A DNA stretch of 50,670 nt from an uncultured Bdellovibrionales bacterium (GCA_964655155.1 CAZZLV010000001.1:1-50670), one strand, 5' to 3'; shown: positions 1 to 50,670, counted from the stretch's first letter. Made by a program: numbers and translations. The notes: generated by a model not told the origin, from the sequence alone.

Positions 1-77
1 TGGGGTGGCTGATGGGGGTCGAACCCACGACACTCGGAACCACAATCCGATGCTCTGCCAACTGAGCTACAGCCACC
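1..77 (-). tRNA. tRNA-His (anticodon GTG); the window begins at its 3' CCA
   Basis: Reverse complement reads GGTGGCTGTAGCTCAGTTGGCAGAGCATCGGATTGTGGTTCCGAGTGTCGTGGGTTCGACCCCCATCAGCCACCCCA. It has the extra 5' G(-1) typical of tRNA-His, anticodon stem TCGGA/TCCGA with loop TTGTGGT, a GGTTCGA T-loop and an encoded CCA. Confidence 0.85.
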
Positions 78-315
78 GTAAAAGATATCGTTCGCATCAT
101 CGACAATGTCGTAACGACCTACCTCTTTGGCAGAATCTACGACTTGCATCGATGGACGTCAGGGTAGAGCAACGCTGCAAACTAGTCAATATGGTCGCCG
201 TATCGGGTAGTTATACCGATTTTTCGATAGGATCTTCTGCAAATGTCCAACAAGTTGCTACTCTGAGTGATAGGTGCCAGCCTGTGACTGTCCCGATGAT
301 TTTGGAAGATGTTAA

Positions 316-1011
316 ATGAAGATCAGAACAGATGTCCGCTCCCCCAACTTCTCAGATCTGAATATCCCGGTTGAGTTCGTTGTGTTGCACTACACCGCGG
401 AAACTTTAGAGCGGACAATCGAGCTGTTTACACAGCCTTCAAGCGAGGTGTCGGCGCATATCGTGATCGATCAAGATGGTGTCGTCTATGAGCTCGTGGA
501 GTGTCTAGGAGGGGTGACAAAACGGGCATGGCACGCCGGTAGAAGTCGTTTTGAGGTTGTTTCCGCTAGAGGACGGAGGATAGTTGAGAGTTTTAATGAT
601 TTTTCGATCGGTATTGAACTCGTCAACTTAAACGGCAATATATTTCCTTACACGGAGGCGCAGTACACAAGCCTCTTTGCGTTGCTAGATTCATTGAAAG
701 GGCGATACCCAGCCTTACAGACACCTGAAGCGATAATTGGGCACGAGCAGATCGCCGGGTTTCGGGGTAAAGCTGATCCTGGGCGGTGTTTTGAGTGGGA
801 TCGGCTCTTTGCTGTTTGCTATGCTGGCCAGGGCGCGCCGAGTCGCACTGCTCTCTGTGGAGAGCGACTGGCGCAGTGTGTTCGGGAGCTTGTGAACAGT
901 TTTGAGATACTTCAAGGGGTAGGAGCGGGTGTTCACCCCGGAGAGGGCATTCCGAGGAGATTTTTTAGTCTTCTCAGCTCACTATTGGAGAGTGCATTGT
1001 CGCAAGAATAA
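316..1011 (+). CDS. ampD: N-acetylmuramoyl-L-alanine amidase (AmpD-like, Amidase_2 fold)
   Basis: 231-aa ORF with VVLHYTA, SAHIVIDQDG, AWHAGRS, FSIGIELVN and GHEQIA..KADPG motifs typical of AmpD / PGRP-type amidases. Confidence 0.8.
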   Translation: MKIRTDVRSPNFSDLNIPVEFVVLHYTAETLERTIELFTQPSSEVSAHIVIDQDGVVYELVECLGGVTKRAWHAGRSRFEVVSARGRRIVESFNDFSIGIELVNLNGNIFPYTEAQYTSLFALLDSLKGRYPALQTPEAIIGHEQIAGFRGKADPGRCFEWDRLFAVCYAGQGAPSRTALCGERLAQCVRELVNSFEILQGVGAGVHPGEGIPRRFFSLLSSLLESALSQE

Positions 1012-1082
1012 GCGTAACCGGTTGACATATCGGGGTTAGTGATTGAAGATTAAGGCGATATTTTAACTGTAAGTTCAAGGCT

Positions 1083-1547
1083 ATGATCAATAGAAGCTTT
1101 TTACCCCGGATCGGTTCATTAGTTGTGTCAGGCGCTATGCTTGCTGTGGTGTCTGGTTGTGCTCCGCGCGGTGAGTCGCACACCGTAGAGCAGATCCTTG
1201 CAGATGCGCGCAGCGCTTATCAGAGTGTGGTGGTATCTGCACCAACTGAAACAGCAGCCGCCCTGAAATTTTTGGCGGCATCGCTAGATCGTGTGGCTGG
1301 CATCGGAGGAGGAGGGGAGGCCAAGGTAATCTCTCAGGACATAGCTTCGATGCTCTCAGACTTAAGCCTCAAAGCAGGGTACACGGTTCGGCCAGCGATG
1401 GCGGAGCTGATTAACCAGTACCGAACGATAGCAACAAGCGCTGATGTGACTGTATCGATTGGAGCGCCTAATCTGAAATTGCTCTCTGCTCGTACGTATT
1501 CGCTGATTGCAAGCGAGTTGAAGACCACACAATTTAAAGTATCCTAA
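1083..1547 (+). CDS. Hypothetical lipoprotein
   Basis: 154-aa ORF. The N-terminal hydrophobic segment ends in a lipobox-like AVVSGC. No other recognisable motif. Confidence 0.5.
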   Translation: MINRSFLPRIGSLVVSGAMLAVVSGCAPRGESHTVEQILADARSAYQSVVVSAPTETAAALKFLAASLDRVAGIGGGGEAKVISQDIASMLSDLSLKAGYTVRPAMAELINQYRTIATSADVTVSIGAPNLKLLSARTYSLIASELKTTQFKVS

Positions 1548-1736
1548 CTATATTGGCTCTTCGTGGAATCGAGTGAATAGAATTGGCGTTTCCGGACGTG
1601 AACATGCTCGTGCACGTAAACGGGAGCGTACCCGAATATGTGTGGTAACACCCCCTGCAGGCAAAGTTTAGAAAGCTTGGCACCAACCCGTGTAAGCGAA
1701 AGCTTCGGCTGGGGAGAGGTGGGTAAGAGCTTTGAA

Positions 1737-1912
1737 CCTAAATTCAGCAGTTGCGGGCCCGAAAACGGCGCATCTGGCTAAAATCACTTCGTCTTTTGAA
1801 TTTTCGGTGCTCACCCTGACGGTGCCAGGGTTGCGCCTTAAGAAAAGTTCAAAATAGATCGTGCTTTTGAGCCTCTGCACCATTTTCACCCTCCTTAACT
1901 GCCGAATTTAGG
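1737..1912 (+). mobile_element. F1 MITE-like repeat, copy 1 (176 bp)
   Basis: Starts CCTAAATTCAGCAGTT and ends AACTGCCGAATTTAGG, with core CACCCTGACGGTGCCAGGG. About 90% identical to the other F1 copies. Flanks are TTGAA and TTCAA. Confidence 0.85.
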
Positions 1913-2048
1913 TTCAATCTTTTGGCCCCGCTTTACTCTGCAAACCCGCTCCTTACAATGGCAGCTAATGCTACAGTTGCTGCATTAGCTGAATATGTAT
2001 TGAGTGGCGTAATACTCGGGATACTTTAAAGAGATCCGAAGGGATATC

Positions 2049-3536
2049 TCAAGTGGAGTCGCGCAGTACAAACGCCACTTTGTTGTCGATATGGTCTGTA
2101 ACCCAGCTCTGATCCCACCATTCGTTTGGTGAAACGGGGATTCCGTGAGCACGAATCTCAAAGTAAACCTCCTCTGATTGGGCCAGCCCAGTCGTTCCGG
2201 TTTTACCAATCTCTTCTCCTCGCTGCACGGGTGTGCCGCGTTGAACGGTGACATCAGAGAGGTGCCCATAGATACTTGAGAGTCCGAATCCGTGATCAAC
2301 GATTATCGTATTTCCGAGTAGGCCAAGCATTCCTATGAATACTACCGTTCCGTTGTTCGCGGCCACCACAGGTGTACGCTTGTTGACGGGAAAACGGACA
2401 CCAGAGGAGACTCCGCGCATGATTTCTGTTGAATCGACCAGTATGACTCTCGTGTCACCAGCAGAGTTAGTCGGCGCAGAGCCTACAGGAGGCAGAAAAG
2501 CCTCTGCCCAGGAACGATTCTGTGCACTCTGAGATAGCGCAGTACTGACGAAGCCCTCATCACTAATAGCTAGGGTCTTGATCACGCTCTTTAGGTCAGT
2601 GGTAAGGTCTCCGGTCTCCTTAGCCTTGAGATTCTCTCGCTTGGAATAGCTGAAAAGCTCGTCGCGAATCAGGCTGCCTCTCTCGACCGTTAAGTTGCTG
2701 CGGAATGATGACCAGCGCCGTTGCTTGATCCGGTAGTTAAAGGAGGTTGTCGCGGAGTTCCCGAGATTGTCACGAGCGATAAGCCGCAGCTTTTCGGTTG
2801 AAGCGTCGAATGAGGCGGGGATCGGATACAACGCTATATACAGATTCGAGCGAGTCTTTAACCCTTCGTTCCAGCCGCCTGCCTGAAAGCCGCTGTACAG
2901 AGAGCCCTGTCCAAGTACCCCGTGAGCCTCTGGTGGCTTGCCAGTTACCCTGTAAAAGACCATCTCAGTGCCGCCGAGGACTCCGTTTTGTTGAGGCGTT
3001 AGCGCTGTAATTTGAGGTTTGAGATAGTTTACCTCAACCACCGCTGATAGCCTTGCGCTGTTATTCCAAAGCGACTTATCAAACGCGAGTACCTGCAATT
3101 CAGCGTTCCCCTCTTTAAGGTCGAGCTCTTTTGGGTTTACTGCGGCTTCGATCGTATCATTAAGTATTTTGGTAAATCCGAAGGTTTTGCGGGCTAATTC
3201 CCTCGATTCGTTGTTCTGAACAATTCGGACTATAACTTCATCGAGACCCGCACCGCTATCGGCCGCAGCTATGGCAACGGTTATCGCTTCTGCCCCAAGA
3301 CCTCGTGGTACCTCATGCCAAGCCAGAGAGGGGGGAGCATCCTCAATGAAGGATAGCGAAAGTGGATTTGTATGGGTCAGCTGCATGAACGCAACTACGC
3401 CTGCGCTTATAATTGAACCAGCGACGATTAGTAGCATCAACAAAAAAGTAATTCCACCCGATTCGTCGCTGGCATATCTGAGCCGATAGTAAACGCCGGG
3501 CATCACTGAGTCCTTAGTCGGCATTAATTCTTCCAT
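2049..3536 (-). CDS. M23 family metallopeptidase (LytM domain) with N-terminal membrane anchor
   Basis: C-terminus has IVDHGFGLSSIYGHLSD..VQRGEEIGKTGTTGLAQSEEVYFEIRAHG (HxxxD / HxH M23 signature). The start is uncertain: 3536, 3524 or 3503. The longest form overlaps the glyQS stop. Confidence 0.8.
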   Translation of the reverse strand: MEELMPTKDSVMPGVYYRLRYASDESGGITFLLMLLIVAGSIISAGVVAFMQLTHTNPLSLSFIEDAPPSLAWHEVPRGLGAEAITVAIAAADSGAGLDEVIVRIVQNNESRELARKTFGFTKILNDTIEAAVNPKELDLKEGNAELQVLAFDKSLWNNSARLSAVVEVNYLKPQITALTPQQNGVLGGTEMVFYRVTGKPPEAHGVLGQGSLYSGFQAGGWNEGLKTRSNLYIALYPIPASFDASTEKLRLIARDNLGNSATTSFNYRIKQRRWSSFRSNLTVERGSLIRDELFSYSKRENLKAKETGDLTTDLKSVIKTLAISDEGFVSTALSQSAQNRSWAEAFLPPVGSAPTNSAGDTRVILVDSTEIMRGVSSGVRFPVNKRTPVVAANNGTVVFIGMLGLLGNTIIVDHGFGLSSIYGHLSDVTVQRGTPVQRGEEIGKTGTTGLAQSEEVYFEIRAHGIPVSPNEWWDQSWVTDHIDNKVAFVLRDST

Positions 3537-5064
3537 GAACTATCGATAGCGCTTCAGTCACACTGATTCGATCCTGCTTTGTGGTATCTCGATCCCGAAT
3601 AGTGACCGTGTTGTCTTGCAAAGTTTGGTGGTCAACTGTTAGGCAGTAAGGAGTTCCTACCTCGTCGTGCCGCGAGTAACGTTTGCCGATTGATTGCTGC
3701 TCATCGTAGCTCGCATTGATACCGGCCTTAAAAAACTGATTAGAGATTGATCGCGCTACCTCCGGAAGGCCATCTTTTTTGAGTAGCGGTAGCACAGCAA
3801 CCTTATACGGAGCAAGTCGTGGGTGCAGTTTAAGCAGCACTCGCGTTTTTAGGGCTCCATCGGCGTCTATTCCCTGCTGCTCAGAGTATGCATCGCACAG
3901 ATATGCGAGAACAGCTCTAGTCAACCCGGCAGCTGGCTCGATCACATACGGCAGGAAACGCACCCCTGGTTTGCCAGTTACTGGGTCTAACTTATTCTGG
4001 TCAAAATATGAGAGTTTTGCGCCCGATTCCTCGGAGTGCTTGGTGAGATCATAGTCAGTTCTTGACGCGATCCCCTCTAATTCATCCCAGCCCCACGGAT
4101 ATTCAAACTCGATGTCACAACAGGTGTCGGCATAATGAGCCAGCTCGTCTTGCTCGTGCTGTCGAACTCGAAAAGCCGATTTGTTGTTGGCATACCGTTG
4201 CCACCACTGCATGCGCTGCTCTGTCCAGTAGGTGTGCCACTCACGTTGTGTGCCCGGCTCGCAGAAAAACTCCATCTCCATCTGCTCGAATTCACACGTT
4301 CTGAAGATAAACTTCTCTGTAGTCACCTCGTTACGGAATGATTTGCCTTGTTGTGCTATTCCGAACGGAACCTTCATCGACATCGTTTGTTGAACATTTA
4401 GAAACTGGACAAACATAGCTTGCGCAGTCTCTGGGCGTAGATAAATCGCCGTTGATTTAACTGCTTCATCAACCTTTTCCCGAAGCTCGGTTCGTGAGAG
4501 CTGCTTGCCGTGGATCTGATCTAGGAGGTTCTCGATCGGATCCACTGGCCCTATCGATGTGCGAAACATTAAGTTGAATTGGCGCTCACTGGATAGTTCG
4601 GAGCTGCCGCAATGCGGGCACACATAACCGCATTCACCGACGGTTCCAGTGCTCTTCTGGCCACCACTCTTGCCTCCTTTTACCCATGTAATTGGCGTGT
4701 TTGGCTTGAGTTGGGGAGCTTTGTCAGCGCGGAAACGCTCTTTACAGTTTAAACAATCAACGAGCGGATCGGAGAATCCAGCGAGGTGACCACTGGCCTT
4801 CCATACACTTGGGTGCATGAGGATCGATGCATCGATGCCGACGATGTCCTCGCGTTCATGCACCATTGCACGCCACCACTCGGCAGCGATATTGCGCTTA
4901 AGCTCCACACCGAGAGGCCCATAATCGTAGGCACTCTTTAGTCCGCCATAAATCTCACTACTTTGAAACACGAAACCTCTGCGCTTTGTAAGCGAGACGA
5001 TCTTTTGAAGAATTTCGGATTTCTGAAGAGTCTCAGATTTCTGAGGAGAAGGTGGGAGGCTCAT
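3514..5064 (-). CDS. glyQS: Glycine--tRNA ligase, single-chain alpha2 type
   Basis: Class II aaRS motifs (FRNE..FRTCEFEQMEMEFF; GLTRAVLAYL) and a C-terminal anticodon-binding domain. I prefer the ATG at 5064 (MSLPPSP...) because AAGGA lies 6-7 nt upstream. The track ORF extends to 5094. Confidence 0.9.
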   Translation of the reverse strand: MSLPPSPQKSETLQKSEILQKIVSLTKRRGFVFQSSEIYGGLKSAYDYGPLGVELKRNIAAEWWRAMVHEREDIVGIDASILMHPSVWKASGHLAGFSDPLVDCLNCKERFRADKAPQLKPNTPITWVKGGKSGGQKSTGTVGECGYVCPHCGSSELSSERQFNLMFRTSIGPVDPIENLLDQIHGKQLSRTELREKVDEAVKSTAIYLRPETAQAMFVQFLNVQQTMSMKVPFGIAQQGKSFRNEVTTEKFIFRTCEFEQMEMEFFCEPGTQREWHTYWTEQRMQWWQRYANNKSAFRVRQHEQDELAHYADTCCDIEFEYPWGWDELEGIASRTDYDLTKHSEESGAKLSYFDQNKLDPVTGKPGVRFLPYVIEPAAGLTRAVLAYLCDAYSEQQGIDADGALKTRVLLKLHPRLAPYKVAVLPLLKKDGLPEVARSISNQFFKAGINASYDEQQSIGKRYSRHDEVGTPYCLTVDHQTLQDNTVTIRDRDTTKQDRISVTEALSIVHGRINAD

Positions 5065-5356
5065 TGTAGGTCCTTGCAAACTATGAAGTAACAAAACTAT
5101 GCAGAAAAAACTCGGTAAAAGCAGTAGCGCTAGCTGATCGCCGCACTGAACATGAACTATTGAAGCTACCCCTAAAATGGACGTTTCTCAAGAGGTGATA
5201 CGGCCTGCGGGGATAGTATGATGAGCCCCAGTATCTCGCTATATGAGTATTATTATGATCCATTGATTGTATGATTGGGGCATTCAGTGATTGGCGATTT
5301 GGGGGGTGTGAAAGGATCTCGGTTGGGGTACCCTTATTAGATACGGGGGACTCTTT

Positions 5357-6607
5357 ATGAGAATAGCGATCGTTGGTGGGGTTAGAACTGCTTTTGTAAA
5401 GGCTGGAGGGGTGTTTTCGCACTATTCTAGTCTTGATCTAGGTAAGCATGTGGTTGTTTCTTGTGTAGAGAAGTTTGGTATCAACCCTAGTATAATCGAT
5501 GAGCTTCATTTCGGCACTGTGTTGTTAGATCCGCGCTATCCTAATCTGGCGCGGGAAATTGTGCTTCGCTCCGGACTTCCTAAGACTATCTCGGGTCACT
5601 TTGTTTCAAACAACTGCATAACTGGCCTAGTTGCGGCATGCGTAGCAGTCGATGCGATCGCTTCGGGGCGAATTAGGGCCGCTATCGTTGGAGGTAGTGA
5701 ATCGATGTCATGCCCCACACTCACCTTCCCGCGTAAGGGCGAGGAGTTTTTTATCAGGATGAATAGGGCAAGAACGATTAAGGAGCGGCTCGGTCTGTTG
5801 AGACGTTTTCGTCCTAAGTTTCTCGCGCCACAGGCGCCAAGTCCAAAGGAGCCATCGACTGGTCTAACAATGGGGCAGCACTGCGAGCTTATGGCACAAG
5901 AGTCTGCAATAACTCGCGCCGATCAGGATGCGCTCGCATTTACGAGTCATATAAATGCAGCGGCAGCCAGAGATGCTGGGATCTTGGCTGCCCAGATAGT
6001 GCCACTCGGAGGTGTTGGTGAGGATAATCTTGTAAGGTCTGATACCTCCCTTGAGAAGTTGAGATCCCTGCCCGCTGTTTTCGATCGCAGTGCGCTTGGT
6101 TCGATCTCTGCTGGCAATTCAAGCGCGTTAACCGATGGTGCATCGGCGGTGTGTCTAATGGCCGAGGATGTTGCTCGTGAGCAGGGGTTGCCGATCCAAG
6201 GCTACATTGAGGCGATCGATTTTGCGGCCGTTCCGCCTGGGGACGGATTGCTTATGGGGCCAGTGGTCACCTTGCCGAGGGTCATGCGTCGGCTCTCATG
6301 GGAAGTTGCGAGTGTTGATCTCTTTGAAATTCATGAAGCGTTTGCTGCGCAGGTTCTCTGTAATTTAAAGGCTTGGGAAGATGGGTGGTCTTGCTATCCA
6401 GGGGAGATACCGCTCGGGCCTATTCCAAGAGATCGGATCAACGTCCTTGGTGGGTCAATAGCCCTGGGGCACCCTTTTGCAGCTACTGGCGGCCGACTTT
6501 TGATTAATGCCTGCGATGCCCTTCGTGCTCGAGGTGGTAAGAGGGCAGTAATAAGTGTCTGCGCTGCTGGTGGCGGTGCCGCTGCGGCAGCAGTTTCAGT
6601 ACCGTGA
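5357..6607 (+). CDS. Acetyl-CoA C-acyltransferase (thiolase family, FadI/FadA-like)
   Basis: N-terminal MRIAIVGGVRTAFVKAGG, an active-site Cys region, and C-terminal GGSIALGHPFAATGGRL and VCAAGGG thiolase signatures. Confidence 0.85.
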   Translation: MRIAIVGGVRTAFVKAGGVFSHYSSLDLGKHVVVSCVEKFGINPSIIDELHFGTVLLDPRYPNLAREIVLRSGLPKTISGHFVSNNCITGLVAACVAVDAIASGRIRAAIVGGSESMSCPTLTFPRKGEEFFIRMNRARTIKERLGLLRRFRPKFLAPQAPSPKEPSTGLTMGQHCELMAQESAITRADQDALAFTSHINAAAARDAGILAAQIVPLGGVGEDNLVRSDTSLEKLRSLPAVFDRSALGSISAGNSSALTDGASAVCLMAEDVAREQGLPIQGYIEAIDFAAVPPGDGLLMGPVVTLPRVMRRLSWEVASVDLFEIHEAFAAQVLCNLKAWEDGWSCYPGEIPLGPIPRDRINVLGGSIALGHPFAATGGRLLINACDALRARGGKRAVISVCAAGGGAAAAAVSVP

Positions 6608-6670
6608 GCGGCCATGGTTATTAATTCGTCAATTAAATATCCGTCGCTCGATGGGCTCTGATCGATTTGA

Positions 6671-6892
6671 CCTAAATTCGGCAGTGCAGGCGGATGAAAA
6701 TGGCGCATCTGGTTAAACCTCAATTCGGCAGTTGCGGGCCCGAAAACGGCGCATATCGCTAAAATCACTTTGTCTTTTGAATTTACGGTGCTCACCCTGA
6801 CGGTGCCAGGGTTGCGCCTCCGAAAAGTTCAAAATCCATCGTTCTTTTAGCCACCTGCACCATTTTGGCTCACCTTAATTGCTCTTTTTAGG
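6671..6892 (+). mobile_element. F1 MITE-like repeat, copy 2: a 47-nt extra left-arm fragment (6671-6717) followed by a full copy (6718-6892)
   Basis: CCTAAATTCGGCAGTGCAGGCGGATGAAAATGGCGCATCTGGTTAAA is followed directly by CCTCAATTCGGCAGTTGCGGGCCCGAAAACGG...CTTTTTAGG. Confidence 0.8.
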
Positions 6893-7040
6893 TTTAATTG
6901 CCGTCTTAATAAGTGCGTGAATGCGGTAAGCAAACAGGCCATCGATTGCCTATTCCCGACTATTTTCAAGTCGACCATAGCTAGCTTCGTTAAAAATAGG
7001 TGCTACTTAAGTCCTTTGGGCAATTCCCCCAAAAAGTCCT

Positions 7041-7067
7041 TAAGAGAATTTGCAGAGCTGCCGTAGA
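7041..7067 (+). promoter_or_regulatory. Candidate sigma-28 (FliA) promoter for flagellin
   Basis: TAAGAGAA-N11-GCCGTAGA compared with the consensus TAAAGTTT-N11-GCCGATAA. It lies about 240 nt upstream of the flagellin ATG. Confidence 0.4.
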
Positions 7068-7304
7068 GGTATTTATCGGCAAGTCCGGTCTGTCTCTCGG
7101 GCCGTAGCGGTATCTCAGTTCAGAGACCAGGTAGTAGCAGTATCCCATCGTTGTAGCAATGGCGACGCAGGTGCGCGGGAGAGTTCAATCGAGTTCTCAG
7201 TGTGCTTTTGCTCGCTTTAACACTTCGGCGCCTCGCCTGCTTAAGAGTGCAGGACCTATCAAAGGAGTGATGGGAGCGTCGGATTAACATCAAGGAGGAA
7301 ATGT

Positions 7305-8168
7305 ATGGCACTTAGTATTAATTCGAATCTCGCGTCGGTTCGCGGACAACGGCTATTAGGTAACTCGTCAGAGGCTTTGAGTCGTGTCTTTGAGAAATTG
7401 TCCTCAGGACAACGCATCAATCGATCCAGTGATGATTCGGCAGGTCTAGCTATTGCGGCATCTCTGCGAGTTAACTCTCGTGTGGCTGCAACAGCGATTA
7501 GAAACGCCCAGGACGGTATTTCGACAGTAGCAGTTGCTGATGGAGCTCTTGAGTCGATTCAATCTGTGCTTGGACGTCTCTCTGAGTTAGCTACTCAGTC
7601 TGCTAACGGCACATATTCGTCAGTTCAGCGCTCTGCTCTACAGGCAGAGTTCTCAACTCTCGGATCTGAGATAGAGCGTATTGCTGTAACAACGGCCTTT
7701 AACGGCGTTGCTTTGCTGTCAGGTAGCCAGGTGATTAACTTCCAGATTGGGTTTGATAGCGCTTCAACGTCGCAAATCACGCTCAATCAAGGCGGGGGAG
7801 CGACGCTGCAGGCGCTTGGGCTAGCCGCAAGTGGTTCATCTGCGTTGTCTTTCTCAATCACGGGTAATTCAACCGATAACGCACAGTCGGCTGCGCAGTC
7901 AGCATTGGCAGCAATAAATGGAGCGGTCGTTTCTCTGAATAGCTTGCGAGGCACGCTAGGAACGGTCGAAGCGCGTCTCAATAGTGCAGTTCGGAATCTC
8001 TCGGTAACTCGTGAGAATAATCTGGCTGCCGAGTCGCGTATTATGGATGCTGATGTAGCTAGTGAGGCAGCTGAATTAACTCGCTTGAACATTCTTCAAC
8101 AGGCGGCTTCTTCTGTGCTCTCACAGGCTAATCAGAGTCCTCAGCTTGCAGTTCAGCTGTTACGGTAA
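7305..8168 (+). CDS. fliC: Flagellin
   Basis: Conserved N-terminal (MALSINSNLAS...RINRSSDDSAGLAIA) and C-terminal (ESRIMDADVASEAAELTRLNILQQAASSVLSQANQSPQLAVQLLR) D0/D1 segments, with AAGGAGG 5 nt before the ATG. Confidence 0.92.
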   Translation: MALSINSNLASVRGQRLLGNSSEALSRVFEKLSSGQRINRSSDDSAGLAIAASLRVNSRVAATAIRNAQDGISTVAVADGALESIQSVLGRLSELATQSANGTYSSVQRSALQAEFSTLGSEIERIAVTTAFNGVALLSGSQVINFQIGFDSASTSQITLNQGGGATLQALGLAASGSSALSFSITGNSTDNAQSAAQSALAAINGAVVSLNSLRGTLGTVEARLNSAVRNLSVTRENNLAAESRIMDADVASEAAELTRLNILQQAASSVLSQANQSPQLAVQLLR

Positions 8169-8214
8169 AAAGTTTCATAGGGTGGCGCATCACGTATATC
8201 GGGGTGCGTTACCC

Positions 8215-9333
8215 TTATGAACGATTCGTGCTTAGAGCGTTTAGAGCTTGCTGATCTAGAAAGAGCTTTCCAAACTCATTAGTAAGGAAGCAGTTAAGGG
8301 AGATCTCCTCAACTTTAATGAATCCTTTACGTGTACCGAGAGCCCCGGTCAGAACAAGGTCAACGGCACCACATATCCCTGCAGCCGTTGTCACTTGGAT
8401 AGCACCTAAATGCAGCCCGGCGACAGTTTGGTTGTACACGGTGCTGGCGTATGTTTTCTGAGTGAGCTTTGTGCTGACGCGACCAGTTGCTTCGACCAGG
8501 ATTACACACTTATCTTGCATAGTGGTCGGGATGCTTCGCTCGAATATCTTTTTTAGGACATCTCTATCGTGGCTGAATTGGAGATCGTCTAGAAGAAATG
8601 CCATTAGGTCACGATGTCCCGGATAGCGAATAGTTTTGTATGTGAGATCCTGAACTTTACCCTGAAGCGTATGGCACAGGCTGCCCAAGCCTCCTGAGGT
8701 ATTGAATGCCTCGTACTCGCATCCGTTGAGGGAAAAGCGCTCATACCCATCCAGTGGTGGTACAAGTTCATGCTTGCCGTTGTGAAGTACCTCGCACGGA
8801 TTGCAGTACTCATTGATTAGGCCATCTGTTGACCAGGTTAGATTGTACTTGAGCTTATTAGTCGGATATATGGGTAAGGCGCCCACGCGCATCTTAAGTG
8901 AATCGACTGAATCCAGCAGGGTACAGAGGTGCGCTGCAGCGATACTAATAAAACCGGGAGCTAGTCCGCACTGAGGCATAAACCACGAAGATGCAGTCGA
9001 TGCTAGGTGCAAAATCTGTTGCGACGTGCGGACATCCTCAGTTAGATCTGCATAGCCAATTTCGCAATCAGCAGCCGCTTGTGCCACGACATGGTTACAT
9101 GAAAAAGGAAGGGCGCTTAGCACAGCGGAGCATCCGGCGAGCAGTTTTTTCATATCAGCCGGTTTTTGTATATTCAGGTGGTGTGCTGTTGCCTCAGGCC
9201 AGCAGCGAGCAATGTCGTTAGCTAGCTCGAGATTGCCATCACAGACTCGTACACGATAACGGCCTGATGCGCAGAGTAGGGCAGTAATTGCTACGCCTAT
9301 TTTACCAGCTCCAAAAAGCGCCAAGGTGTGCAT
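8215..9333 (-). CDS. Saccharopine dehydrogenase family oxidoreductase
   Basis: N-terminal Rossmann motif LFGAGKIGVAI, and a length and C-terminal region resembling Sacchrp_dh_C proteins. The exact substrate is unknown. Confidence 0.65.
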   Translation of the reverse strand: MHTLALFGAGKIGVAITALLCASGRYRVRVCDGNLELANDIARCWPEATAHHLNIQKPADMKKLLAGCSAVLSALPFSCNHVVAQAAADCEIGYADLTEDVRTSQQILHLASTASSWFMPQCGLAPGFISIAAAHLCTLLDSVDSLKMRVGALPIYPTNKLKYNLTWSTDGLINEYCNPCEVLHNGKHELVPPLDGYERFSLNGCEYEAFNTSGGLGSLCHTLQGKVQDLTYKTIRYPGHRDLMAFLLDDLQFSHDRDVLKKIFERSIPTTMQDKCVILVEATGRVSTKLTQKTYASTVYNQTVAGLHLGAIQVTTAAGICGAVDLVLTGALGTRKGFIKVEEISLNCFLTNEFGKLFLDQQALNALSTNRS

Positions 9334-9940
9334 AGTTGATTCGTTTCCTAAAAAAGCTAGTGCTCATAAGAACTAAAGTAAATTGCAAAAGGATTAAGAC
9401 ATATAGAGTTACTGGGTTGTGGCACCTTGATTCTCTCTTGTAAGTCCTGCCGCTTTCGATCTTCCTGAGCAAATTACTATTTTGTACATTGTGCCGCCTC
9501 CGCAGCACACCCATAGCATTTTTAAAAAAATTGTTCTGACTGTCTCAATCCTTTTGAAGACGCTGTAGATACATTAGATACAAAAACTGGTCATTTCGAT
9601 CCTAGGTTGACATGGACAAGGGGGTATAGCGAATGATAGTGGCTACAAAATAGTACGCAAGCGAGGCGCGCGTTTTGTTGAGCATAACGCAAGTTTGGCA
9701 CCTTGGGGGATAAGAAGCCTGACTAGTACCCACAAATACCCGAGACCGCATCTGTATCAAGAAATCCGAAAACTTTCAGATAAACAGAGAGAAAAAGAGA
9801 ACAGGGAGAATAAGAATGCCTTTTCTCGCTGTTCTCGGGTTCTCTTTGTTCAATTTTACTTTTTAATTACACCGCGGTAGGCGCTTTTGATGCTCCGCTG
9901 CCTTTATTTATTCGGATTATGGAGCCTTGTGGATAATAAT

Positions 9941-9970
9941 CAGCCTGTGCGGGGCTGCTGTTTTTTATTG
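9941..9970 (+). terminator. Weak intrinsic-terminator-like hairpin
   Basis: CAGCC-TGTGCGG-GGCTG followed by CTGTTTTTTATT. The stem is only 5 bp. Confidence 0.35.
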
Positions 9971-9986
9971 TGGTCTCGGCAAAGTG

Positions 9987-10315
9987 CTATAGTGATGTGC
10001 AAAAGTCCGTGCAAGTAAAACTGGCAAGGCTTTTGCCGTAAGTCACAATGGGTTGTTGTTTTGATTCGCATCCGCGAATCGATAGCGTTTGTCAAGAGCC
10101 GCTATATCGCCAAGGACTTTTGAACCTAAATTTGGCAGTTGCGGGCCCGAAAACGGCGCATCTGGCTAAAATCACTTTGTCTTTTGAATTTTCGGTGCTC
10201 ACCCTGACGGTGCCAGGGTTGCGCCTCCGAAAAGTTCAAAATCCTGTGTGCTTTTAGCCACCTGCACCATTTTCGTGCTCCTTAACTGCCGAATTTAGGT
10301 TGAAAAACGCTACAG
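9987..10315 (-). mobile_element. F2 repeat, copy a (reverse orientation), split into 9987-10124 and 10300-10315 by F1 copy 3
   Basis: The reverse complement matches the other F2 copies from CTATAG...AAATCACTATAG. The terminal about 20 nt resume after the F1 insert. Confidence 0.8.
10125..10299 (+). mobile_element. F1 MITE-like repeat, copy 3 (175 bp), inserted in F2 copy a
   Basis: CCTAAATTTGGCAGTT...AACTGCCGAATTTAGG, flanked by TTGAA at 10120-10124 and 10300-10304. Confidence 0.9.
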
Positions 10316-10338
10316 AGGGTTAATCCGCCAAGCTTGAG

Positions 10339-12585
10339 TTACACTCCACCCAACGCCCTAGGGGACATTATCTCGGATAGAGCCAGCTGCTCTTCAGCTT
10401 GATCGACCGGGAGTGCATACTTTCGGCGAGAGTGTGCGATGCACTCATGGGCAAATGAATCAGCCAGTCGTGGTTTGTTAACATCTATGGTGCTTCCCGA
10501 AAAAACCTCTTGAACTTCCCCATCAACGCTCATCTTTGTATAAAACTGGCGCAGACCGAGATTGAGTAGATCATCAGCCGATATATTGGGCTTAAGTTCG
10601 CTAGCGACTGCACCTGCGTCTTGCGAGCCTACTCGGAATGAGATCAAGCTGGCTATATTGCCGAATACAGTGTCAGACACTCCGGCAGGTAGCTGACCTA
10701 GAAATTGATTCGCAAAGGTGAGGCACAATCGATATTTTCGTGACTCACTCAAGATCTCTCCAAACGAGCTGGTCGCGAAGTTCTGAAACTCGTCGATGTA
10801 AAAATAGAAGTCTTGGCGCGCATTCTCCGGCTGGTCTGCTCTAGAAAGAGCTGCTTCGTACATCTTCCAGATTATCAATGAGCCGAGGAGTGCAGAGTTC
10901 TCCGCTCCGAGCACACCCTTAGAGACCTTGCAAAGAACTATCTTGCGAGTATCCATGAACTCTCTAAAGTCAAAGGCATTCGAGGGCTGACCGAGGATGT
11001 TGCGAACCATGTCGGTCGCCAATAGCTCATCCAATTTATTAAGCAGCTGCGAGATCGGCCCCGCTTCGAACTCAGACCGATTCGCCGGAAACTCAACTTC
11101 CCAAAAACGCCTTACCGAGTCGTCATTAGAGCGGCGCACAACTTCTCGCCGAAAATCATCATCAGAGAGCAGCCTTCTTAGAGAAACGATGCTGGTGCCT
11201 GGGACATTGAGCAACGCAATCATAGCGTAACGCAGGATGTAGTCCATACGCTCTGACCATGCAGAATTTAGCACTCGCTTAAAGGTATCGAGAAATCCCA
11301 GCGCCACCCGCATCTTCTGGTCTGGTCTTACCGGAATCATTGGATTGAAGGACGCCGGGTGAGACATATCACTCGGGTCGAAAATTACCACGTCATTGAC
11401 ACGATGCTTTGGTATAACCCTTAGTATGTCGTCAACTAAGTCTCCGTGAGGATCAATGACTGCACAGCCGTAGCCCTGTTCGACATCACTTTTTACCAGC
11501 AACTCAAGTAGGCATGACTTCCCAGTGCCGGACTTGCCAACTAGATAGAGGTGACGGCGTCTATCGAAGCGACGTATTCCAAAATCTTCAATCTGATGGC
11601 GATAGTTTGTACGCCCAAAAAAACTAATTTGTGGATCTCCACTTGTCGTGGGTAATGTTCGCGGTGGCTGCAGTTTTTTGGCAAGCACGCGAGCCGTATT
11701 CGGAAGTGTTGTAACGTATGGTGGGTGCCACAGAGTTGCCACTTCTTCATTGCACAGCTTGTATGGGGCATGAAATCGGCGCTCCTGAACCTTCTTCTTG
11801 ATACTACTGCCGAATGATATCGGGCCAAGTCGAAAACGGTTTTCGTGCGTTGTGTTGTAGATCTTCGCCGCATTGGATATCAACACCACGCTGTTTTTTA
11901 ACCGCTTGCGTGCCTCACTAATCTGCTGAGGAGTGGCGTTAGAAGGTAGTTTAGTGTGTACACTAATGCGGTAGTTGGCCCAAAATAATGAGGATAAACC
12001 TTTGGCCTTGATCGCTTCAGCAGTTTTACTTTCACCTTGAATGCGGAGCCACTGACGGGGACGAAATATTCGGAAGACCTTATCAAGTATGCGTGTGATG
12101 TATCTCTCAATCTGTAAAAAGTTAGTATCGGGTATGGGACGCACAAGCACTTGAATGAGAGCGGTGTCCGTTTCAGCAATTCTTCCCAGAGCGGTAAGGA
12201 CAGCGCTTAAGGAGCTCCACGCCATCGGCTTCCAATTCTCCAGAGGGTATATATCGGGAAGTTCTAGATATAGATCGGCCCCTGCTACTAGAGTCGAGTC
12301 TGTCCAGCTCTGCGTGTAGTCCGGAATCGGATGAATCTCTAGTTCGGCGTTATGATAGATATTTCCGGCGACGTTCGTAACCGTTTCCTCGTCTCCGGCG
12401 ACGCAAAGACTAATGCAGTTGTCTTGTGAGAACATCTCCATCGAAAACGGGCCACTGTTGCTTGATTGAATATCCTCAATCTTTGCGCAGAAGTTAAACG
12501 CAGGAGATAGCCCCCACTCGATGTCTACAATCGCACCTTCGAGGGTCTGAACACGGCGAGGGAGGTGTAATCTGGCAACAAACAT
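10339..12585 (-). CDS. TraD/VirD4-like (type IV coupling protein / FtsK-HerA superfamily) P-loop ATPase with an uncharacterised ~340-aa N-terminal domain
   Basis: Walker A LVGKSGTGKS, then AVIDPHGDL, Walker B FYFYIDEFQNF, and RKYRLCLTFANQ (TraG-D_C-like). Confidence 0.65.
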   Translation of the reverse strand: MFVARLHLPRRVQTLEGAIVDIEWGLSPAFNFCAKIEDIQSSNSGPFSMEMFSQDNCISLCVAGDEETVTNVAGNIYHNAELEIHPIPDYTQSWTDSTLVAGADLYLELPDIYPLENWKPMAWSSLSAVLTALGRIAETDTALIQVLVRPIPDTNFLQIERYITRILDKVFRIFRPRQWLRIQGESKTAEAIKAKGLSSLFWANYRISVHTKLPSNATPQQISEARKRLKNSVVLISNAAKIYNTTHENRFRLGPISFGSSIKKKVQERRFHAPYKLCNEEVATLWHPPYVTTLPNTARVLAKKLQPPRTLPTTSGDPQISFFGRTNYRHQIEDFGIRRFDRRRHLYLVGKSGTGKSCLLELLVKSDVEQGYGCAVIDPHGDLVDDILRVIPKHRVNDVVIFDPSDMSHPASFNPMIPVRPDQKMRVALGFLDTFKRVLNSAWSERMDYILRYAMIALLNVPGTSIVSLRRLLSDDDFRREVVRRSNDDSVRRFWEVEFPANRSEFEAGPISQLLNKLDELLATDMVRNILGQPSNAFDFREFMDTRKIVLCKVSKGVLGAENSALLGSLIIWKMYEAALSRADQPENARQDFYFYIDEFQNFATSSFGEILSESRKYRLCLTFANQFLGQLPAGVSDTVFGNIASLISFRVGSQDAGAVASELKPNISADDLLNLGLRQFYTKMSVDGEVQEVFSGSTIDVNKPRLADSFAHECIAHSRRKYALPVDQAEEQLALSEIMSPRALGGV

Positions 12586-12748
12586 GGGAACAACATTAGA
12601 AGAGAACGTGAGTCTTGACTTGCTGATATTACAGTGTTCGCTTCTTCCTTACAATTTACCAAAAAAAACTTAGCTACGCGAACGTACTCGAGGAAAACTG
12701 CCTGTTCCAGGGCTTTTGTTGTCGTAATATATTGATTATGCTGTTTAA

Positions 12749-12924
12749 CCTAAATTCGGCAGTGGCGGGCACGAAAACGGCGCATCTGTCTAAAATCACT
12801 TCGTCTTTTGAATTTTCGGTACTCACCCTGACGGTGCCAGGGTTGCGCCTTAAGAAAAGTTCAAAATACTTCGTGCTTTTAGCCATCTGCACCATTTTCG
12901 TTCTCCTTAACTGCCGAATTTAGG
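12749..12924 (+). mobile_element. F1 MITE-like repeat, copy 4 (176 bp)
   Basis: CCTAAATTCGGCAGTG...AACTGCCGAATTTAGG. Flanks are TTTAA and TTGAA. It lies in the divergent region between the ATPase gene and manA. Confidence 0.88.
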
Positions 12925-13012
12925 TTGAAAGGTGAGTAGACGCGGAGTTGTTATTCGTCATTTAGCGGAGCCGGTTGCTGGCTTTATTTAACCTATGATT
13001 GATTGAATCTAG

Positions 13013-14272
13013 ATGAATCCAAAAAAATCGCATCACCTGGATGATTTGGTTCCACTAAGGCTGGAGGGGCACATACAGCGCTATGCTTGGGGTAAGATCG
13101 GAAGAGCTTCGCGTATTGGGCCATTTTTGCGCGATTCTGTATCTGACGCGCCTCTGGCAGAGTATTGGCTCGGGTGTCATCCCAAAGGGCCAACACTAGC
13201 CGTTTTCCCGGACGGCTCGCGCTGCCCAGTAGCTGAGTTGTTACCGACAGATAGACAGCTGCCTTTTATGCTCAAAGTGCTATCGATTAATCCAGCTTTT
13301 GGTCTATCTATCCAGTCGCACCCTGACATAGATCTTGCACGGCAACTACATGCTCGCGATCCTGAGCATTATCCAGACCCTTTTCATAAGCCTGAGATAG
13401 GGATAGCTCTTACACCGGTTAAATTGCTTTACAACATCAAATCGTCCAAGGCGCTGCGTCAAGTAATTTGTGATTATCCCGAAATAGTGGATCTGCTGTC
13501 AGAACAAACACGGAGTGGTCTAATATCTAGAGATCGAGCAGTGGAAGATCTAGAGCTGAGCGCGCAGACCCGTAGGGGGATCTTCAGTGATTGCATCAAG
13601 GCGGAACAAGAGGCTGTAAGTACGGTAGTAAAATCGATCTGTGAACGTCTTGTGCATTCTGTGGTAGGGGCCCCTCCAGAGGAGGTGACGATCATGAGAG
13701 GGCTGGCTGAAACGTACGGCACAGGAGATGCAGGGCTTGTAACTTTGTTGTTGATGAATCTCGTTTCTTTGGCTCCTGGTGAAGGTTTCTTTATCGCTCC
13801 TAATATTCCACATGCGTACCTTGATGGCGATCTGGTTGAGTGTATGGCCTGTTCTGATAATGTAATCCGAGCTGGGCTGACTACTAAGTTTAGAGATGTG
13901 AAAACTCTGATTGAAACGACCGCTTTTGACATAGTTGAGGAGCCTAAGTGTACTTCGACACGGGAATTTGCAGGGGGCTATCGAGAGTTTCTGGTGCCGG
14001 TTCAAGAGTTTAAGGTGGGTGTTGTGCAGCCAGGAGCGAAGCGATTTTGTGTAGATCTATCGCAAGGCCCTGCCGTAGCTCTCAGTTTGGGTCAGAGAAC
14101 AGTTGTGTACTATGGAGTGGGACTTAAGGGTATGACGCTGAGCGATGGAGATGCCGTGCTACTACCACACGGTCTTGTCGGTTGTGAGGTGTCGACCGAC
14201 AAAGCGCAGCTATTTATTGCTCACGCAGGTGTTATTGGCAGCTCTCACCTAAAAAGAGGGTGTTTAACATGA
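13013..14272 (+). CDS. manA: Mannose-6-phosphate isomerase, class I
   Basis: YAWGKIG, LSIQSHPD and PNIPHAYLDGDLVECMACSDNVIRAGLTTKF, the type I PMI zinc-site motifs. Confidence 0.88.
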   Translation: MNPKKSHHLDDLVPLRLEGHIQRYAWGKIGRASRIGPFLRDSVSDAPLAEYWLGCHPKGPTLAVFPDGSRCPVAELLPTDRQLPFMLKVLSINPAFGLSIQSHPDIDLARQLHARDPEHYPDPFHKPEIGIALTPVKLLYNIKSSKALRQVICDYPEIVDLLSEQTRSGLISRDRAVEDLELSAQTRRGIFSDCIKAEQEAVSTVVKSICERLVHSVVGAPPEEVTIMRGLAETYGTGDAGLVTLLLMNLVSLAPGEGFFIAPNIPHAYLDGDLVECMACSDNVIRAGLTTKFRDVKTLIETTAFDIVEEPKCTSTREFAGGYREFLVPVQEFKVGVVQPGAKRFCVDLSQGPAVALSLGQRTVVYYGVGLKGMTLSDGDAVLLPHGLVGCEVSTDKAQLFIAHAGVIGSSHLKRGCLT

Positions 14273-15822
14273 AAGATAGTCGATACACTAGTGGCGATAT
14301 CGCTGAGATAGCCTCGGGATATCGGGCGCCACTGCACGCTAATGGCGGGGACGGTTCCAAGGCTCTGGTGAGGGATATGGTATTAAGGCAGGATGCCAAG
14401 GTGGGTCTCAAGACTGCCGCAGCTAAGATGCAGTCGGATGGATTACCACTTTCCGTTATAAAGAATTTCGAGCGGCTCTTTGATGACGTGCTGCACGGCA
14501 AGACCGGGATGATCACCGAAGATGAGATAGAGCCGGCGCGCGATATAGTCGATTTCTATGATATTCAAAGGTGCGCAGAGACGGTTGCCTTAGGGGAGCG
14601 CTTGCTAGATTCGCTGGTAGTGGTGCGACTAAATGGTGGTCTTGGCACTTCGATGGGGCTTGAGCGAGCAAAGTCACTTCTTCCGGTCAAAAATGGGCTC
14701 ACCTTCAACGATATCATAGCACGGCAGCTGCAGGCTTTGCAGAGGCGCTTTGATGTTGCGATCCCGTTGATACACATGACGAGCTTTTCAACTGATGCGG
14801 ACGTTAGGGCCGCAATGGCAGGGTATTCTGAGCTTAGCCCTGGGGAGCTTCCGGTGAGCTTTCTGCAGCATAGACACCCGAAGATATACCTCGATACAAT
14901 GATGCCGGCAGATGAGCACGATGAGGAGCTAAATTGGAACCCTCCGGGACACGGAGATATCTATGCCGCTTTAATCGCTTCTGGTTTGGCAGAAAAATTG
15001 GTGCAGATGGGTAAGCGCTACGCATTCGTTGCCAACGCTGACAACCTGGGAGCAACTGTAGAGCCGGCGATACTAGGTTATTTTGCCGGCAGCGGTGCGC
15101 CGTTCCTGATGGAGACGGCAGAGCGCACAGCGGCTGATGCCAAGGGCGGTCACTTGGCTAGGCGTAAGAGTAACGGTAGGTTAATGCTTCGAGAAAGCAG
15201 CCAAGCGCCGACGAGGCCAGGCGGTGATATCATCCCTGAGTTTCAGGATGTTTTAAAGTATCAGTACTTCAACACCAACAACATTTGGCTCGATTTGCAG
15301 GCTGTGATTGAGGTAGCTGGACGTCACGAAGGAGCGATTCCACTACCTCTGATAAGTAACAAAAAGACTGTAAACCCACGAGATAGAACTAGTAGGAAGG
15401 TTATTCAGATCGAAACTGCGATGGGAGCAGCCATAGAAGTGTTTGAAGGCGCTCGCGCTTTGCAGGTTCCTAGACGTCGCTTCGCCCCGGTTAAAACTAA
15501 CAACGACCTACTTGTAGTTCGCTCTGATGTCTATGTACTTAATGAGGATTGCACCCTGACGATAGCGCCTTCACGTAGTGCTTCGGGTTTGCCTCTTGTA
15601 TCTCTCGATCCAACTTTCTACGGTTTAATTAAGGATTTTGAGTCGAGGATAAAAGTAGTTCCATCGCTTATAGAAGCTGAAAGCCTCTCGGTGACTGGTG
15701 ATATAGTGTTTGATCATCCGGTGTCTGTTATAGGTAAGGTGCGTGTAGTTGCCACGGTTGGAGAGTCTAAAACGGTGCCACAAGAGATCTCAAGGATAGA
15801 AAATAGTGAAGTATCCCTGTAA
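14269..15822 (+). CDS. UTP--glucose-1-phosphate uridylyltransferase, eukaryote-type UDPGP family
   Basis: VRLNGGLGTSMG, NPPGHGDIY and FVANADNLGA motifs. The ATG at 14269 overlaps the manA TGA (ATGA), and GAGGG lies about 8 nt upstream. The track ORF starts at GTG 14260. Confidence 0.85.
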   Translation: MKDSRYTSGDIAEIASGYRAPLHANGGDGSKALVRDMVLRQDAKVGLKTAAAKMQSDGLPLSVIKNFERLFDDVLHGKTGMITEDEIEPARDIVDFYDIQRCAETVALGERLLDSLVVVRLNGGLGTSMGLERAKSLLPVKNGLTFNDIIARQLQALQRRFDVAIPLIHMTSFSTDADVRAAMAGYSELSPGELPVSFLQHRHPKIYLDTMMPADEHDEELNWNPPGHGDIYAALIASGLAEKLVQMGKRYAFVANADNLGATVEPAILGYFAGSGAPFLMETAERTAADAKGGHLARRKSNGRLMLRESSQAPTRPGGDIIPEFQDVLKYQYFNTNNIWLDLQAVIEVAGRHEGAIPLPLISNKKTVNPRDRTSRKVIQIETAMGAAIEVFEGARALQVPRRRFAPVKTNNDLLVVRSDVYVLNEDCTLTIAPSRSASGLPLVSLDPTFYGLIKDFESRIKVVPSLIEAESLSVTGDIVFDHPVSVIGKVRVVATVGESKTVPQEISRIENSEVSL

Positions 15823-15887
15823 ACCCTGAGCGAATGATTCGTTTCAAAAATCACTCGCGCAGAGTTAACCTGTGCACCACTCCCAAT

Positions 15888-16592
15888 TTATCCAACGTGT
15901 GGTGGAAGAACATCGCGTAGTCTATTAACCTCACGCTGAAGATCTTCGGGGATTTTAGCTGTTAGAGCCTGTTCGCGGAGCCCGTAGAAAGCCCGTTCAT
16001 CGCTATCATCACGTGAGATATTCACCCCATCCAAAGCGGCGCCCATGAATAGTCCCTGACTTCTGGAATAGGCAACTAGCTCTGCCTGTGGAGAAGGTAG
16101 TGTCTTGTCAAAGATTCCGGCAACAGCACTCAATTCACCGCCTACCTTGAAGCTTCCTTTTTTAAGTGCTTCAACGGCACGGTTGCCCGTAATATAGAGA
16201 ACCATATCAGCTGATTTTACACCAGCTTGTAGGCCGATACTGCCGCCGATCAGATTGAGAAACATCGGATTTTCCCATTCGCCGGTAGCGGTTTTACAGA
16301 ACGCTATTCCGTCTCCATGTGTTCCTCCGAGTCCAGCAGACACGGTTACAGTATCAGGAAATATCGCCACACATTTGGTTCTTTCGATTACTGATTGAGG
16401 AACTTTGCCGAGTTTTCCCTCCGAGATCTCTTTGTATACCGATGTTGACTTGGTGAGTGTATATTCGGCCTCCTTAAATGCGCGAGAGGTGCGGTCAACC
16501 TCGGGCTCGTCAGCAGCGAATCCGCTGCAAGGCAATGCCAGAGATAGTGTTACTAGGGCCAAGGCGGTTTTGACTGCATCTATTAGATTCAT
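15888..16592 (-). CDS. SYLF (DUF500, Ysc84-like) domain protein with signal peptide
   Basis: N-terminal signal sequence, then VAIFPDTVTVSAGLGGTHGDG...GGSIGLQAGVKSADMVLY...KVGGELSAVAG, as in SYLF domains. Confidence 0.6.
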   Translation of the reverse strand: MNLIDAVKTALALVTLSLALPCSGFAADEPEVDRTSRAFKEAEYTLTKSTSVYKEISEGKLGKVPQSVIERTKCVAIFPDTVTVSAGLGGTHGDGIAFCKTATGEWENPMFLNLIGGSIGLQAGVKSADMVLYITGNRAVEALKKGSFKVGGELSAVAGIFDKTLPSPQAELVAYSRSQGLFMGAALDGVNISRDDSDERAFYGLREQALTAKIPEDLQREVNRLRDVLPPHVG

Positions 16593-16770
16593 ATGTTCCT
16601 CTCGTAAATTTTATTTTGATTGGTAGCTTGTTCTATATACGGCCCGACTGGAGTCAAGTGCACGCGCCGATTAGCGTCGTGAGCTTTCCGTCATCTCGTT
16701 CCGTCAATGTTCTTAGAGCTTTTCTCAACAGTATGTAGTTGGCTATGAGAGAGGTCAGCTTATCGAGGTT

Positions 16771-16916
16771 CTATAGCGTTTTTCAAAAGTCATGAGCGAT
16801 ATAGCGTTTAGAAAACCCTATTGATTCGCTGACGCGAATCAAAACAACAACCTATAGTGATTTACGGCAAAAGCCTTGCTAGTTTTACTGGCACGGACTT
16901 TTGCAAATCACTATAG
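16771..16916 (+). mobile_element. F2 repeat, copy b (146 bp)
   Basis: CTATAGCGTTTTTCAAAAGTC...GATTCGCTGACGCGAATC...CTATAGTGATTTACGGCAAAAGCC...GGACTTTTGCAAATCACTATAG. Its last 32 nt overlap the 3' end of dapE. Confidence 0.85.
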
Positions 16917-18075
16917 GTTTAACTGCCATAGAGTTCAGGATTGAGCGGTATATATGAACTAGGTCAACAAGCTCAGAGATATCTAGTCCCTCGTCAATTT
17001 TGTGAATCGTTTCGTTTGAAGGGCCTAACTCAACAACCTCAGCAGCACGCTCAGCTATGAAGCGCCCGTCGGATGTTCCGCCATCTCGAGAGAGTTTTGG
17101 TGCATGACCGAGCTCACGTAAAGTTTTGGAGACTACTTCGCGTAACACTCCCTTTCTAGAGTCATATGGTTTTGAATCCTGCATCCACGATACCTCAACA
17201 GATACAGAGCTATCCACTAAGATTGGTGTGAGTCGATCGATCAATTCCTGCCTTGTTAGCGGAGATCGAAATCTGATGTTAAATTTGAACTCAGCTTGAC
17301 CAGGAACAACGTTGGTTCCTGCCCCGGTTCCTGCATGTAGCGACGATACCTGAAGCGATGATGGGGGCCACCCACAGTCACCTTCTGAGCGATCGACCTC
17401 GGGCAATCCGAGATCGATATCAAATGCTAAAAGCCGGTTAATTATTCGGACAGCCGCGTGGATTGCATTCTCAGCCAAGTGCGGGTACGCAACATGACCC
17501 TGAACACCATGAACCGAAACCTTTGCACTCAGTGATCCACGTCGACCGATTTTGAAGCAGTCTCCGAGTCGTTTGTTGGCAGTTGGCTCACCGACTAGAC
17601 ACGAATCAATCTTCTTGCCCTGTGAGTCTAGGAGTGCCAGCAATGCTGGAGTGCCCTCTGATTGCACCTCTTCATCGCCCGCTATCAGCAGCGCTAGGGG
17701 CAGCTCAGAGTTGGGATTGGCGCCCAGGAAGTCTTCAAGAGCGATAATCCAAGCAGCAACCGACCCTTTCATATCGGCAACACCGCGACCAAGGAGACGT
17801 TCTCCAACAACGGTGCCTTGAAATGGATCCACACTCCAGCCCTCGCCAGCAGCAACAACATCAGTGTGGCCGGCAAACGCAAAATAGGCTGGACCGTTTC
17901 CCCTAAAAGCCAAAAGATTGTTGCAGTGTTTTAACGGGGCGTACTCTACCTTAAACCCAAGACCCTTGAGTCGCTCGGCCAGTAGCTCCTGACCGCCATT
18001 GTCAAATCCATCTGTGTTGGATCTTTTCACCAATTCTACGGTTAATGATACCACTCGATCGCGCACTGTTGTCAT
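16885..18075 (-). CDS. dapE: Succinyl-diaminopimelate desuccinylase (M20 peptidase)
   Basis: FAGHTDVV, GRGVADMKGS, GRRGSLSAKVSVHGVQGHVAYPHLAENAIH and GGTSDGRFIA..VVELGPSNETIHKIDE closely follow the E. coli DapE pattern. Confidence 0.85.
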   Translation of the reverse strand: MTTVRDRVVSLTVELVKRSNTDGFDNGGQELLAERLKGLGFKVEYAPLKHCNNLLAFRGNGPAYFAFAGHTDVVAAGEGWSVDPFQGTVVGERLLGRGVADMKGSVAAWIIALEDFLGANPNSELPLALLIAGDEEVQSEGTPALLALLDSQGKKIDSCLVGEPTANKRLGDCFKIGRRGSLSAKVSVHGVQGHVAYPHLAENAIHAAVRIINRLLAFDIDLGLPEVDRSEGDCGWPPSSLQVSSLHAGTGAGTNVVPGQAEFKFNIRFRSPLTRQELIDRLTPILVDSSVSVEVSWMQDSKPYDSRKGVLREVVSKTLRELGHAPKLSRDGGTSDGRFIAERAAEVVELGPSNETIHKIDEGLDISELVDLVHIYRSILNSMAVKPIVICKSPCQ

Positions 18076-18085
18076 AACTGCAGCT

Positions 18086-19294
18086 CTATGACTTAAAGGC
18101 GTACTGATGGCAGATCATCTGTTCTATGCTGTGAAGTCGGGTTGCCCCCTCTGCTTGCTGCGCCGAATAGAGGCTTGAGACCTCGCCATACACCGCACCC
18201 TTGGCTGCCAGTAAGTTGTTCGGTGAGTCAGCAGTTACGCTTTCAATGTACCCTTGTCGCACTGATACTCGGCACAATCCATGTACTTGTCGCTGTGAGC
18301 TTGTGAGGTACGCGTAAAGGTCTTGTACGTGAGGATCGAAGATTCGCGCTTCGTGTACCGCTTTGCCAACCTCATTAGCAATAAACTGCTTGGTATGAAT
18401 CTGAGATTGAGATAGAACGAGTTTTTCAAGTGTCCGGTGCGCCTCATAGAGTATCTCTGCCGCTGGCGCCTCGTATGCCAGCCTACCTTTTTTGCCGGGG
18501 ATCGAAGTGCCAACGTGATATCTGCGACCGATACCGAACATGTTGCCAAACTTGGTCAGTGCCTTGATACACTCGACTGAGCCACTAAACTCTCCGAAAT
18601 CCGCAGAGACTTTGATCGGTTCTCCACGTTGAAATGTGATTTCTACCGTGCCGCAATCGAGCGATCGATCTCGGCGGCTGTACCAAGCATCTTCCGGGAT
18701 CAATCCGGTTGAAAGATGGGTTTCTTTGCCCCCGATTGAAACACCCCAAAGCCCTACGTTGTATGAATAGCTTGAGTTCTTCTCAGCTACTGGTATGCCG
18801 CGTTCTAGCAGGTATTTGGTTGAATACTCACGCGAGAAGCCGAATTCACGTACCGGGGCAAGAACCTGTAGCCTACCCTGGCCAAGCACATGGAGGGCGA
18901 CATCAAATCTGTACTGGTCATTGCCAGCTCCGGTAGATCCATGCAGAAAGGACTGAGCGCCCTCTGAGAGACACACTTCGAGCACTTTACGTGCTTGGAC
19001 GATGCGCTCGCTGCCCACAGATAGTGGATACCCATCGCGTGTTACGTTTCCAAAGATTAGGTACTTGATTACCGATTGATAGAAATCCTCTTGGCCATCG
19101 ATACAGAGGTGCTTGTCGGCACCGACCTCTTTGGATCTATTGGCGATCGCCTCCTTGGCCTCATTATCGAATCCGCCGGTGTTCACTGTACATGTGATCA
19201 CCGAGTCGAGTTTGTAATGCTCCCGCGAAAAGGGGACTAAAAACGATGTATCCAAACCTCCAGAGAAAGCTACGACACCTATTTTTTTCGTCAT
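18086..19294 (-). CDS. argG: Argininosuccinate synthase
   Basis: N-terminal KIGVVAFSGGLDTS ATP-binding motif, and about 400 aa in length with overall ArgG-like sequence. Confidence 0.88.
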   Translation of the reverse strand: MTKKIGVVAFSGGLDTSFLVPFSREHYKLDSVITCTVNTGGFDNEAKEAIANRSKEVGADKHLCIDGQEDFYQSVIKYLIFGNVTRDGYPLSVGSERIVQARKVLEVCLSEGAQSFLHGSTGAGNDQYRFDVALHVLGQGRLQVLAPVREFGFSREYSTKYLLERGIPVAEKNSSYSYNVGLWGVSIGGKETHLSTGLIPEDAWYSRRDRSLDCGTVEITFQRGEPIKVSADFGEFSGSVECIKALTKFGNMFGIGRRYHVGTSIPGKKGRLAYEAPAAEILYEAHRTLEKLVLSQSQIHTKQFIANEVGKAVHEARIFDPHVQDLYAYLTSSQRQVHGLCRVSVRQGYIESVTADSPNNLLAAKGAVYGEVSSLYSAQQAEGATRLHSIEQMICHQYAFKS

Positions 19295-19442
19295 AAGGAT
19301 GTCGTCATGTGAGGTAACATTTTGGCAGAAGCATGTTCACGATAAAGTGCCTACGCTGGTCTGTGAAAATCACCGGCTGGAAACATAGAAGACCAAAACA
19401 GCAAGCCACGCGCAAATGCCAGAGGCTGCCTAACAAGCGGTC

Positions 19443-19518
19443 TGGAGCTGACACCCCGACTTGAACGGGGAACCTACTGATTACAAATCAGTTGCTCTAC
19501 CAATTGAGCTATGCCAGC
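19443..19518 (-). tRNA. tRNA-Thr (anticodon TGT)
   Basis: Reverse complement reads GCTGGCATAGCTCAATTGGTAGAGCAACTGATTTGTAATCAGTAGGTTCCCCGTTCAAGTCGGGGTGTCAGCTCCA. It folds as a cloverleaf with anticodon loop TTTGTAA and an encoded CCA. Confidence 0.85.
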
Positions 19519-19667
19519 GAAGGGGTCCTTGCGAGTGCAAACCCGCTAACACCCTAAGGTTATAAAAGCTTGGTCGAAATTTCAATTACTAAGGGTGGTA
19601 AGTCCCTAGTGTATTTACTTGATCACCCTAATTGAACATAATGCCGCCCGTTGAACGTGACTGTTAC

Positions 19668-19743
<76 letters not shown>

Positions 19744-19765
19744 TTTGTTCAATACACTCTCTTTT

Positions 19766-19848
19766 GGTGAGGTGCCCGAGTGGCTAAAGGGGGCAGACTG
19801 TAAATCTGCTGGCTCCGGCCTACGGTGGTTCGAATCCACTCCTCACCA
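19766..19848 (+). tRNA. tRNA-Tyr (anticodon GTA), long variable arm, no encoded CCA
   Basis: GGTGAGGTGCCCGAGTGGCTAAAGGGGGCAGACTGTAAATCTGC...GGTTCGAATCC..CCTCACCA. The acceptor stem is GGTGAGG/CCTCACC, and the 3' end is followed by ATT. Confidence 0.85.
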
Positions 19849-19888
19849 ATTCCTTTTTACCGCTAGTGTGGTAACGTCAGCCTTTCGT

Positions 19889-19964
<76 letters not shown>

Positions 19965-20061
19965 CTTTCTTGCCCCGTCTGTTCGGACAGGCTGTCATGC
20001 AGGCTCTAATGCGCTTCGCAAGAGGTTGCAGCTGCCTGTGTGAATAGTAGTATACCGAGCA

Positions 20062-21153
20062 ATGGACTCAACATCGGAATCCACTATAATTATTGATCGC
20101 TCTGCAGAATCCCGGGCGCGCTCTCCGCTCTGGATGGTAAGCCAGGAGCCGATTCTAAACGATCTCGTTTCGTACCTTGGTGCTGTCAAACAAGCTTTGC
20201 ACTCAAATCCTGATGCGAGTTGCAATATGAAGTTCTCCCGAGCTCACCTTAGAGATTGTCGGGCTGCATTTGATCGGATGATAAGGCGCGGAGAGGAGGC
20301 TTTGCATCGACTCTCTGAGCTGTTCTGTCGGTCGTTTTTTCACGCATACCAGATGCAGAGCGTTGTGATAGGGGAGGTACCTGCTACTCGGGAGAGGTTT
20401 ACCCTAATGCAGCCGTTGTCGTTGGCTGACCTGTATTCGACGATCGATCTGGATCTAGGTAATCGTCAGTTGCGCAAGCTAAAGTATTTTGATGGGCATG
20501 GATGGGCAAGTCCTAATCTTGTAGCCAATGTCGTTGAATATCAGCCTACTGAGGTTAATCCCGCAGGTATTCACAAAATTATAAGTCGTATTAAGGCGGA
20601 AGAGGAGCTTTGGAACAAGGTAGTCGACGAGATCTTTGGGCTAGATGCGATAGTTAAACTAGATAAGGAGCTCAAGCATCTGAGTCATTACGTGAAAGAT
20701 GTTTTCGGACTAAAAATTGTTGTCGGTAGCGCACACGATGCTGATGTACTTCATAATGTGCTCAAGGCCCTTTCGTGGAGCGACAATGAGTTGGAGTCAG
20801 CGGGGATACGTCCCCGTGAGAGTGGGCGGTGTTTAGAGTTTGTTGAGACCAAGAATTACTTAACCGGCCATGATAAGGAGAGTGGTTGGGAAGCCATCAA
20901 ATCAGTAGTGATGTGGGCTGATAGGGTATTTGAGATTCAGGTGCAGCCACTCGGTAATTTTTGGCGCGAGCGTGAATTTTTGACCCGCGAGAGTCACGCT
21001 GGATTCAAGAATCGCCGCGAACAGATCAGACAGCAGATAGCTGCGCATATTCCACTCTTTAGTTTCTACCAAGATCTGCTGATCTGGCTATTCCAAAATC
21101 CCGACGGCCCAGCCCCGGCATTTCCGGGTGTTTCGGTGGCGCTGGTAGACTAG
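20062..21153 (+). CDS. Divergent RelA/SpoT-fold (RSH-like nucleotidyltransferase) domain protein; function unknown
   Basis: Residues ~175-330 carry, in RSH order, IISRIKAEEELWNKV, VKDVFGLKIVVGS, ESGWEAIKSVVMW, RVFEIQVQPLGNFW and SHAGFK. The start codon is uncertain (no clear SD at 20062 or 20134). Confidence 0.5.
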   Translation: MDSTSESTIIIDRSAESRARSPLWMVSQEPILNDLVSYLGAVKQALHSNPDASCNMKFSRAHLRDCRAAFDRMIRRGEEALHRLSELFCRSFFHAYQMQSVVIGEVPATRERFTLMQPLSLADLYSTIDLDLGNRQLRKLKYFDGHGWASPNLVANVVEYQPTEVNPAGIHKIISRIKAEEELWNKVVDEIFGLDAIVKLDKELKHLSHYVKDVFGLKIVVGSAHDADVLHNVLKALSWSDNELESAGIRPRESGRCLEFVETKNYLTGHDKESGWEAIKSVVMWADRVFEIQVQPLGNFWREREFLTRESHAGFKNRREQIRQQIAAHIPLFSFYQDLLIWLFQNPDGPAPAFPGVSVALVD

Positions 21154-21179
21154 TTGGCGATTAATCTGGCACGATTTAT

Positions 21180-21355
21180 CCTAAATTCGGCAGCTGCGGG
21201 CCTGATAATAGCACATCTGACTAAAATCACTCTGTCTTTTGCTTTTTCAGTGCTGACCCTGACGGTGCCAGGGTTCAAGCCTCCGAAAAGTTCAAAATCC
21301 TTGGTGCTTTTAGCCACCTGCACCATCTTCGTTCTCCTTAACTGCCGAATTTAGG
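21180..21355 (+). mobile_element. F1 MITE-like repeat, copy 5 (176 bp)
   Basis: CCTAAATTCGGCAGCT...AACTGCCGAATTTAGG. It starts 26 nt after the stop of the upstream gene. Flanks are TTTAT and TTGAA. Confidence 0.88.
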
Positions 21356-21453
21356 TTGAAATGGGATCTCCTGCTTTCACTTTTGCATTATTGCCGGCAA
21401 TGTTATCCTTTTGCTCGTCTTGGTTATAAGTCGATATTTAAGGATCTATTCTT

Positions 21454-22095
21454 ATGCGATATCTTGCAATTTCCTGTTTTCCGTTGCTTTTCGTTTCACT
21501 AATGTGTGCGTATGCGGATAGTTCGCTTGCTGGCACCAAGGCATCTCTAAAACGCAAGCCAGGACTCTGGGAGGTTTCAATGACAGCAGCCGGGCAATCG
21601 ATGCCGACATCGATGAAGCAGTGTGCAGACGAGGCGACCGATGCAACCATGATGCAGATGTCTGAGATCCAGGCTGATAATTGCAAGATGAACGGTTTCA
21701 CAAAGACCGGGGCTGGGTACAAATTCCGCTCAGAGTGTGAGGTGGCCGGCACCAAGGTTGTTTCAGAGGGTACGTTCTCGGGAGATTTCGATAAAGAATA
21801 CAGAGGCGAAATTCAAACTATTATGACACCACCCCTATTTGGGCGAGATAAAACGAGTACGACGATGGTTGCTAAGTGGCTTGGTGCGTGTCCTGAAGGG
21901 ATGAAAGCGGGAGATATGGAGTTAGGCGGTATGAAGCTTGATCTCGAACAGGCCAAGCAGGGTGCAAAAATGGCCGCCGACATGATCAACAGCCCGGAGA
22001 TGCAAAAAGCTATCAAGGGGGCTGTTTTGGCAGGAGAGAGTCCCGCTGCGGCGATGATTCACGGGGCACCGGCGGCTGGTGGAGGGGGGGAGTGA
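21454..22095 (+). CDS. Secreted DUF3617-like protein
   Basis: Signal peptide, KPGLWEV motif, four spaced Cys (KQCADE, DNCKMNG, SECEVAG, GACPEG) and a Gly-rich tail. Confidence 0.55.
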   Translation: MRYLAISCFPLLFVSLMCAYADSSLAGTKASLKRKPGLWEVSMTAAGQSMPTSMKQCADEATDATMMQMSEIQADNCKMNGFTKTGAGYKFRSECEVAGTKVVSEGTFSGDFDKEYRGEIQTIMTPPLFGRDKTSTTMVAKWLGACPEGMKAGDMELGGMKLDLEQAKQGAKMAADMINSPEMQKAIKGAVLAGESPAAAMIHGAPAAGGGGE

Positions 22096-22115
22096 TTAGC
22101 CGAGATACGCCTTAT

Positions 22116-22176
22116 CATGAATTCGGCAGTTGCGGGTCTGAAAAGTTCAAAATCCTCCTTAACTGCCGTTTTTAGG
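22116..22176 (+). mobile_element. F1 mini-derivative, copy 6 (61 bp)
   Basis: CATGAATTCGGCAGTTGCGGGTCTGAAAAGTTCAAAATCCTCCTTAACTGCCGTTTTTAGG. It keeps both F1 termini and the GTTCAAAATCC centre piece, with the rest of the interior deleted. Confidence 0.75.
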
Positions 22177-22282
22177 ATTATCTTATTTTGCTTAGTTAAC
22201 TCAACAAGGCCTATCAAAGTTGCTAGTAAACACCACATTCGCTATACTTGAATAGAAAATTCAAGATTGGTACATTCTAGCC

Positions 22283-23737
22283 ATGACCCAAGAAACAAAT
22301 AGCACAGAGCTGCTCGAAGACTTTACCGGTCGAGAGTACAAATACGGATTTTACACTGATATAGAGGCTGAGTCGACTCCGCCGGGTTTGAATGAGGAGA
22401 TAATTCAAACAATATCAAATAAGAAGCAAGAGCCAGCCTGGATGCTCGAATGGAGGCTGAAAGCGTATCAACGTTTTCTGAAGATGGCTGAGCCCCACTG
22501 GGCCTTTGTTGATTATCCGCCAATCGATTACCAAGAGATTATTTACTACTCAGCGCCAAAAAAGGCGCAGGGCCCGAGGAGTTTAGAGGAAGTAGACCCA
22601 GAGCTGCTTAAAACTTACGAAAAGCTCGGGATACCACTTCACGAGCAGAAGGCGCTTGCTGGTGTGGCTGTTGATGCTGTTTTTGATTCTGTATCGGTAG
22701 TGACAACATTCAAGAAACAGCTGGAAGAGGTCGGAGTAATTTTTTGCTCGATGTCCGAGGCGATTCAGCACCATCCAGAGTTGGTACAGAAGTACTTAGG
22801 CTCAGTTGTGCCATACACCGATAATTTTTTTGCGGCGCTCAATTCTGCAGTGTTTACTGACGGGTCGTTTTGCTACGTGCCGAAGGGCGTTCGCTGCCCG
22901 TTAGAGCTTTCAACGTATTTTCGCATCAATGCCGCCAAAACCGGCCAATTCGAACGTACTCTGATTATCGCCGATGAGGGTAGCTACGTAAGCTACATGG
23001 AGGGGTGTACTGCTCCGATGCGTGATGAAAACCAGTTGCACGCAGCTGTAGTAGAGCTTGTGGCTCTCGGTGATGCGCAGATTAAGTACTCAACAATTCA
23101 GAATTGGTATCCGGGTGACAAAGATGGCAAGGGGGGTATTTACAATTTTGTTACCAAGCGCGGTTTGTGCGCTGGTAACAACTCAAAGATCTCCTGGACT
23201 CAAGTGGAGACCGGTTCATCGATTACCTGGAAGTACCCGAGCTGTATCCTCAAGGGGGACAGCTCGGTAGGCGAGTTCTACTCAGTTGCCATTACAAACA
23301 ACAAACAGCAGGCCGATACTGGAACAAAGATGATCCATATCGGCAAAAACACCAAGAGCACGATCGTCTCAAAAGGTATCTCTGCCGGTCGAAGCCAGAA
23401 CGCTTATCGCGGTCTGGTAAAGATGATGAAGAGCGCCGATGGTGCGCGGAACTTCTCGCAGTGTGATTCGATGTTAATGGGAAATGAGTGTGGAGCACAT
23501 ACATTTCCATACATTGAGGTCAAAAATCCCACGGCAACAGTTGAGCATGAGGCCTCAACATCCAAGATCGGTGAAGATCAGATTTTCTACTGTAACCAGC
23601 GTGGTATTGCGACTGAGGATGCCGTGTCGATGATCGTTCATGGTTTCTGCAAAGAGGTGTTAAATGAGCTGCCGATGGAGTTTGCAGTCGAGGCGCGGAG
23701 GCTGCTTGAGATAAGCCTTGAAGGCAGTGTCGGCTAA
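22283..23737 (+). CDS. sufB: Fe-S cluster assembly scaffold SufB
   Basis: 484 aa with the typical SufB N-terminus ([12 protein letters not shown]) and conserved C-terminal half, followed by sufC and sufD. Confidence 0.92.
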
Positions 23738-23758
23738 TTCCAGTTTCAATGGGGGGAT

Positions 23759-24524
23759 TATGAGTTTGTTGAAGATTTCAGATCTACGAGCAAGAATCGA
23801 TGGGGATGGTCGTGAGATTCTCAAGGGGATATCGCTCGAGATTAAGCCCGGTGAAGTACACGCTATTATGGGAGTGAACGGCTCCGGTAAGAGCACATTG
23901 GCCAATATTCTAGGTGGTAAAGAAGGGTACGAAGTCACCGCTGGTTCGGTAACGTTCGATGGAAAAGACCTATTAGAGATGGATCCCGAGATCCGCGCTC
24001 GCGAGGGGCTATTTCTTGGATTTCAGTACCCAGTAGAGCTGCCAGGAGTACTGACGACCTATTTTTTGAGGACAGCTTTAAATTCTGTTCGTGAACATCG
24101 TGGGCAGCCGCAGATGTCGGTTCGTGAGTTTGCCGCATTTGTGAAAGAGAAGGCGAAGCTGTTGGAGCTTAGCGACGATCTGCTTCAGCGTGCTGTAAAC
24201 GAAGGTTTCTCGGGTGGCGAGAAGAAGCGCAACGAAGTATTTCACATGGCAGTTCTTGAGCCCAAACTAGCGATACTAGATGAGACTGACTCGGGGCTGG
24301 ATATCGATGCTTTGCAGACGGTTGCCGAAGGTGTGAACCGGCTGCGATCGGCTGAGCGTGGTATGCTCGTAATTACGCACTATCAGCGCCTGCTAAATTA
24401 TATTGTTCCCGATGTTGTGCATGTGATGATCGATGGGCGCATAGTTCAGTCCGGTGGCAAGGAGCTTGCTTTAGAGCTGGAGCAGCGTGGCTACAACGAT
24501 TTTCGCCCAGCGCTAGAGGTTTAG
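23759..24524 (+). CDS. sufC: Fe-S cluster assembly ATPase SufC
   Basis: MSLLKISDL start, Walker A GVNGSGKST, signature FSGGEKKR, Walker B LAILDETDSGLD. The track ORF begins further upstream at 23718. Confidence 0.92.
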
Positions 24525-24619
24525 CCCGAATATTGCACGACAGTGCAAGATTCGGGCGAGCAAGTGCAAGGAAGCACTTGCAAATTCCGAAGCGCAGCGA
24601 GCTTCGTGAAAAATACGGG
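24525..24619 (+). mobile_element. F3 repeat, copy a (95 bp), between sufC and sufD
   Basis: CCCGAATATTGCACGACAGTGCAAGATTCGGG...CGTGAAAAATACGGG, flanked by TTAG at 24521-24524 (which includes the sufC stop) and 24620-24623. Confidence 0.8.
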
Positions 24620-24705
24620 TTAGTAAGTCTGAGAAATTGGGTAGCGCGTGCGGTGCGGCGACGCACGGAGCTCGATGCTAAGTGAGTTAGGGAATGGGGT
24701 AATCG

Positions 24706-26058
24706 ATGAGTTCTGAAGTAAGAAAGCTTTCCGAAAGCTGCCCACTGAGTAACTGGGCGAGCCTAGCTATTGAGGAGGCAGTTAAGGCACACAGTTCCCA
24801 CAAGCACTTACCTATCAAGGTGCTAGAGCGTATCTCAGAAGCGCGTTTGGCGTGGAGCAAGGTATTATTTCCGACTCCCAAGCTTGAAGCTTGGAAGTAC
24901 ACTAATCCAGACCCGATTGCCCGTGGCCCGTTTGTATGCGCTGTAACGCGCCCATCGTTGAAGTATAACGAATCTGAGGCCTCTGAGCTGCTAAGCAGAG
25001 TAGCGTTGCAGGGTTTTGAGAGAGTCAGTCGTATAGTTTTCGTTGATGGGATTTTTTCGGCGCAGCTTTCAGAGCTGATCGGTGAACCTGGAGTAGTGGT
25101 TTCGCGCCTTCTTGATGGAACCGGAGTTTTTGAAGCTTTCGGCGCTCTGGGGCAACATCGTGATGATGCTTTTTCAGCCCTAGCCACAGCGCTCCTGTCG
25201 GATTGTGTATACGTCTCAGTTAGCGCGGGGCACAACACGCAGGTGCCACTTCAAGTCGTGCACTTAACAACATCGGCTGCCGCGGATACTGTAATAACCC
25301 CGCGGATATGTGTGGAGGCGAGTGACAACTCGCGAGTGACTATCATAGAGTCGCATATCGGAGCAGCAGGCATTCGTTACCTCTCACTGCCGATGGTCGA
25401 GCTGGTAGCAGGGGTCGGGGCATTTATCGATTACTATAAGATTCAGGTTGAGTCCAAAGAAGCATTCCATGTTGCTGGGGTAACCGCAGAGCAGTCGCGC
25501 AATGCCCAGATCAGAACGCACCTATTTTCGTTCGGTGGTTCTATAGTTCGCAACAACGCTCAAGCGTTGCTGAATGGCTCTGGCTCTCAAGCGGTGCTGA
25601 ACGGGCTTTCCGTGTTAGCTGGGAATCAGCACGTTGATAATGCAACGCTGATTCATCACATAGAGCCACACGCAGAGAGTCGCGAGCACTTTAAGGGGAT
25701 TTATTGCGATTCGAGCAAGGGAGTATTCTCAGGCACTATTACTGTGGACAAGATAGCGCAGAAGACGAATGCTTTTCAGTCTAATCAGGCGCTCTTGATC
25801 TCACCTGACGCCAGTATTGAATCGCGGCCGCAGTTAAAGATCTGGGCCGATGATGTAAAGTGTACGCACGGTGCTACAGTTGGACAGCTCGATGCTAATG
25901 CGCTGTTTTATCTCCGTTCGCGAGGAGTAGGGGCGCAGGAAGCAAGAACGCTGCTAGTTCACGCCTTTGCGAGTGAGGTTCTATCTGCGGTGAATCCACG
26001 TCCAGTTAAAGAGTGTGTTGAGAAGCTTATCAGTGAGAAACTTGGGTCGAGTTCCTAA
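24706..26058 (+). CDS. sufD: Fe-S cluster assembly protein SufD
   Basis: 450 aa with a C-terminal beta-helix region similar to SufB (RPQLKIWADDVKCTHGATVGQLD) and operon context. Confidence 0.88.
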   Translation: MSSEVRKLSESCPLSNWASLAIEEAVKAHSSHKHLPIKVLERISEARLAWSKVLFPTPKLEAWKYTNPDPIARGPFVCAVTRPSLKYNESEASELLSRVALQGFERVSRIVFVDGIFSAQLSELIGEPGVVVSRLLDGTGVFEAFGALGQHRDDAFSALATALLSDCVYVSVSAGHNTQVPLQVVHLTTSAAADTVITPRICVEASDNSRVTIIESHIGAAGIRYLSLPMVELVAGVGAFIDYYKIQVESKEAFHVAGVTAEQSRNAQIRTHLFSFGGSIVRNNAQALLNGSGSQAVLNGLSVLAGNQHVDNATLIHHIEPHAESREHFKGIYCDSSKGVFSGTITVDKIAQKTNAFQSNQALLISPDASIESRPQLKIWADDVKCTHGATVGQLDANALFYLRSRGVGAQEARTLLVHAFASEVLSAVNPRPVKECVEKLISEKLGSSS

Positions 26059-26191
26059 CACGGCTGAGCGTTGCTCAAAAAGAGGGCGCCCGTGGAATGC
26101 AGCAAGCGACTGTTTTTATTGTATAAAACGTAGCTGCTGACAGTAGTTAATTTTGTCCAAGGGGAGCCTGCACGGATCTATCTCGATTGAA

Positions 26192-26367
26192 CCTAAATTC
26201 AGCAGCTGCGGGCCCGAAAACGGCGCATCTTGCTAAAATCACAGCGGCTTTTGAATTTTCGGTGATCACCCTGACGGTGCCAGGGTTCAAGCCTCCGAAA
26301 AGTTCAAAATCCTTTGTGCTTTTAGCCACCTGCACCATTTTCGTTCTCCTTAACTGCTGAATTTAGG
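26192..26367 (+). mobile_element. F1 MITE-like repeat, copy 7 (176 bp)
   Basis: CCTAAATTCAGCAGCT...AACTGCTGAATTTAGG, flanked by TTGAA on both sides (26187-26191 and 26368-26372). Confidence 0.9.
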
Positions 26368-26612
26368 TTGAAAGAGAGACAGAACTAAAGGCTACGATCT
26401 AATGCAGACGAACCCTACTGAGGGTTTGCTCTGGCAATAGTTTTCTGCTAAGGTTCCCTTCCACGGAAATTCCCCACCGATGCAAAAGGGGATAGCCGAT
26501 ATACAAGTTTCCTCTTACCGCGCCAGAACGTAAGGCCGCTTCTCCTTACGTAGGCATGTGCCACGCGGGCTTCTTTTGAGGAGGGCTTGCTGATTTCATT
26601 AGGGATGTCGTC

Positions 26613-26831
26613 ATGAGTGACAAGGTTGCGGATGCTCCGTCAGGGCTTATTTCGCGCGGCGTGGAGTACGTCTCGGCGAGCGTTGAAGAGCTCAAGAAGG
26701 TTCAGACTCCAACTCGTCAAGAAACGATGAGGCTAACGGGAGTTGTGGTGATGATTATAGTTTTCATCTCCATGTGTCTGTTTGTGATGGATCTCGTGTT
26801 CAACTGGGTGATGACAAAGATGATCGGGTAG
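26613..26831 (+). CDS. secE: Preprotein translocase subunit SecE
   Basis: 72 aa with KKVQTPTRQE followed by a single TM helix, located immediately upstream of nusG. Confidence 0.85.
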   Translation: MSDKVADAPSGLISRGVEYVSASVEELKKVQTPTRQETMRLTGVVVMIIVFISMCLFVMDLVFNWVMTKMIG

Positions 26832-26898
26832 GTTATTCCAGTCGCGATAGCGAGTGGCTCGGATAGAGAGTGTCGGAATAGACTTTAGAAGAAAGATT

Positions 26899-27453
26899 AT
26901 GGAAGCAACGGGCACAACAGAGCAGAAGATGAACTGGTACGTGGTTCAAGCGTATGCCGGATTTGAAGGTAAGGCCAAACAGGCACTCGAGGAGCGTATC
27001 CGCCTCAATAAGATGACCCATCTTTTTGGTGAGGTTCACGTCCCACAAGAGACGGTTGTTGAGCTTGTCAAGGGGCAGAAGAAGACCTCGACGCGCAAGT
27101 TTTTCCCCGGATACATCCTTGTTCAGATGGTGATGAATGAGGAGAGTTGGCATTTAGTCAAGGAGACACCTAAAATCAACGGTTTTGTTGGAGATGCAAC
27201 TAATCCGCAGCCGATGAGTGAGGACGAGGTAAAACGGGTATTTAGTCAGGTTGAAGAGGGCGCAGCCTCGCCACGCGCTAAGATGAACTTTGAGCAGGGT
27301 GATGCAGTTAAGGTGATTGATGGCCCGTTTGCCGAATTCAATGGAACGATTGAAGAGGTGCGACCAGAGCGTGGAAAGGTCAAGGTGCTGATCAGCATAT
27401 TTGGACGAGCAACCCCAGTGGAGCTCGATTTCATGCAGGTTGAGAAGAGCTAA
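26899..27453 (+). CDS. nusG: Transcription termination/antitermination factor NusG
   Basis: MEATGTTEQKMNWYVVQAYAGFEGKA (NGN domain) and KOW motif FEQGDAVKVIDGPFAEFNGTIEEV. The track ORF starts at GTG 26854. Confidence 0.9.
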   Translation: MEATGTTEQKMNWYVVQAYAGFEGKAKQALEERIRLNKMTHLFGEVHVPQETVVELVKGQKKTSTRKFFPGYILVQMVMNEESWHLVKETPKINGFVGDATNPQPMSEDEVKRVFSQVEEGAASPRAKMNFEQGDAVKVIDGPFAEFNGTIEEVRPERGKVKVLISIFGRATPVELDFMQVEKS

Positions 27454-27533
27454 CGGAATAATTAGAGGCACTGAGGCTGACAAGGCTCAGGAGCCAGGCT
27501 TAGGCGATTTTTGAGTAGTAAGAGGTGTTGAAG

Positions 27534-27959
27534 ATGGCAAAAGAGATTACAACATACATCAAGCTTCAGGTGACGGGAGGTCAGGCGAATCCTGCTCCTC
27601 CGATAGGCCCAGTACTTGGACAGCACGGCGTCAACATTATGGAGTTCTGTAAGCAGTTCAACGCAAAGACTCAGAAGCAGCAGGGCGAGGTCGTACCGGT
27701 CATAATCACCGTTTATAAGGATCGGTCATTTAGCTTTGAGCTTAAGACCGCACCAGTATCGTATCTGATCAAGAAGGCTCTTAAATTAGATAAGGGCTCG
27801 GCGGTTCCTAATAAAGACAAAGTAGGAAAGATCACCAAGGCCCAGGTGTATGAAATAGCTAAACAGAAGATGCAGGATCTTAACTGCTATGATGAAGAGG
27901 CAGCCTTCAAGATCGTTGCGGGGACGGCAAGAAGTATGGGAGTTGATGTTATCAATTAG
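27534..27959 (+). CDS. rplK: 50S ribosomal protein L11
   Basis: [44 protein letters not shown]. Confidence 0.95.
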
Positions 27960-28219
27960 CCCTGTAGATATTGACTTATAGGCGGTTAATCCCTAGTCTA
28001 CCGGCGCCTTGTGTTCAAGCATTGCGTTTGTGTGTTAGCGGATTGCGGCGCAGAGAGGATCAGCCAAAGATCAGATTTGGATAAGCTAATTGGGTGGCAG
28101 AAGCCCTGAGGGAATGGCAGAGGCCCGAGAGAGACTGGCGACCAGTATCTGTAGAAGATTAGCTAGAAGGCGGCGCTCTTGTAGGGTATTTAATCCAGAG
28201 AAGAACTAAGCAGAAGGTG

Positions 28220-28277
28220 ATTAGAGTATTTAAGTTGAACATTAGAGTATTTAAGTTGAACATTAGAGTATTTAAGT
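28220..28277. repeat. Tandem repeat: 21-bp unit ATTAGAGTATTTAAGTTGAAC x 2.8
   Basis: Two perfect units at 28220-28240 and 28241-28261 plus a 16-nt partial third unit. The repeat ends 9 nt before the rplA ATG. Confidence 0.9.
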
Positions 28278-28286
28278 AGAGTCTGT

Positions 28287-28988
28287 ATGGCGCGCAAAAG
28301 AGAAGGAAAGAGAATCAGAGCAGCGCGGGCGAAAGTCCAGGCGGGTAAGTTTTATTCACTGGAGGAGGGGGCTGCCGTAGTAGCAAGCACAGCTTCTGCC
28401 AAGTTCGATGAAACAGTGGAGGTCGCTGTGCGGCTTGGGGTTGACCCGAAGAAAGCTGATCAGAATGTGCGAGGATCGATCGCGCTACCCCACGGTTTGG
28501 GTAAAGCTGTGCGAGTTCTTGTGTTCGCCAAGGGCGATAAGGCTCAGGAAGCACAAGCAGCCGGAGCTGACTTTGTTGGTGGAGATGACCTCGTAGAAAA
28601 GATCAAGGGTGGATTCTTTGAGTTTGATAGCGTCGTAGCAACGCCGGACATGATGGCACAGGTTGGTAAGGTGGGTAAGCTTCTTGGGCCTAGAGGTCTT
28701 ATGCCGTCTCCCAAAGTAGGGACCGTTACGTTTGACGTCGCTGATACGGTTAAGTCGGTTAAGTCGGGCCGAGCAGAGTACCGTGTGGATAAGGCTGGAA
28801 TCGTTCATGCGTCGGTTGGTAAGGCATCTTTTGGTGCAGCCAGAATCACGGAGAACGCGCAGGCACTTTTCCAGGCACTCAACAGAGCTAAGCCATCGTC
28901 GAGTAAAGGTGTGTATCTTCAGAGCGCATCAATGTCTCTGACGATGGGGCCAGGTGTAGCGCTAGATGTTGCAGCTTTAAGAGCCTAA
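28287..28988 (+). CDS. rplA: 50S ribosomal protein L1
   Basis: 233 aa with [25 protein letters not shown] and [15 protein letters not shown] motifs, in conserved cluster position. Confidence 0.95.
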
Positions 28989-29062
28989 GCGGTAGGGCAT
29001 AGGTGGAGCTTACGAAGAGTACGTCAGGCTTATAGAAAGTGGTTTAGATAGGGATCAGCGGT

Positions 29063-29623
29063 ATGGATAGTGCAGAGAAGCAAACTGAGTTAAATCTGCT
29101 AATCGGTAAATTTGCGAGTGCTCAGGTGACTGTTTGCGCGGATTATCGTGGGCTAACAGTTGCCAAGATTACAGAGCTGCGGCGTGAGTTGCGCAAGGCG
29201 GGCTCGGAAGGGCGAGTTGTCCGGAACACATTGGCTAGATTGGCAGCAACTAAAACAGCAGAGGGTGCCAAGGACGGGGAGTTGGAAAAGTTCCTGGGTT
29301 CAATCATAGGGCCCACGCTGGTGGTTACCTGTGATAAGGATCCGATTGCACCGACGAAGGTGTTGGCGAAGTTTGCAAGAGAGAATGCTGATAAATTTCG
29401 AGTGAAAGGGTGTTGGTTAGATGGCGCGTACGTGGATGCGGCAGGGGTAGATTCTTTGTCGAAGATGCCTGGTCGTGAGGAAACGTTCGCCATGTTGCTG
29501 GCCCTCATCAATGAGCCTGCAACGCGGCTGGTGCGACTGATGTCGGAGCCTAGCGCGCAGGTGGTACGTTCGATCGAGGCCTACCGCAAGAAACTCGGAG
29601 GAGAAGATTCAGCTGCGGCGTAG
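29063..29623 (+). CDS. rplJ: 50S ribosomal protein L10
   Basis: 186 aa located between rplA and rplL, with L10-like sequence (VCADYRGLTVAKITELRRELR). Confidence 0.9.
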   Translation: MDSAEKQTELNLLIGKFASAQVTVCADYRGLTVAKITELRRELRKAGSEGRVVRNTLARLAATKTAEGAKDGELEKFLGSIIGPTLVVTCDKDPIAPTKVLAKFARENADKFRVKGCWLDGAYVDAAGVDSLSKMPGREETFAMLLALINEPATRLVRLMSEPSAQVVRSIEAYRKKLGGEDSAAA

Positions 29624-29693
29624 ATCGTTGCGGTTGGGTAGGATATTAGGAACTGTTTAAGTTTAGTTGTGTCGTTAGTAAAGGAGTACAACC

Positions 29694-30083
29694 ATGTCAG
29701 AAGGCTACACGTTTGAAGGCGTTGTGGATTACATCAAGGGTATGTCCCTGATGGATGCTGCCAAGATGGTAAAGAAGCTGGAAGAGGAGCTTGGCGTTAG
29801 TGCTGCTGCTCCTGTTGCAATGGTAGCTGGCGCTGCTCCAGCTGCTGGCGGAGCTGCCGCTGCTGAGGAGAAGACCGAGTTCACGATTATGCTTGATGAT
29901 GCCGGCGCCGAGAAGGTGAAGGTGATCAAGGTTGTTCGTGAGATCACAGGACTTGGCCTCAAAGAGGCTAAGGATTTAGTTGATGGCGCTCCAAAGCTCG
30001 TCAAGGAAGGGGTTGCTAAGGCGGAGGCTGAGGAGTTTGTTAAGAAGCTCAAAGAGGCCGGTGCTAAGGCTTCGCTCAAGTAG
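29694..30083 (+). CDS. rplL: 50S ribosomal protein L7/L12
   Basis: Ala-rich hinge followed by [45 protein letters not shown]. Confidence 0.95.
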
Positions 30084-30354
30084 TCCAAGTAAGCCCTAGC
30101 TGGGTGGCGCGTGCGTTTAGTCAGGTAGCCGGATAATTCCAAAGTCAGATTTAACGGCTTGTTGCTCAGCTGGGGTGGTCAGGGACTTCCCTTTGTGGCC
30201 ACTTTGGCCTAGTATCGGGGATTGCCGAGATTCGGCAAGATACCGTTAAAAATTAGTCAGCATAGAAAACTGGCGCGCGTTGCAAGTCGCATGCATGCGT
30301 TTTAAGCGTATGCAGAGGTGTGTGTTCCGCTATCTCCACGAGAGCTCAGGGGAG

Positions 30355-30386
30355 AGCGGTCATGCATGAGAGCGGTCATGCATGAG
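30355..30386. repeat. Perfect 16-bp tandem duplication AGCGGTCATGCATGAG x 2
   Basis: Read directly from the rplL-rpoB spacer. Each unit contains the ATGCAT palindrome, and CGCATGCATGCG lies about 60 nt upstream. Confidence 0.9.
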
Positions 30387-30545
30387 TTGTGTATAAGGCG
30401 CTCGTCGGTAGCTACGCTGAATGTTATTCCCCAGCCGCAACAGCTTCCCACAGAGGGGCTTGCTGGTTGTGGAGGGGAAGGGACGCTGAGCTCATCAGGT
30501 TCTGAACAAGAATCGATGGGCTCTTGCTGTTAGAGTCACTTACGT

Positions 30546-33500
30546 ATGACATCGAAAATCAAGACCAACCTTCGCCTCCGAAAAACGTATTCTAAAATTG
30601 GTGAGATAGCAGAGATTCCGAATCTGATCGGAATTCAGAGGAGCTCTTATGAGCGTTTCCTTCAGTCTTCAGTGCAGGCTGAGAAACGAGAGGACATAGG
30701 GCTTCAGAAGGTCTTCAAGTCGGTGTTCCCAGTTAGGGATTACAACAACACCGCATCGCTTGAATTTGTCTCTTACAATCTTGGGACTCCGAAGTACGAC
30801 ATGGATGAGTGCCGGGATCGTGGAATGACGTGGGCAGCTCCGCTGCGCGTGACGATTCAGTTAGTGCTTTGGGACGTGAATCCAGAGACCGGAGCGCGAC
30901 ACTTGAGCGCGCTCAAGGAAGATGTTGTTTATTTCGGTGAGATACCGCTGATGACCGAGCGTGGAACGTTCGTAATCAATGGAACTGAGCGGGTAATAGT
31001 AAGCCAGCTACATCGTTCGCCAGGCGTGTTCTTTGATCACGATGATGGCAAGAGTCATGTGTCGGGTAAGCTGCTGTACTCGGCTCGTATCATCCCGTAT
31101 CGAGGGTCGTGGATCGACTTTGAATTTGATGTGAAGGATATCCTCCACGTGCGTATCGATCGCCGGCGTAAGCTTAATGCCACGGTCCTATTGCGTGCGC
31201 TGGGGATGTCAGCAGACGACATACTTAGCTCGTATTTCAAGACCGATACGATTGTTTTTGGAAAGCGTGGCGTAGTCACCAAAGAATTCAAGGCCGACCA
31301 ACTTGATGGAGAGAAGGCCTTCCGCGAGATCAAGGAAGGCGGCAAGGTTCTCGTTAAGCAGGGTGGTAAGTTTAACAAGGCAGTTATCCGTCGGCTTCGA
31401 GAAGCAGGAGTTTCGGAGATAGAGATAGCACCGGATTCTGTTCCAGGGATGGTTGCAGCTGAAACTGTTGTGCAGGCAACGGACGATGTTGTTAATCCCA
31501 AGACGGGCGAGGTAATCGCTGAGAAGGGTGAGGTTTTCGTTGGGTGGGATATTATCCGCGAGCGCGTGGGTTCTGCAGTTCTGGAGCTTGATGAGAAGGA
31601 TGCTAAGGCGATCTGCGGACAGTTCGAAATTATCGTTAACGCCGGAGATGAGCTGAAGGCTGATAAGGTCAATTCAAAGGGCGAGGTCGTTGAGAAGGGT
31701 GCTATTACAGCGCAGCGTGAGTTGGGTGTTGATCGGATTCGAGTTCTCTACCTAGAGGATAACCACATCGGGGAGTCGCTCTGGAAGACACTGATCTCTG
31801 ATAAGATGGGGGGAGATAACTCTCTTTATTCGCGTCTCTCTGGCAGGCCAACCATAGACAGCCTCGTTGAAATTTATCGTCGCTTGCGACCTGGAGATCC
31901 GCCGCGTCCTGAGACAGCGCAGGCTACGTTTAAGAATCTATTCTTTAACGCTGACCGTTACGATCTCTCCGACATCGGCCGTTACAAGCTTAATCACAAG
32001 CTCTACATTTCACAGGGGCGTGAGGCTCCTCCGATGGATCAGGGGGTTCTTGCTCCGGAAGATATCAAGGAGACTGTGCGCTATTTGCTTGAGCTCCGTA
32101 ACTCTACAGATACTCAGCGTTATTCAATTGATGACATTGACCATCTCGGTAATCGGCGTGTACGCGCAGTTGGCGAGTTGATTGAGAACCAGTATCGCAT
32201 CGGTCTAGTCCGAATGGAGCGTGCTGTTAGAGAGCGCATGGGTATGCAGGATATCGATACCCTTGTTCCACAGGATCTAATCAACTACAAGCCGGTTGCC
32301 GCAGTGGTGAAGGAGTTCTTCGGTTCATCGCAACTATCGCAGTTCATGGATCAGACTAATCCACTTTCTGAGATTACCCATAAGCGGCGTCTCTCAGCAC
32401 TTGGGCCAGGCGGTCTTACCCGCGATCGCGCGGGGTTTGAGGTCCGTGACGTTAATGCGACCCACTACGGCCGCATATGTCCGATTGAGACACCGGAGGG
32501 TCCAAATATCGGTCTGATTGCATCGCTAGCCGTATATGCCCGTGTTAATGAGTTTGGATTTATCGAGACCCCTTACCGGGTGATTGATAACAACAACAAG
32601 GTAACGAGTGATGTGGTATACCTTTCGGCTCTTGAGGAAGAGCGCGAGACTATTGCTCCGGCCAGTATTGGCATGGACACGAAGGGAAATCTCACTGAGT
32701 CGTCAATTCCAGTTCGCCGTAACGGAGAGTATCTCCTGGTACCGCCTGAGGAGGTCTCAAAGCTGGATGTTAGTCCAAAGCAGATCGTGAGTGTGGCTGC
32801 TTCGCTCATTCCGTTCTTGGAGAACGACGATGCCAACAGAGCTTTGATGGGTTCGAACATGCAGCGTCAGGCAGTGCCGTGCTTAATCGCGCAGGCGCCG
32901 CTGGTCGGAACCGGGATGGAGCACGTGGTTGCTCGTGATTCTGGGGCGACGATCGTGGCCAAGAGATCAGGTACGGTCATGTCAGTTGAATCCGAGAGGA
33001 TCGTAATCAAGGCAGATAAAGTTTCGGATGATTCGCTCGATACAGGGGTGGATATCTATAAGCTCGTTAAGTACCGCCGGTCGAACCAAAATACCTGCAT
33101 AACTCAGCGCCCGATAGTTCGTGCCGGCGAGCAGGTCGGAGAGAATGAGGTTATTGCCGATGGGCCGAGCACGGATATGGCTGAGCTTGCGCTCGGTCAG
33201 AACTGTCTCGTGGCGTTTATGCCTTGGAATGGATACAACTTCGAAGACTCGGTTCTCATCAGTGAGAATTTAGTGAAGAGGGATGTATTCTCCTCGGTGC
33301 ATATCGAAGAGTTCGAGTGTATCGCTCGAGATACTAAGCTCGGCAAAGAAGAGATCACGCGGGATATCCCAAATGTCGGTGAGGACGCGCTGCGCAACCT
33401 CGACGAGTCTGGAATTATCCGAATTGGTGCTGAGGTTCGTCCTGGAGATATTATTGTTGGTAAGATTACTCCAAAGAGTGAAACACAGCTGAGCCCTGAA

Positions 33501-35006
33501 GAGAAGCTGCTGCGCGCGATTTTCGGAGAGAAGGCAGGAGAGGTTCGTGACAGTAGCTTGAAGCTCCCACCAGGGGTTGAAGGCACTGTAATTGCTGCCC
33601 AGGTATTTTCGCGTAAGGGTACAGACAAAGATGAGCGCACTATCGAACTTGAGAAGCGTGACATCGCTCGTCTTGAGCAGGATCAGAAAGACGAGATCAA
33701 GATCCTCAAGGACACCGCCCTCAAAGGGATCGTTAACGCGCTCGTCGGTCGTACTACTACGGCACGGCTCGTCGATGATAAGCGCTCCGAGTTAATTAAG
33801 AAGGGAGAGATGCTCACTTCTGAAGTATTGGCCGGAGTACCATTTGAGTATCTACGTGATATTCAGGTTGGTGACGAGGCGCTTCAGGAGCAAATCAACA
33901 AGGTGGTTATGAGCACCGGGCAGTTGATCAACAACAAGCGTGCGCATCTCAACGAGAAGATCAAGCGGCTTAAGGAAGGTGATGAGCTCGCACCAGGGAT
34001 CATCAAGATGGTCAAGGTGTTTGTCGCTAGCAAGCGCAAGATTCAGGTAGGTGACAAGGTTGCCGGTCGTCATGGAAATAAGGGAGTGCTCTCACGAGTT
34101 CTTCCTCAGGAGGACATGCCTTACCTGGCAGATGGTACTCCGGTGGACATGGTATTAAATCCGCTCGGTGTTCCCTCTCGAATGAATGTAGGGCAGATAC
34201 TCGAGACCCATCTGGGATGGGCATCGTATCTTCTTGGGCGTCGCATCGGCAATTTGGTCGAATCAATCATCGATCCTCTGACGGGGGTTGATCGTCAAGA
34301 GACCACAGCGGAGAGTAAGAAGCAGATAGTTGCCAAGGTTCGCGAGGTGCTGCTACTGGCTTACAAGGGTAGCTCTCATGCACAGTTTGTGCAATCGCTA
34401 TCGGATCACGATCTGCTGACACTTGCGTGCCGAGAGGCTCGTGGCGTGCGATTGGCAACTCCTGTTTTTGATGCGGCGCGCGAGAGCGACATTCAAGAGC
34501 TGCTTAATTTCGTTGGCGCACCTGTTGATGGCAAGATTCAGTTGTATGATGGCCGAACTGGTGAGCCGTTTTCCGAGAGAGCAACGGTCGGTGTGATGTA
34601 CATGTTGAAGCTCGACCACTTGGTAGACGATAAGATACATGCCCGGTCAATTGGACCTTACTCGCTGGTCACTCAGCAGCCACTGGGAGGCAAGGCGCAG
34701 TTTGGAGGACAGAGACTCGGAGAGATGGAGGTGTGGGCATTAGAGGCGTATGGCGCAGCCTATTCACTTCAAGAGTTTTTGACGGTCAAGTCTGACGACG
34801 TAGCTGGCAGAACTCGGATGTACGAGTCGATTGTGAAGGGAGAGCACGTTCTAGAGCCAGGTTTGCCAGAGTCCTTCAACGTAATGATGAAGGAGCTGCA
34901 GTCTCTTGGTCTCGACGTAGAGTTGGTTGAAGAACAACCGGCAAACGTTGATGAGGCCGAGCCTTCAGATTCTATCGGTGAAGGGCCAGCGCTGGCGGCC
35001 GTGTAA
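30546..35006 (+). CDS. rpoB: DNA-directed RNA polymerase subunit beta
   Basis: 1486 aa with [19 protein letters not shown] and [13 protein letters not shown] motifs. The extra length lies in a lineage-type insertion around residues 230-400. Confidence 0.97.
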
Positions 35007-35068
35007 TTAAATCTGCGGCCGGCAGCAGAGCCGGCCGCACAACTGCTTTCAAATAAGAGGGATTAAAG

Positions 35069-38000
35069 ATGGACGATTTATTTAATTTGTTTGAGCGACC
35101 AAAGAATCCAATTAAGTTCAACGCACTTAAGATATCTCTCGCCAGCCCCGAGCGAATCCGCAGTTGGTCGTTTGGCGAGGTTACAAAGCCTGAAACGATA
35201 AATTATCGTACCCTCAAGCCGGAGCGTGATGGGCTCTTCTGTGCCAAGATATTCGGGCCAGTAAAAGACTATGAGTGTATCTGTGGTAAATATAAGCGAC
35301 TTCGCCATCGCGGTGTAGTCTGCGAAAAGTGCGGCGTTGAGGTAATCCAGTCCAAGGTGCGTCGTGAGCGCATGGGCCACATTGAGCTCGCGTGCCCAGT
35401 TGCACACATCTGGTTCTTGAAGAGTCTGCCGAGTCGAATCGGCAATATACTCGACCTCACCCTACGCGATCTGGAGAAGGTGCTCTACTTTGAGAGCTAC
35501 GTCGTCACCGATCCGGGCAAGTCAAACCTGAAAATGGGAGAGCTTCTCTCTGAGCGCGACTATCGTACAGCCCGCGAGCAGTTTGGATCATCTTTCGAAG
35601 CTGGGATGGGCGCAGAGTCAATTCTGATCCTCCTTAAAGCGATAGATGTTGATCCGCTTTGTGCAGAATTGCGTGAAGAGATGAGGGAGGTAACATCTGA
35701 GGCAAAGAAGAAGAAGCTTGCAAAACGTCTTAAGGTGTTGACCTCATTCCAGCAGAGTGGAAATCGCCCTGAGTGGATGATTCTTAACGTCGTGCCGGTG
35801 ATCCCTCCGGATCTTAGACCGCTTGTGCCGCTTGATGGTGGTCGGTTCGCGACAAGCGATCTTAACGATTTGTACCGTCGTGTCATTAATCGTAACAACC
35901 GTCTTAAGAGGCTTATAGAACTCAACGCTCCTGATATCATAATTCGAAACGAGAAGCGCATGCTTCAAGAGTCGGTAGATGCTCTGTTTGATAACGGTCG
36001 TCGTGGACGTACGATAACAGGGCCGAACAAGCGGCCGCTCAAGTCGCTCAGCGACATGCTAAAGGGTAAAGGTGGACGTTTTCGTCAGAACTTGCTCGGA
36101 AAGCGGGTGGATTACTCGGGCCGTTCGGTAATCGTTGTTGGCCCAGAGCTTCGTTTGCATCAGTGTGGTCTGCCGAAGAAGATGGCCCTCGAGCTGTTCA
36201 AGCCGTTTATTTACAACAAGCTCGAGGAACGTGGATATGTGACCACGATTAAGAGCGCAAAGAAGATGGTCGAGAAGGAGAAACCGGTCGTATGGGATAT
36301 ACTCGATGAGGTTATCCGAGAGCACCCAGTGCTCCTAAACCGTGCGCCTACCCTGCATCGTCTTGGTATTCAGGCGTTTGAGCCGATATTGATCGAAGGC
36401 AAGGCTATTCAGCTGCATCCGCTCGTTTGTACTGCTTTCAACGCCGACTTCGACGGTGATCAGATGGCAGTGCACGTGCCGCTTTCGATTGAGGCCCAAG
36501 TTGAGTCGCGCGTGTTGATGATGTCCACAAACAACATTCTCAGCCCTGCAAATGGTAAACCAATCATAGTGCCTTCACAGGATATCGTTCTTGGGTTGTA
36601 TTATATGACTCGTGAGCGGCCATTCGCGCTTGGAGAGAATAAGGTATACGCCAATCCGGATGAAGTTTGGTTGGCTTGGCAGGCCCATGAGACACACTTA
36701 CAGGCTAAGATTAAATTGCGTGTCGATGGCGAGCTGGCCTCAACTACTGTTGGTCGCACACTCCTCTACCATCTCTGTCCAAAGGTGTTGCCATTTGCAC
36801 ACTTTAACAAAGTGATGAAGAAGAAGGAGATATCGCAGCTGATAGATGAGTGCTTCCGTGTCGCCGGCAATAAGGCTACGGTGCTCTTGGCTGATAAGCT
36901 CAAGGATAACGGATATTACTTCGCTACTATTTCGGGTATCTCGATCGGAGTGCACGATATGGTGATTCCGGATGCAAAGAGAGGGTTACTCGCTGAGGCG
37001 GATGATAAGGTAGCGGAGATTGATAATCAGTACCGCGAGGGGCTTGTCACATCAGGTGAGCGCTACAACAAGGTAATCGATATCTGGTCGGACGTGGGCG
37101 ATCGTATCGCTACGGACATGATGGAGACTATCTCCTCGACTGAGTTTAAGAATGAGGATAACGGTGAGATCAAACGTGGCCCATCGTTTAATCCTATTTT
37201 TATCATGGCCGACTCCGGAGCTCGTGGTTCCAGTCAGCAAATACGTCAGTTGGGCGGAATGCGCGGACTCATGGCTAAGCCTGATGGTTCGATCATTGAG
37301 CAGCCGATTAAAGCGAATCTGCGTGAGGGGTTAACCGTATTGCAGTACTTCGTATCAACGCACGGAGCGCGCAAGGGTCTTGCCGATACTGCGCTCAAGA
37401 CGGCTAGCTCTGGATATCTGACTCGTAAGCTGGTTGACGTGGCCCAGGATAGCATCGTTAGTGAGATTGATTGCGGAACGATGGAAGGTCTTGAGATGTC
37501 GGCACTGATTGAAGGTGGTGAGGAGATCGAGAGTTTGTACAATCGTATTCTCGGTCGTGCAGCCGCAGAGGATGTACGTGACCCAGTCACTAACGACATA
37601 TTGGTGGCGAGGAATCAGCAGATTGATGAAGAGCTGGCAACGAAGATCGCTAATGCTGGACTAGATACTGTTTTAATCCGCTCAGTGCTCACCTGTGAGG
37701 CTGAGCGCGGCGTATGTAGCCTTTGCTACGGTCGTGATCTAGCGCGTGGTCATTTGGTAAATATCGGAGAGGCCGTGGGCGTTATTGCTGCACAGTCGAT
37801 TGGTGAGCCTGGAACACAGCTGACTATGAGAACGTTCCACATCGGAGGTGCGGCATTAGGTAGAGCGGAATCTACATCGCTTGAAGCACGCTATGCTGGA
37901 GTTGTTCGGCTCGAAGGGGTGCGAGTAGCGCGGCGTCGTGACGGAACTTCAGTGGTGATGAGTCGCAAGAGCGATCTGCTGATAGTTGACAAGGCCGATG

Positions 38001-39208
38001 GACGTGAGCGAGAGCGCCATCAGCTGGTATACGGCGCACGACTTCGGGTAGAAGAGGGTCAAGAGGTGAAACCAGGAGCGCTGCTTAGTGAGTGGGATCC
38101 ATTTACTATTCCTATCTTAAGTGAATTGGCAGGTCGTATTGAGTGGGTAGACGTGTCCGAGTACACCATGGAGGAGCGTGCTGACGAGCGCACCGGATTC
38201 GTTGAGCGCGAAATCGTTCAAGCTAAGGACAAGAGCAGTGATTTGAGGCCTCGAATCGTGATTCACGGCGAAAATGGTGACACACGCGTGTACAACTTGC
38301 CGGTTGGTGTTCGGCTGGTCGTAGAGCACAATTCCGATATTGACGCCGGCGACGTGATCGCTAAGAGAGAGCGTGCAACGACTAAGACTAAGGACATTAC
38401 TGGCGGTCTGCCGCGCGTAGTAGAGTTACTAGAGGCTCGCAAGCCCAAGGATCCAGCTATAGTGAGTGATGTAGACGGTATCGTCGATTTTGGCGATGAT
38501 TCGAGAGGCAAGCGCAAGATCGTAGTAACTCCGGACTTTGGTGAGCCTAGGGAGTATCTTGTAGCCAAGACTAAGCATGTTGTTGTGCAGCGAGGCGATA
38601 AGGTTAAGGCTGGCGAGGTGCTTACCGATGGCGCAGTCAATCCGCACGACATTCTACGTATTGAGGGTGTGAAAGCTCTTGCTGCTTATCTCGTGAATGA
38701 AGTTCAAGAGATCTATCGGTTACAGGGTGTGCGTATAAATGACAAGCACATCGAAGTAATCGTTCGTCAGATGCTCAAGCGCGTAAAGGTCAGTGAGTTC
38801 GGTGACAGCACCTTCCTCGTTGGTGATAACGTGGAGCGCTTCCGTGTTATGGACGAGAATCAGCGTGTTGTGGCAAGTGGCGGTAAGCCAGCAACTTATG
38901 AACCGTTGTTACTCGGTATAACCAAGGCGGCCTTGTCGACGGAGTCATTCATCTCTGCTGCGAGCTTCCAGGAGACAACTAAGGTTCTTACAGAGGCGGC
39001 GGTATCAGGGAAGACCGATAATCTTCGCGGTCTCAAGGAGAACGTGATTATGGGTAGACTCATACCAGCAGGATCTGGGGTTGAGGCTTACGCTAAACGT
39101 CATGTGCAGGTTGAGGGTGAGCAACCAGGTGGTGAAGTAGGCAGGAAGACACAGTCAGATTACAAGATGAGCCAGACTTCGTTAGAGAGCCTACAGGGAC
39201 TATTCTAG
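35069..39208 (+). CDS. rpoC: DNA-directed RNA polymerase subunit beta'
   Basis: 1379 aa with zinc-binding CxC..CxxC near the N-terminus and the catalytic NADFDGDQM motif. Confidence 0.97.
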
Positions 39209-39239
39209 CATTCTTACTGCTACAATAACGGAAATTAGG

Positions 39240-39271
39240 CGTGTGGATAGGGCTTTTAGCCCCTATACACG
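39240..39271. terminator. Imperfect hairpin between convergent rpoC and the ABC exporter gene
   Basis: CGTGTGGATAGGGC-TTTT-AGCCCCTATACACG. There is no clear U-tract on either strand, so terminator function is only suggested by position. Confidence 0.3.
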
Positions 39272-39282
39272 TCTGGGGCCTT

Positions 39283-40908
39283 TTAGGTTGATATCAATCG
39301 GCCCTGATCGAAGCTAACCTCGCGCGAGCAGAAGCTGCGAAAAGCTGGCTCATGAGAGGCGATGATGATCGTTTTCTCCGGGCTAATTTTCCTAAGGCAG
39401 TGTAAAACGGCAAGCTCTGAACCCTCATCGAGGTTGGACGTCGGTTCATCAAGCAGTAGTACCGGCCGCATAAGTAGGATGGCGCGAGCTATCGATATGC
39501 GCTGTTTTTGTCCTGCTGAGAGTCGCAGACCTTTTTCGCCAACTAGAGTATCCAGCCCTGAGGGTAGGCTCGTTAGCAATTCTGCTAGTCCAAGATCTGT
39601 CAGCAAGGAGAAGATCTCAGTGTCGCTGATTGCGGCATCCATACGCAGATTATCACGTAATGACAGGTTAAAGAGCTCTGACTCCTGGGAAGCTAGAGCA
39701 AATGATCTGGTTACAGAGCTGCCGTAATGGTCAAATGCCACATCATTCCAGCGGCAGGAGCCTTGCTCTGGAATACGCAGATTGGCGAGTAGTGAAAGAA
39801 ACGTGCTCTTGCCCTGGCCTGAGGCGCCCGTTATCAGAAGTCGTTCTCCGCTATGAATGACAAGTTTAGGAATCCTGATTGCGTGAGTGCTGCCTGCGTG
39901 AGTGAATACGACACCTCGCATCTCAAGGGTCTTTAGTGGCGGTAGTTCACTGATAAGCTCACAACCTTTATATGCTAGTAGGGCATTAAGTCGAGAAACG
40001 TATGTATCTGTTTCGAGAAGGGATTTAATTAGCTCAGAGAGGCGCTCTGCATGCCCCCTAATTGTCGAAAATCCGGCGATAAACAGGATTAAAATCGATG
40101 GTGATAGTAGCCCTGAATCTATCCGATTCAGGATAAATCCAATAGTTGTTAGCAAGGACACAAAAAAAATGGAATGAAGTAAAGCCCAGCGCAATGCGTG
40201 GAATTTTTGTAGTCCTAAGATAGCTTGATTGTTGATGTTAAATGTTTGGGAGATCATCCGCTCTGCCCATGCAGCGATGCCTAGTCTCTTAACTGTGCCA
40301 ATATTCGCCAGAAAATCGATGTAGCGCTCTGCTGCCCGAGCAGACGTCTGATTTAATTGATCTGCAAGAGGCATCATCCGGCGAGCAAGGAGAAAACTTA
40401 TAAGTAGAAATAGCGCCAGCAGGATTAAGTTAAAGCATGCCATAGCACTCGATTCTCGCGCTGTAAAATAGACGAATAGAGTTAGGGTGGATAAAAGATG
40501 ACCACACAGCCATACTATACTTGTAACCAGGCCACCGACCGACGTGGCAACTTGGTTTATCAATGAGGCTAGATAGCCTGAATGGTAGCGAGAGAGGGTA
40601 TCTATTCGTAGCTGCTCAACATCGCGAAAGAGCCTTATACGGAGAGCATTCGCTAACCAGGCAGGTAGTGACTCGCCCCAACGACGGAGGATCCATTGGA
40701 GGACGATCGTCCCGCCGAGGCAGAGCGCAACCATCGGCATGATGTCTTGAACCAGGTCTCTTGGTATCCCATCAGGTCTAGTGAATTCAGCCAGGAGTAT
40801 CGGTACAGCAAACCCGGCGATTCCGTCGAGCAAGCCCACAAGAAGTAATAGCCAGAACATGAAGGTGTAACGGCCGAGGTGAGCTAGGATGAATTTCAGT
40901 GTGCACAT
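39283..40908 (-). CDS. ABC exporter, fused permease/ATP-binding protein
   Basis: N-terminal multi-TM domain, Walker A GASGQGKST, signature LSAGQKQRISIARA, Walker B VLLLDEPTSNLD. Confidence 0.85.
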   Translation of the reverse strand: MCTLKFILAHLGRYTFMFWLLLLVGLLDGIAGFAVPILLAEFTRPDGIPRDLVQDIMPMVALCLGGTIVLQWILRRWGESLPAWLANALRIRLFRDVEQLRIDTLSRYHSGYLASLINQVATSVGGLVTSIVWLCGHLLSTLTLFVYFTARESSAMACFNLILLALFLLISFLLARRMMPLADQLNQTSARAAERYIDFLANIGTVKRLGIAAWAERMISQTFNINNQAILGLQKFHALRWALLHSIFFVSLLTTIGFILNRIDSGLLSPSILILFIAGFSTIRGHAERLSELIKSLLETDTYVSRLNALLAYKGCELISELPPLKTLEMRGVVFTHAGSTHAIRIPKLVIHSGERLLITGASGQGKSTFLSLLANLRIPEQGSCRWNDVAFDHYGSSVTRSFALASQESELFNLSLRDNLRMDAAISDTEIFSLLTDLGLAELLTSLPSGLDTLVGEKGLRLSAGQKQRISIARAILLMRPVLLLDEPTSNLDEGSELAVLHCLRKISPEKTIIIASHEPAFRSFCSREVSFDQGRLIST

Positions 40909-41069
40909 AGTCTTACCATCAGTCTTACGACATTGATTGCGCTTTTGCTATGCACTAAAAATAGGTAACTACTTGGCAAATCCAGTAGCTGTAGCGTTAG
41001 CCACTATCAAGGGGCGGCTCTGCGGAGCAAAGCGGTGTGTAAGCAGTAACCCTAATAACTGCTGATTAG

Positions 41070-41870
41070 TTATGAATAGAGATGAGCTCCAGCGACTAAA
41101 ACTACAATAAGTATATATAGGGTCGCTAGGTGCAGAAATCGGTCACTTGAGATCTCAGACATCTTACCCCTGTTCCAGGTATATCGAGTCCCTAAGACGA
41201 GAAACGATAACGTCACTATGTAGCTGGGTGGAAGCTGCCGGATTAAACTGAGAGAGCTGATGGCAACCGCCGGAAATGATATGCTTAATCGATAAAGTGG
41301 GAGCAGCCATCTTGGGTGCGCACCACGAAAGCTTGAGGCATGCCAGGTGATTTCAACGGCACCGGTCAACACTCCGACAGCAAAACCGAGCACTGTGGCC
41401 TGCCAAGAAAGTGTGTCGAGAGCCATCAGAAAAGATAGTACACTCAGAAGTGAATGAGATAACGGCGCGGTGATCGCTGCAACATTTGGGCGCCCCTGCT
41501 CCCAGGAGCCTCGAGACATTCCTCGAGTCGCCAAGACTGCTAGGAGTAAGAGAAATTGAGATTGATCGGCCTGCCCTCTGAATGCCTGCAGCATAACCAA
41601 AACAACCATTCCGAGAATGCAGCCCACTGCACCATATCCACGTGCCCTTCTTGAGCCTAGGTTTCTTTCGCGAACCCACAACATAAGCACACTCTCGGCT
41701 GCGCCCCAGAGCACTAACACGATTAAGGCGCGAAGGAATCGATCGACCAAGAGAGTAGTGCGTTCAAGCGGAATGTCAGCCAGAATGACGAATCCAAGCG
41801 AAGAAAATAGCGGTGCGAGGCGGATAGAAATAAACAAGAGGGTTGCGGTAATTCCTGCTGGCGTTTTCAT
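41070..41870 (-). CDS. Hypothetical polytopic membrane protein
   Basis: 266 aa with several hydrophobic helices and no recognisable motif. It lies upstream of the ABC exporter on the same strand. Confidence 0.5.
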   Translation of the reverse strand: MKTPAGITATLLFISIRLAPLFSSLGFVILADIPLERTTLLVDRFLRALIVLVLWGAAESVLMLWVRERNLGSRRARGYGAVGCILGMVVLVMLQAFRGQADQSQFLLLLAVLATRGMSRGSWEQGRPNVAAITAPLSHSLLSVLSFLMALDTLSWQATVLGFAVGVLTGAVEITWHASSFRGAHPRWLLPLYRLSISFPAVAISSLSLIRQLPPSYIVTLSFLVLGTRYTWNRGKMSEISSDRFLHLATLYILIVVLVAGAHLYS

Positions 41871-41936
41871 GAATGGGGTATCCTGGAGATGCTCCGCTTG
41901 GACCTTTGCCTATTAGCGAAAGATTTTAGATTAGGG

Positions 41937-42085
41937 CTATGGCTTTTTTCAAAAGTGATTAGCAATATAGCGGCTTTTGGAAAACGCTATCGAATCGCGG
42001 ACGCGAATCAAAACGACAATCTATAGTGATTTAAGGCAAAAGCCTTGCCAGTTTTACTGGAACGGACTTTTGCAAATCACTATAG
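41937..42085 (+). mobile_element. F2 repeat, copy c (149 bp)
   Basis: CTATGGCTTTTTTCAAAAGTG...GAATCGCGGACGCGAATC...AAATCACTATAG. Confidence 0.85.
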
Positions 42086-42213
42086 AGACCACGCCTGTCC
42101 TTGAGGATAATAAGATCAAGCATGTTTTCGCAAGTAGTTGATATATAGAGGAGATTAAGCCAAAAAAATGGCAGCAGAAGTGTATTAGCTAGCTGCTTGT
42201 CCAGCAAATATGA

Positions 42214-42361
42214 ATATAGCATTTTTCAAAAGTCATTAGCGACTTAACGGCTTTTGGAAAAGGCTATCGATTGGCGGACGCGAGTCAAAACAACAACCTA
42301 CAGTGATTTACGGCAAAAGCCTTGCCAGTTTGCTGGCACGGACTTTTGCAAATCACTATAG
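42214..42361 (+). mobile_element. F2 repeat, copy d (148 bp)
   Basis: ATATAGCATTTTTCAAAAGTC...GATTGGCGGACGCGAGTC...AAATCACTATAG, same orientation as copy c and 128 bp downstream of it. Confidence 0.85.
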
Positions 42362-42446
42362 CGCTTTGCAGACACGCAGCTGTTCCTCTTTGAGGCCTAA
42401 AACGCTTATACTAATCGGCGTTAATCAAAAGCTAATTAGCCAGCCT

Positions 42447-43166
42447 ATGGAAACTTCTCACTTACTCAGCGCTTCAGATAGCCCGGCGAGCACTGCAGGG
42501 GTACGCGCTATGTTCGATGCAATAGCCTCTCGCTACGATCTTCTCAATACCGTCTTGAGTTGCGGGATGCATCGGGTGTGGGAGAGGCGTTTGGTTGGTT
42601 CTTTGCCTACTTCTGGCAACAGGAGATGTCTTGATCTCTGTACTGGCACAGGAGCATTAGTGCCGAGGTTAGCAAAGCACTTTCAGGAAGTGGTGGGTCT
42701 AGACATCTCTCCGCAGATGTTGGCGGTGGCTAGAAAGAGGTGGAGATCGATCGCGAATGTCACTTGGGTGGAGGGAGATGCGCAAAAGCTAGCCTTTGCA
42801 GGAGCTGAGTTTGATGCTGTAACAGTGGCCTATGGAGTTAGAAACTGGCCAGATACCGTAGCTGGTTTGGCTGAGGTTTATAGGGTTCTCAGACCTGGAG
42901 GTAGTGTTGCTATTCTTGAGTTCGGGCAGCCACGCAATAAGTTGTGGAAGTGGTGTTTTGGGCTTTACTCGCAGTGGATTATTCCTATGATTGGTGGATG
43001 GATCTCCGGAACCCGTGCGCCGTACGAGTATCTGCCCAGAACATCAGCGGTTTTTCCGTGTGGCGATAGATTTGTCTCAATCCTAAAAGATGTTGGGTTT
43101 TCACGCGTACGGCAGGCGTCCCTAATGGGTGGTGTTGCATTTGTTTACCTGGCTAGTAAAGAGTAA
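42447..43166 (+). CDS. ubiE: Demethylmenaquinone / ubiquinone C-methyltransferase
   Basis: MFDAIASRYDLLNTVLSCGMHRVWER plus SAM motif CLDLCTGTG. I prefer the start at METSH (42447), because the 48-codon upstream extension in the track runs into F2 copy d. Confidence 0.85.
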   Translation: METSHLLSASDSPASTAGVRAMFDAIASRYDLLNTVLSCGMHRVWERRLVGSLPTSGNRRCLDLCTGTGALVPRLAKHFQEVVGLDISPQMLAVARKRWRSIANVTWVEGDAQKLAFAGAEFDAVTVAYGVRNWPDTVAGLAEVYRVLRPGGSVAILEFGQPRNKLWKWCFGLYSQWIIPMIGGWISGTRAPYEYLPRTSAVFPCGDRFVSILKDVGFSRVRQASLMGGVAFVYLASKE

Positions 43167-43185
43167 CCGTCAGTGAGGAGATGCA

Positions 43186-43791
43186 ATGGCAGCAGAACGA
43201 GCTAGATCGGTGTGGGTGATAGGAGTAACGGGTGCCAGTGGCGTGCGCTATGCGATGCGCCTATTGCAGGTGTTACCGAGCCTTGTGGATGAAGTTCATT
43301 CAGTTTTCTCGGAGGCTGCTTTGCGAGTCTTGAACGATGAAGAGGGGCTGGCGATTAGTCAGTCAACTCTTAGTTTAGAGAAGCTATGTGGGTGTGTAGC
43401 TAACAACGTTACTTTCTATAACAGTAGAGATATCGGAGCAAGAATAGCCTCGGGTTCTATGTTGACCTCTGGGATGGTGATTATTCCCTGCTCTATGTCT
43501 ACGCTTGGTGCCCTCGCGCAAGGAATTCCCAGTCACCTGGTACATCGAGCTGCAGATGTGACGATGAAAGAAGGCCGGAAGCTGATTATCGTTCCGCGGG
43601 AAACACCACTTTCACCGATTCATCTCGAGAATATGTTAAAGCTATCACGATACGGGGTAAAGGTGATACCCGCTATGCCGGCTTTCTACAATCGGCCGAC
43701 TTCGATAGATGAGCTGGTTGACCAGTTTGTAATGAAAGTGCTTGATGGAATGGGGGTGGCGCATACTCTTGGTCGCCGCTGGAAAGAGTAA
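43186..43791 (+). CDS. ubiX: Flavin prenyltransferase UbiX
   Basis: VIGVTGASGVRYAMRLLQVL, about 200 aa, located next to a UbiA-family gene. Confidence 0.85.
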   Translation: MAAERARSVWVIGVTGASGVRYAMRLLQVLPSLVDEVHSVFSEAALRVLNDEEGLAISQSTLSLEKLCGCVANNVTFYNSRDIGARIASGSMLTSGMVIIPCSMSTLGALAQGIPSHLVHRAADVTMKEGRKLIIVPRETPLSPIHLENMLKLSRYGVKVIPAMPAFYNRPTSIDELVDQFVMKVLDGMGVAHTLGRRWKE

Positions 43792-43796
43792 TACTC

Positions 43797-44657
43797 ATGG
43801 GGGTAATTGCTAATAGGTTGGTTTTGTGGGGCAGTCTTATACGCTTCTCCCATTCGGTATTTGCGCTCCCGTTTGCGGTAATAATGATTGTAGTGGTGAG
43901 TCGCAGCTATCCGGTTACATGGCAGCAGCACGCATTGCTCTTGGTATGCATAGTGGCAGCTCGGTCGGCTGCTATGGCTTTTAATCGAATTGTCGATGCT
44001 AACATAGACGCAGACAATGAGCGCACGGAAAATCGCGAGATCCCTAGTGGTCGAGTTTCGATTCGAGAGGCCCAGTTGTTCACTGTTGCAGCATCTTTTG
44101 TTTTTATTGCTGGATCTTTCAAACTCGGATGGCACTGCGGCGTGTTGTCTGTTCCCGTACTCGGAATTCTGTTTGGATATTCGTTTGTGAAGCGATTTTC
44201 TAACCTATGTCACTTTATCCTGGGGATAGCACTGGCGCTCGCTCCAGGAGGTGCTTGGTATGCGTTAACGGCAATATGGTCGTGGCAGCCTGTGCCGCTG
44301 ATGGTGAGTGTTATGTTTTGGGTCGCTGGATTTGATATTCTTTACGCCTGCCAGGATGAAAAGTTCGACCGCGCCTACGGGTTAAAGAGTATCCCAAGCT
44401 CTGTGGGAGTTGTTCGTGCGCGTATTGCGTCTTTGATCTTGCATGGTCTAAGCCTCTTTTTTTTAGCGCATTTCGGGGTAAGCTTCGAGCTAGGAATCTG
44501 GTTTTGGTGTGGAGCTGCTATATTTGCAGTATTGATAGCAGGACAGCACGTAGTGGTGTATCGACACGGATTAAGCTCGATTGATCAGCTGTTTTTCGTC
44601 CGTAATGGTTTGGCTAGCATTGCGCTGCTAGGGTTTGTTGTGCTTGACCAGTGGTAG
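43797..44657 (+). CDS. ubiA: UbiA-family aromatic prenyltransferase (UbiA or MqnP type)
   Basis: Polytopic protein with the Asp-rich motif NRIVDANIDADNERTENREIPSG and a second YACQDEKFD motif. Confidence 0.75.
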   Translation: MGVIANRLVLWGSLIRFSHSVFALPFAVIMIVVVSRSYPVTWQQHALLLVCIVAARSAAMAFNRIVDANIDADNERTENREIPSGRVSIREAQLFTVAASFVFIAGSFKLGWHCGVLSVPVLGILFGYSFVKRFSNLCHFILGIALALAPGGAWYALTAIWSWQPVPLMVSVMFWVAGFDILYACQDEKFDRAYGLKSIPSSVGVVRARIASLILHGLSLFFLAHFGVSFELGIWFWCGAAIFAVLIAGQHVVVYRHGLSSIDQLFFVRNGLASIALLGFVVLDQW

Positions 44658-44667
44658 TACAGATTAT

Positions 44668-44902
44668 CCTAAATTCGGCAGTTGCGGGTCTGAAAATGGC
44701 GCATCTAACTAAAATCACTTTGTCTTTTGAATTTTCGGTGCTCACCCTGACGGTGCCAGAGCTCAAGCCTTAAGAAAATTTCAAAATCCTTGGTGCTTTA
44801 AGTCCGAATATTGCACGAAAGTGCAAGATTCGGGCGAGCAAGTGCAAGGAAGCTGATTAGCCACCTGCACCATTTGCGTTCCCCTTAACTGCCGTTTTTA
44901 GG
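44668..44902 (+). mobile_element. F1 MITE-like repeat, copy 8 (235 bp including a nested F3 fragment)
   Basis: CCTAAATTCGGCAGTTGCGGGTCTG...AACTGCCGTTTTTAGG. It starts 10 nt after the ubiA stop. Confidence 0.88.
44803..44856 (+). mobile_element. F3 repeat, copy b (54-bp truncated copy) nested inside F1 copy 8
   Basis: TCCGAATATTGCACGAAAGTGCAAGATTCGGGCGAGCAAGTGCAAGGAAGC interrupts the F1 sequence GTGCTTTTAGCCACC. Flanks are TAAG and TTAG. Confidence 0.8.
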
Positions 44903-44923
44903 ATAAAATAAGTCGCACAGGGT

Positions 44924-45778
44924 TTAGCTCACTACGGCTGTACCACAGCCAGCTGCCCCAGTGATGGCCTGCGAAACAACAGCGCATCTAGCAGCATTGC
45001 ATATGATAGCGCGTTTACAGCCAGCTTGAAGAGCTCGTGTTGCGCATCGTACCTTGGGGACCATGCCACTATGTATTATCCCCTCAGCGATTAGTTGCTC
45101 AATAGTATTAGGCGAGAGTGAAGCTTGCACTACTTCCGATCTTTTAACGCCATCGACATCGGTCAGAAAGATGCAGGCTGATACCTGAAGTGCCCCTGCT
45201 AAGGCGGCTGCGGCATAATCAGCGTTTACATTAAGTGGCATGCCCTCGACTGTTTCAGCGACTGGCGATACGATCGGGATGTATCCAGCCTGAAGTAGCG
45301 CTTGGATCGGTGCTGTGTTGCAGCGCGTAACCTCACCGACTAATCCGAGGTCTCTGGCAGCGGAAGAGATGCTTTTATTACCCTCCAATAGGTGAGCATC
45401 GCGTCCGGAGATGCCGACCGCTGGAGTGCCGCAGCGCGTTATGCGCGACGCGAGGTCTTTGTTTATAGCTCCGGAGAGAACCATCTCAGTTGCTGCCATC
45501 GCGTCAGGATTCGTTACGCGCAGTCCGTCAATAAATTCAGAATGGATAGCAAGACGCTTAAGTGTACGAGAGATCTCTTTGCCCCCCCCGTGAACAACTA
45601 CCATTCTAATACCTACCTTTGAAATAGCAGCGATCTCTTCGCACACAGACTGCCTTACTTTGGCTGATTCCATAGCTGCGCCACCGTATTTCACAAGGTA
45701 ACAATGATCGCGGTGATCGAGGAGTTTGGGATAATCCTTAATAAGCTGAGAGGGTGTATATGTTGACACAGTTTGCAT
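44924..45778 (-). CDS. argB: Acetylglutamate kinase
   Basis: LVKYGGAAM, VVVHGGG and amino-acid kinase family features, located downstream of argC. Confidence 0.9.
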   Translation of the reverse strand: MQTVSTYTPSQLIKDYPKLLDHRDHCYLVKYGGAAMESAKVRQSVCEEIAAISKVGIRMVVVHGGGKEISRTLKRLAIHSEFIDGLRVTNPDAMAATEMVLSGAINKDLASRITRCGTPAVGISGRDAHLLEGNKSISSAARDLGLVGEVTRCNTAPIQALLQAGYIPIVSPVAETVEGMPLNVNADYAAAALAGALQVSACIFLTDVDGVKRSEVVQASLSPNTIEQLIAEGIIHSGMVPKVRCATRALQAGCKRAIICNAARCAVVSQAITGAAGCGTAVVS

Positions 45779-45799
45779 GGTCTTTAGCTTTCGTAAATT

Positions 45800-46855
45800 C
45801 TATACAGGCCCAAGAGCTGGAATTGTTAAGCCTGCATCTTCAGGGAGTCCGAGAAGGAGATTGAGATTCTGGATACATTGGCCAGCCATACCCTTGACCA
45901 GATTGTCGAGCGCACTGAACACCATGACCTGTCTGTCACGAACAACGATATGCAGGTCACAAAAATTAGTTCCAACGATGTCAACTAGCCTAGCTGGTTG
46001 ATTTCTAAGGCGCACGAACTGTGCCGATTGATAGAGGGATCGATATCGTTCAGGCAGAGCGGCTGCACTGGCTGCATTCCGACACGTTATGTAACACGAT
46101 ACGAGGCAACCACGTGAAACTGGCAAAAGATGAGGTGTAAACATGAATGAATCTCGCGCCGAGAACGTCGGGCCAAGGGCCTGCAGGATCTCTGGCTCAT
46201 GTCGGTGTTCAAGCACCTTGTATGCAGTGCAGTCGTGCGCACGACTAGGATGGTGCATCGATGGTTGTGGTTCGCGACCTGCGCCTGAGGTTCCTGTTTT
46301 GCCATCAACGGCCACATGGATAGCGGCATCAACATCACTCAGGGGTGCAAGCGCTAAGATCGCAGCGGTGGCCAGACAGCCTGGGTTGGTTATAAGTTGA
46401 GCCTTGGAAATTTGTTGTTTGGACTTAATCTCAGGAAGTCCGTATACAGCTTCGGATCGTAATTCAGGAGAAAAAGGTACATCTGGATAGTATTGAGAGT
46501 GAATCAGTGGGTCTTTTAGCCTTAGATCTCCTGATAGATCAATTACAGGTAGCTCTGAAGATATATCCTGAGATAATAATTCGTTGATTATCGGCACTGC
46601 TGTTCCTGTTGGAACTGAGCACACAATTGCGGCTCTTTTGTAGCGATTATGCCAATCCTTTTGGAGCTTTTCAGTAAACACGAGCGGGCAAATGCGCTCC
46701 AGATGAGAATGCACTGATGAGACAGTTTTCCCAGCATGCGAACGCGATACCACACCAGCAACCTCGATTGATGGATGTCCGGAGAGAAGTCGTAGCAACT
46801 CCCCAGCGCCGTATCCACTGCCGCCTATAATTGCTACTCCGAAATCTTTTTTCAT
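45800..46855 (-). CDS. argC: N-acetyl-gamma-glutamyl-phosphate reductase
   Basis: IIGGSGYGAGELLRLL Rossmann motif and active-site ITNPGCLATA. Confidence 0.9.
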   Translation of the reverse strand: MKKDFGVAIIGGSGYGAGELLRLLSGHPSIEVAGVVSRSHAGKTVSSVHSHLERICPLVFTEKLQKDWHNRYKRAAIVCSVPTGTAVPIINELLSQDISSELPVIDLSGDLRLKDPLIHSQYYPDVPFSPELRSEAVYGLPEIKSKQQISKAQLITNPGCLATAAILALAPLSDVDAAIHVAVDGKTGTSGAGREPQPSMHHPSRAHDCTAYKVLEHRHEPEILQALGPTFSARDSFMFTPHLLPVSRGCLVSCYITCRNAASAAALPERYRSLYQSAQFVRLRNQPARLVDIVGTNFCDLHIVVRDRQVMVFSALDNLVKGMAGQCIQNLNLLLGLPEDAGLTIPALGPV

Positions 46856-47060
46856 CCAGATCTCCTTTCAGTTGTATCTAATTGCTGTTGATCGGAGGTG
46901 AACTGAGGCTCGTTTATTTGTAGTGCAGAGATTAAGCCTGCCACCACATACACCTCGATGCTCAGCTAACGCACCCTCCGAAATAAGCCAAGTATGACAC
47001 ATTGATAACCAAAAGGGAGTGGCAGGGGAGTTTATGCACGCCCGCTAACTTATGCTTTAA

Positions 47061-47237
47061 CTTACATTCGGCAGTTGCGGGTCTGAAAATGGCGCATATG
47101 ATCAGAATCAAGTTGTTTCTCTAATTTTTGGGTGCGCACCTTCACGGTGCTATGCTTATAGACCCCGAATAGGTCACAACACTGCGCGCCTTTAGCCACT
47201 TGCACCATTTCAATCAGCGCCAACTGCCGAATTTATA
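47061..47237 (+). mobile_element. F1 MITE-like repeat, copy 9 (diverged)
   Basis: CTTACATTCGGCAGTTGCGGGTCTGAAAATGGCGCAT...GCACCTTCACGGTGC...TTAGCCACTTGCACCATTT...AACTGCCGAATTTATA. Only the ends and a few internal blocks are retained. Confidence 0.7.
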
Positions 47238-47383
47238 TGGCGTCCTTCAAAAGTCCGTAGCGATATAGCGGCTTTTGGAAAACGGTATCGATTCGCGGAA
47301 GCGAATCAAAACAACAACCTATAGTGATTTACGGCAAAAGTCTTGCCAGTTTTACTGGCACGGACTTTTGCAAATCACCACAG
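47235..47383 (+). mobile_element. F2 repeat, copy e (149 bp), abutting F1 copy 9
   Basis: ATATGGCGTCCTTCAAAAGTCC...GATTCGCGGAAGCGAATC...AAATCACCACAG. Confidence 0.8.
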
Positions 47384-47634
47384 GTTTAAGGGGATCTCGT
47401 ACAGTACACAGGTTAGTTTGTGGCGTTATTTCCTAGTAATAATCTAGAAGACAGTAAGTTATATCGATATACAGCATACTTCGCGCGCCCATAATGCTTA
47501 GCATATACCTAAAAACGGTTCCAAACGGTAAGGGAGAAAGACATTCTGTCGATACCGAATGCTAGAGGTAAGGGTGATGTCCATGACAGGAAGCGCGGTT
47601 CGTTAATTTTATTTAGAGAGAGAGGTGAGATTGT

Positions 47635-48141
47635 ATGGGAGATATTCGAGCAGCGAGTCCGAAACGCGGAGTGCAGATTCCGGGGTCTTACAGTGATACA
47701 GAAGTTCTTGGGCTAGCCATCTGGGATGCGGATGAGAGCAGAGCGATCAGGCAGCGGAGATCACCAAATAATCAGTCGGTGTTAGTGGTGGATGATGATC
47801 CTGAGCAGTTAAAGTTTCTCAAGCGTGTTATCGAGCGTGGGGGATTTAGGGTCATAGCTTCTAACTCTGCTACAGAGGCGCTCGATGTACTTGGTGAACG
47901 GCCGGTTGACCTAATCGTATCTGACTATAAGATGCCGGAGATGAATGGATTCGAATTTTTGGAGGCTCTTAGAGGTATTGAGCCAGACTGGGGCTTAGCC
48001 AATGTACCGGTCATCATGCTCACAGCCTGTGGAGAGGATCTCGAATTTGTATCGCTTGAGCGCGGAGCAGATATGTTCTGTGAGAAATTTCGTGCAGAGT
48101 CTTTGCTGATTAAGCAGATAAACTTCCTGCTCGAAGTCTAG
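47635..48141 (+). CDS. Single-domain response regulator (CheY-like receiver)
   Basis: VLVVDDDPEQL, phospho-acceptor context DLIVSDYKMPEMNG, and VIMLTA. There is no output domain. Confidence 0.8.
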   Translation: MGDIRAASPKRGVQIPGSYSDTEVLGLAIWDADESRAIRQRRSPNNQSVLVVDDDPEQLKFLKRVIERGGFRVIASNSATEALDVLGERPVDLIVSDYKMPEMNGFEFLEALRGIEPDWGLANVPVIMLTACGEDLEFVSLERGADMFCEKFRAESLLIKQINFLLEV

Positions 48142-48271
48142 GGCGTATTTTTCACGAAGCTCGCTGCGCTCTCCGTGAAAATGCTCCAAATTCCTCCGCT
48201 GTGCTTCGGAATTTGCAAGAGCTTCCTTGCACTTGATCGCCCGAATCTCGCACTTTCGTGCAATATTCGGG
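48142..48271 (-). mobile_element. F3 repeat, copy c (130 bp, reverse orientation)
   Basis: The reverse complement starts CCCGAATATTGCACGAAAGTGCGAGATTCGGG and ends CGTGAAAAATACGCC. It is flanked by CTAG at 48138-48141 (which includes the response-regulator stop) and 48272-48275. Confidence 0.8.
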
Positions 48272-48283
48272 CTAGGGCCTTAG

Positions 48284-48315
48284 CCCAAACGTAGCACGAA
48301 CAGGCAATATTTGGG
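48284..48315. repeat. 32-nt hairpin CCCAAA...TTTGGG flanked by TTAG on both sides; possible relic of the F3 5' module
   Basis: TTAG-CCCAAACGTAGCACGAACAGGCAATATTTGGG-TTAG has the same length and end logic as the first 32 nt of F3 (CCCGAATATTGCACGAAAGTGCAAGATTCGGG). Confidence 0.35.
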
Positions 48316-48388
48316 TTAGCAAGAGCATGGATGGCTTTTTTCCGCATGTTTTTTCGGCTACCTCAGTGGTATTTGTGAAAAACATGGG

Positions 48389-49126
48389 TTAGAGCTTCAT
48401 GCGTTTAAATAAAGCCTCGGGGATGTGCTTAATTACCAGCATGATCGGTAGCCAAAACCATGGGGTGTAGACGATATTTTCGCCCCTAATCATAGCTCTG
48501 TGAATCCGTTTGCCAACCGTAGCTGGATGAGCAAACAAGGCTCCCTTAGGTAGATGTTGGGTCATTGGAGTGTCAACAAATCCCGGTTTAATCGCGGTAA
48601 CTGATACTCCCGAGTGGGCCAGGCGGTTTCGAAGACCCTGTAAAAAGGTAGATAGTCCCCCTTTAGCAGCACCGTAAATGTAGTTGCTTTGGCGGCCCCG
48701 GTCGCCAGCTACTGAGGAGATTACAGTTATGTTGCCACTGCCGCGGGTCTCGAAGTAGTTAGCTAGCCAGGATAGGAATGCTATAGGGCTCAGCAGATTT
48801 GAACGTAAGGCATCCTGTGCTTTTTGATACGTCCTCTGGCACTCGTGTTGATCGGGGAGGTCTCCATGCGCAATCAGCACTGCGTCCAGATCTTGCATTA
48901 TGCTCATAGCTTGCTCAAGGCGACGCTCGTGCGAAGAAAGGTCATGGGCATCAAAACTCGCCGTGTGAACTTCCAGCGCTCCTCTCACGAGCAGGTCGTT
49001 TGCCAGGTTCTCCAGCCGCACTTCATTACGTGCCAACAGAAAAAGAGATGCGCCACTCTTTGCAAATTCTCGCGCAACTTCTGTAGCGATAGCTGAAGTT
49101 GCACCGATAATCATAACCTTCTTCAT
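48389..49126 (-). CDS. Short-chain dehydrogenase/reductase, DprE2-like
   Basis: IIGATSAIA nucleotide-binding motif and YGAAK catalytic YxxxK. About 245 aa, immediately downstream of the DprE1-like gene. Confidence 0.7.
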   Translation of the reverse strand: MKKVMIIGATSAIATEVAREFAKSGASLFLLARNEVRLENLANDLLVRGALEVHTASFDAHDLSSHERRLEQAMSIMQDLDAVLIAHGDLPDQHECQRTYQKAQDALRSNLLSPIAFLSWLANYFETRGSGNITVISSVAGDRGRQSNYIYGAAKGGLSTFLQGLRNRLAHSGVSVTAIKPGFVDTPMTQHLPKGALFAHPATVGKRIHRAMIRGENIVYTPWFWLPIMLVIKHIPEALFKRMKL

Positions 49127-49157
49127 CGGTAATCAAAGCTCCAAATCATTGTCTAAA

Positions 49158-50480
49158 TCATTGCCGAACTCTGCGCCAGAAGCTCGAAGAGAAAGCAGGG
49201 TCTATGTGTTGGACGAACTCTTGGAGGCGTGGGTAAGATGCGACAAATGCCTCAGGCGACATTCGAGCGTCCTTCGCTGCATACAGGGCGCCCCCTGCTG
49301 CAAATACAATCGCATCAAGCTCGTTCATTAGTTCGAGGGTCGGGGTGCCTTCGTTTGGAAAATCAAGCGCTAGCGTTACTCCCTTTCTGGGAAACGATAA
49401 CATGCCCGGAGATTGTATATCTCCAAAAGTCTTCAGGACGGCTAGAAACGAGGCCCGTTTTGATCGGGTTATACGGGTAAAGATCTCTTTTATAATACTC
49501 CGATCCTGCTCGAAAGGAACGACTAGCTGATACTGAAAGAATCCGCGCCGTCCGTACATTCGGTTCCAGTTGAGAATAGCATCAAGCGGATAGAAGAACG
49601 GCTCGTAGTGGGTGAGACCCTCAACAACTCGCGACCTTTGCTTGTTGTAGTAAAGAGTATTAAAGCTCCTCATAAATAGTGAATTAAGTAACCATCCAGG
49701 CGCTTCACATGGAAATGGCAGCGATCGATTCGATCGATTTCCGGGTTTGGTGCGCTCAGAGAAGTTGCCGGCCATAAAGAGGCCGCGTCCGAGGTTTGGC
49801 CCCTCAGATGTGCAATCTACCCATGAGACGCTGTATTCAAAAAGCGAGTCGCTCTCTTTGGAGATATCGAAAAATTCATCAAGGTTGCGGAACTTAGTAG
49901 TAAGTGTGTTGAGATACGGTGATCGGATTGGAATTAACTGGATCTCGATCCAGGTTATTAATCCAGTCAGGCCTAGTCCAGCGATAGTTGCAGAAAAGAG
50001 CTCCTTATTTTCTCTAGGCGAGCATACGATTCGCTCGCCTGTAGAGCGCAGAAGCTCAAAGCGCCGCACGTGTCTACCAAAAGTTCCAGCCACATGATGA
50101 TTTTTGCCGTGGATATCGTTTGCAACTGCACCTCCGAGCGTCACAAATTTTGTGCCTGGAGAAACTGGCAGGAACCAGCCGCGGGGCACAAATGTCTCAA
50201 GGATGGTTGCCAGGCTCGTGCCAGCTTCCGCACATACGATTCCGTTGCTAGAATCGAATGCAATAAAGTTGTCGAAATGCGCCATCGGGATGACTGAGTT
50301 TTCATCATTTAGGCAACTGTCGCCGTAGCTTCTGCCCAGTCCGTATGGCAAAACTGTGTGCAAGGGCCCTGAAATGGGAAGCGGCTCAGAGAGCGAACGT
50401 ATGGCCAGGGTGCGCTGGTTTTGAGGTCTTGGATAGCGTCCCCATGAGAGATACTCCCTGTTTTTGCCATTGGTAGCCAT
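49158..50480 (-). CDS. FAD-binding oxidoreductase, DprE1-like (PCMH-type FAD domain)
   Basis: YGLGRSYGDSCLN and GGAVANDIHGKNHH motifs, 440 aa, arranged with the SDR as in the mycobacterial dprE1-dprE2 pair. Confidence 0.65.
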   Translation of the reverse strand: MATNGKNREYLSWGRYPRPQNQRTLAIRSLSEPLPISGPLHTVLPYGLGRSYGDSCLNDENSVIPMAHFDNFIAFDSSNGIVCAEAGTSLATILETFVPRGWFLPVSPGTKFVTLGGAVANDIHGKNHHVAGTFGRHVRRFELLRSTGERIVCSPRENKELFSATIAGLGLTGLITWIEIQLIPIRSPYLNTLTTKFRNLDEFFDISKESDSLFEYSVSWVDCTSEGPNLGRGLFMAGNFSERTKPGNRSNRSLPFPCEAPGWLLNSLFMRSFNTLYYNKQRSRVVEGLTHYEPFFYPLDAILNWNRMYGRRGFFQYQLVVPFEQDRSIIKEIFTRITRSKRASFLAVLKTFGDIQSPGMLSFPRKGVTLALDFPNEGTPTLELMNELDAIVFAAGGALYAAKDARMSPEAFVASYPRLQEFVQHIDPAFSSSFWRRVRQ

Positions 50481-50670
50481 GTGCGGAGCAGTTTCCTTAC
50501 AAAACGTTCTGTTTGGCGTTTGGTCTATTTGGCTGTCTGACTCAAACTGCGGCTAGGGCGTCGCAGTTCTCTCTATCTCTAAGAGGCCAAAAATATGCGG
50601 AAGTTACAGAGATAATTAAGTTAAACTTCATCTGCCCGCACATTTTTATCCTTTTCGAAACTTCCAACGT

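Follow-up and report, generated by a model that had tools for sequence, protein, structure and literature searches.

F1, a palindromic MITE-like element with a shared orientation in an uncultured Bdellovibrionales bacterium

Copies of a short palindromic element, here called F1, recur along the DNA of an uncultured Bdellovibrionales bacterium, and all of them point the same way. This raises the question of what kind of element F1 is and what gives its copies a common orientation. The sequence searched is a stretch of 50,670 nt (the window), in which F1 copies were called by repeat comparison and with an nhmmer profile. As far as searchable sources show, the family is undescribed: it matches nothing in Rfam, and no paper on it turned up in the literature searched. 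Our analysis presents F1 as an ordinary element with one unexplained quirk, its shared orientation.

F1 copies in the window and in related genomes

The window contains eight full or near-full copies of F1, a 61-nt copy with internal deletions and a 42-nt left-end fragment (Table 1). The 19-nt core of the element occurs seven times in the window at no more than one mismatch, where 0.01 occurrences are expected by chance. All nine copies listed in a preliminary description of this DNA are present, with coordinates that are exact or off by a few bases. The second of them, given as 6671-6892, does hold a copy but is not a single unit: the left-end fragment, the bases TTAAA and a full copy follow one another in this range. 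The extra length of copy 8 is due to a nested hairpin repeat of ~56 nt from a different family. The paired terminal change described for copy 7 is real (A...T), and copy 1 carries the same left terminal change without compensation.

The uniform polarity first reported for nine of nine copies holds and now extends to all ten pieces, which lie on the + strand of the window (2 x 0.5^10 = 0.002). Despite the palindrome, the polarity of full copies is clear, with nhmmer scores of ~210-226 bits forward versus 64-94 bits in reverse. The mini copy was assigned from arm-specific motifs, GTTGCGGG on the left and CTCCTTAAC on the right.

Table 1. F1 copies and fragments in the window, with the 5-nt sequences that flank them on the left and right.
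Feature	Position	Strand	Flanks (left / right)	Remarks
Copy 1, full, 176 bp	1737..1912	+	TTGAA / TTCAA	nhmmer, 217 bits forward vs 77 reverse
Left-end fragment, 42 nt	6671..6712	+		from an older copy; abuts copy 2; has left-arm-type GAAAATGGCGCATCTGG
Copy 2, full	6718..6892	+	TTAAA / TTTAA	nhmmer; right terminus of the TTTTT subtype
Copy 3, full	10125..10299	+	TTGAA / TTGAA	nhmmer; perfect target duplication
Copy 4, full	12749..12924	+	TTTAA / TTGAA	nhmmer; between divergent genes
Copy 5, full	21180..21355	+	TTTAT / TTGAA	nhmmer
Mini copy, 61 nt	22116..22176	+	CTTAT / ATTAT	doubly deleted relic; both termini kept
Copy 7, full	26192..26367	+	TTGAA / TTGAA	nhmmer; perfect target duplication; termini with compensated change
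Copy 8	44668..44902	+		nested ~56-nt hairpin repeat at 44798-44853
Copy 9, diverged	47061..47237	+		nhmmer; abuts a D4-family repeat

Elsewhere, 59 genome loci give 98 non-redundant F1 matches, and 120 metagenome contigs give 140. The hosts are uncultured freshwater bacteria, represented by metagenome-assembled genomes (MAGs) labelled Bdellovibrionota or Pseudomonadota. The match in Parazoarcus communis (L017) is to a 19-mer that occurs by chance and does not belong to an F1 element. Among the first 59 loci there are no shared orthologous or repeated long segments, and an exact-protein look-up for close strains gave no record for rplL. Many short-read contigs of the host bacteria, for example the sufD contigs, end within an F1 copy.

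Relatives provide empty sites, which at a flank identity of ~75% are presence or absence at the level of the locus and not a base-by-base reconstruction. Copy 8 lies at a point where relatives have a tail-to-tail overlap of ubiA and argB; loci L065, L066, L067 and L068 carry no F1 there. The syntenic spacers in L065, L066 and L067 have no counterpart of copy 9, and L067 has one F1 copy at a site where the window has none. F1 decays by internal and one-sided deletions, and relics are common. The short matches do not form a propagating 'mini' subfamily: one is a double deletion, and the others are a heterogeneous set of copies truncated on one side. Copies also nest in and adjoin other repeats; copy 3, for instance, abuts a D4-family repeat at 9984-10124.

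Ends, target site and palindrome of F1

The F1 unit is an imperfect palindrome of ~176 bp (172-180 bp) with perfect 16-bp terminal inverted repeats (TIRs), CCTAAATTCGGCAGTT / AACTGCCGAATTTAGG. Between subfamilies the termini co-vary, from ATT/AAT to AAA/TTT. Directly outside the ends CCTAAA...TTTAGG lies a 5-bp direct duplication of the target site (TSD), a feature absent from the preliminary description. Identity between the two 5-nt flanks is 84% at offset 0 and 22-32% (about 26%) at other offsets. The duplication is perfect in 33 of 64 end pairs, a count in which the ends are near-palindromic and many copies enter on both strands; duplications that are not purely AT include GTGAC, TTCAC and GTGAT. 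The target is the palindrome WTNAW, with T at position 2 in 38 of 40 sites, A at position 4 in all 40 and W at the outer positions, 1 and 5; beyond the pentamer these 40 sites share no motif. At its centre there is a mild purine excess (27 R versus 13 Y). An asymmetric target motif was considered as a source of the orientation bias and rejected, since the target is symmetric and lacks wider context.

The designation 'MITE-like' is thus borne out more strongly than first proposed, by the TIRs, the 5-bp TSD, the empty orthologous sites and the decay products. F1 is very probably a MITE, that is, a family of non-autonomous cut-and-paste elements of the DDE type. It has no conserved coding capacity. 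A Shine-Dalgarno sequence and an ATG are found on the bottom strand in 33 of 44 copies, and the frame is gone after ~16 codons, with changes that are mostly non-synonymous. A conserved peptide of the right arm (AAGGAG, 7 nt, ATG) was discarded as a candidate on the ground that its frame is not conserved.

The two arms are paired over 94% of cells, and 17 pairs have changed on both sides; shuffled controls give 11.2 (0/500) and controls with slid arms 7-10. Some of the compensated pairs belong to a helix at a distance of 45-55 nt from the ends. In 43 of 44 copies the fold of the bottom strand is more stable than that of the top strand by 8-10 kcal/mol, a result obtained with DNA as well as RNA parameters. 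Compensating substitutions appear to keep the F1 arms complementary, so that the long hairpin, or the two-fold symmetry, may matter for the spread of the element.

A transposase is not encoded in the window, as previously stated: none was found by Pfam among 20 flanking ORFs or by tblastn with IS1380-family transposases. The IS1380 family was suggested by the ends of F1. The termini CCTAAATTC...GAATTTAGG, together with the AT-rich 5-bp duplication, agree with ISEcp1/IS1380-family ends. Over its outer 9 bp, F1 is identical to the right end of ISEcp1 (GAATTTAGG) and differs from the ISEcp1 left end at one position; in the same comparison F1 has CCTAAATTC, ISEcp1 has CCTAGATTC / CCTAAATTC and a Ligilactobacillus member has CCTGAATTA. 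At greater length, the ISEcp1 left repeat (IRL) reads CCTAGATTCTACGT, the reverse complement of its right repeat (IRR) CCTAAATTCCACGT, the Ligilactobacillus IS1380 member CCTGAATTATTC and F1 CCTAAATTCGGCAG. Both ISEcp1 and F1 begin with CCTrrATT. The distant Ligilactobacillus member has CCTGAATT. An IS1247-like member has only the CC start in common with F1. ISEcp1 duplicates its target as 5-bp AT-rich direct repeats (PMC6061673), and F1 likewise duplicates 5 bp that are AT-rich. The 9-bp match is suggestive of kinship with ISEcp1 but not proof of it. The transposase that mobilises F1 would act in trans from another location and would most likely belong to the IS1380 (ISEcp1-like) family, with which F1 agrees in its terminal 9 bp and in its AT-rich duplication of 5 bp.

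F1 differs from IS1380 elements in its length of 176 bp and in having no transposase. Counted against the assignment is that IS1380 transposases usually begin 90-190 nt from the element end. Searches with tblastn for the ISEcp1, IS1247-like and Ligilactobacillus IS1380 transposases gave nothing at E <= 0.01 in the window and ~0.9 Mb of related loci, and the same sequence holds no parent insertion sequence (IS) with F1 termini. Three pairs of TIRs spaced 0.7-3.5 kb apart were examined as parent candidates. The pair in L078 consists of two MITEs around an acyltransferase-like ORF (identified by eye only), that in L005 of two MITEs flanking a YhcG/DUF1016 gene, and that in L121 of one MITE split by an IS110-family IS; all three were rejected.

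Orientation relative to replication and to neighbouring genes

Replication direction was read from GC skew corrected for gene orientation. When three long loci are cut into sub-windows of 2.5-8 kb, the sign obtained in this way is correct for 98-100% of them. F1 orientation agrees with the corrected skew in all ten pieces of the window, in a ratio of 24:3 in the MAG EUL_076 (~28 separate contigs, p = 5e-5) and of 13:4 in other MAGs. Some single MAGs are near 50:50 (icacos 7:4, ME2015 2:4, GL47 3:2), and the 120 independent metagenome contigs show no significant bias (33:28 by method A, 44:33 by method B). Within this metagenome set, internal full copies split 15:9, and neighbouring pairs are in the same orientation in 9 cases and in opposite orientation in 8. 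Pooled over everything except the window, the ratio is 70:35 (about 2:1). The replication-linked bias that had been proposed therefore holds in the window, in EUL_076 and in the other MAGs but not in the metagenome contigs. The link is uneven, strong in only two genomes (that of the window and EUL_076) and weak in others, and part of the evidence for it is one MAG and the very window that prompted the hypothesis. We consider it likely that F1 orientation has some real link to replication.

The best explanation overall, towards which we lean, is a MITE moved in trans whose uneven link to replication is set at insertion. As to the step itself, our best guess, put forward tentatively, is that orientation would be fixed when F1 inserts. 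Since the two ends of F1 differ in their conserved subterminal motifs, GTTGCGGG and GTTAAGGAG, the transposition complex would lack symmetry. Such a complex might capture targets at or behind the replication fork, with a strength that may vary with the host or the transposase variant. For whole ISs, orientation biases have been argued to stem from insertion and not from selection (PMC3971601). The bias is equally strong in truncated F1 relics (14:5) and in intact copies (27:11; Fisher p = 1.0). Copies that agree with the skew carry 18 differences (n = 19) and those that disagree 12 (n = 5; p = 0.3), and copy divergence is alike in biased and unbiased populations. None of copy age, relic ratio, hairpin strength and population divergence separates insertion bias from differential loss.

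Differential loss is the alternative that survives best, although we regard it as rather unlikely. Insertion would be random, and copies with the stabler hairpin on the lagging-strand template would be lost faster, through hairpin-stimulated slippage between the 5-bp duplications or through nuclease attack on hairpins, so that the orientation exposing the weaker hairpin would come to predominate. The favoured orientation does have the top strand, which is the weaker folder in nearly all copies, as its lagging-strand template, which is the predicted direction, and truncated and internally deleted relics are common. In E. coli, asymmetric palindromes are deleted on the lagging strand at rates that depend on their orientation, which also counts for this explanation. 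The hairpin asymmetry is family-wide, however, and hence counts as a single observation. The disfavoured orientation shows no excess of relics, and the surviving copies that disagree with the skew do not have weaker hairpins. These copies are slightly less diverged, which counts in favour of loss, but the age difference is not significant. Divergence is also the same in weak- and strong-bias populations, though the effect of loss should strengthen with age.

It is improbable that replication plays no part and that the window and EUL_076 are lineage-specific accidents, for example products of a few bursts or of regional history, in a family that inserts randomly. The metagenome ratios, the even split of neighbouring pairs and the three MAGs near 50:50 speak for such accidents. 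Against them stand the window (p = 0.002), the excess in EUL_076, which has the same direction and is spread over many contigs, the other MAGs and the pooled ratio outside the window; all subsets with more than a few copies lean one way.

Selection on the transcript, with F1 acting as a 3' UTR hairpin, terminator or mRNA stabiliser as has been proposed for ERIC, Correia and REP elements, had been offered as a further source of the polarity and is not supported by our data. We think it highly likely that F1 orientation is not linked to transcripts, and this particular role is very improbable. The + strand gene stops at 1547, 6607, 21153, 22095, 26058 and 44657 are as originally given, six copies in the window do lie 10-190 nt past such a stop, and F1 folds as a long hairpin of strongly negative energy. 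The remaining copies in the window, however, follow - strand genes or sit between divergent genes. In 68 copies from other genomes, orientation is independent of either neighbour (28 co-directional and 27 opposed for the gene on the 5' side, 26 and 22 for that on the 3' side). No T-run follows the hairpin, and copies 1-4 contain no terminator-like or promoter-like consensus. With Rfam 15, only tRNAs reach the gathering score in the window, and copy 3 is unmatched at E <= 1. A transcript role cannot explain the polarity, because the RNA hairpin of a near-palindrome forms from either strand.

Single-strand insertion, also part of the earlier proposal, is the least probable reading and hardly credible: F1 as an HUH/Y1 element (an IS200/IS605-derived PATE, or a REPIN moved by a RAYT) would directly yield a lagging-strand orientation bias, and F1 shares with such elements a long hairpin-forming palindrome and with IS608 (IS200/IS605) a bias relative to replication (cited in PMC3971601), but HUH elements lack TIRs and target duplications and insert with one side against a fixed sequence of four or five nucleotides, whereas F1 has both hallmarks of double-strand DDE chemistry, in its perfect 16-bp TIRs and the variable 5-bp duplication on both sides of a symmetric WTNAW target. 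Incidentally, Pfam found no Y1 transposase or RAYT near the copies in the few ORFs searched.

Comparison with known elements and implications

Correia elements of Neisseria have 26-bp TIRs and a TA duplication, and the roles proposed for them are at the transcript level. F1 resembles them in being short, non-coding, bounded by TIRs, flanked by TSDs, intergenic, multicopy and hairpin-folding, with internally deleted variants. The TIRs are unrelated in sequence, and the TSD is TA in Correia elements and 5 bp in F1. A replication-related orientation bias of Correia elements is not described in the literature searched. ERIC/IRU and REP/BIME sequences are imperfect intergenic palindromes of 100-180 nt with a definable polarity, and their orientation effects are tied to transcripts. 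The imperfect intergenic palindrome and the polarity are common to these sequences and F1; unlike them, F1 has an orientation that is independent of neighbouring genes and bears TIRs and TSDs that clearly mark recent transposition of the DDE type.

Orientation preferences relative to GC skew have been surveyed for ISs, where they are family-specific, vary by host group and are not explained by gene co-orientation (Gomez et al. 2014, PMC3971601); the orientation bias of F1 resembles them in these respects. The IS1380 family showed no orientation bias in that survey, which scored the transposase genes of autonomous ISs and did not treat MITEs; F1 has no gene. In the literature searched we found nothing on the orientation of MITEs relative to replication.

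F1 is abundant in uncultured freshwater Bdellovibrionota-like bacteria and breaks their short-read assemblies. Compensation along the whole palindrome suggests that, in a bacterial MITE, constraint on the hairpin or on symmetry reaches beyond the 16-bp ends. If the replication polarity holds in closed genomes, the orientation bias known from ISs would extend to a gene-less element. Because F1 is gene-less, transcription-replication conflict would then drop out as an explanation, and attention would turn to the transposition complex or the behaviour of hairpins at the fork. One possibility, which we consider doubtful, is that F1 is a gene-less DDE-type MITE integrated or retained with a fixed polarity relative to the fork, and that compensatory evolution preserves its full-length hairpin because of a role as single-stranded DNA at the fork. 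If this is true, F1 would couple cut-and-paste spread to lagging-strand synthesis, more tightly in some hosts than in others.

Copy number, polarity and insertion hallmarks of F1

F1, a family of imperfect palindromes of about 176 bp, is a true dispersed repeat. Searching the window for repeats recovered 6–8 copies in register, and the nine intervals of the preliminary description (copies 1–9 along the window) align as a single family; the interval called copy 2 is not a single unit, being a fragment plus a full copy. With up to one mismatch allowed, the window has seven occurrences of the 19-nt core CACCCTGACGGTGCCAGGG, where chance would give 0.01. A profile made from six window copies scores 210–226 bits on the forward strand and 64–94 bits on the reverse, so that polarity is well defined, the imperfect palindrome notwithstanding. 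Arm-specific motifs (GTTGCGGG after the left terminus, CTCCTTAAC before the right) place both the left-end fragment and the mini copy in the + orientation. All ten F1 pieces lie on one strand (two-sided p = 0.002), and their uniform orientation had rightly been considered statistically notable.

Directly outside the terminal CCTAAA...TTTAGG lies a 5-bp direct duplication. The 5-nt flanks are 84% identical in register versus 22–32% at six other offsets, and the duplication is perfect in 33 of 64 end pairs, a set comprising the window and 59 related loci in which many copies are counted once per strand because of their near-palindromic ends. Non-AT duplications (GTGAC/GTGAC, TTCAC/TTCAC, GTGAT/GTGAT) show that the inverted repeat does not simply continue into the flanks. 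Reconstruction gives W-T-N-A-W as the target, with T at position 2 in 38/40 sites and A at position 4 in 40/40; the sites hold no information beyond the pentamer. Syntenic contigs from four related populations (UbiA 78–80% identical) lack copies 8 and 9, and ubiA and argB overlap tail to tail in all four at the position of copy 8. One of the four, L067, carries an F1 copy in an intergenic position that is free of F1 in the window. One-sided truncations are numerous, head-to-tail arrays have a single 5-bp spacer in common (ATAAT/ATTAT), and in one locus a copy has inserted, oppositely oriented, into another at an internal TTAAA. Duplication, empty sites, nesting, arrays and truncations are characteristic of a MITE that a DDE transposase mobilizes. 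F1 is a real MITE family of a well-known kind, apparently undescribed as far as we found. The target-site duplication contradicts an HUH-type version of the single-strand insertion that had been proposed.

Coordinates of F1 pieces, companion repeats and associated features
Feature	Location	Strand	Remarks
F1 left-end fragment, 42 nt	window 6671–6712	+	precedes TTAAA, then full copy 2
F1 copy 2, full	window 6718–6892	+
F1 copy 8			over-long; holds nested 56-nt hairpin repeat of another family
F1 mini copy, 61 nt		+	relic: two internal deletions, both ends retained
F1 bottom-strand ORF (example)	window 10299 down to about 10190	−
F1 array	L006 2–419
F1 nested copies	L018 3532–3897
F1 array	L057 2782–3021
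F1 core, chance match	L017 2285–2303		Parazoarcus communis
D4 copy	window 9984–10124	−
D4 copies	window 16772–16919, 41938–42087, 42215–42365, 47236–47386	+
D4 copies outside window	L065 4761–4909; L066 3484–3632; L046 773–921
D6 copies	window 24520–24599; 44798–44854; 48197–48274; 48279–48334		second within F1 copy 8; third inverted
IS110-family element	L121 1346–2985		metagenome contig Ga0172372_10062572
326-aa ORF of this element	L121 1766–2743	−	Pfam DEDD_Tnp_IS110, Transposase_20
363-aa ORF	window 20062–21153	+
ubiA–argB junction	window 44600–44960		compared with L065 2427–2575, L066, L067

Candidate transposase and upkeep of the palindrome

As the preliminary description held, the window contains no recognizable transposase, none being found among its 20 ORFs scanned against Pfam. 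The F1 termini and the AT-rich 5-bp duplication resemble those of ISEcp1. As annotated in plasmid pC15-1a, ISEcp1 has CCTAGATTCTACGT at its left end and, as reverse complement, CCTAAATTCCACGT at its right; F1 carries CCTAAATTCGGCAG at both ends. An IS1380-family element of Ligilactobacillus carries CCTGAATTATTC at both ends; its transposase shares only 27% identity with that of ISEcp1. An IS1247-like family member has only the initial CC in common with these termini. ISEcp1 generates 5-bp AT-rich direct repeats (PMC6061673), a feature it has in common with F1. That F1 is IS1380-related, and probably mobilized in trans by a transposase of this family, is something we can only infer from its ends and its duplication, since tblastn with three family members found no match in either the window or related loci totalling about 0.9 Mb.

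In 44 full copies from several species, 94% of the cells of the consensus hairpin are paired. Changes on both sides occur in 17 of 40 hairpin pairs, exceeding both the column shuffles (11.2; 0/500 reach 17) and the slid partners (7–10) used as controls for covariation. The compensations extend beyond the transposase-binding termini, and a helix 45–55 nt from each end alternates between GGCTAAAA/TTTTAGCC, ACTCAAAA/TTTTGAGC and ACTCGAAA/TTTCGAGT. Left/right asymmetries are identical across all subfamilies, which therefore descend from one asymmetric ancestor and not from repeated fold-back events. Thus either the symmetry or hairpin is under constraint or the arms are homogenized.

The bottom strand of the right arm carries a perfect AAGGAG Shine-Dalgarno motif, a 7-nt spacer and an ATG in 33/44 copies, opening an ORF of 23–55 codons (MVQVLKSTKDFEFFGG...). 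Its frame is not conserved past about 16 codons, and it could be left over from the start of a gene in the parent element or have arisen by chance.

Orientation, replication and neighbouring genes

Top-strand GC skew in the window is positive for genes on both strands (+ genes, +0.154; − genes, +0.013), and rpoBC and the ribosomal-protein operon lie on the + strand, indicating that the top strand is leading throughout. For each related locus, replication skew was estimated independently of gene orientation, either by averaging the skew of + genes with that of − genes (method A) or by subtracting a 0.07 coding-strand term (method B). The window's rule is obeyed by 38/46 copies at the 59 genome loci (method A, p = 9e-6), or by 32/40 with one copy per locus. 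In a uniform pipeline, agreeing and disagreeing copies number 24:3 (A) or 27:4 (B) in EUL_076, a single MAG carrying F1, and 13:4 (A) or 16:11 (B) in the other MAGs combined. A scan of metagenome contigs, used as an independent test with unchanged measures, did not confirm a strong effect (33:28, A; 44:33, B), and filtering by skew or by the length of contigs did not help; the ratio was 15:9 for internal full-length copies, and neighbouring copies on one contig had the same orientation in nine cases and opposite orientations in eight. This weak result is not the fault of the skew method, which was correct in sign for 98–100% of sub-windows of 2.5–8 kb cut from the window, L067 and L069. Pooling all non-window data, the rule holds in 70/105 (A) or 87/135 (B) copies. 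Overall the association reaches significance at about 2:1, but it is clearly uneven, with two genomes showing it very strongly and others weakly. Populations with and without the bias have equally diverged copies (mean pairwise identity 0.84–0.86) and are not separated by subfamily clustering. The replication-linked orientation suggested earlier is therefore supported in part: by the window, EUL_076 and the pooled data, but not by the metagenome set.

We tentatively, and only slightly, favour a bias at insertion over loss of copies. Orientation would be set by the transposition step, and the two subterminal regions differ in a conserved way that would make the complex suitably asymmetric. A survey of whole insertion sequences attributed orientation biases to the transposition mechanism, varying between host groups (PMC3971601); as a counterpoint, the same survey found no bias for IS1380 (PMC3971601).

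Orientation-dependent loss, which we consider rather doubtful, would draw on the bottom strand folding 8–10 kcal/mol more stably than the top in 43/44 copies: in the favoured orientation the weaker top strand is the lagging-strand template, the direction predicted if stable hairpins on that template favour deletion. However, the hairpin asymmetry is one family-level trait and not 44 independent observations, the share in the disfavoured orientation is no higher among relics than among intact copies (14:5 versus 27:11), hairpins are no weaker in the disagreeing copies that survive, and the lower divergence of these copies is not significant. That orientation has no mechanistic link to replication at all seems improbable.

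Selection on the transcript, the other proposal of the preliminary description, is rejected. For 68 strong matches beyond the window, the 5′ neighbour is co-directional in 28 cases and opposed in 27, and the 3′ neighbour in 26 and 22; window copies follow + genes and − genes and lie between convergent and between divergent genes. Together with the lack of promoter-like or terminator-like consensus inside copies 1–4 and of any Rfam match to F1, this independence leaves a 3′-UTR role unsupported.

Companion repeats, host range and effects on the genome

Genes beside F1 in the window are ordinary chromosomal ones according to Pfam (peptidase M23, thiolase, flagellin, sufBCD, nusG, ubiE, ubiA, argB, argC and a response regulator), and from size, position and syntenic counterparts we identify two long ORFs as rpoB and rpoC. 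The 363-aa ORF lies right after a tRNA-Thr/Tyr/Trp cluster and matches nothing in Pfam at E ≤ 0.001; it is separated from nusG by a DUF3617 gene and the genes sufB, sufC and sufD.

Two other small repeat families occur here. D4, of about 150 nt, has two hairpins and CTATAG-type ends; 7 of the 18 copies found directly adjoin F1 (window copies 3 and 9; L016, L028, L048, L075, L116), and its end ...CTATAGGTTTAA includes an F1 target. Between argC and the response-regulator gene, the D4 copies of the window and L065/L066 share 91.6% identity, where flanking genes reach only about 75%; this D4 copy was thus either gained recently by both lineages or kept for a function. D6, a 55–80 nt hairpin (CCCGAATATTGCAC...GTGCAAGATTCGGG), is REP-like in look, with one member inserted in F1 copy 8. 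IS110-type elements target repeated sequences; in a single case, L121, an IS110-family element splits an F1 copy at about position 131–134.

Lake and river MAGs that carry the label Bdellovibrionota or Pseudomonadota bacterium contain the F1 core, as do at least 120 freshwater metagenome contigs. The window corresponds to a whole contig, 50,670 bp long, from an NCBI assembly. An exact core in Parazoarcus communis lacks the surrounding F1 and is a chance match, so the 19-nt core alone is not diagnostic. Many metagenome contigs terminate inside an F1 copy, about half of the metagenome matches lying at a contig end; L063 and L064, two Logan contigs of 1.6 kb on which the window's SufD-like protein is encoded, and many of the metagenome contigs L071–L190 stop 60–80 nt into F1. 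F1 is thus one of the chief causes of contig breakage in these organisms.

UbiA has 307 aa in L065/L066, and in relatives its gene overlaps argB tail to tail by about 45 nt. The window form has 286 aa, stopping 21 codons short, and F1 copy 8 occupies the junction; the insertion thus coincides with altered C-termini of two housekeeping genes.
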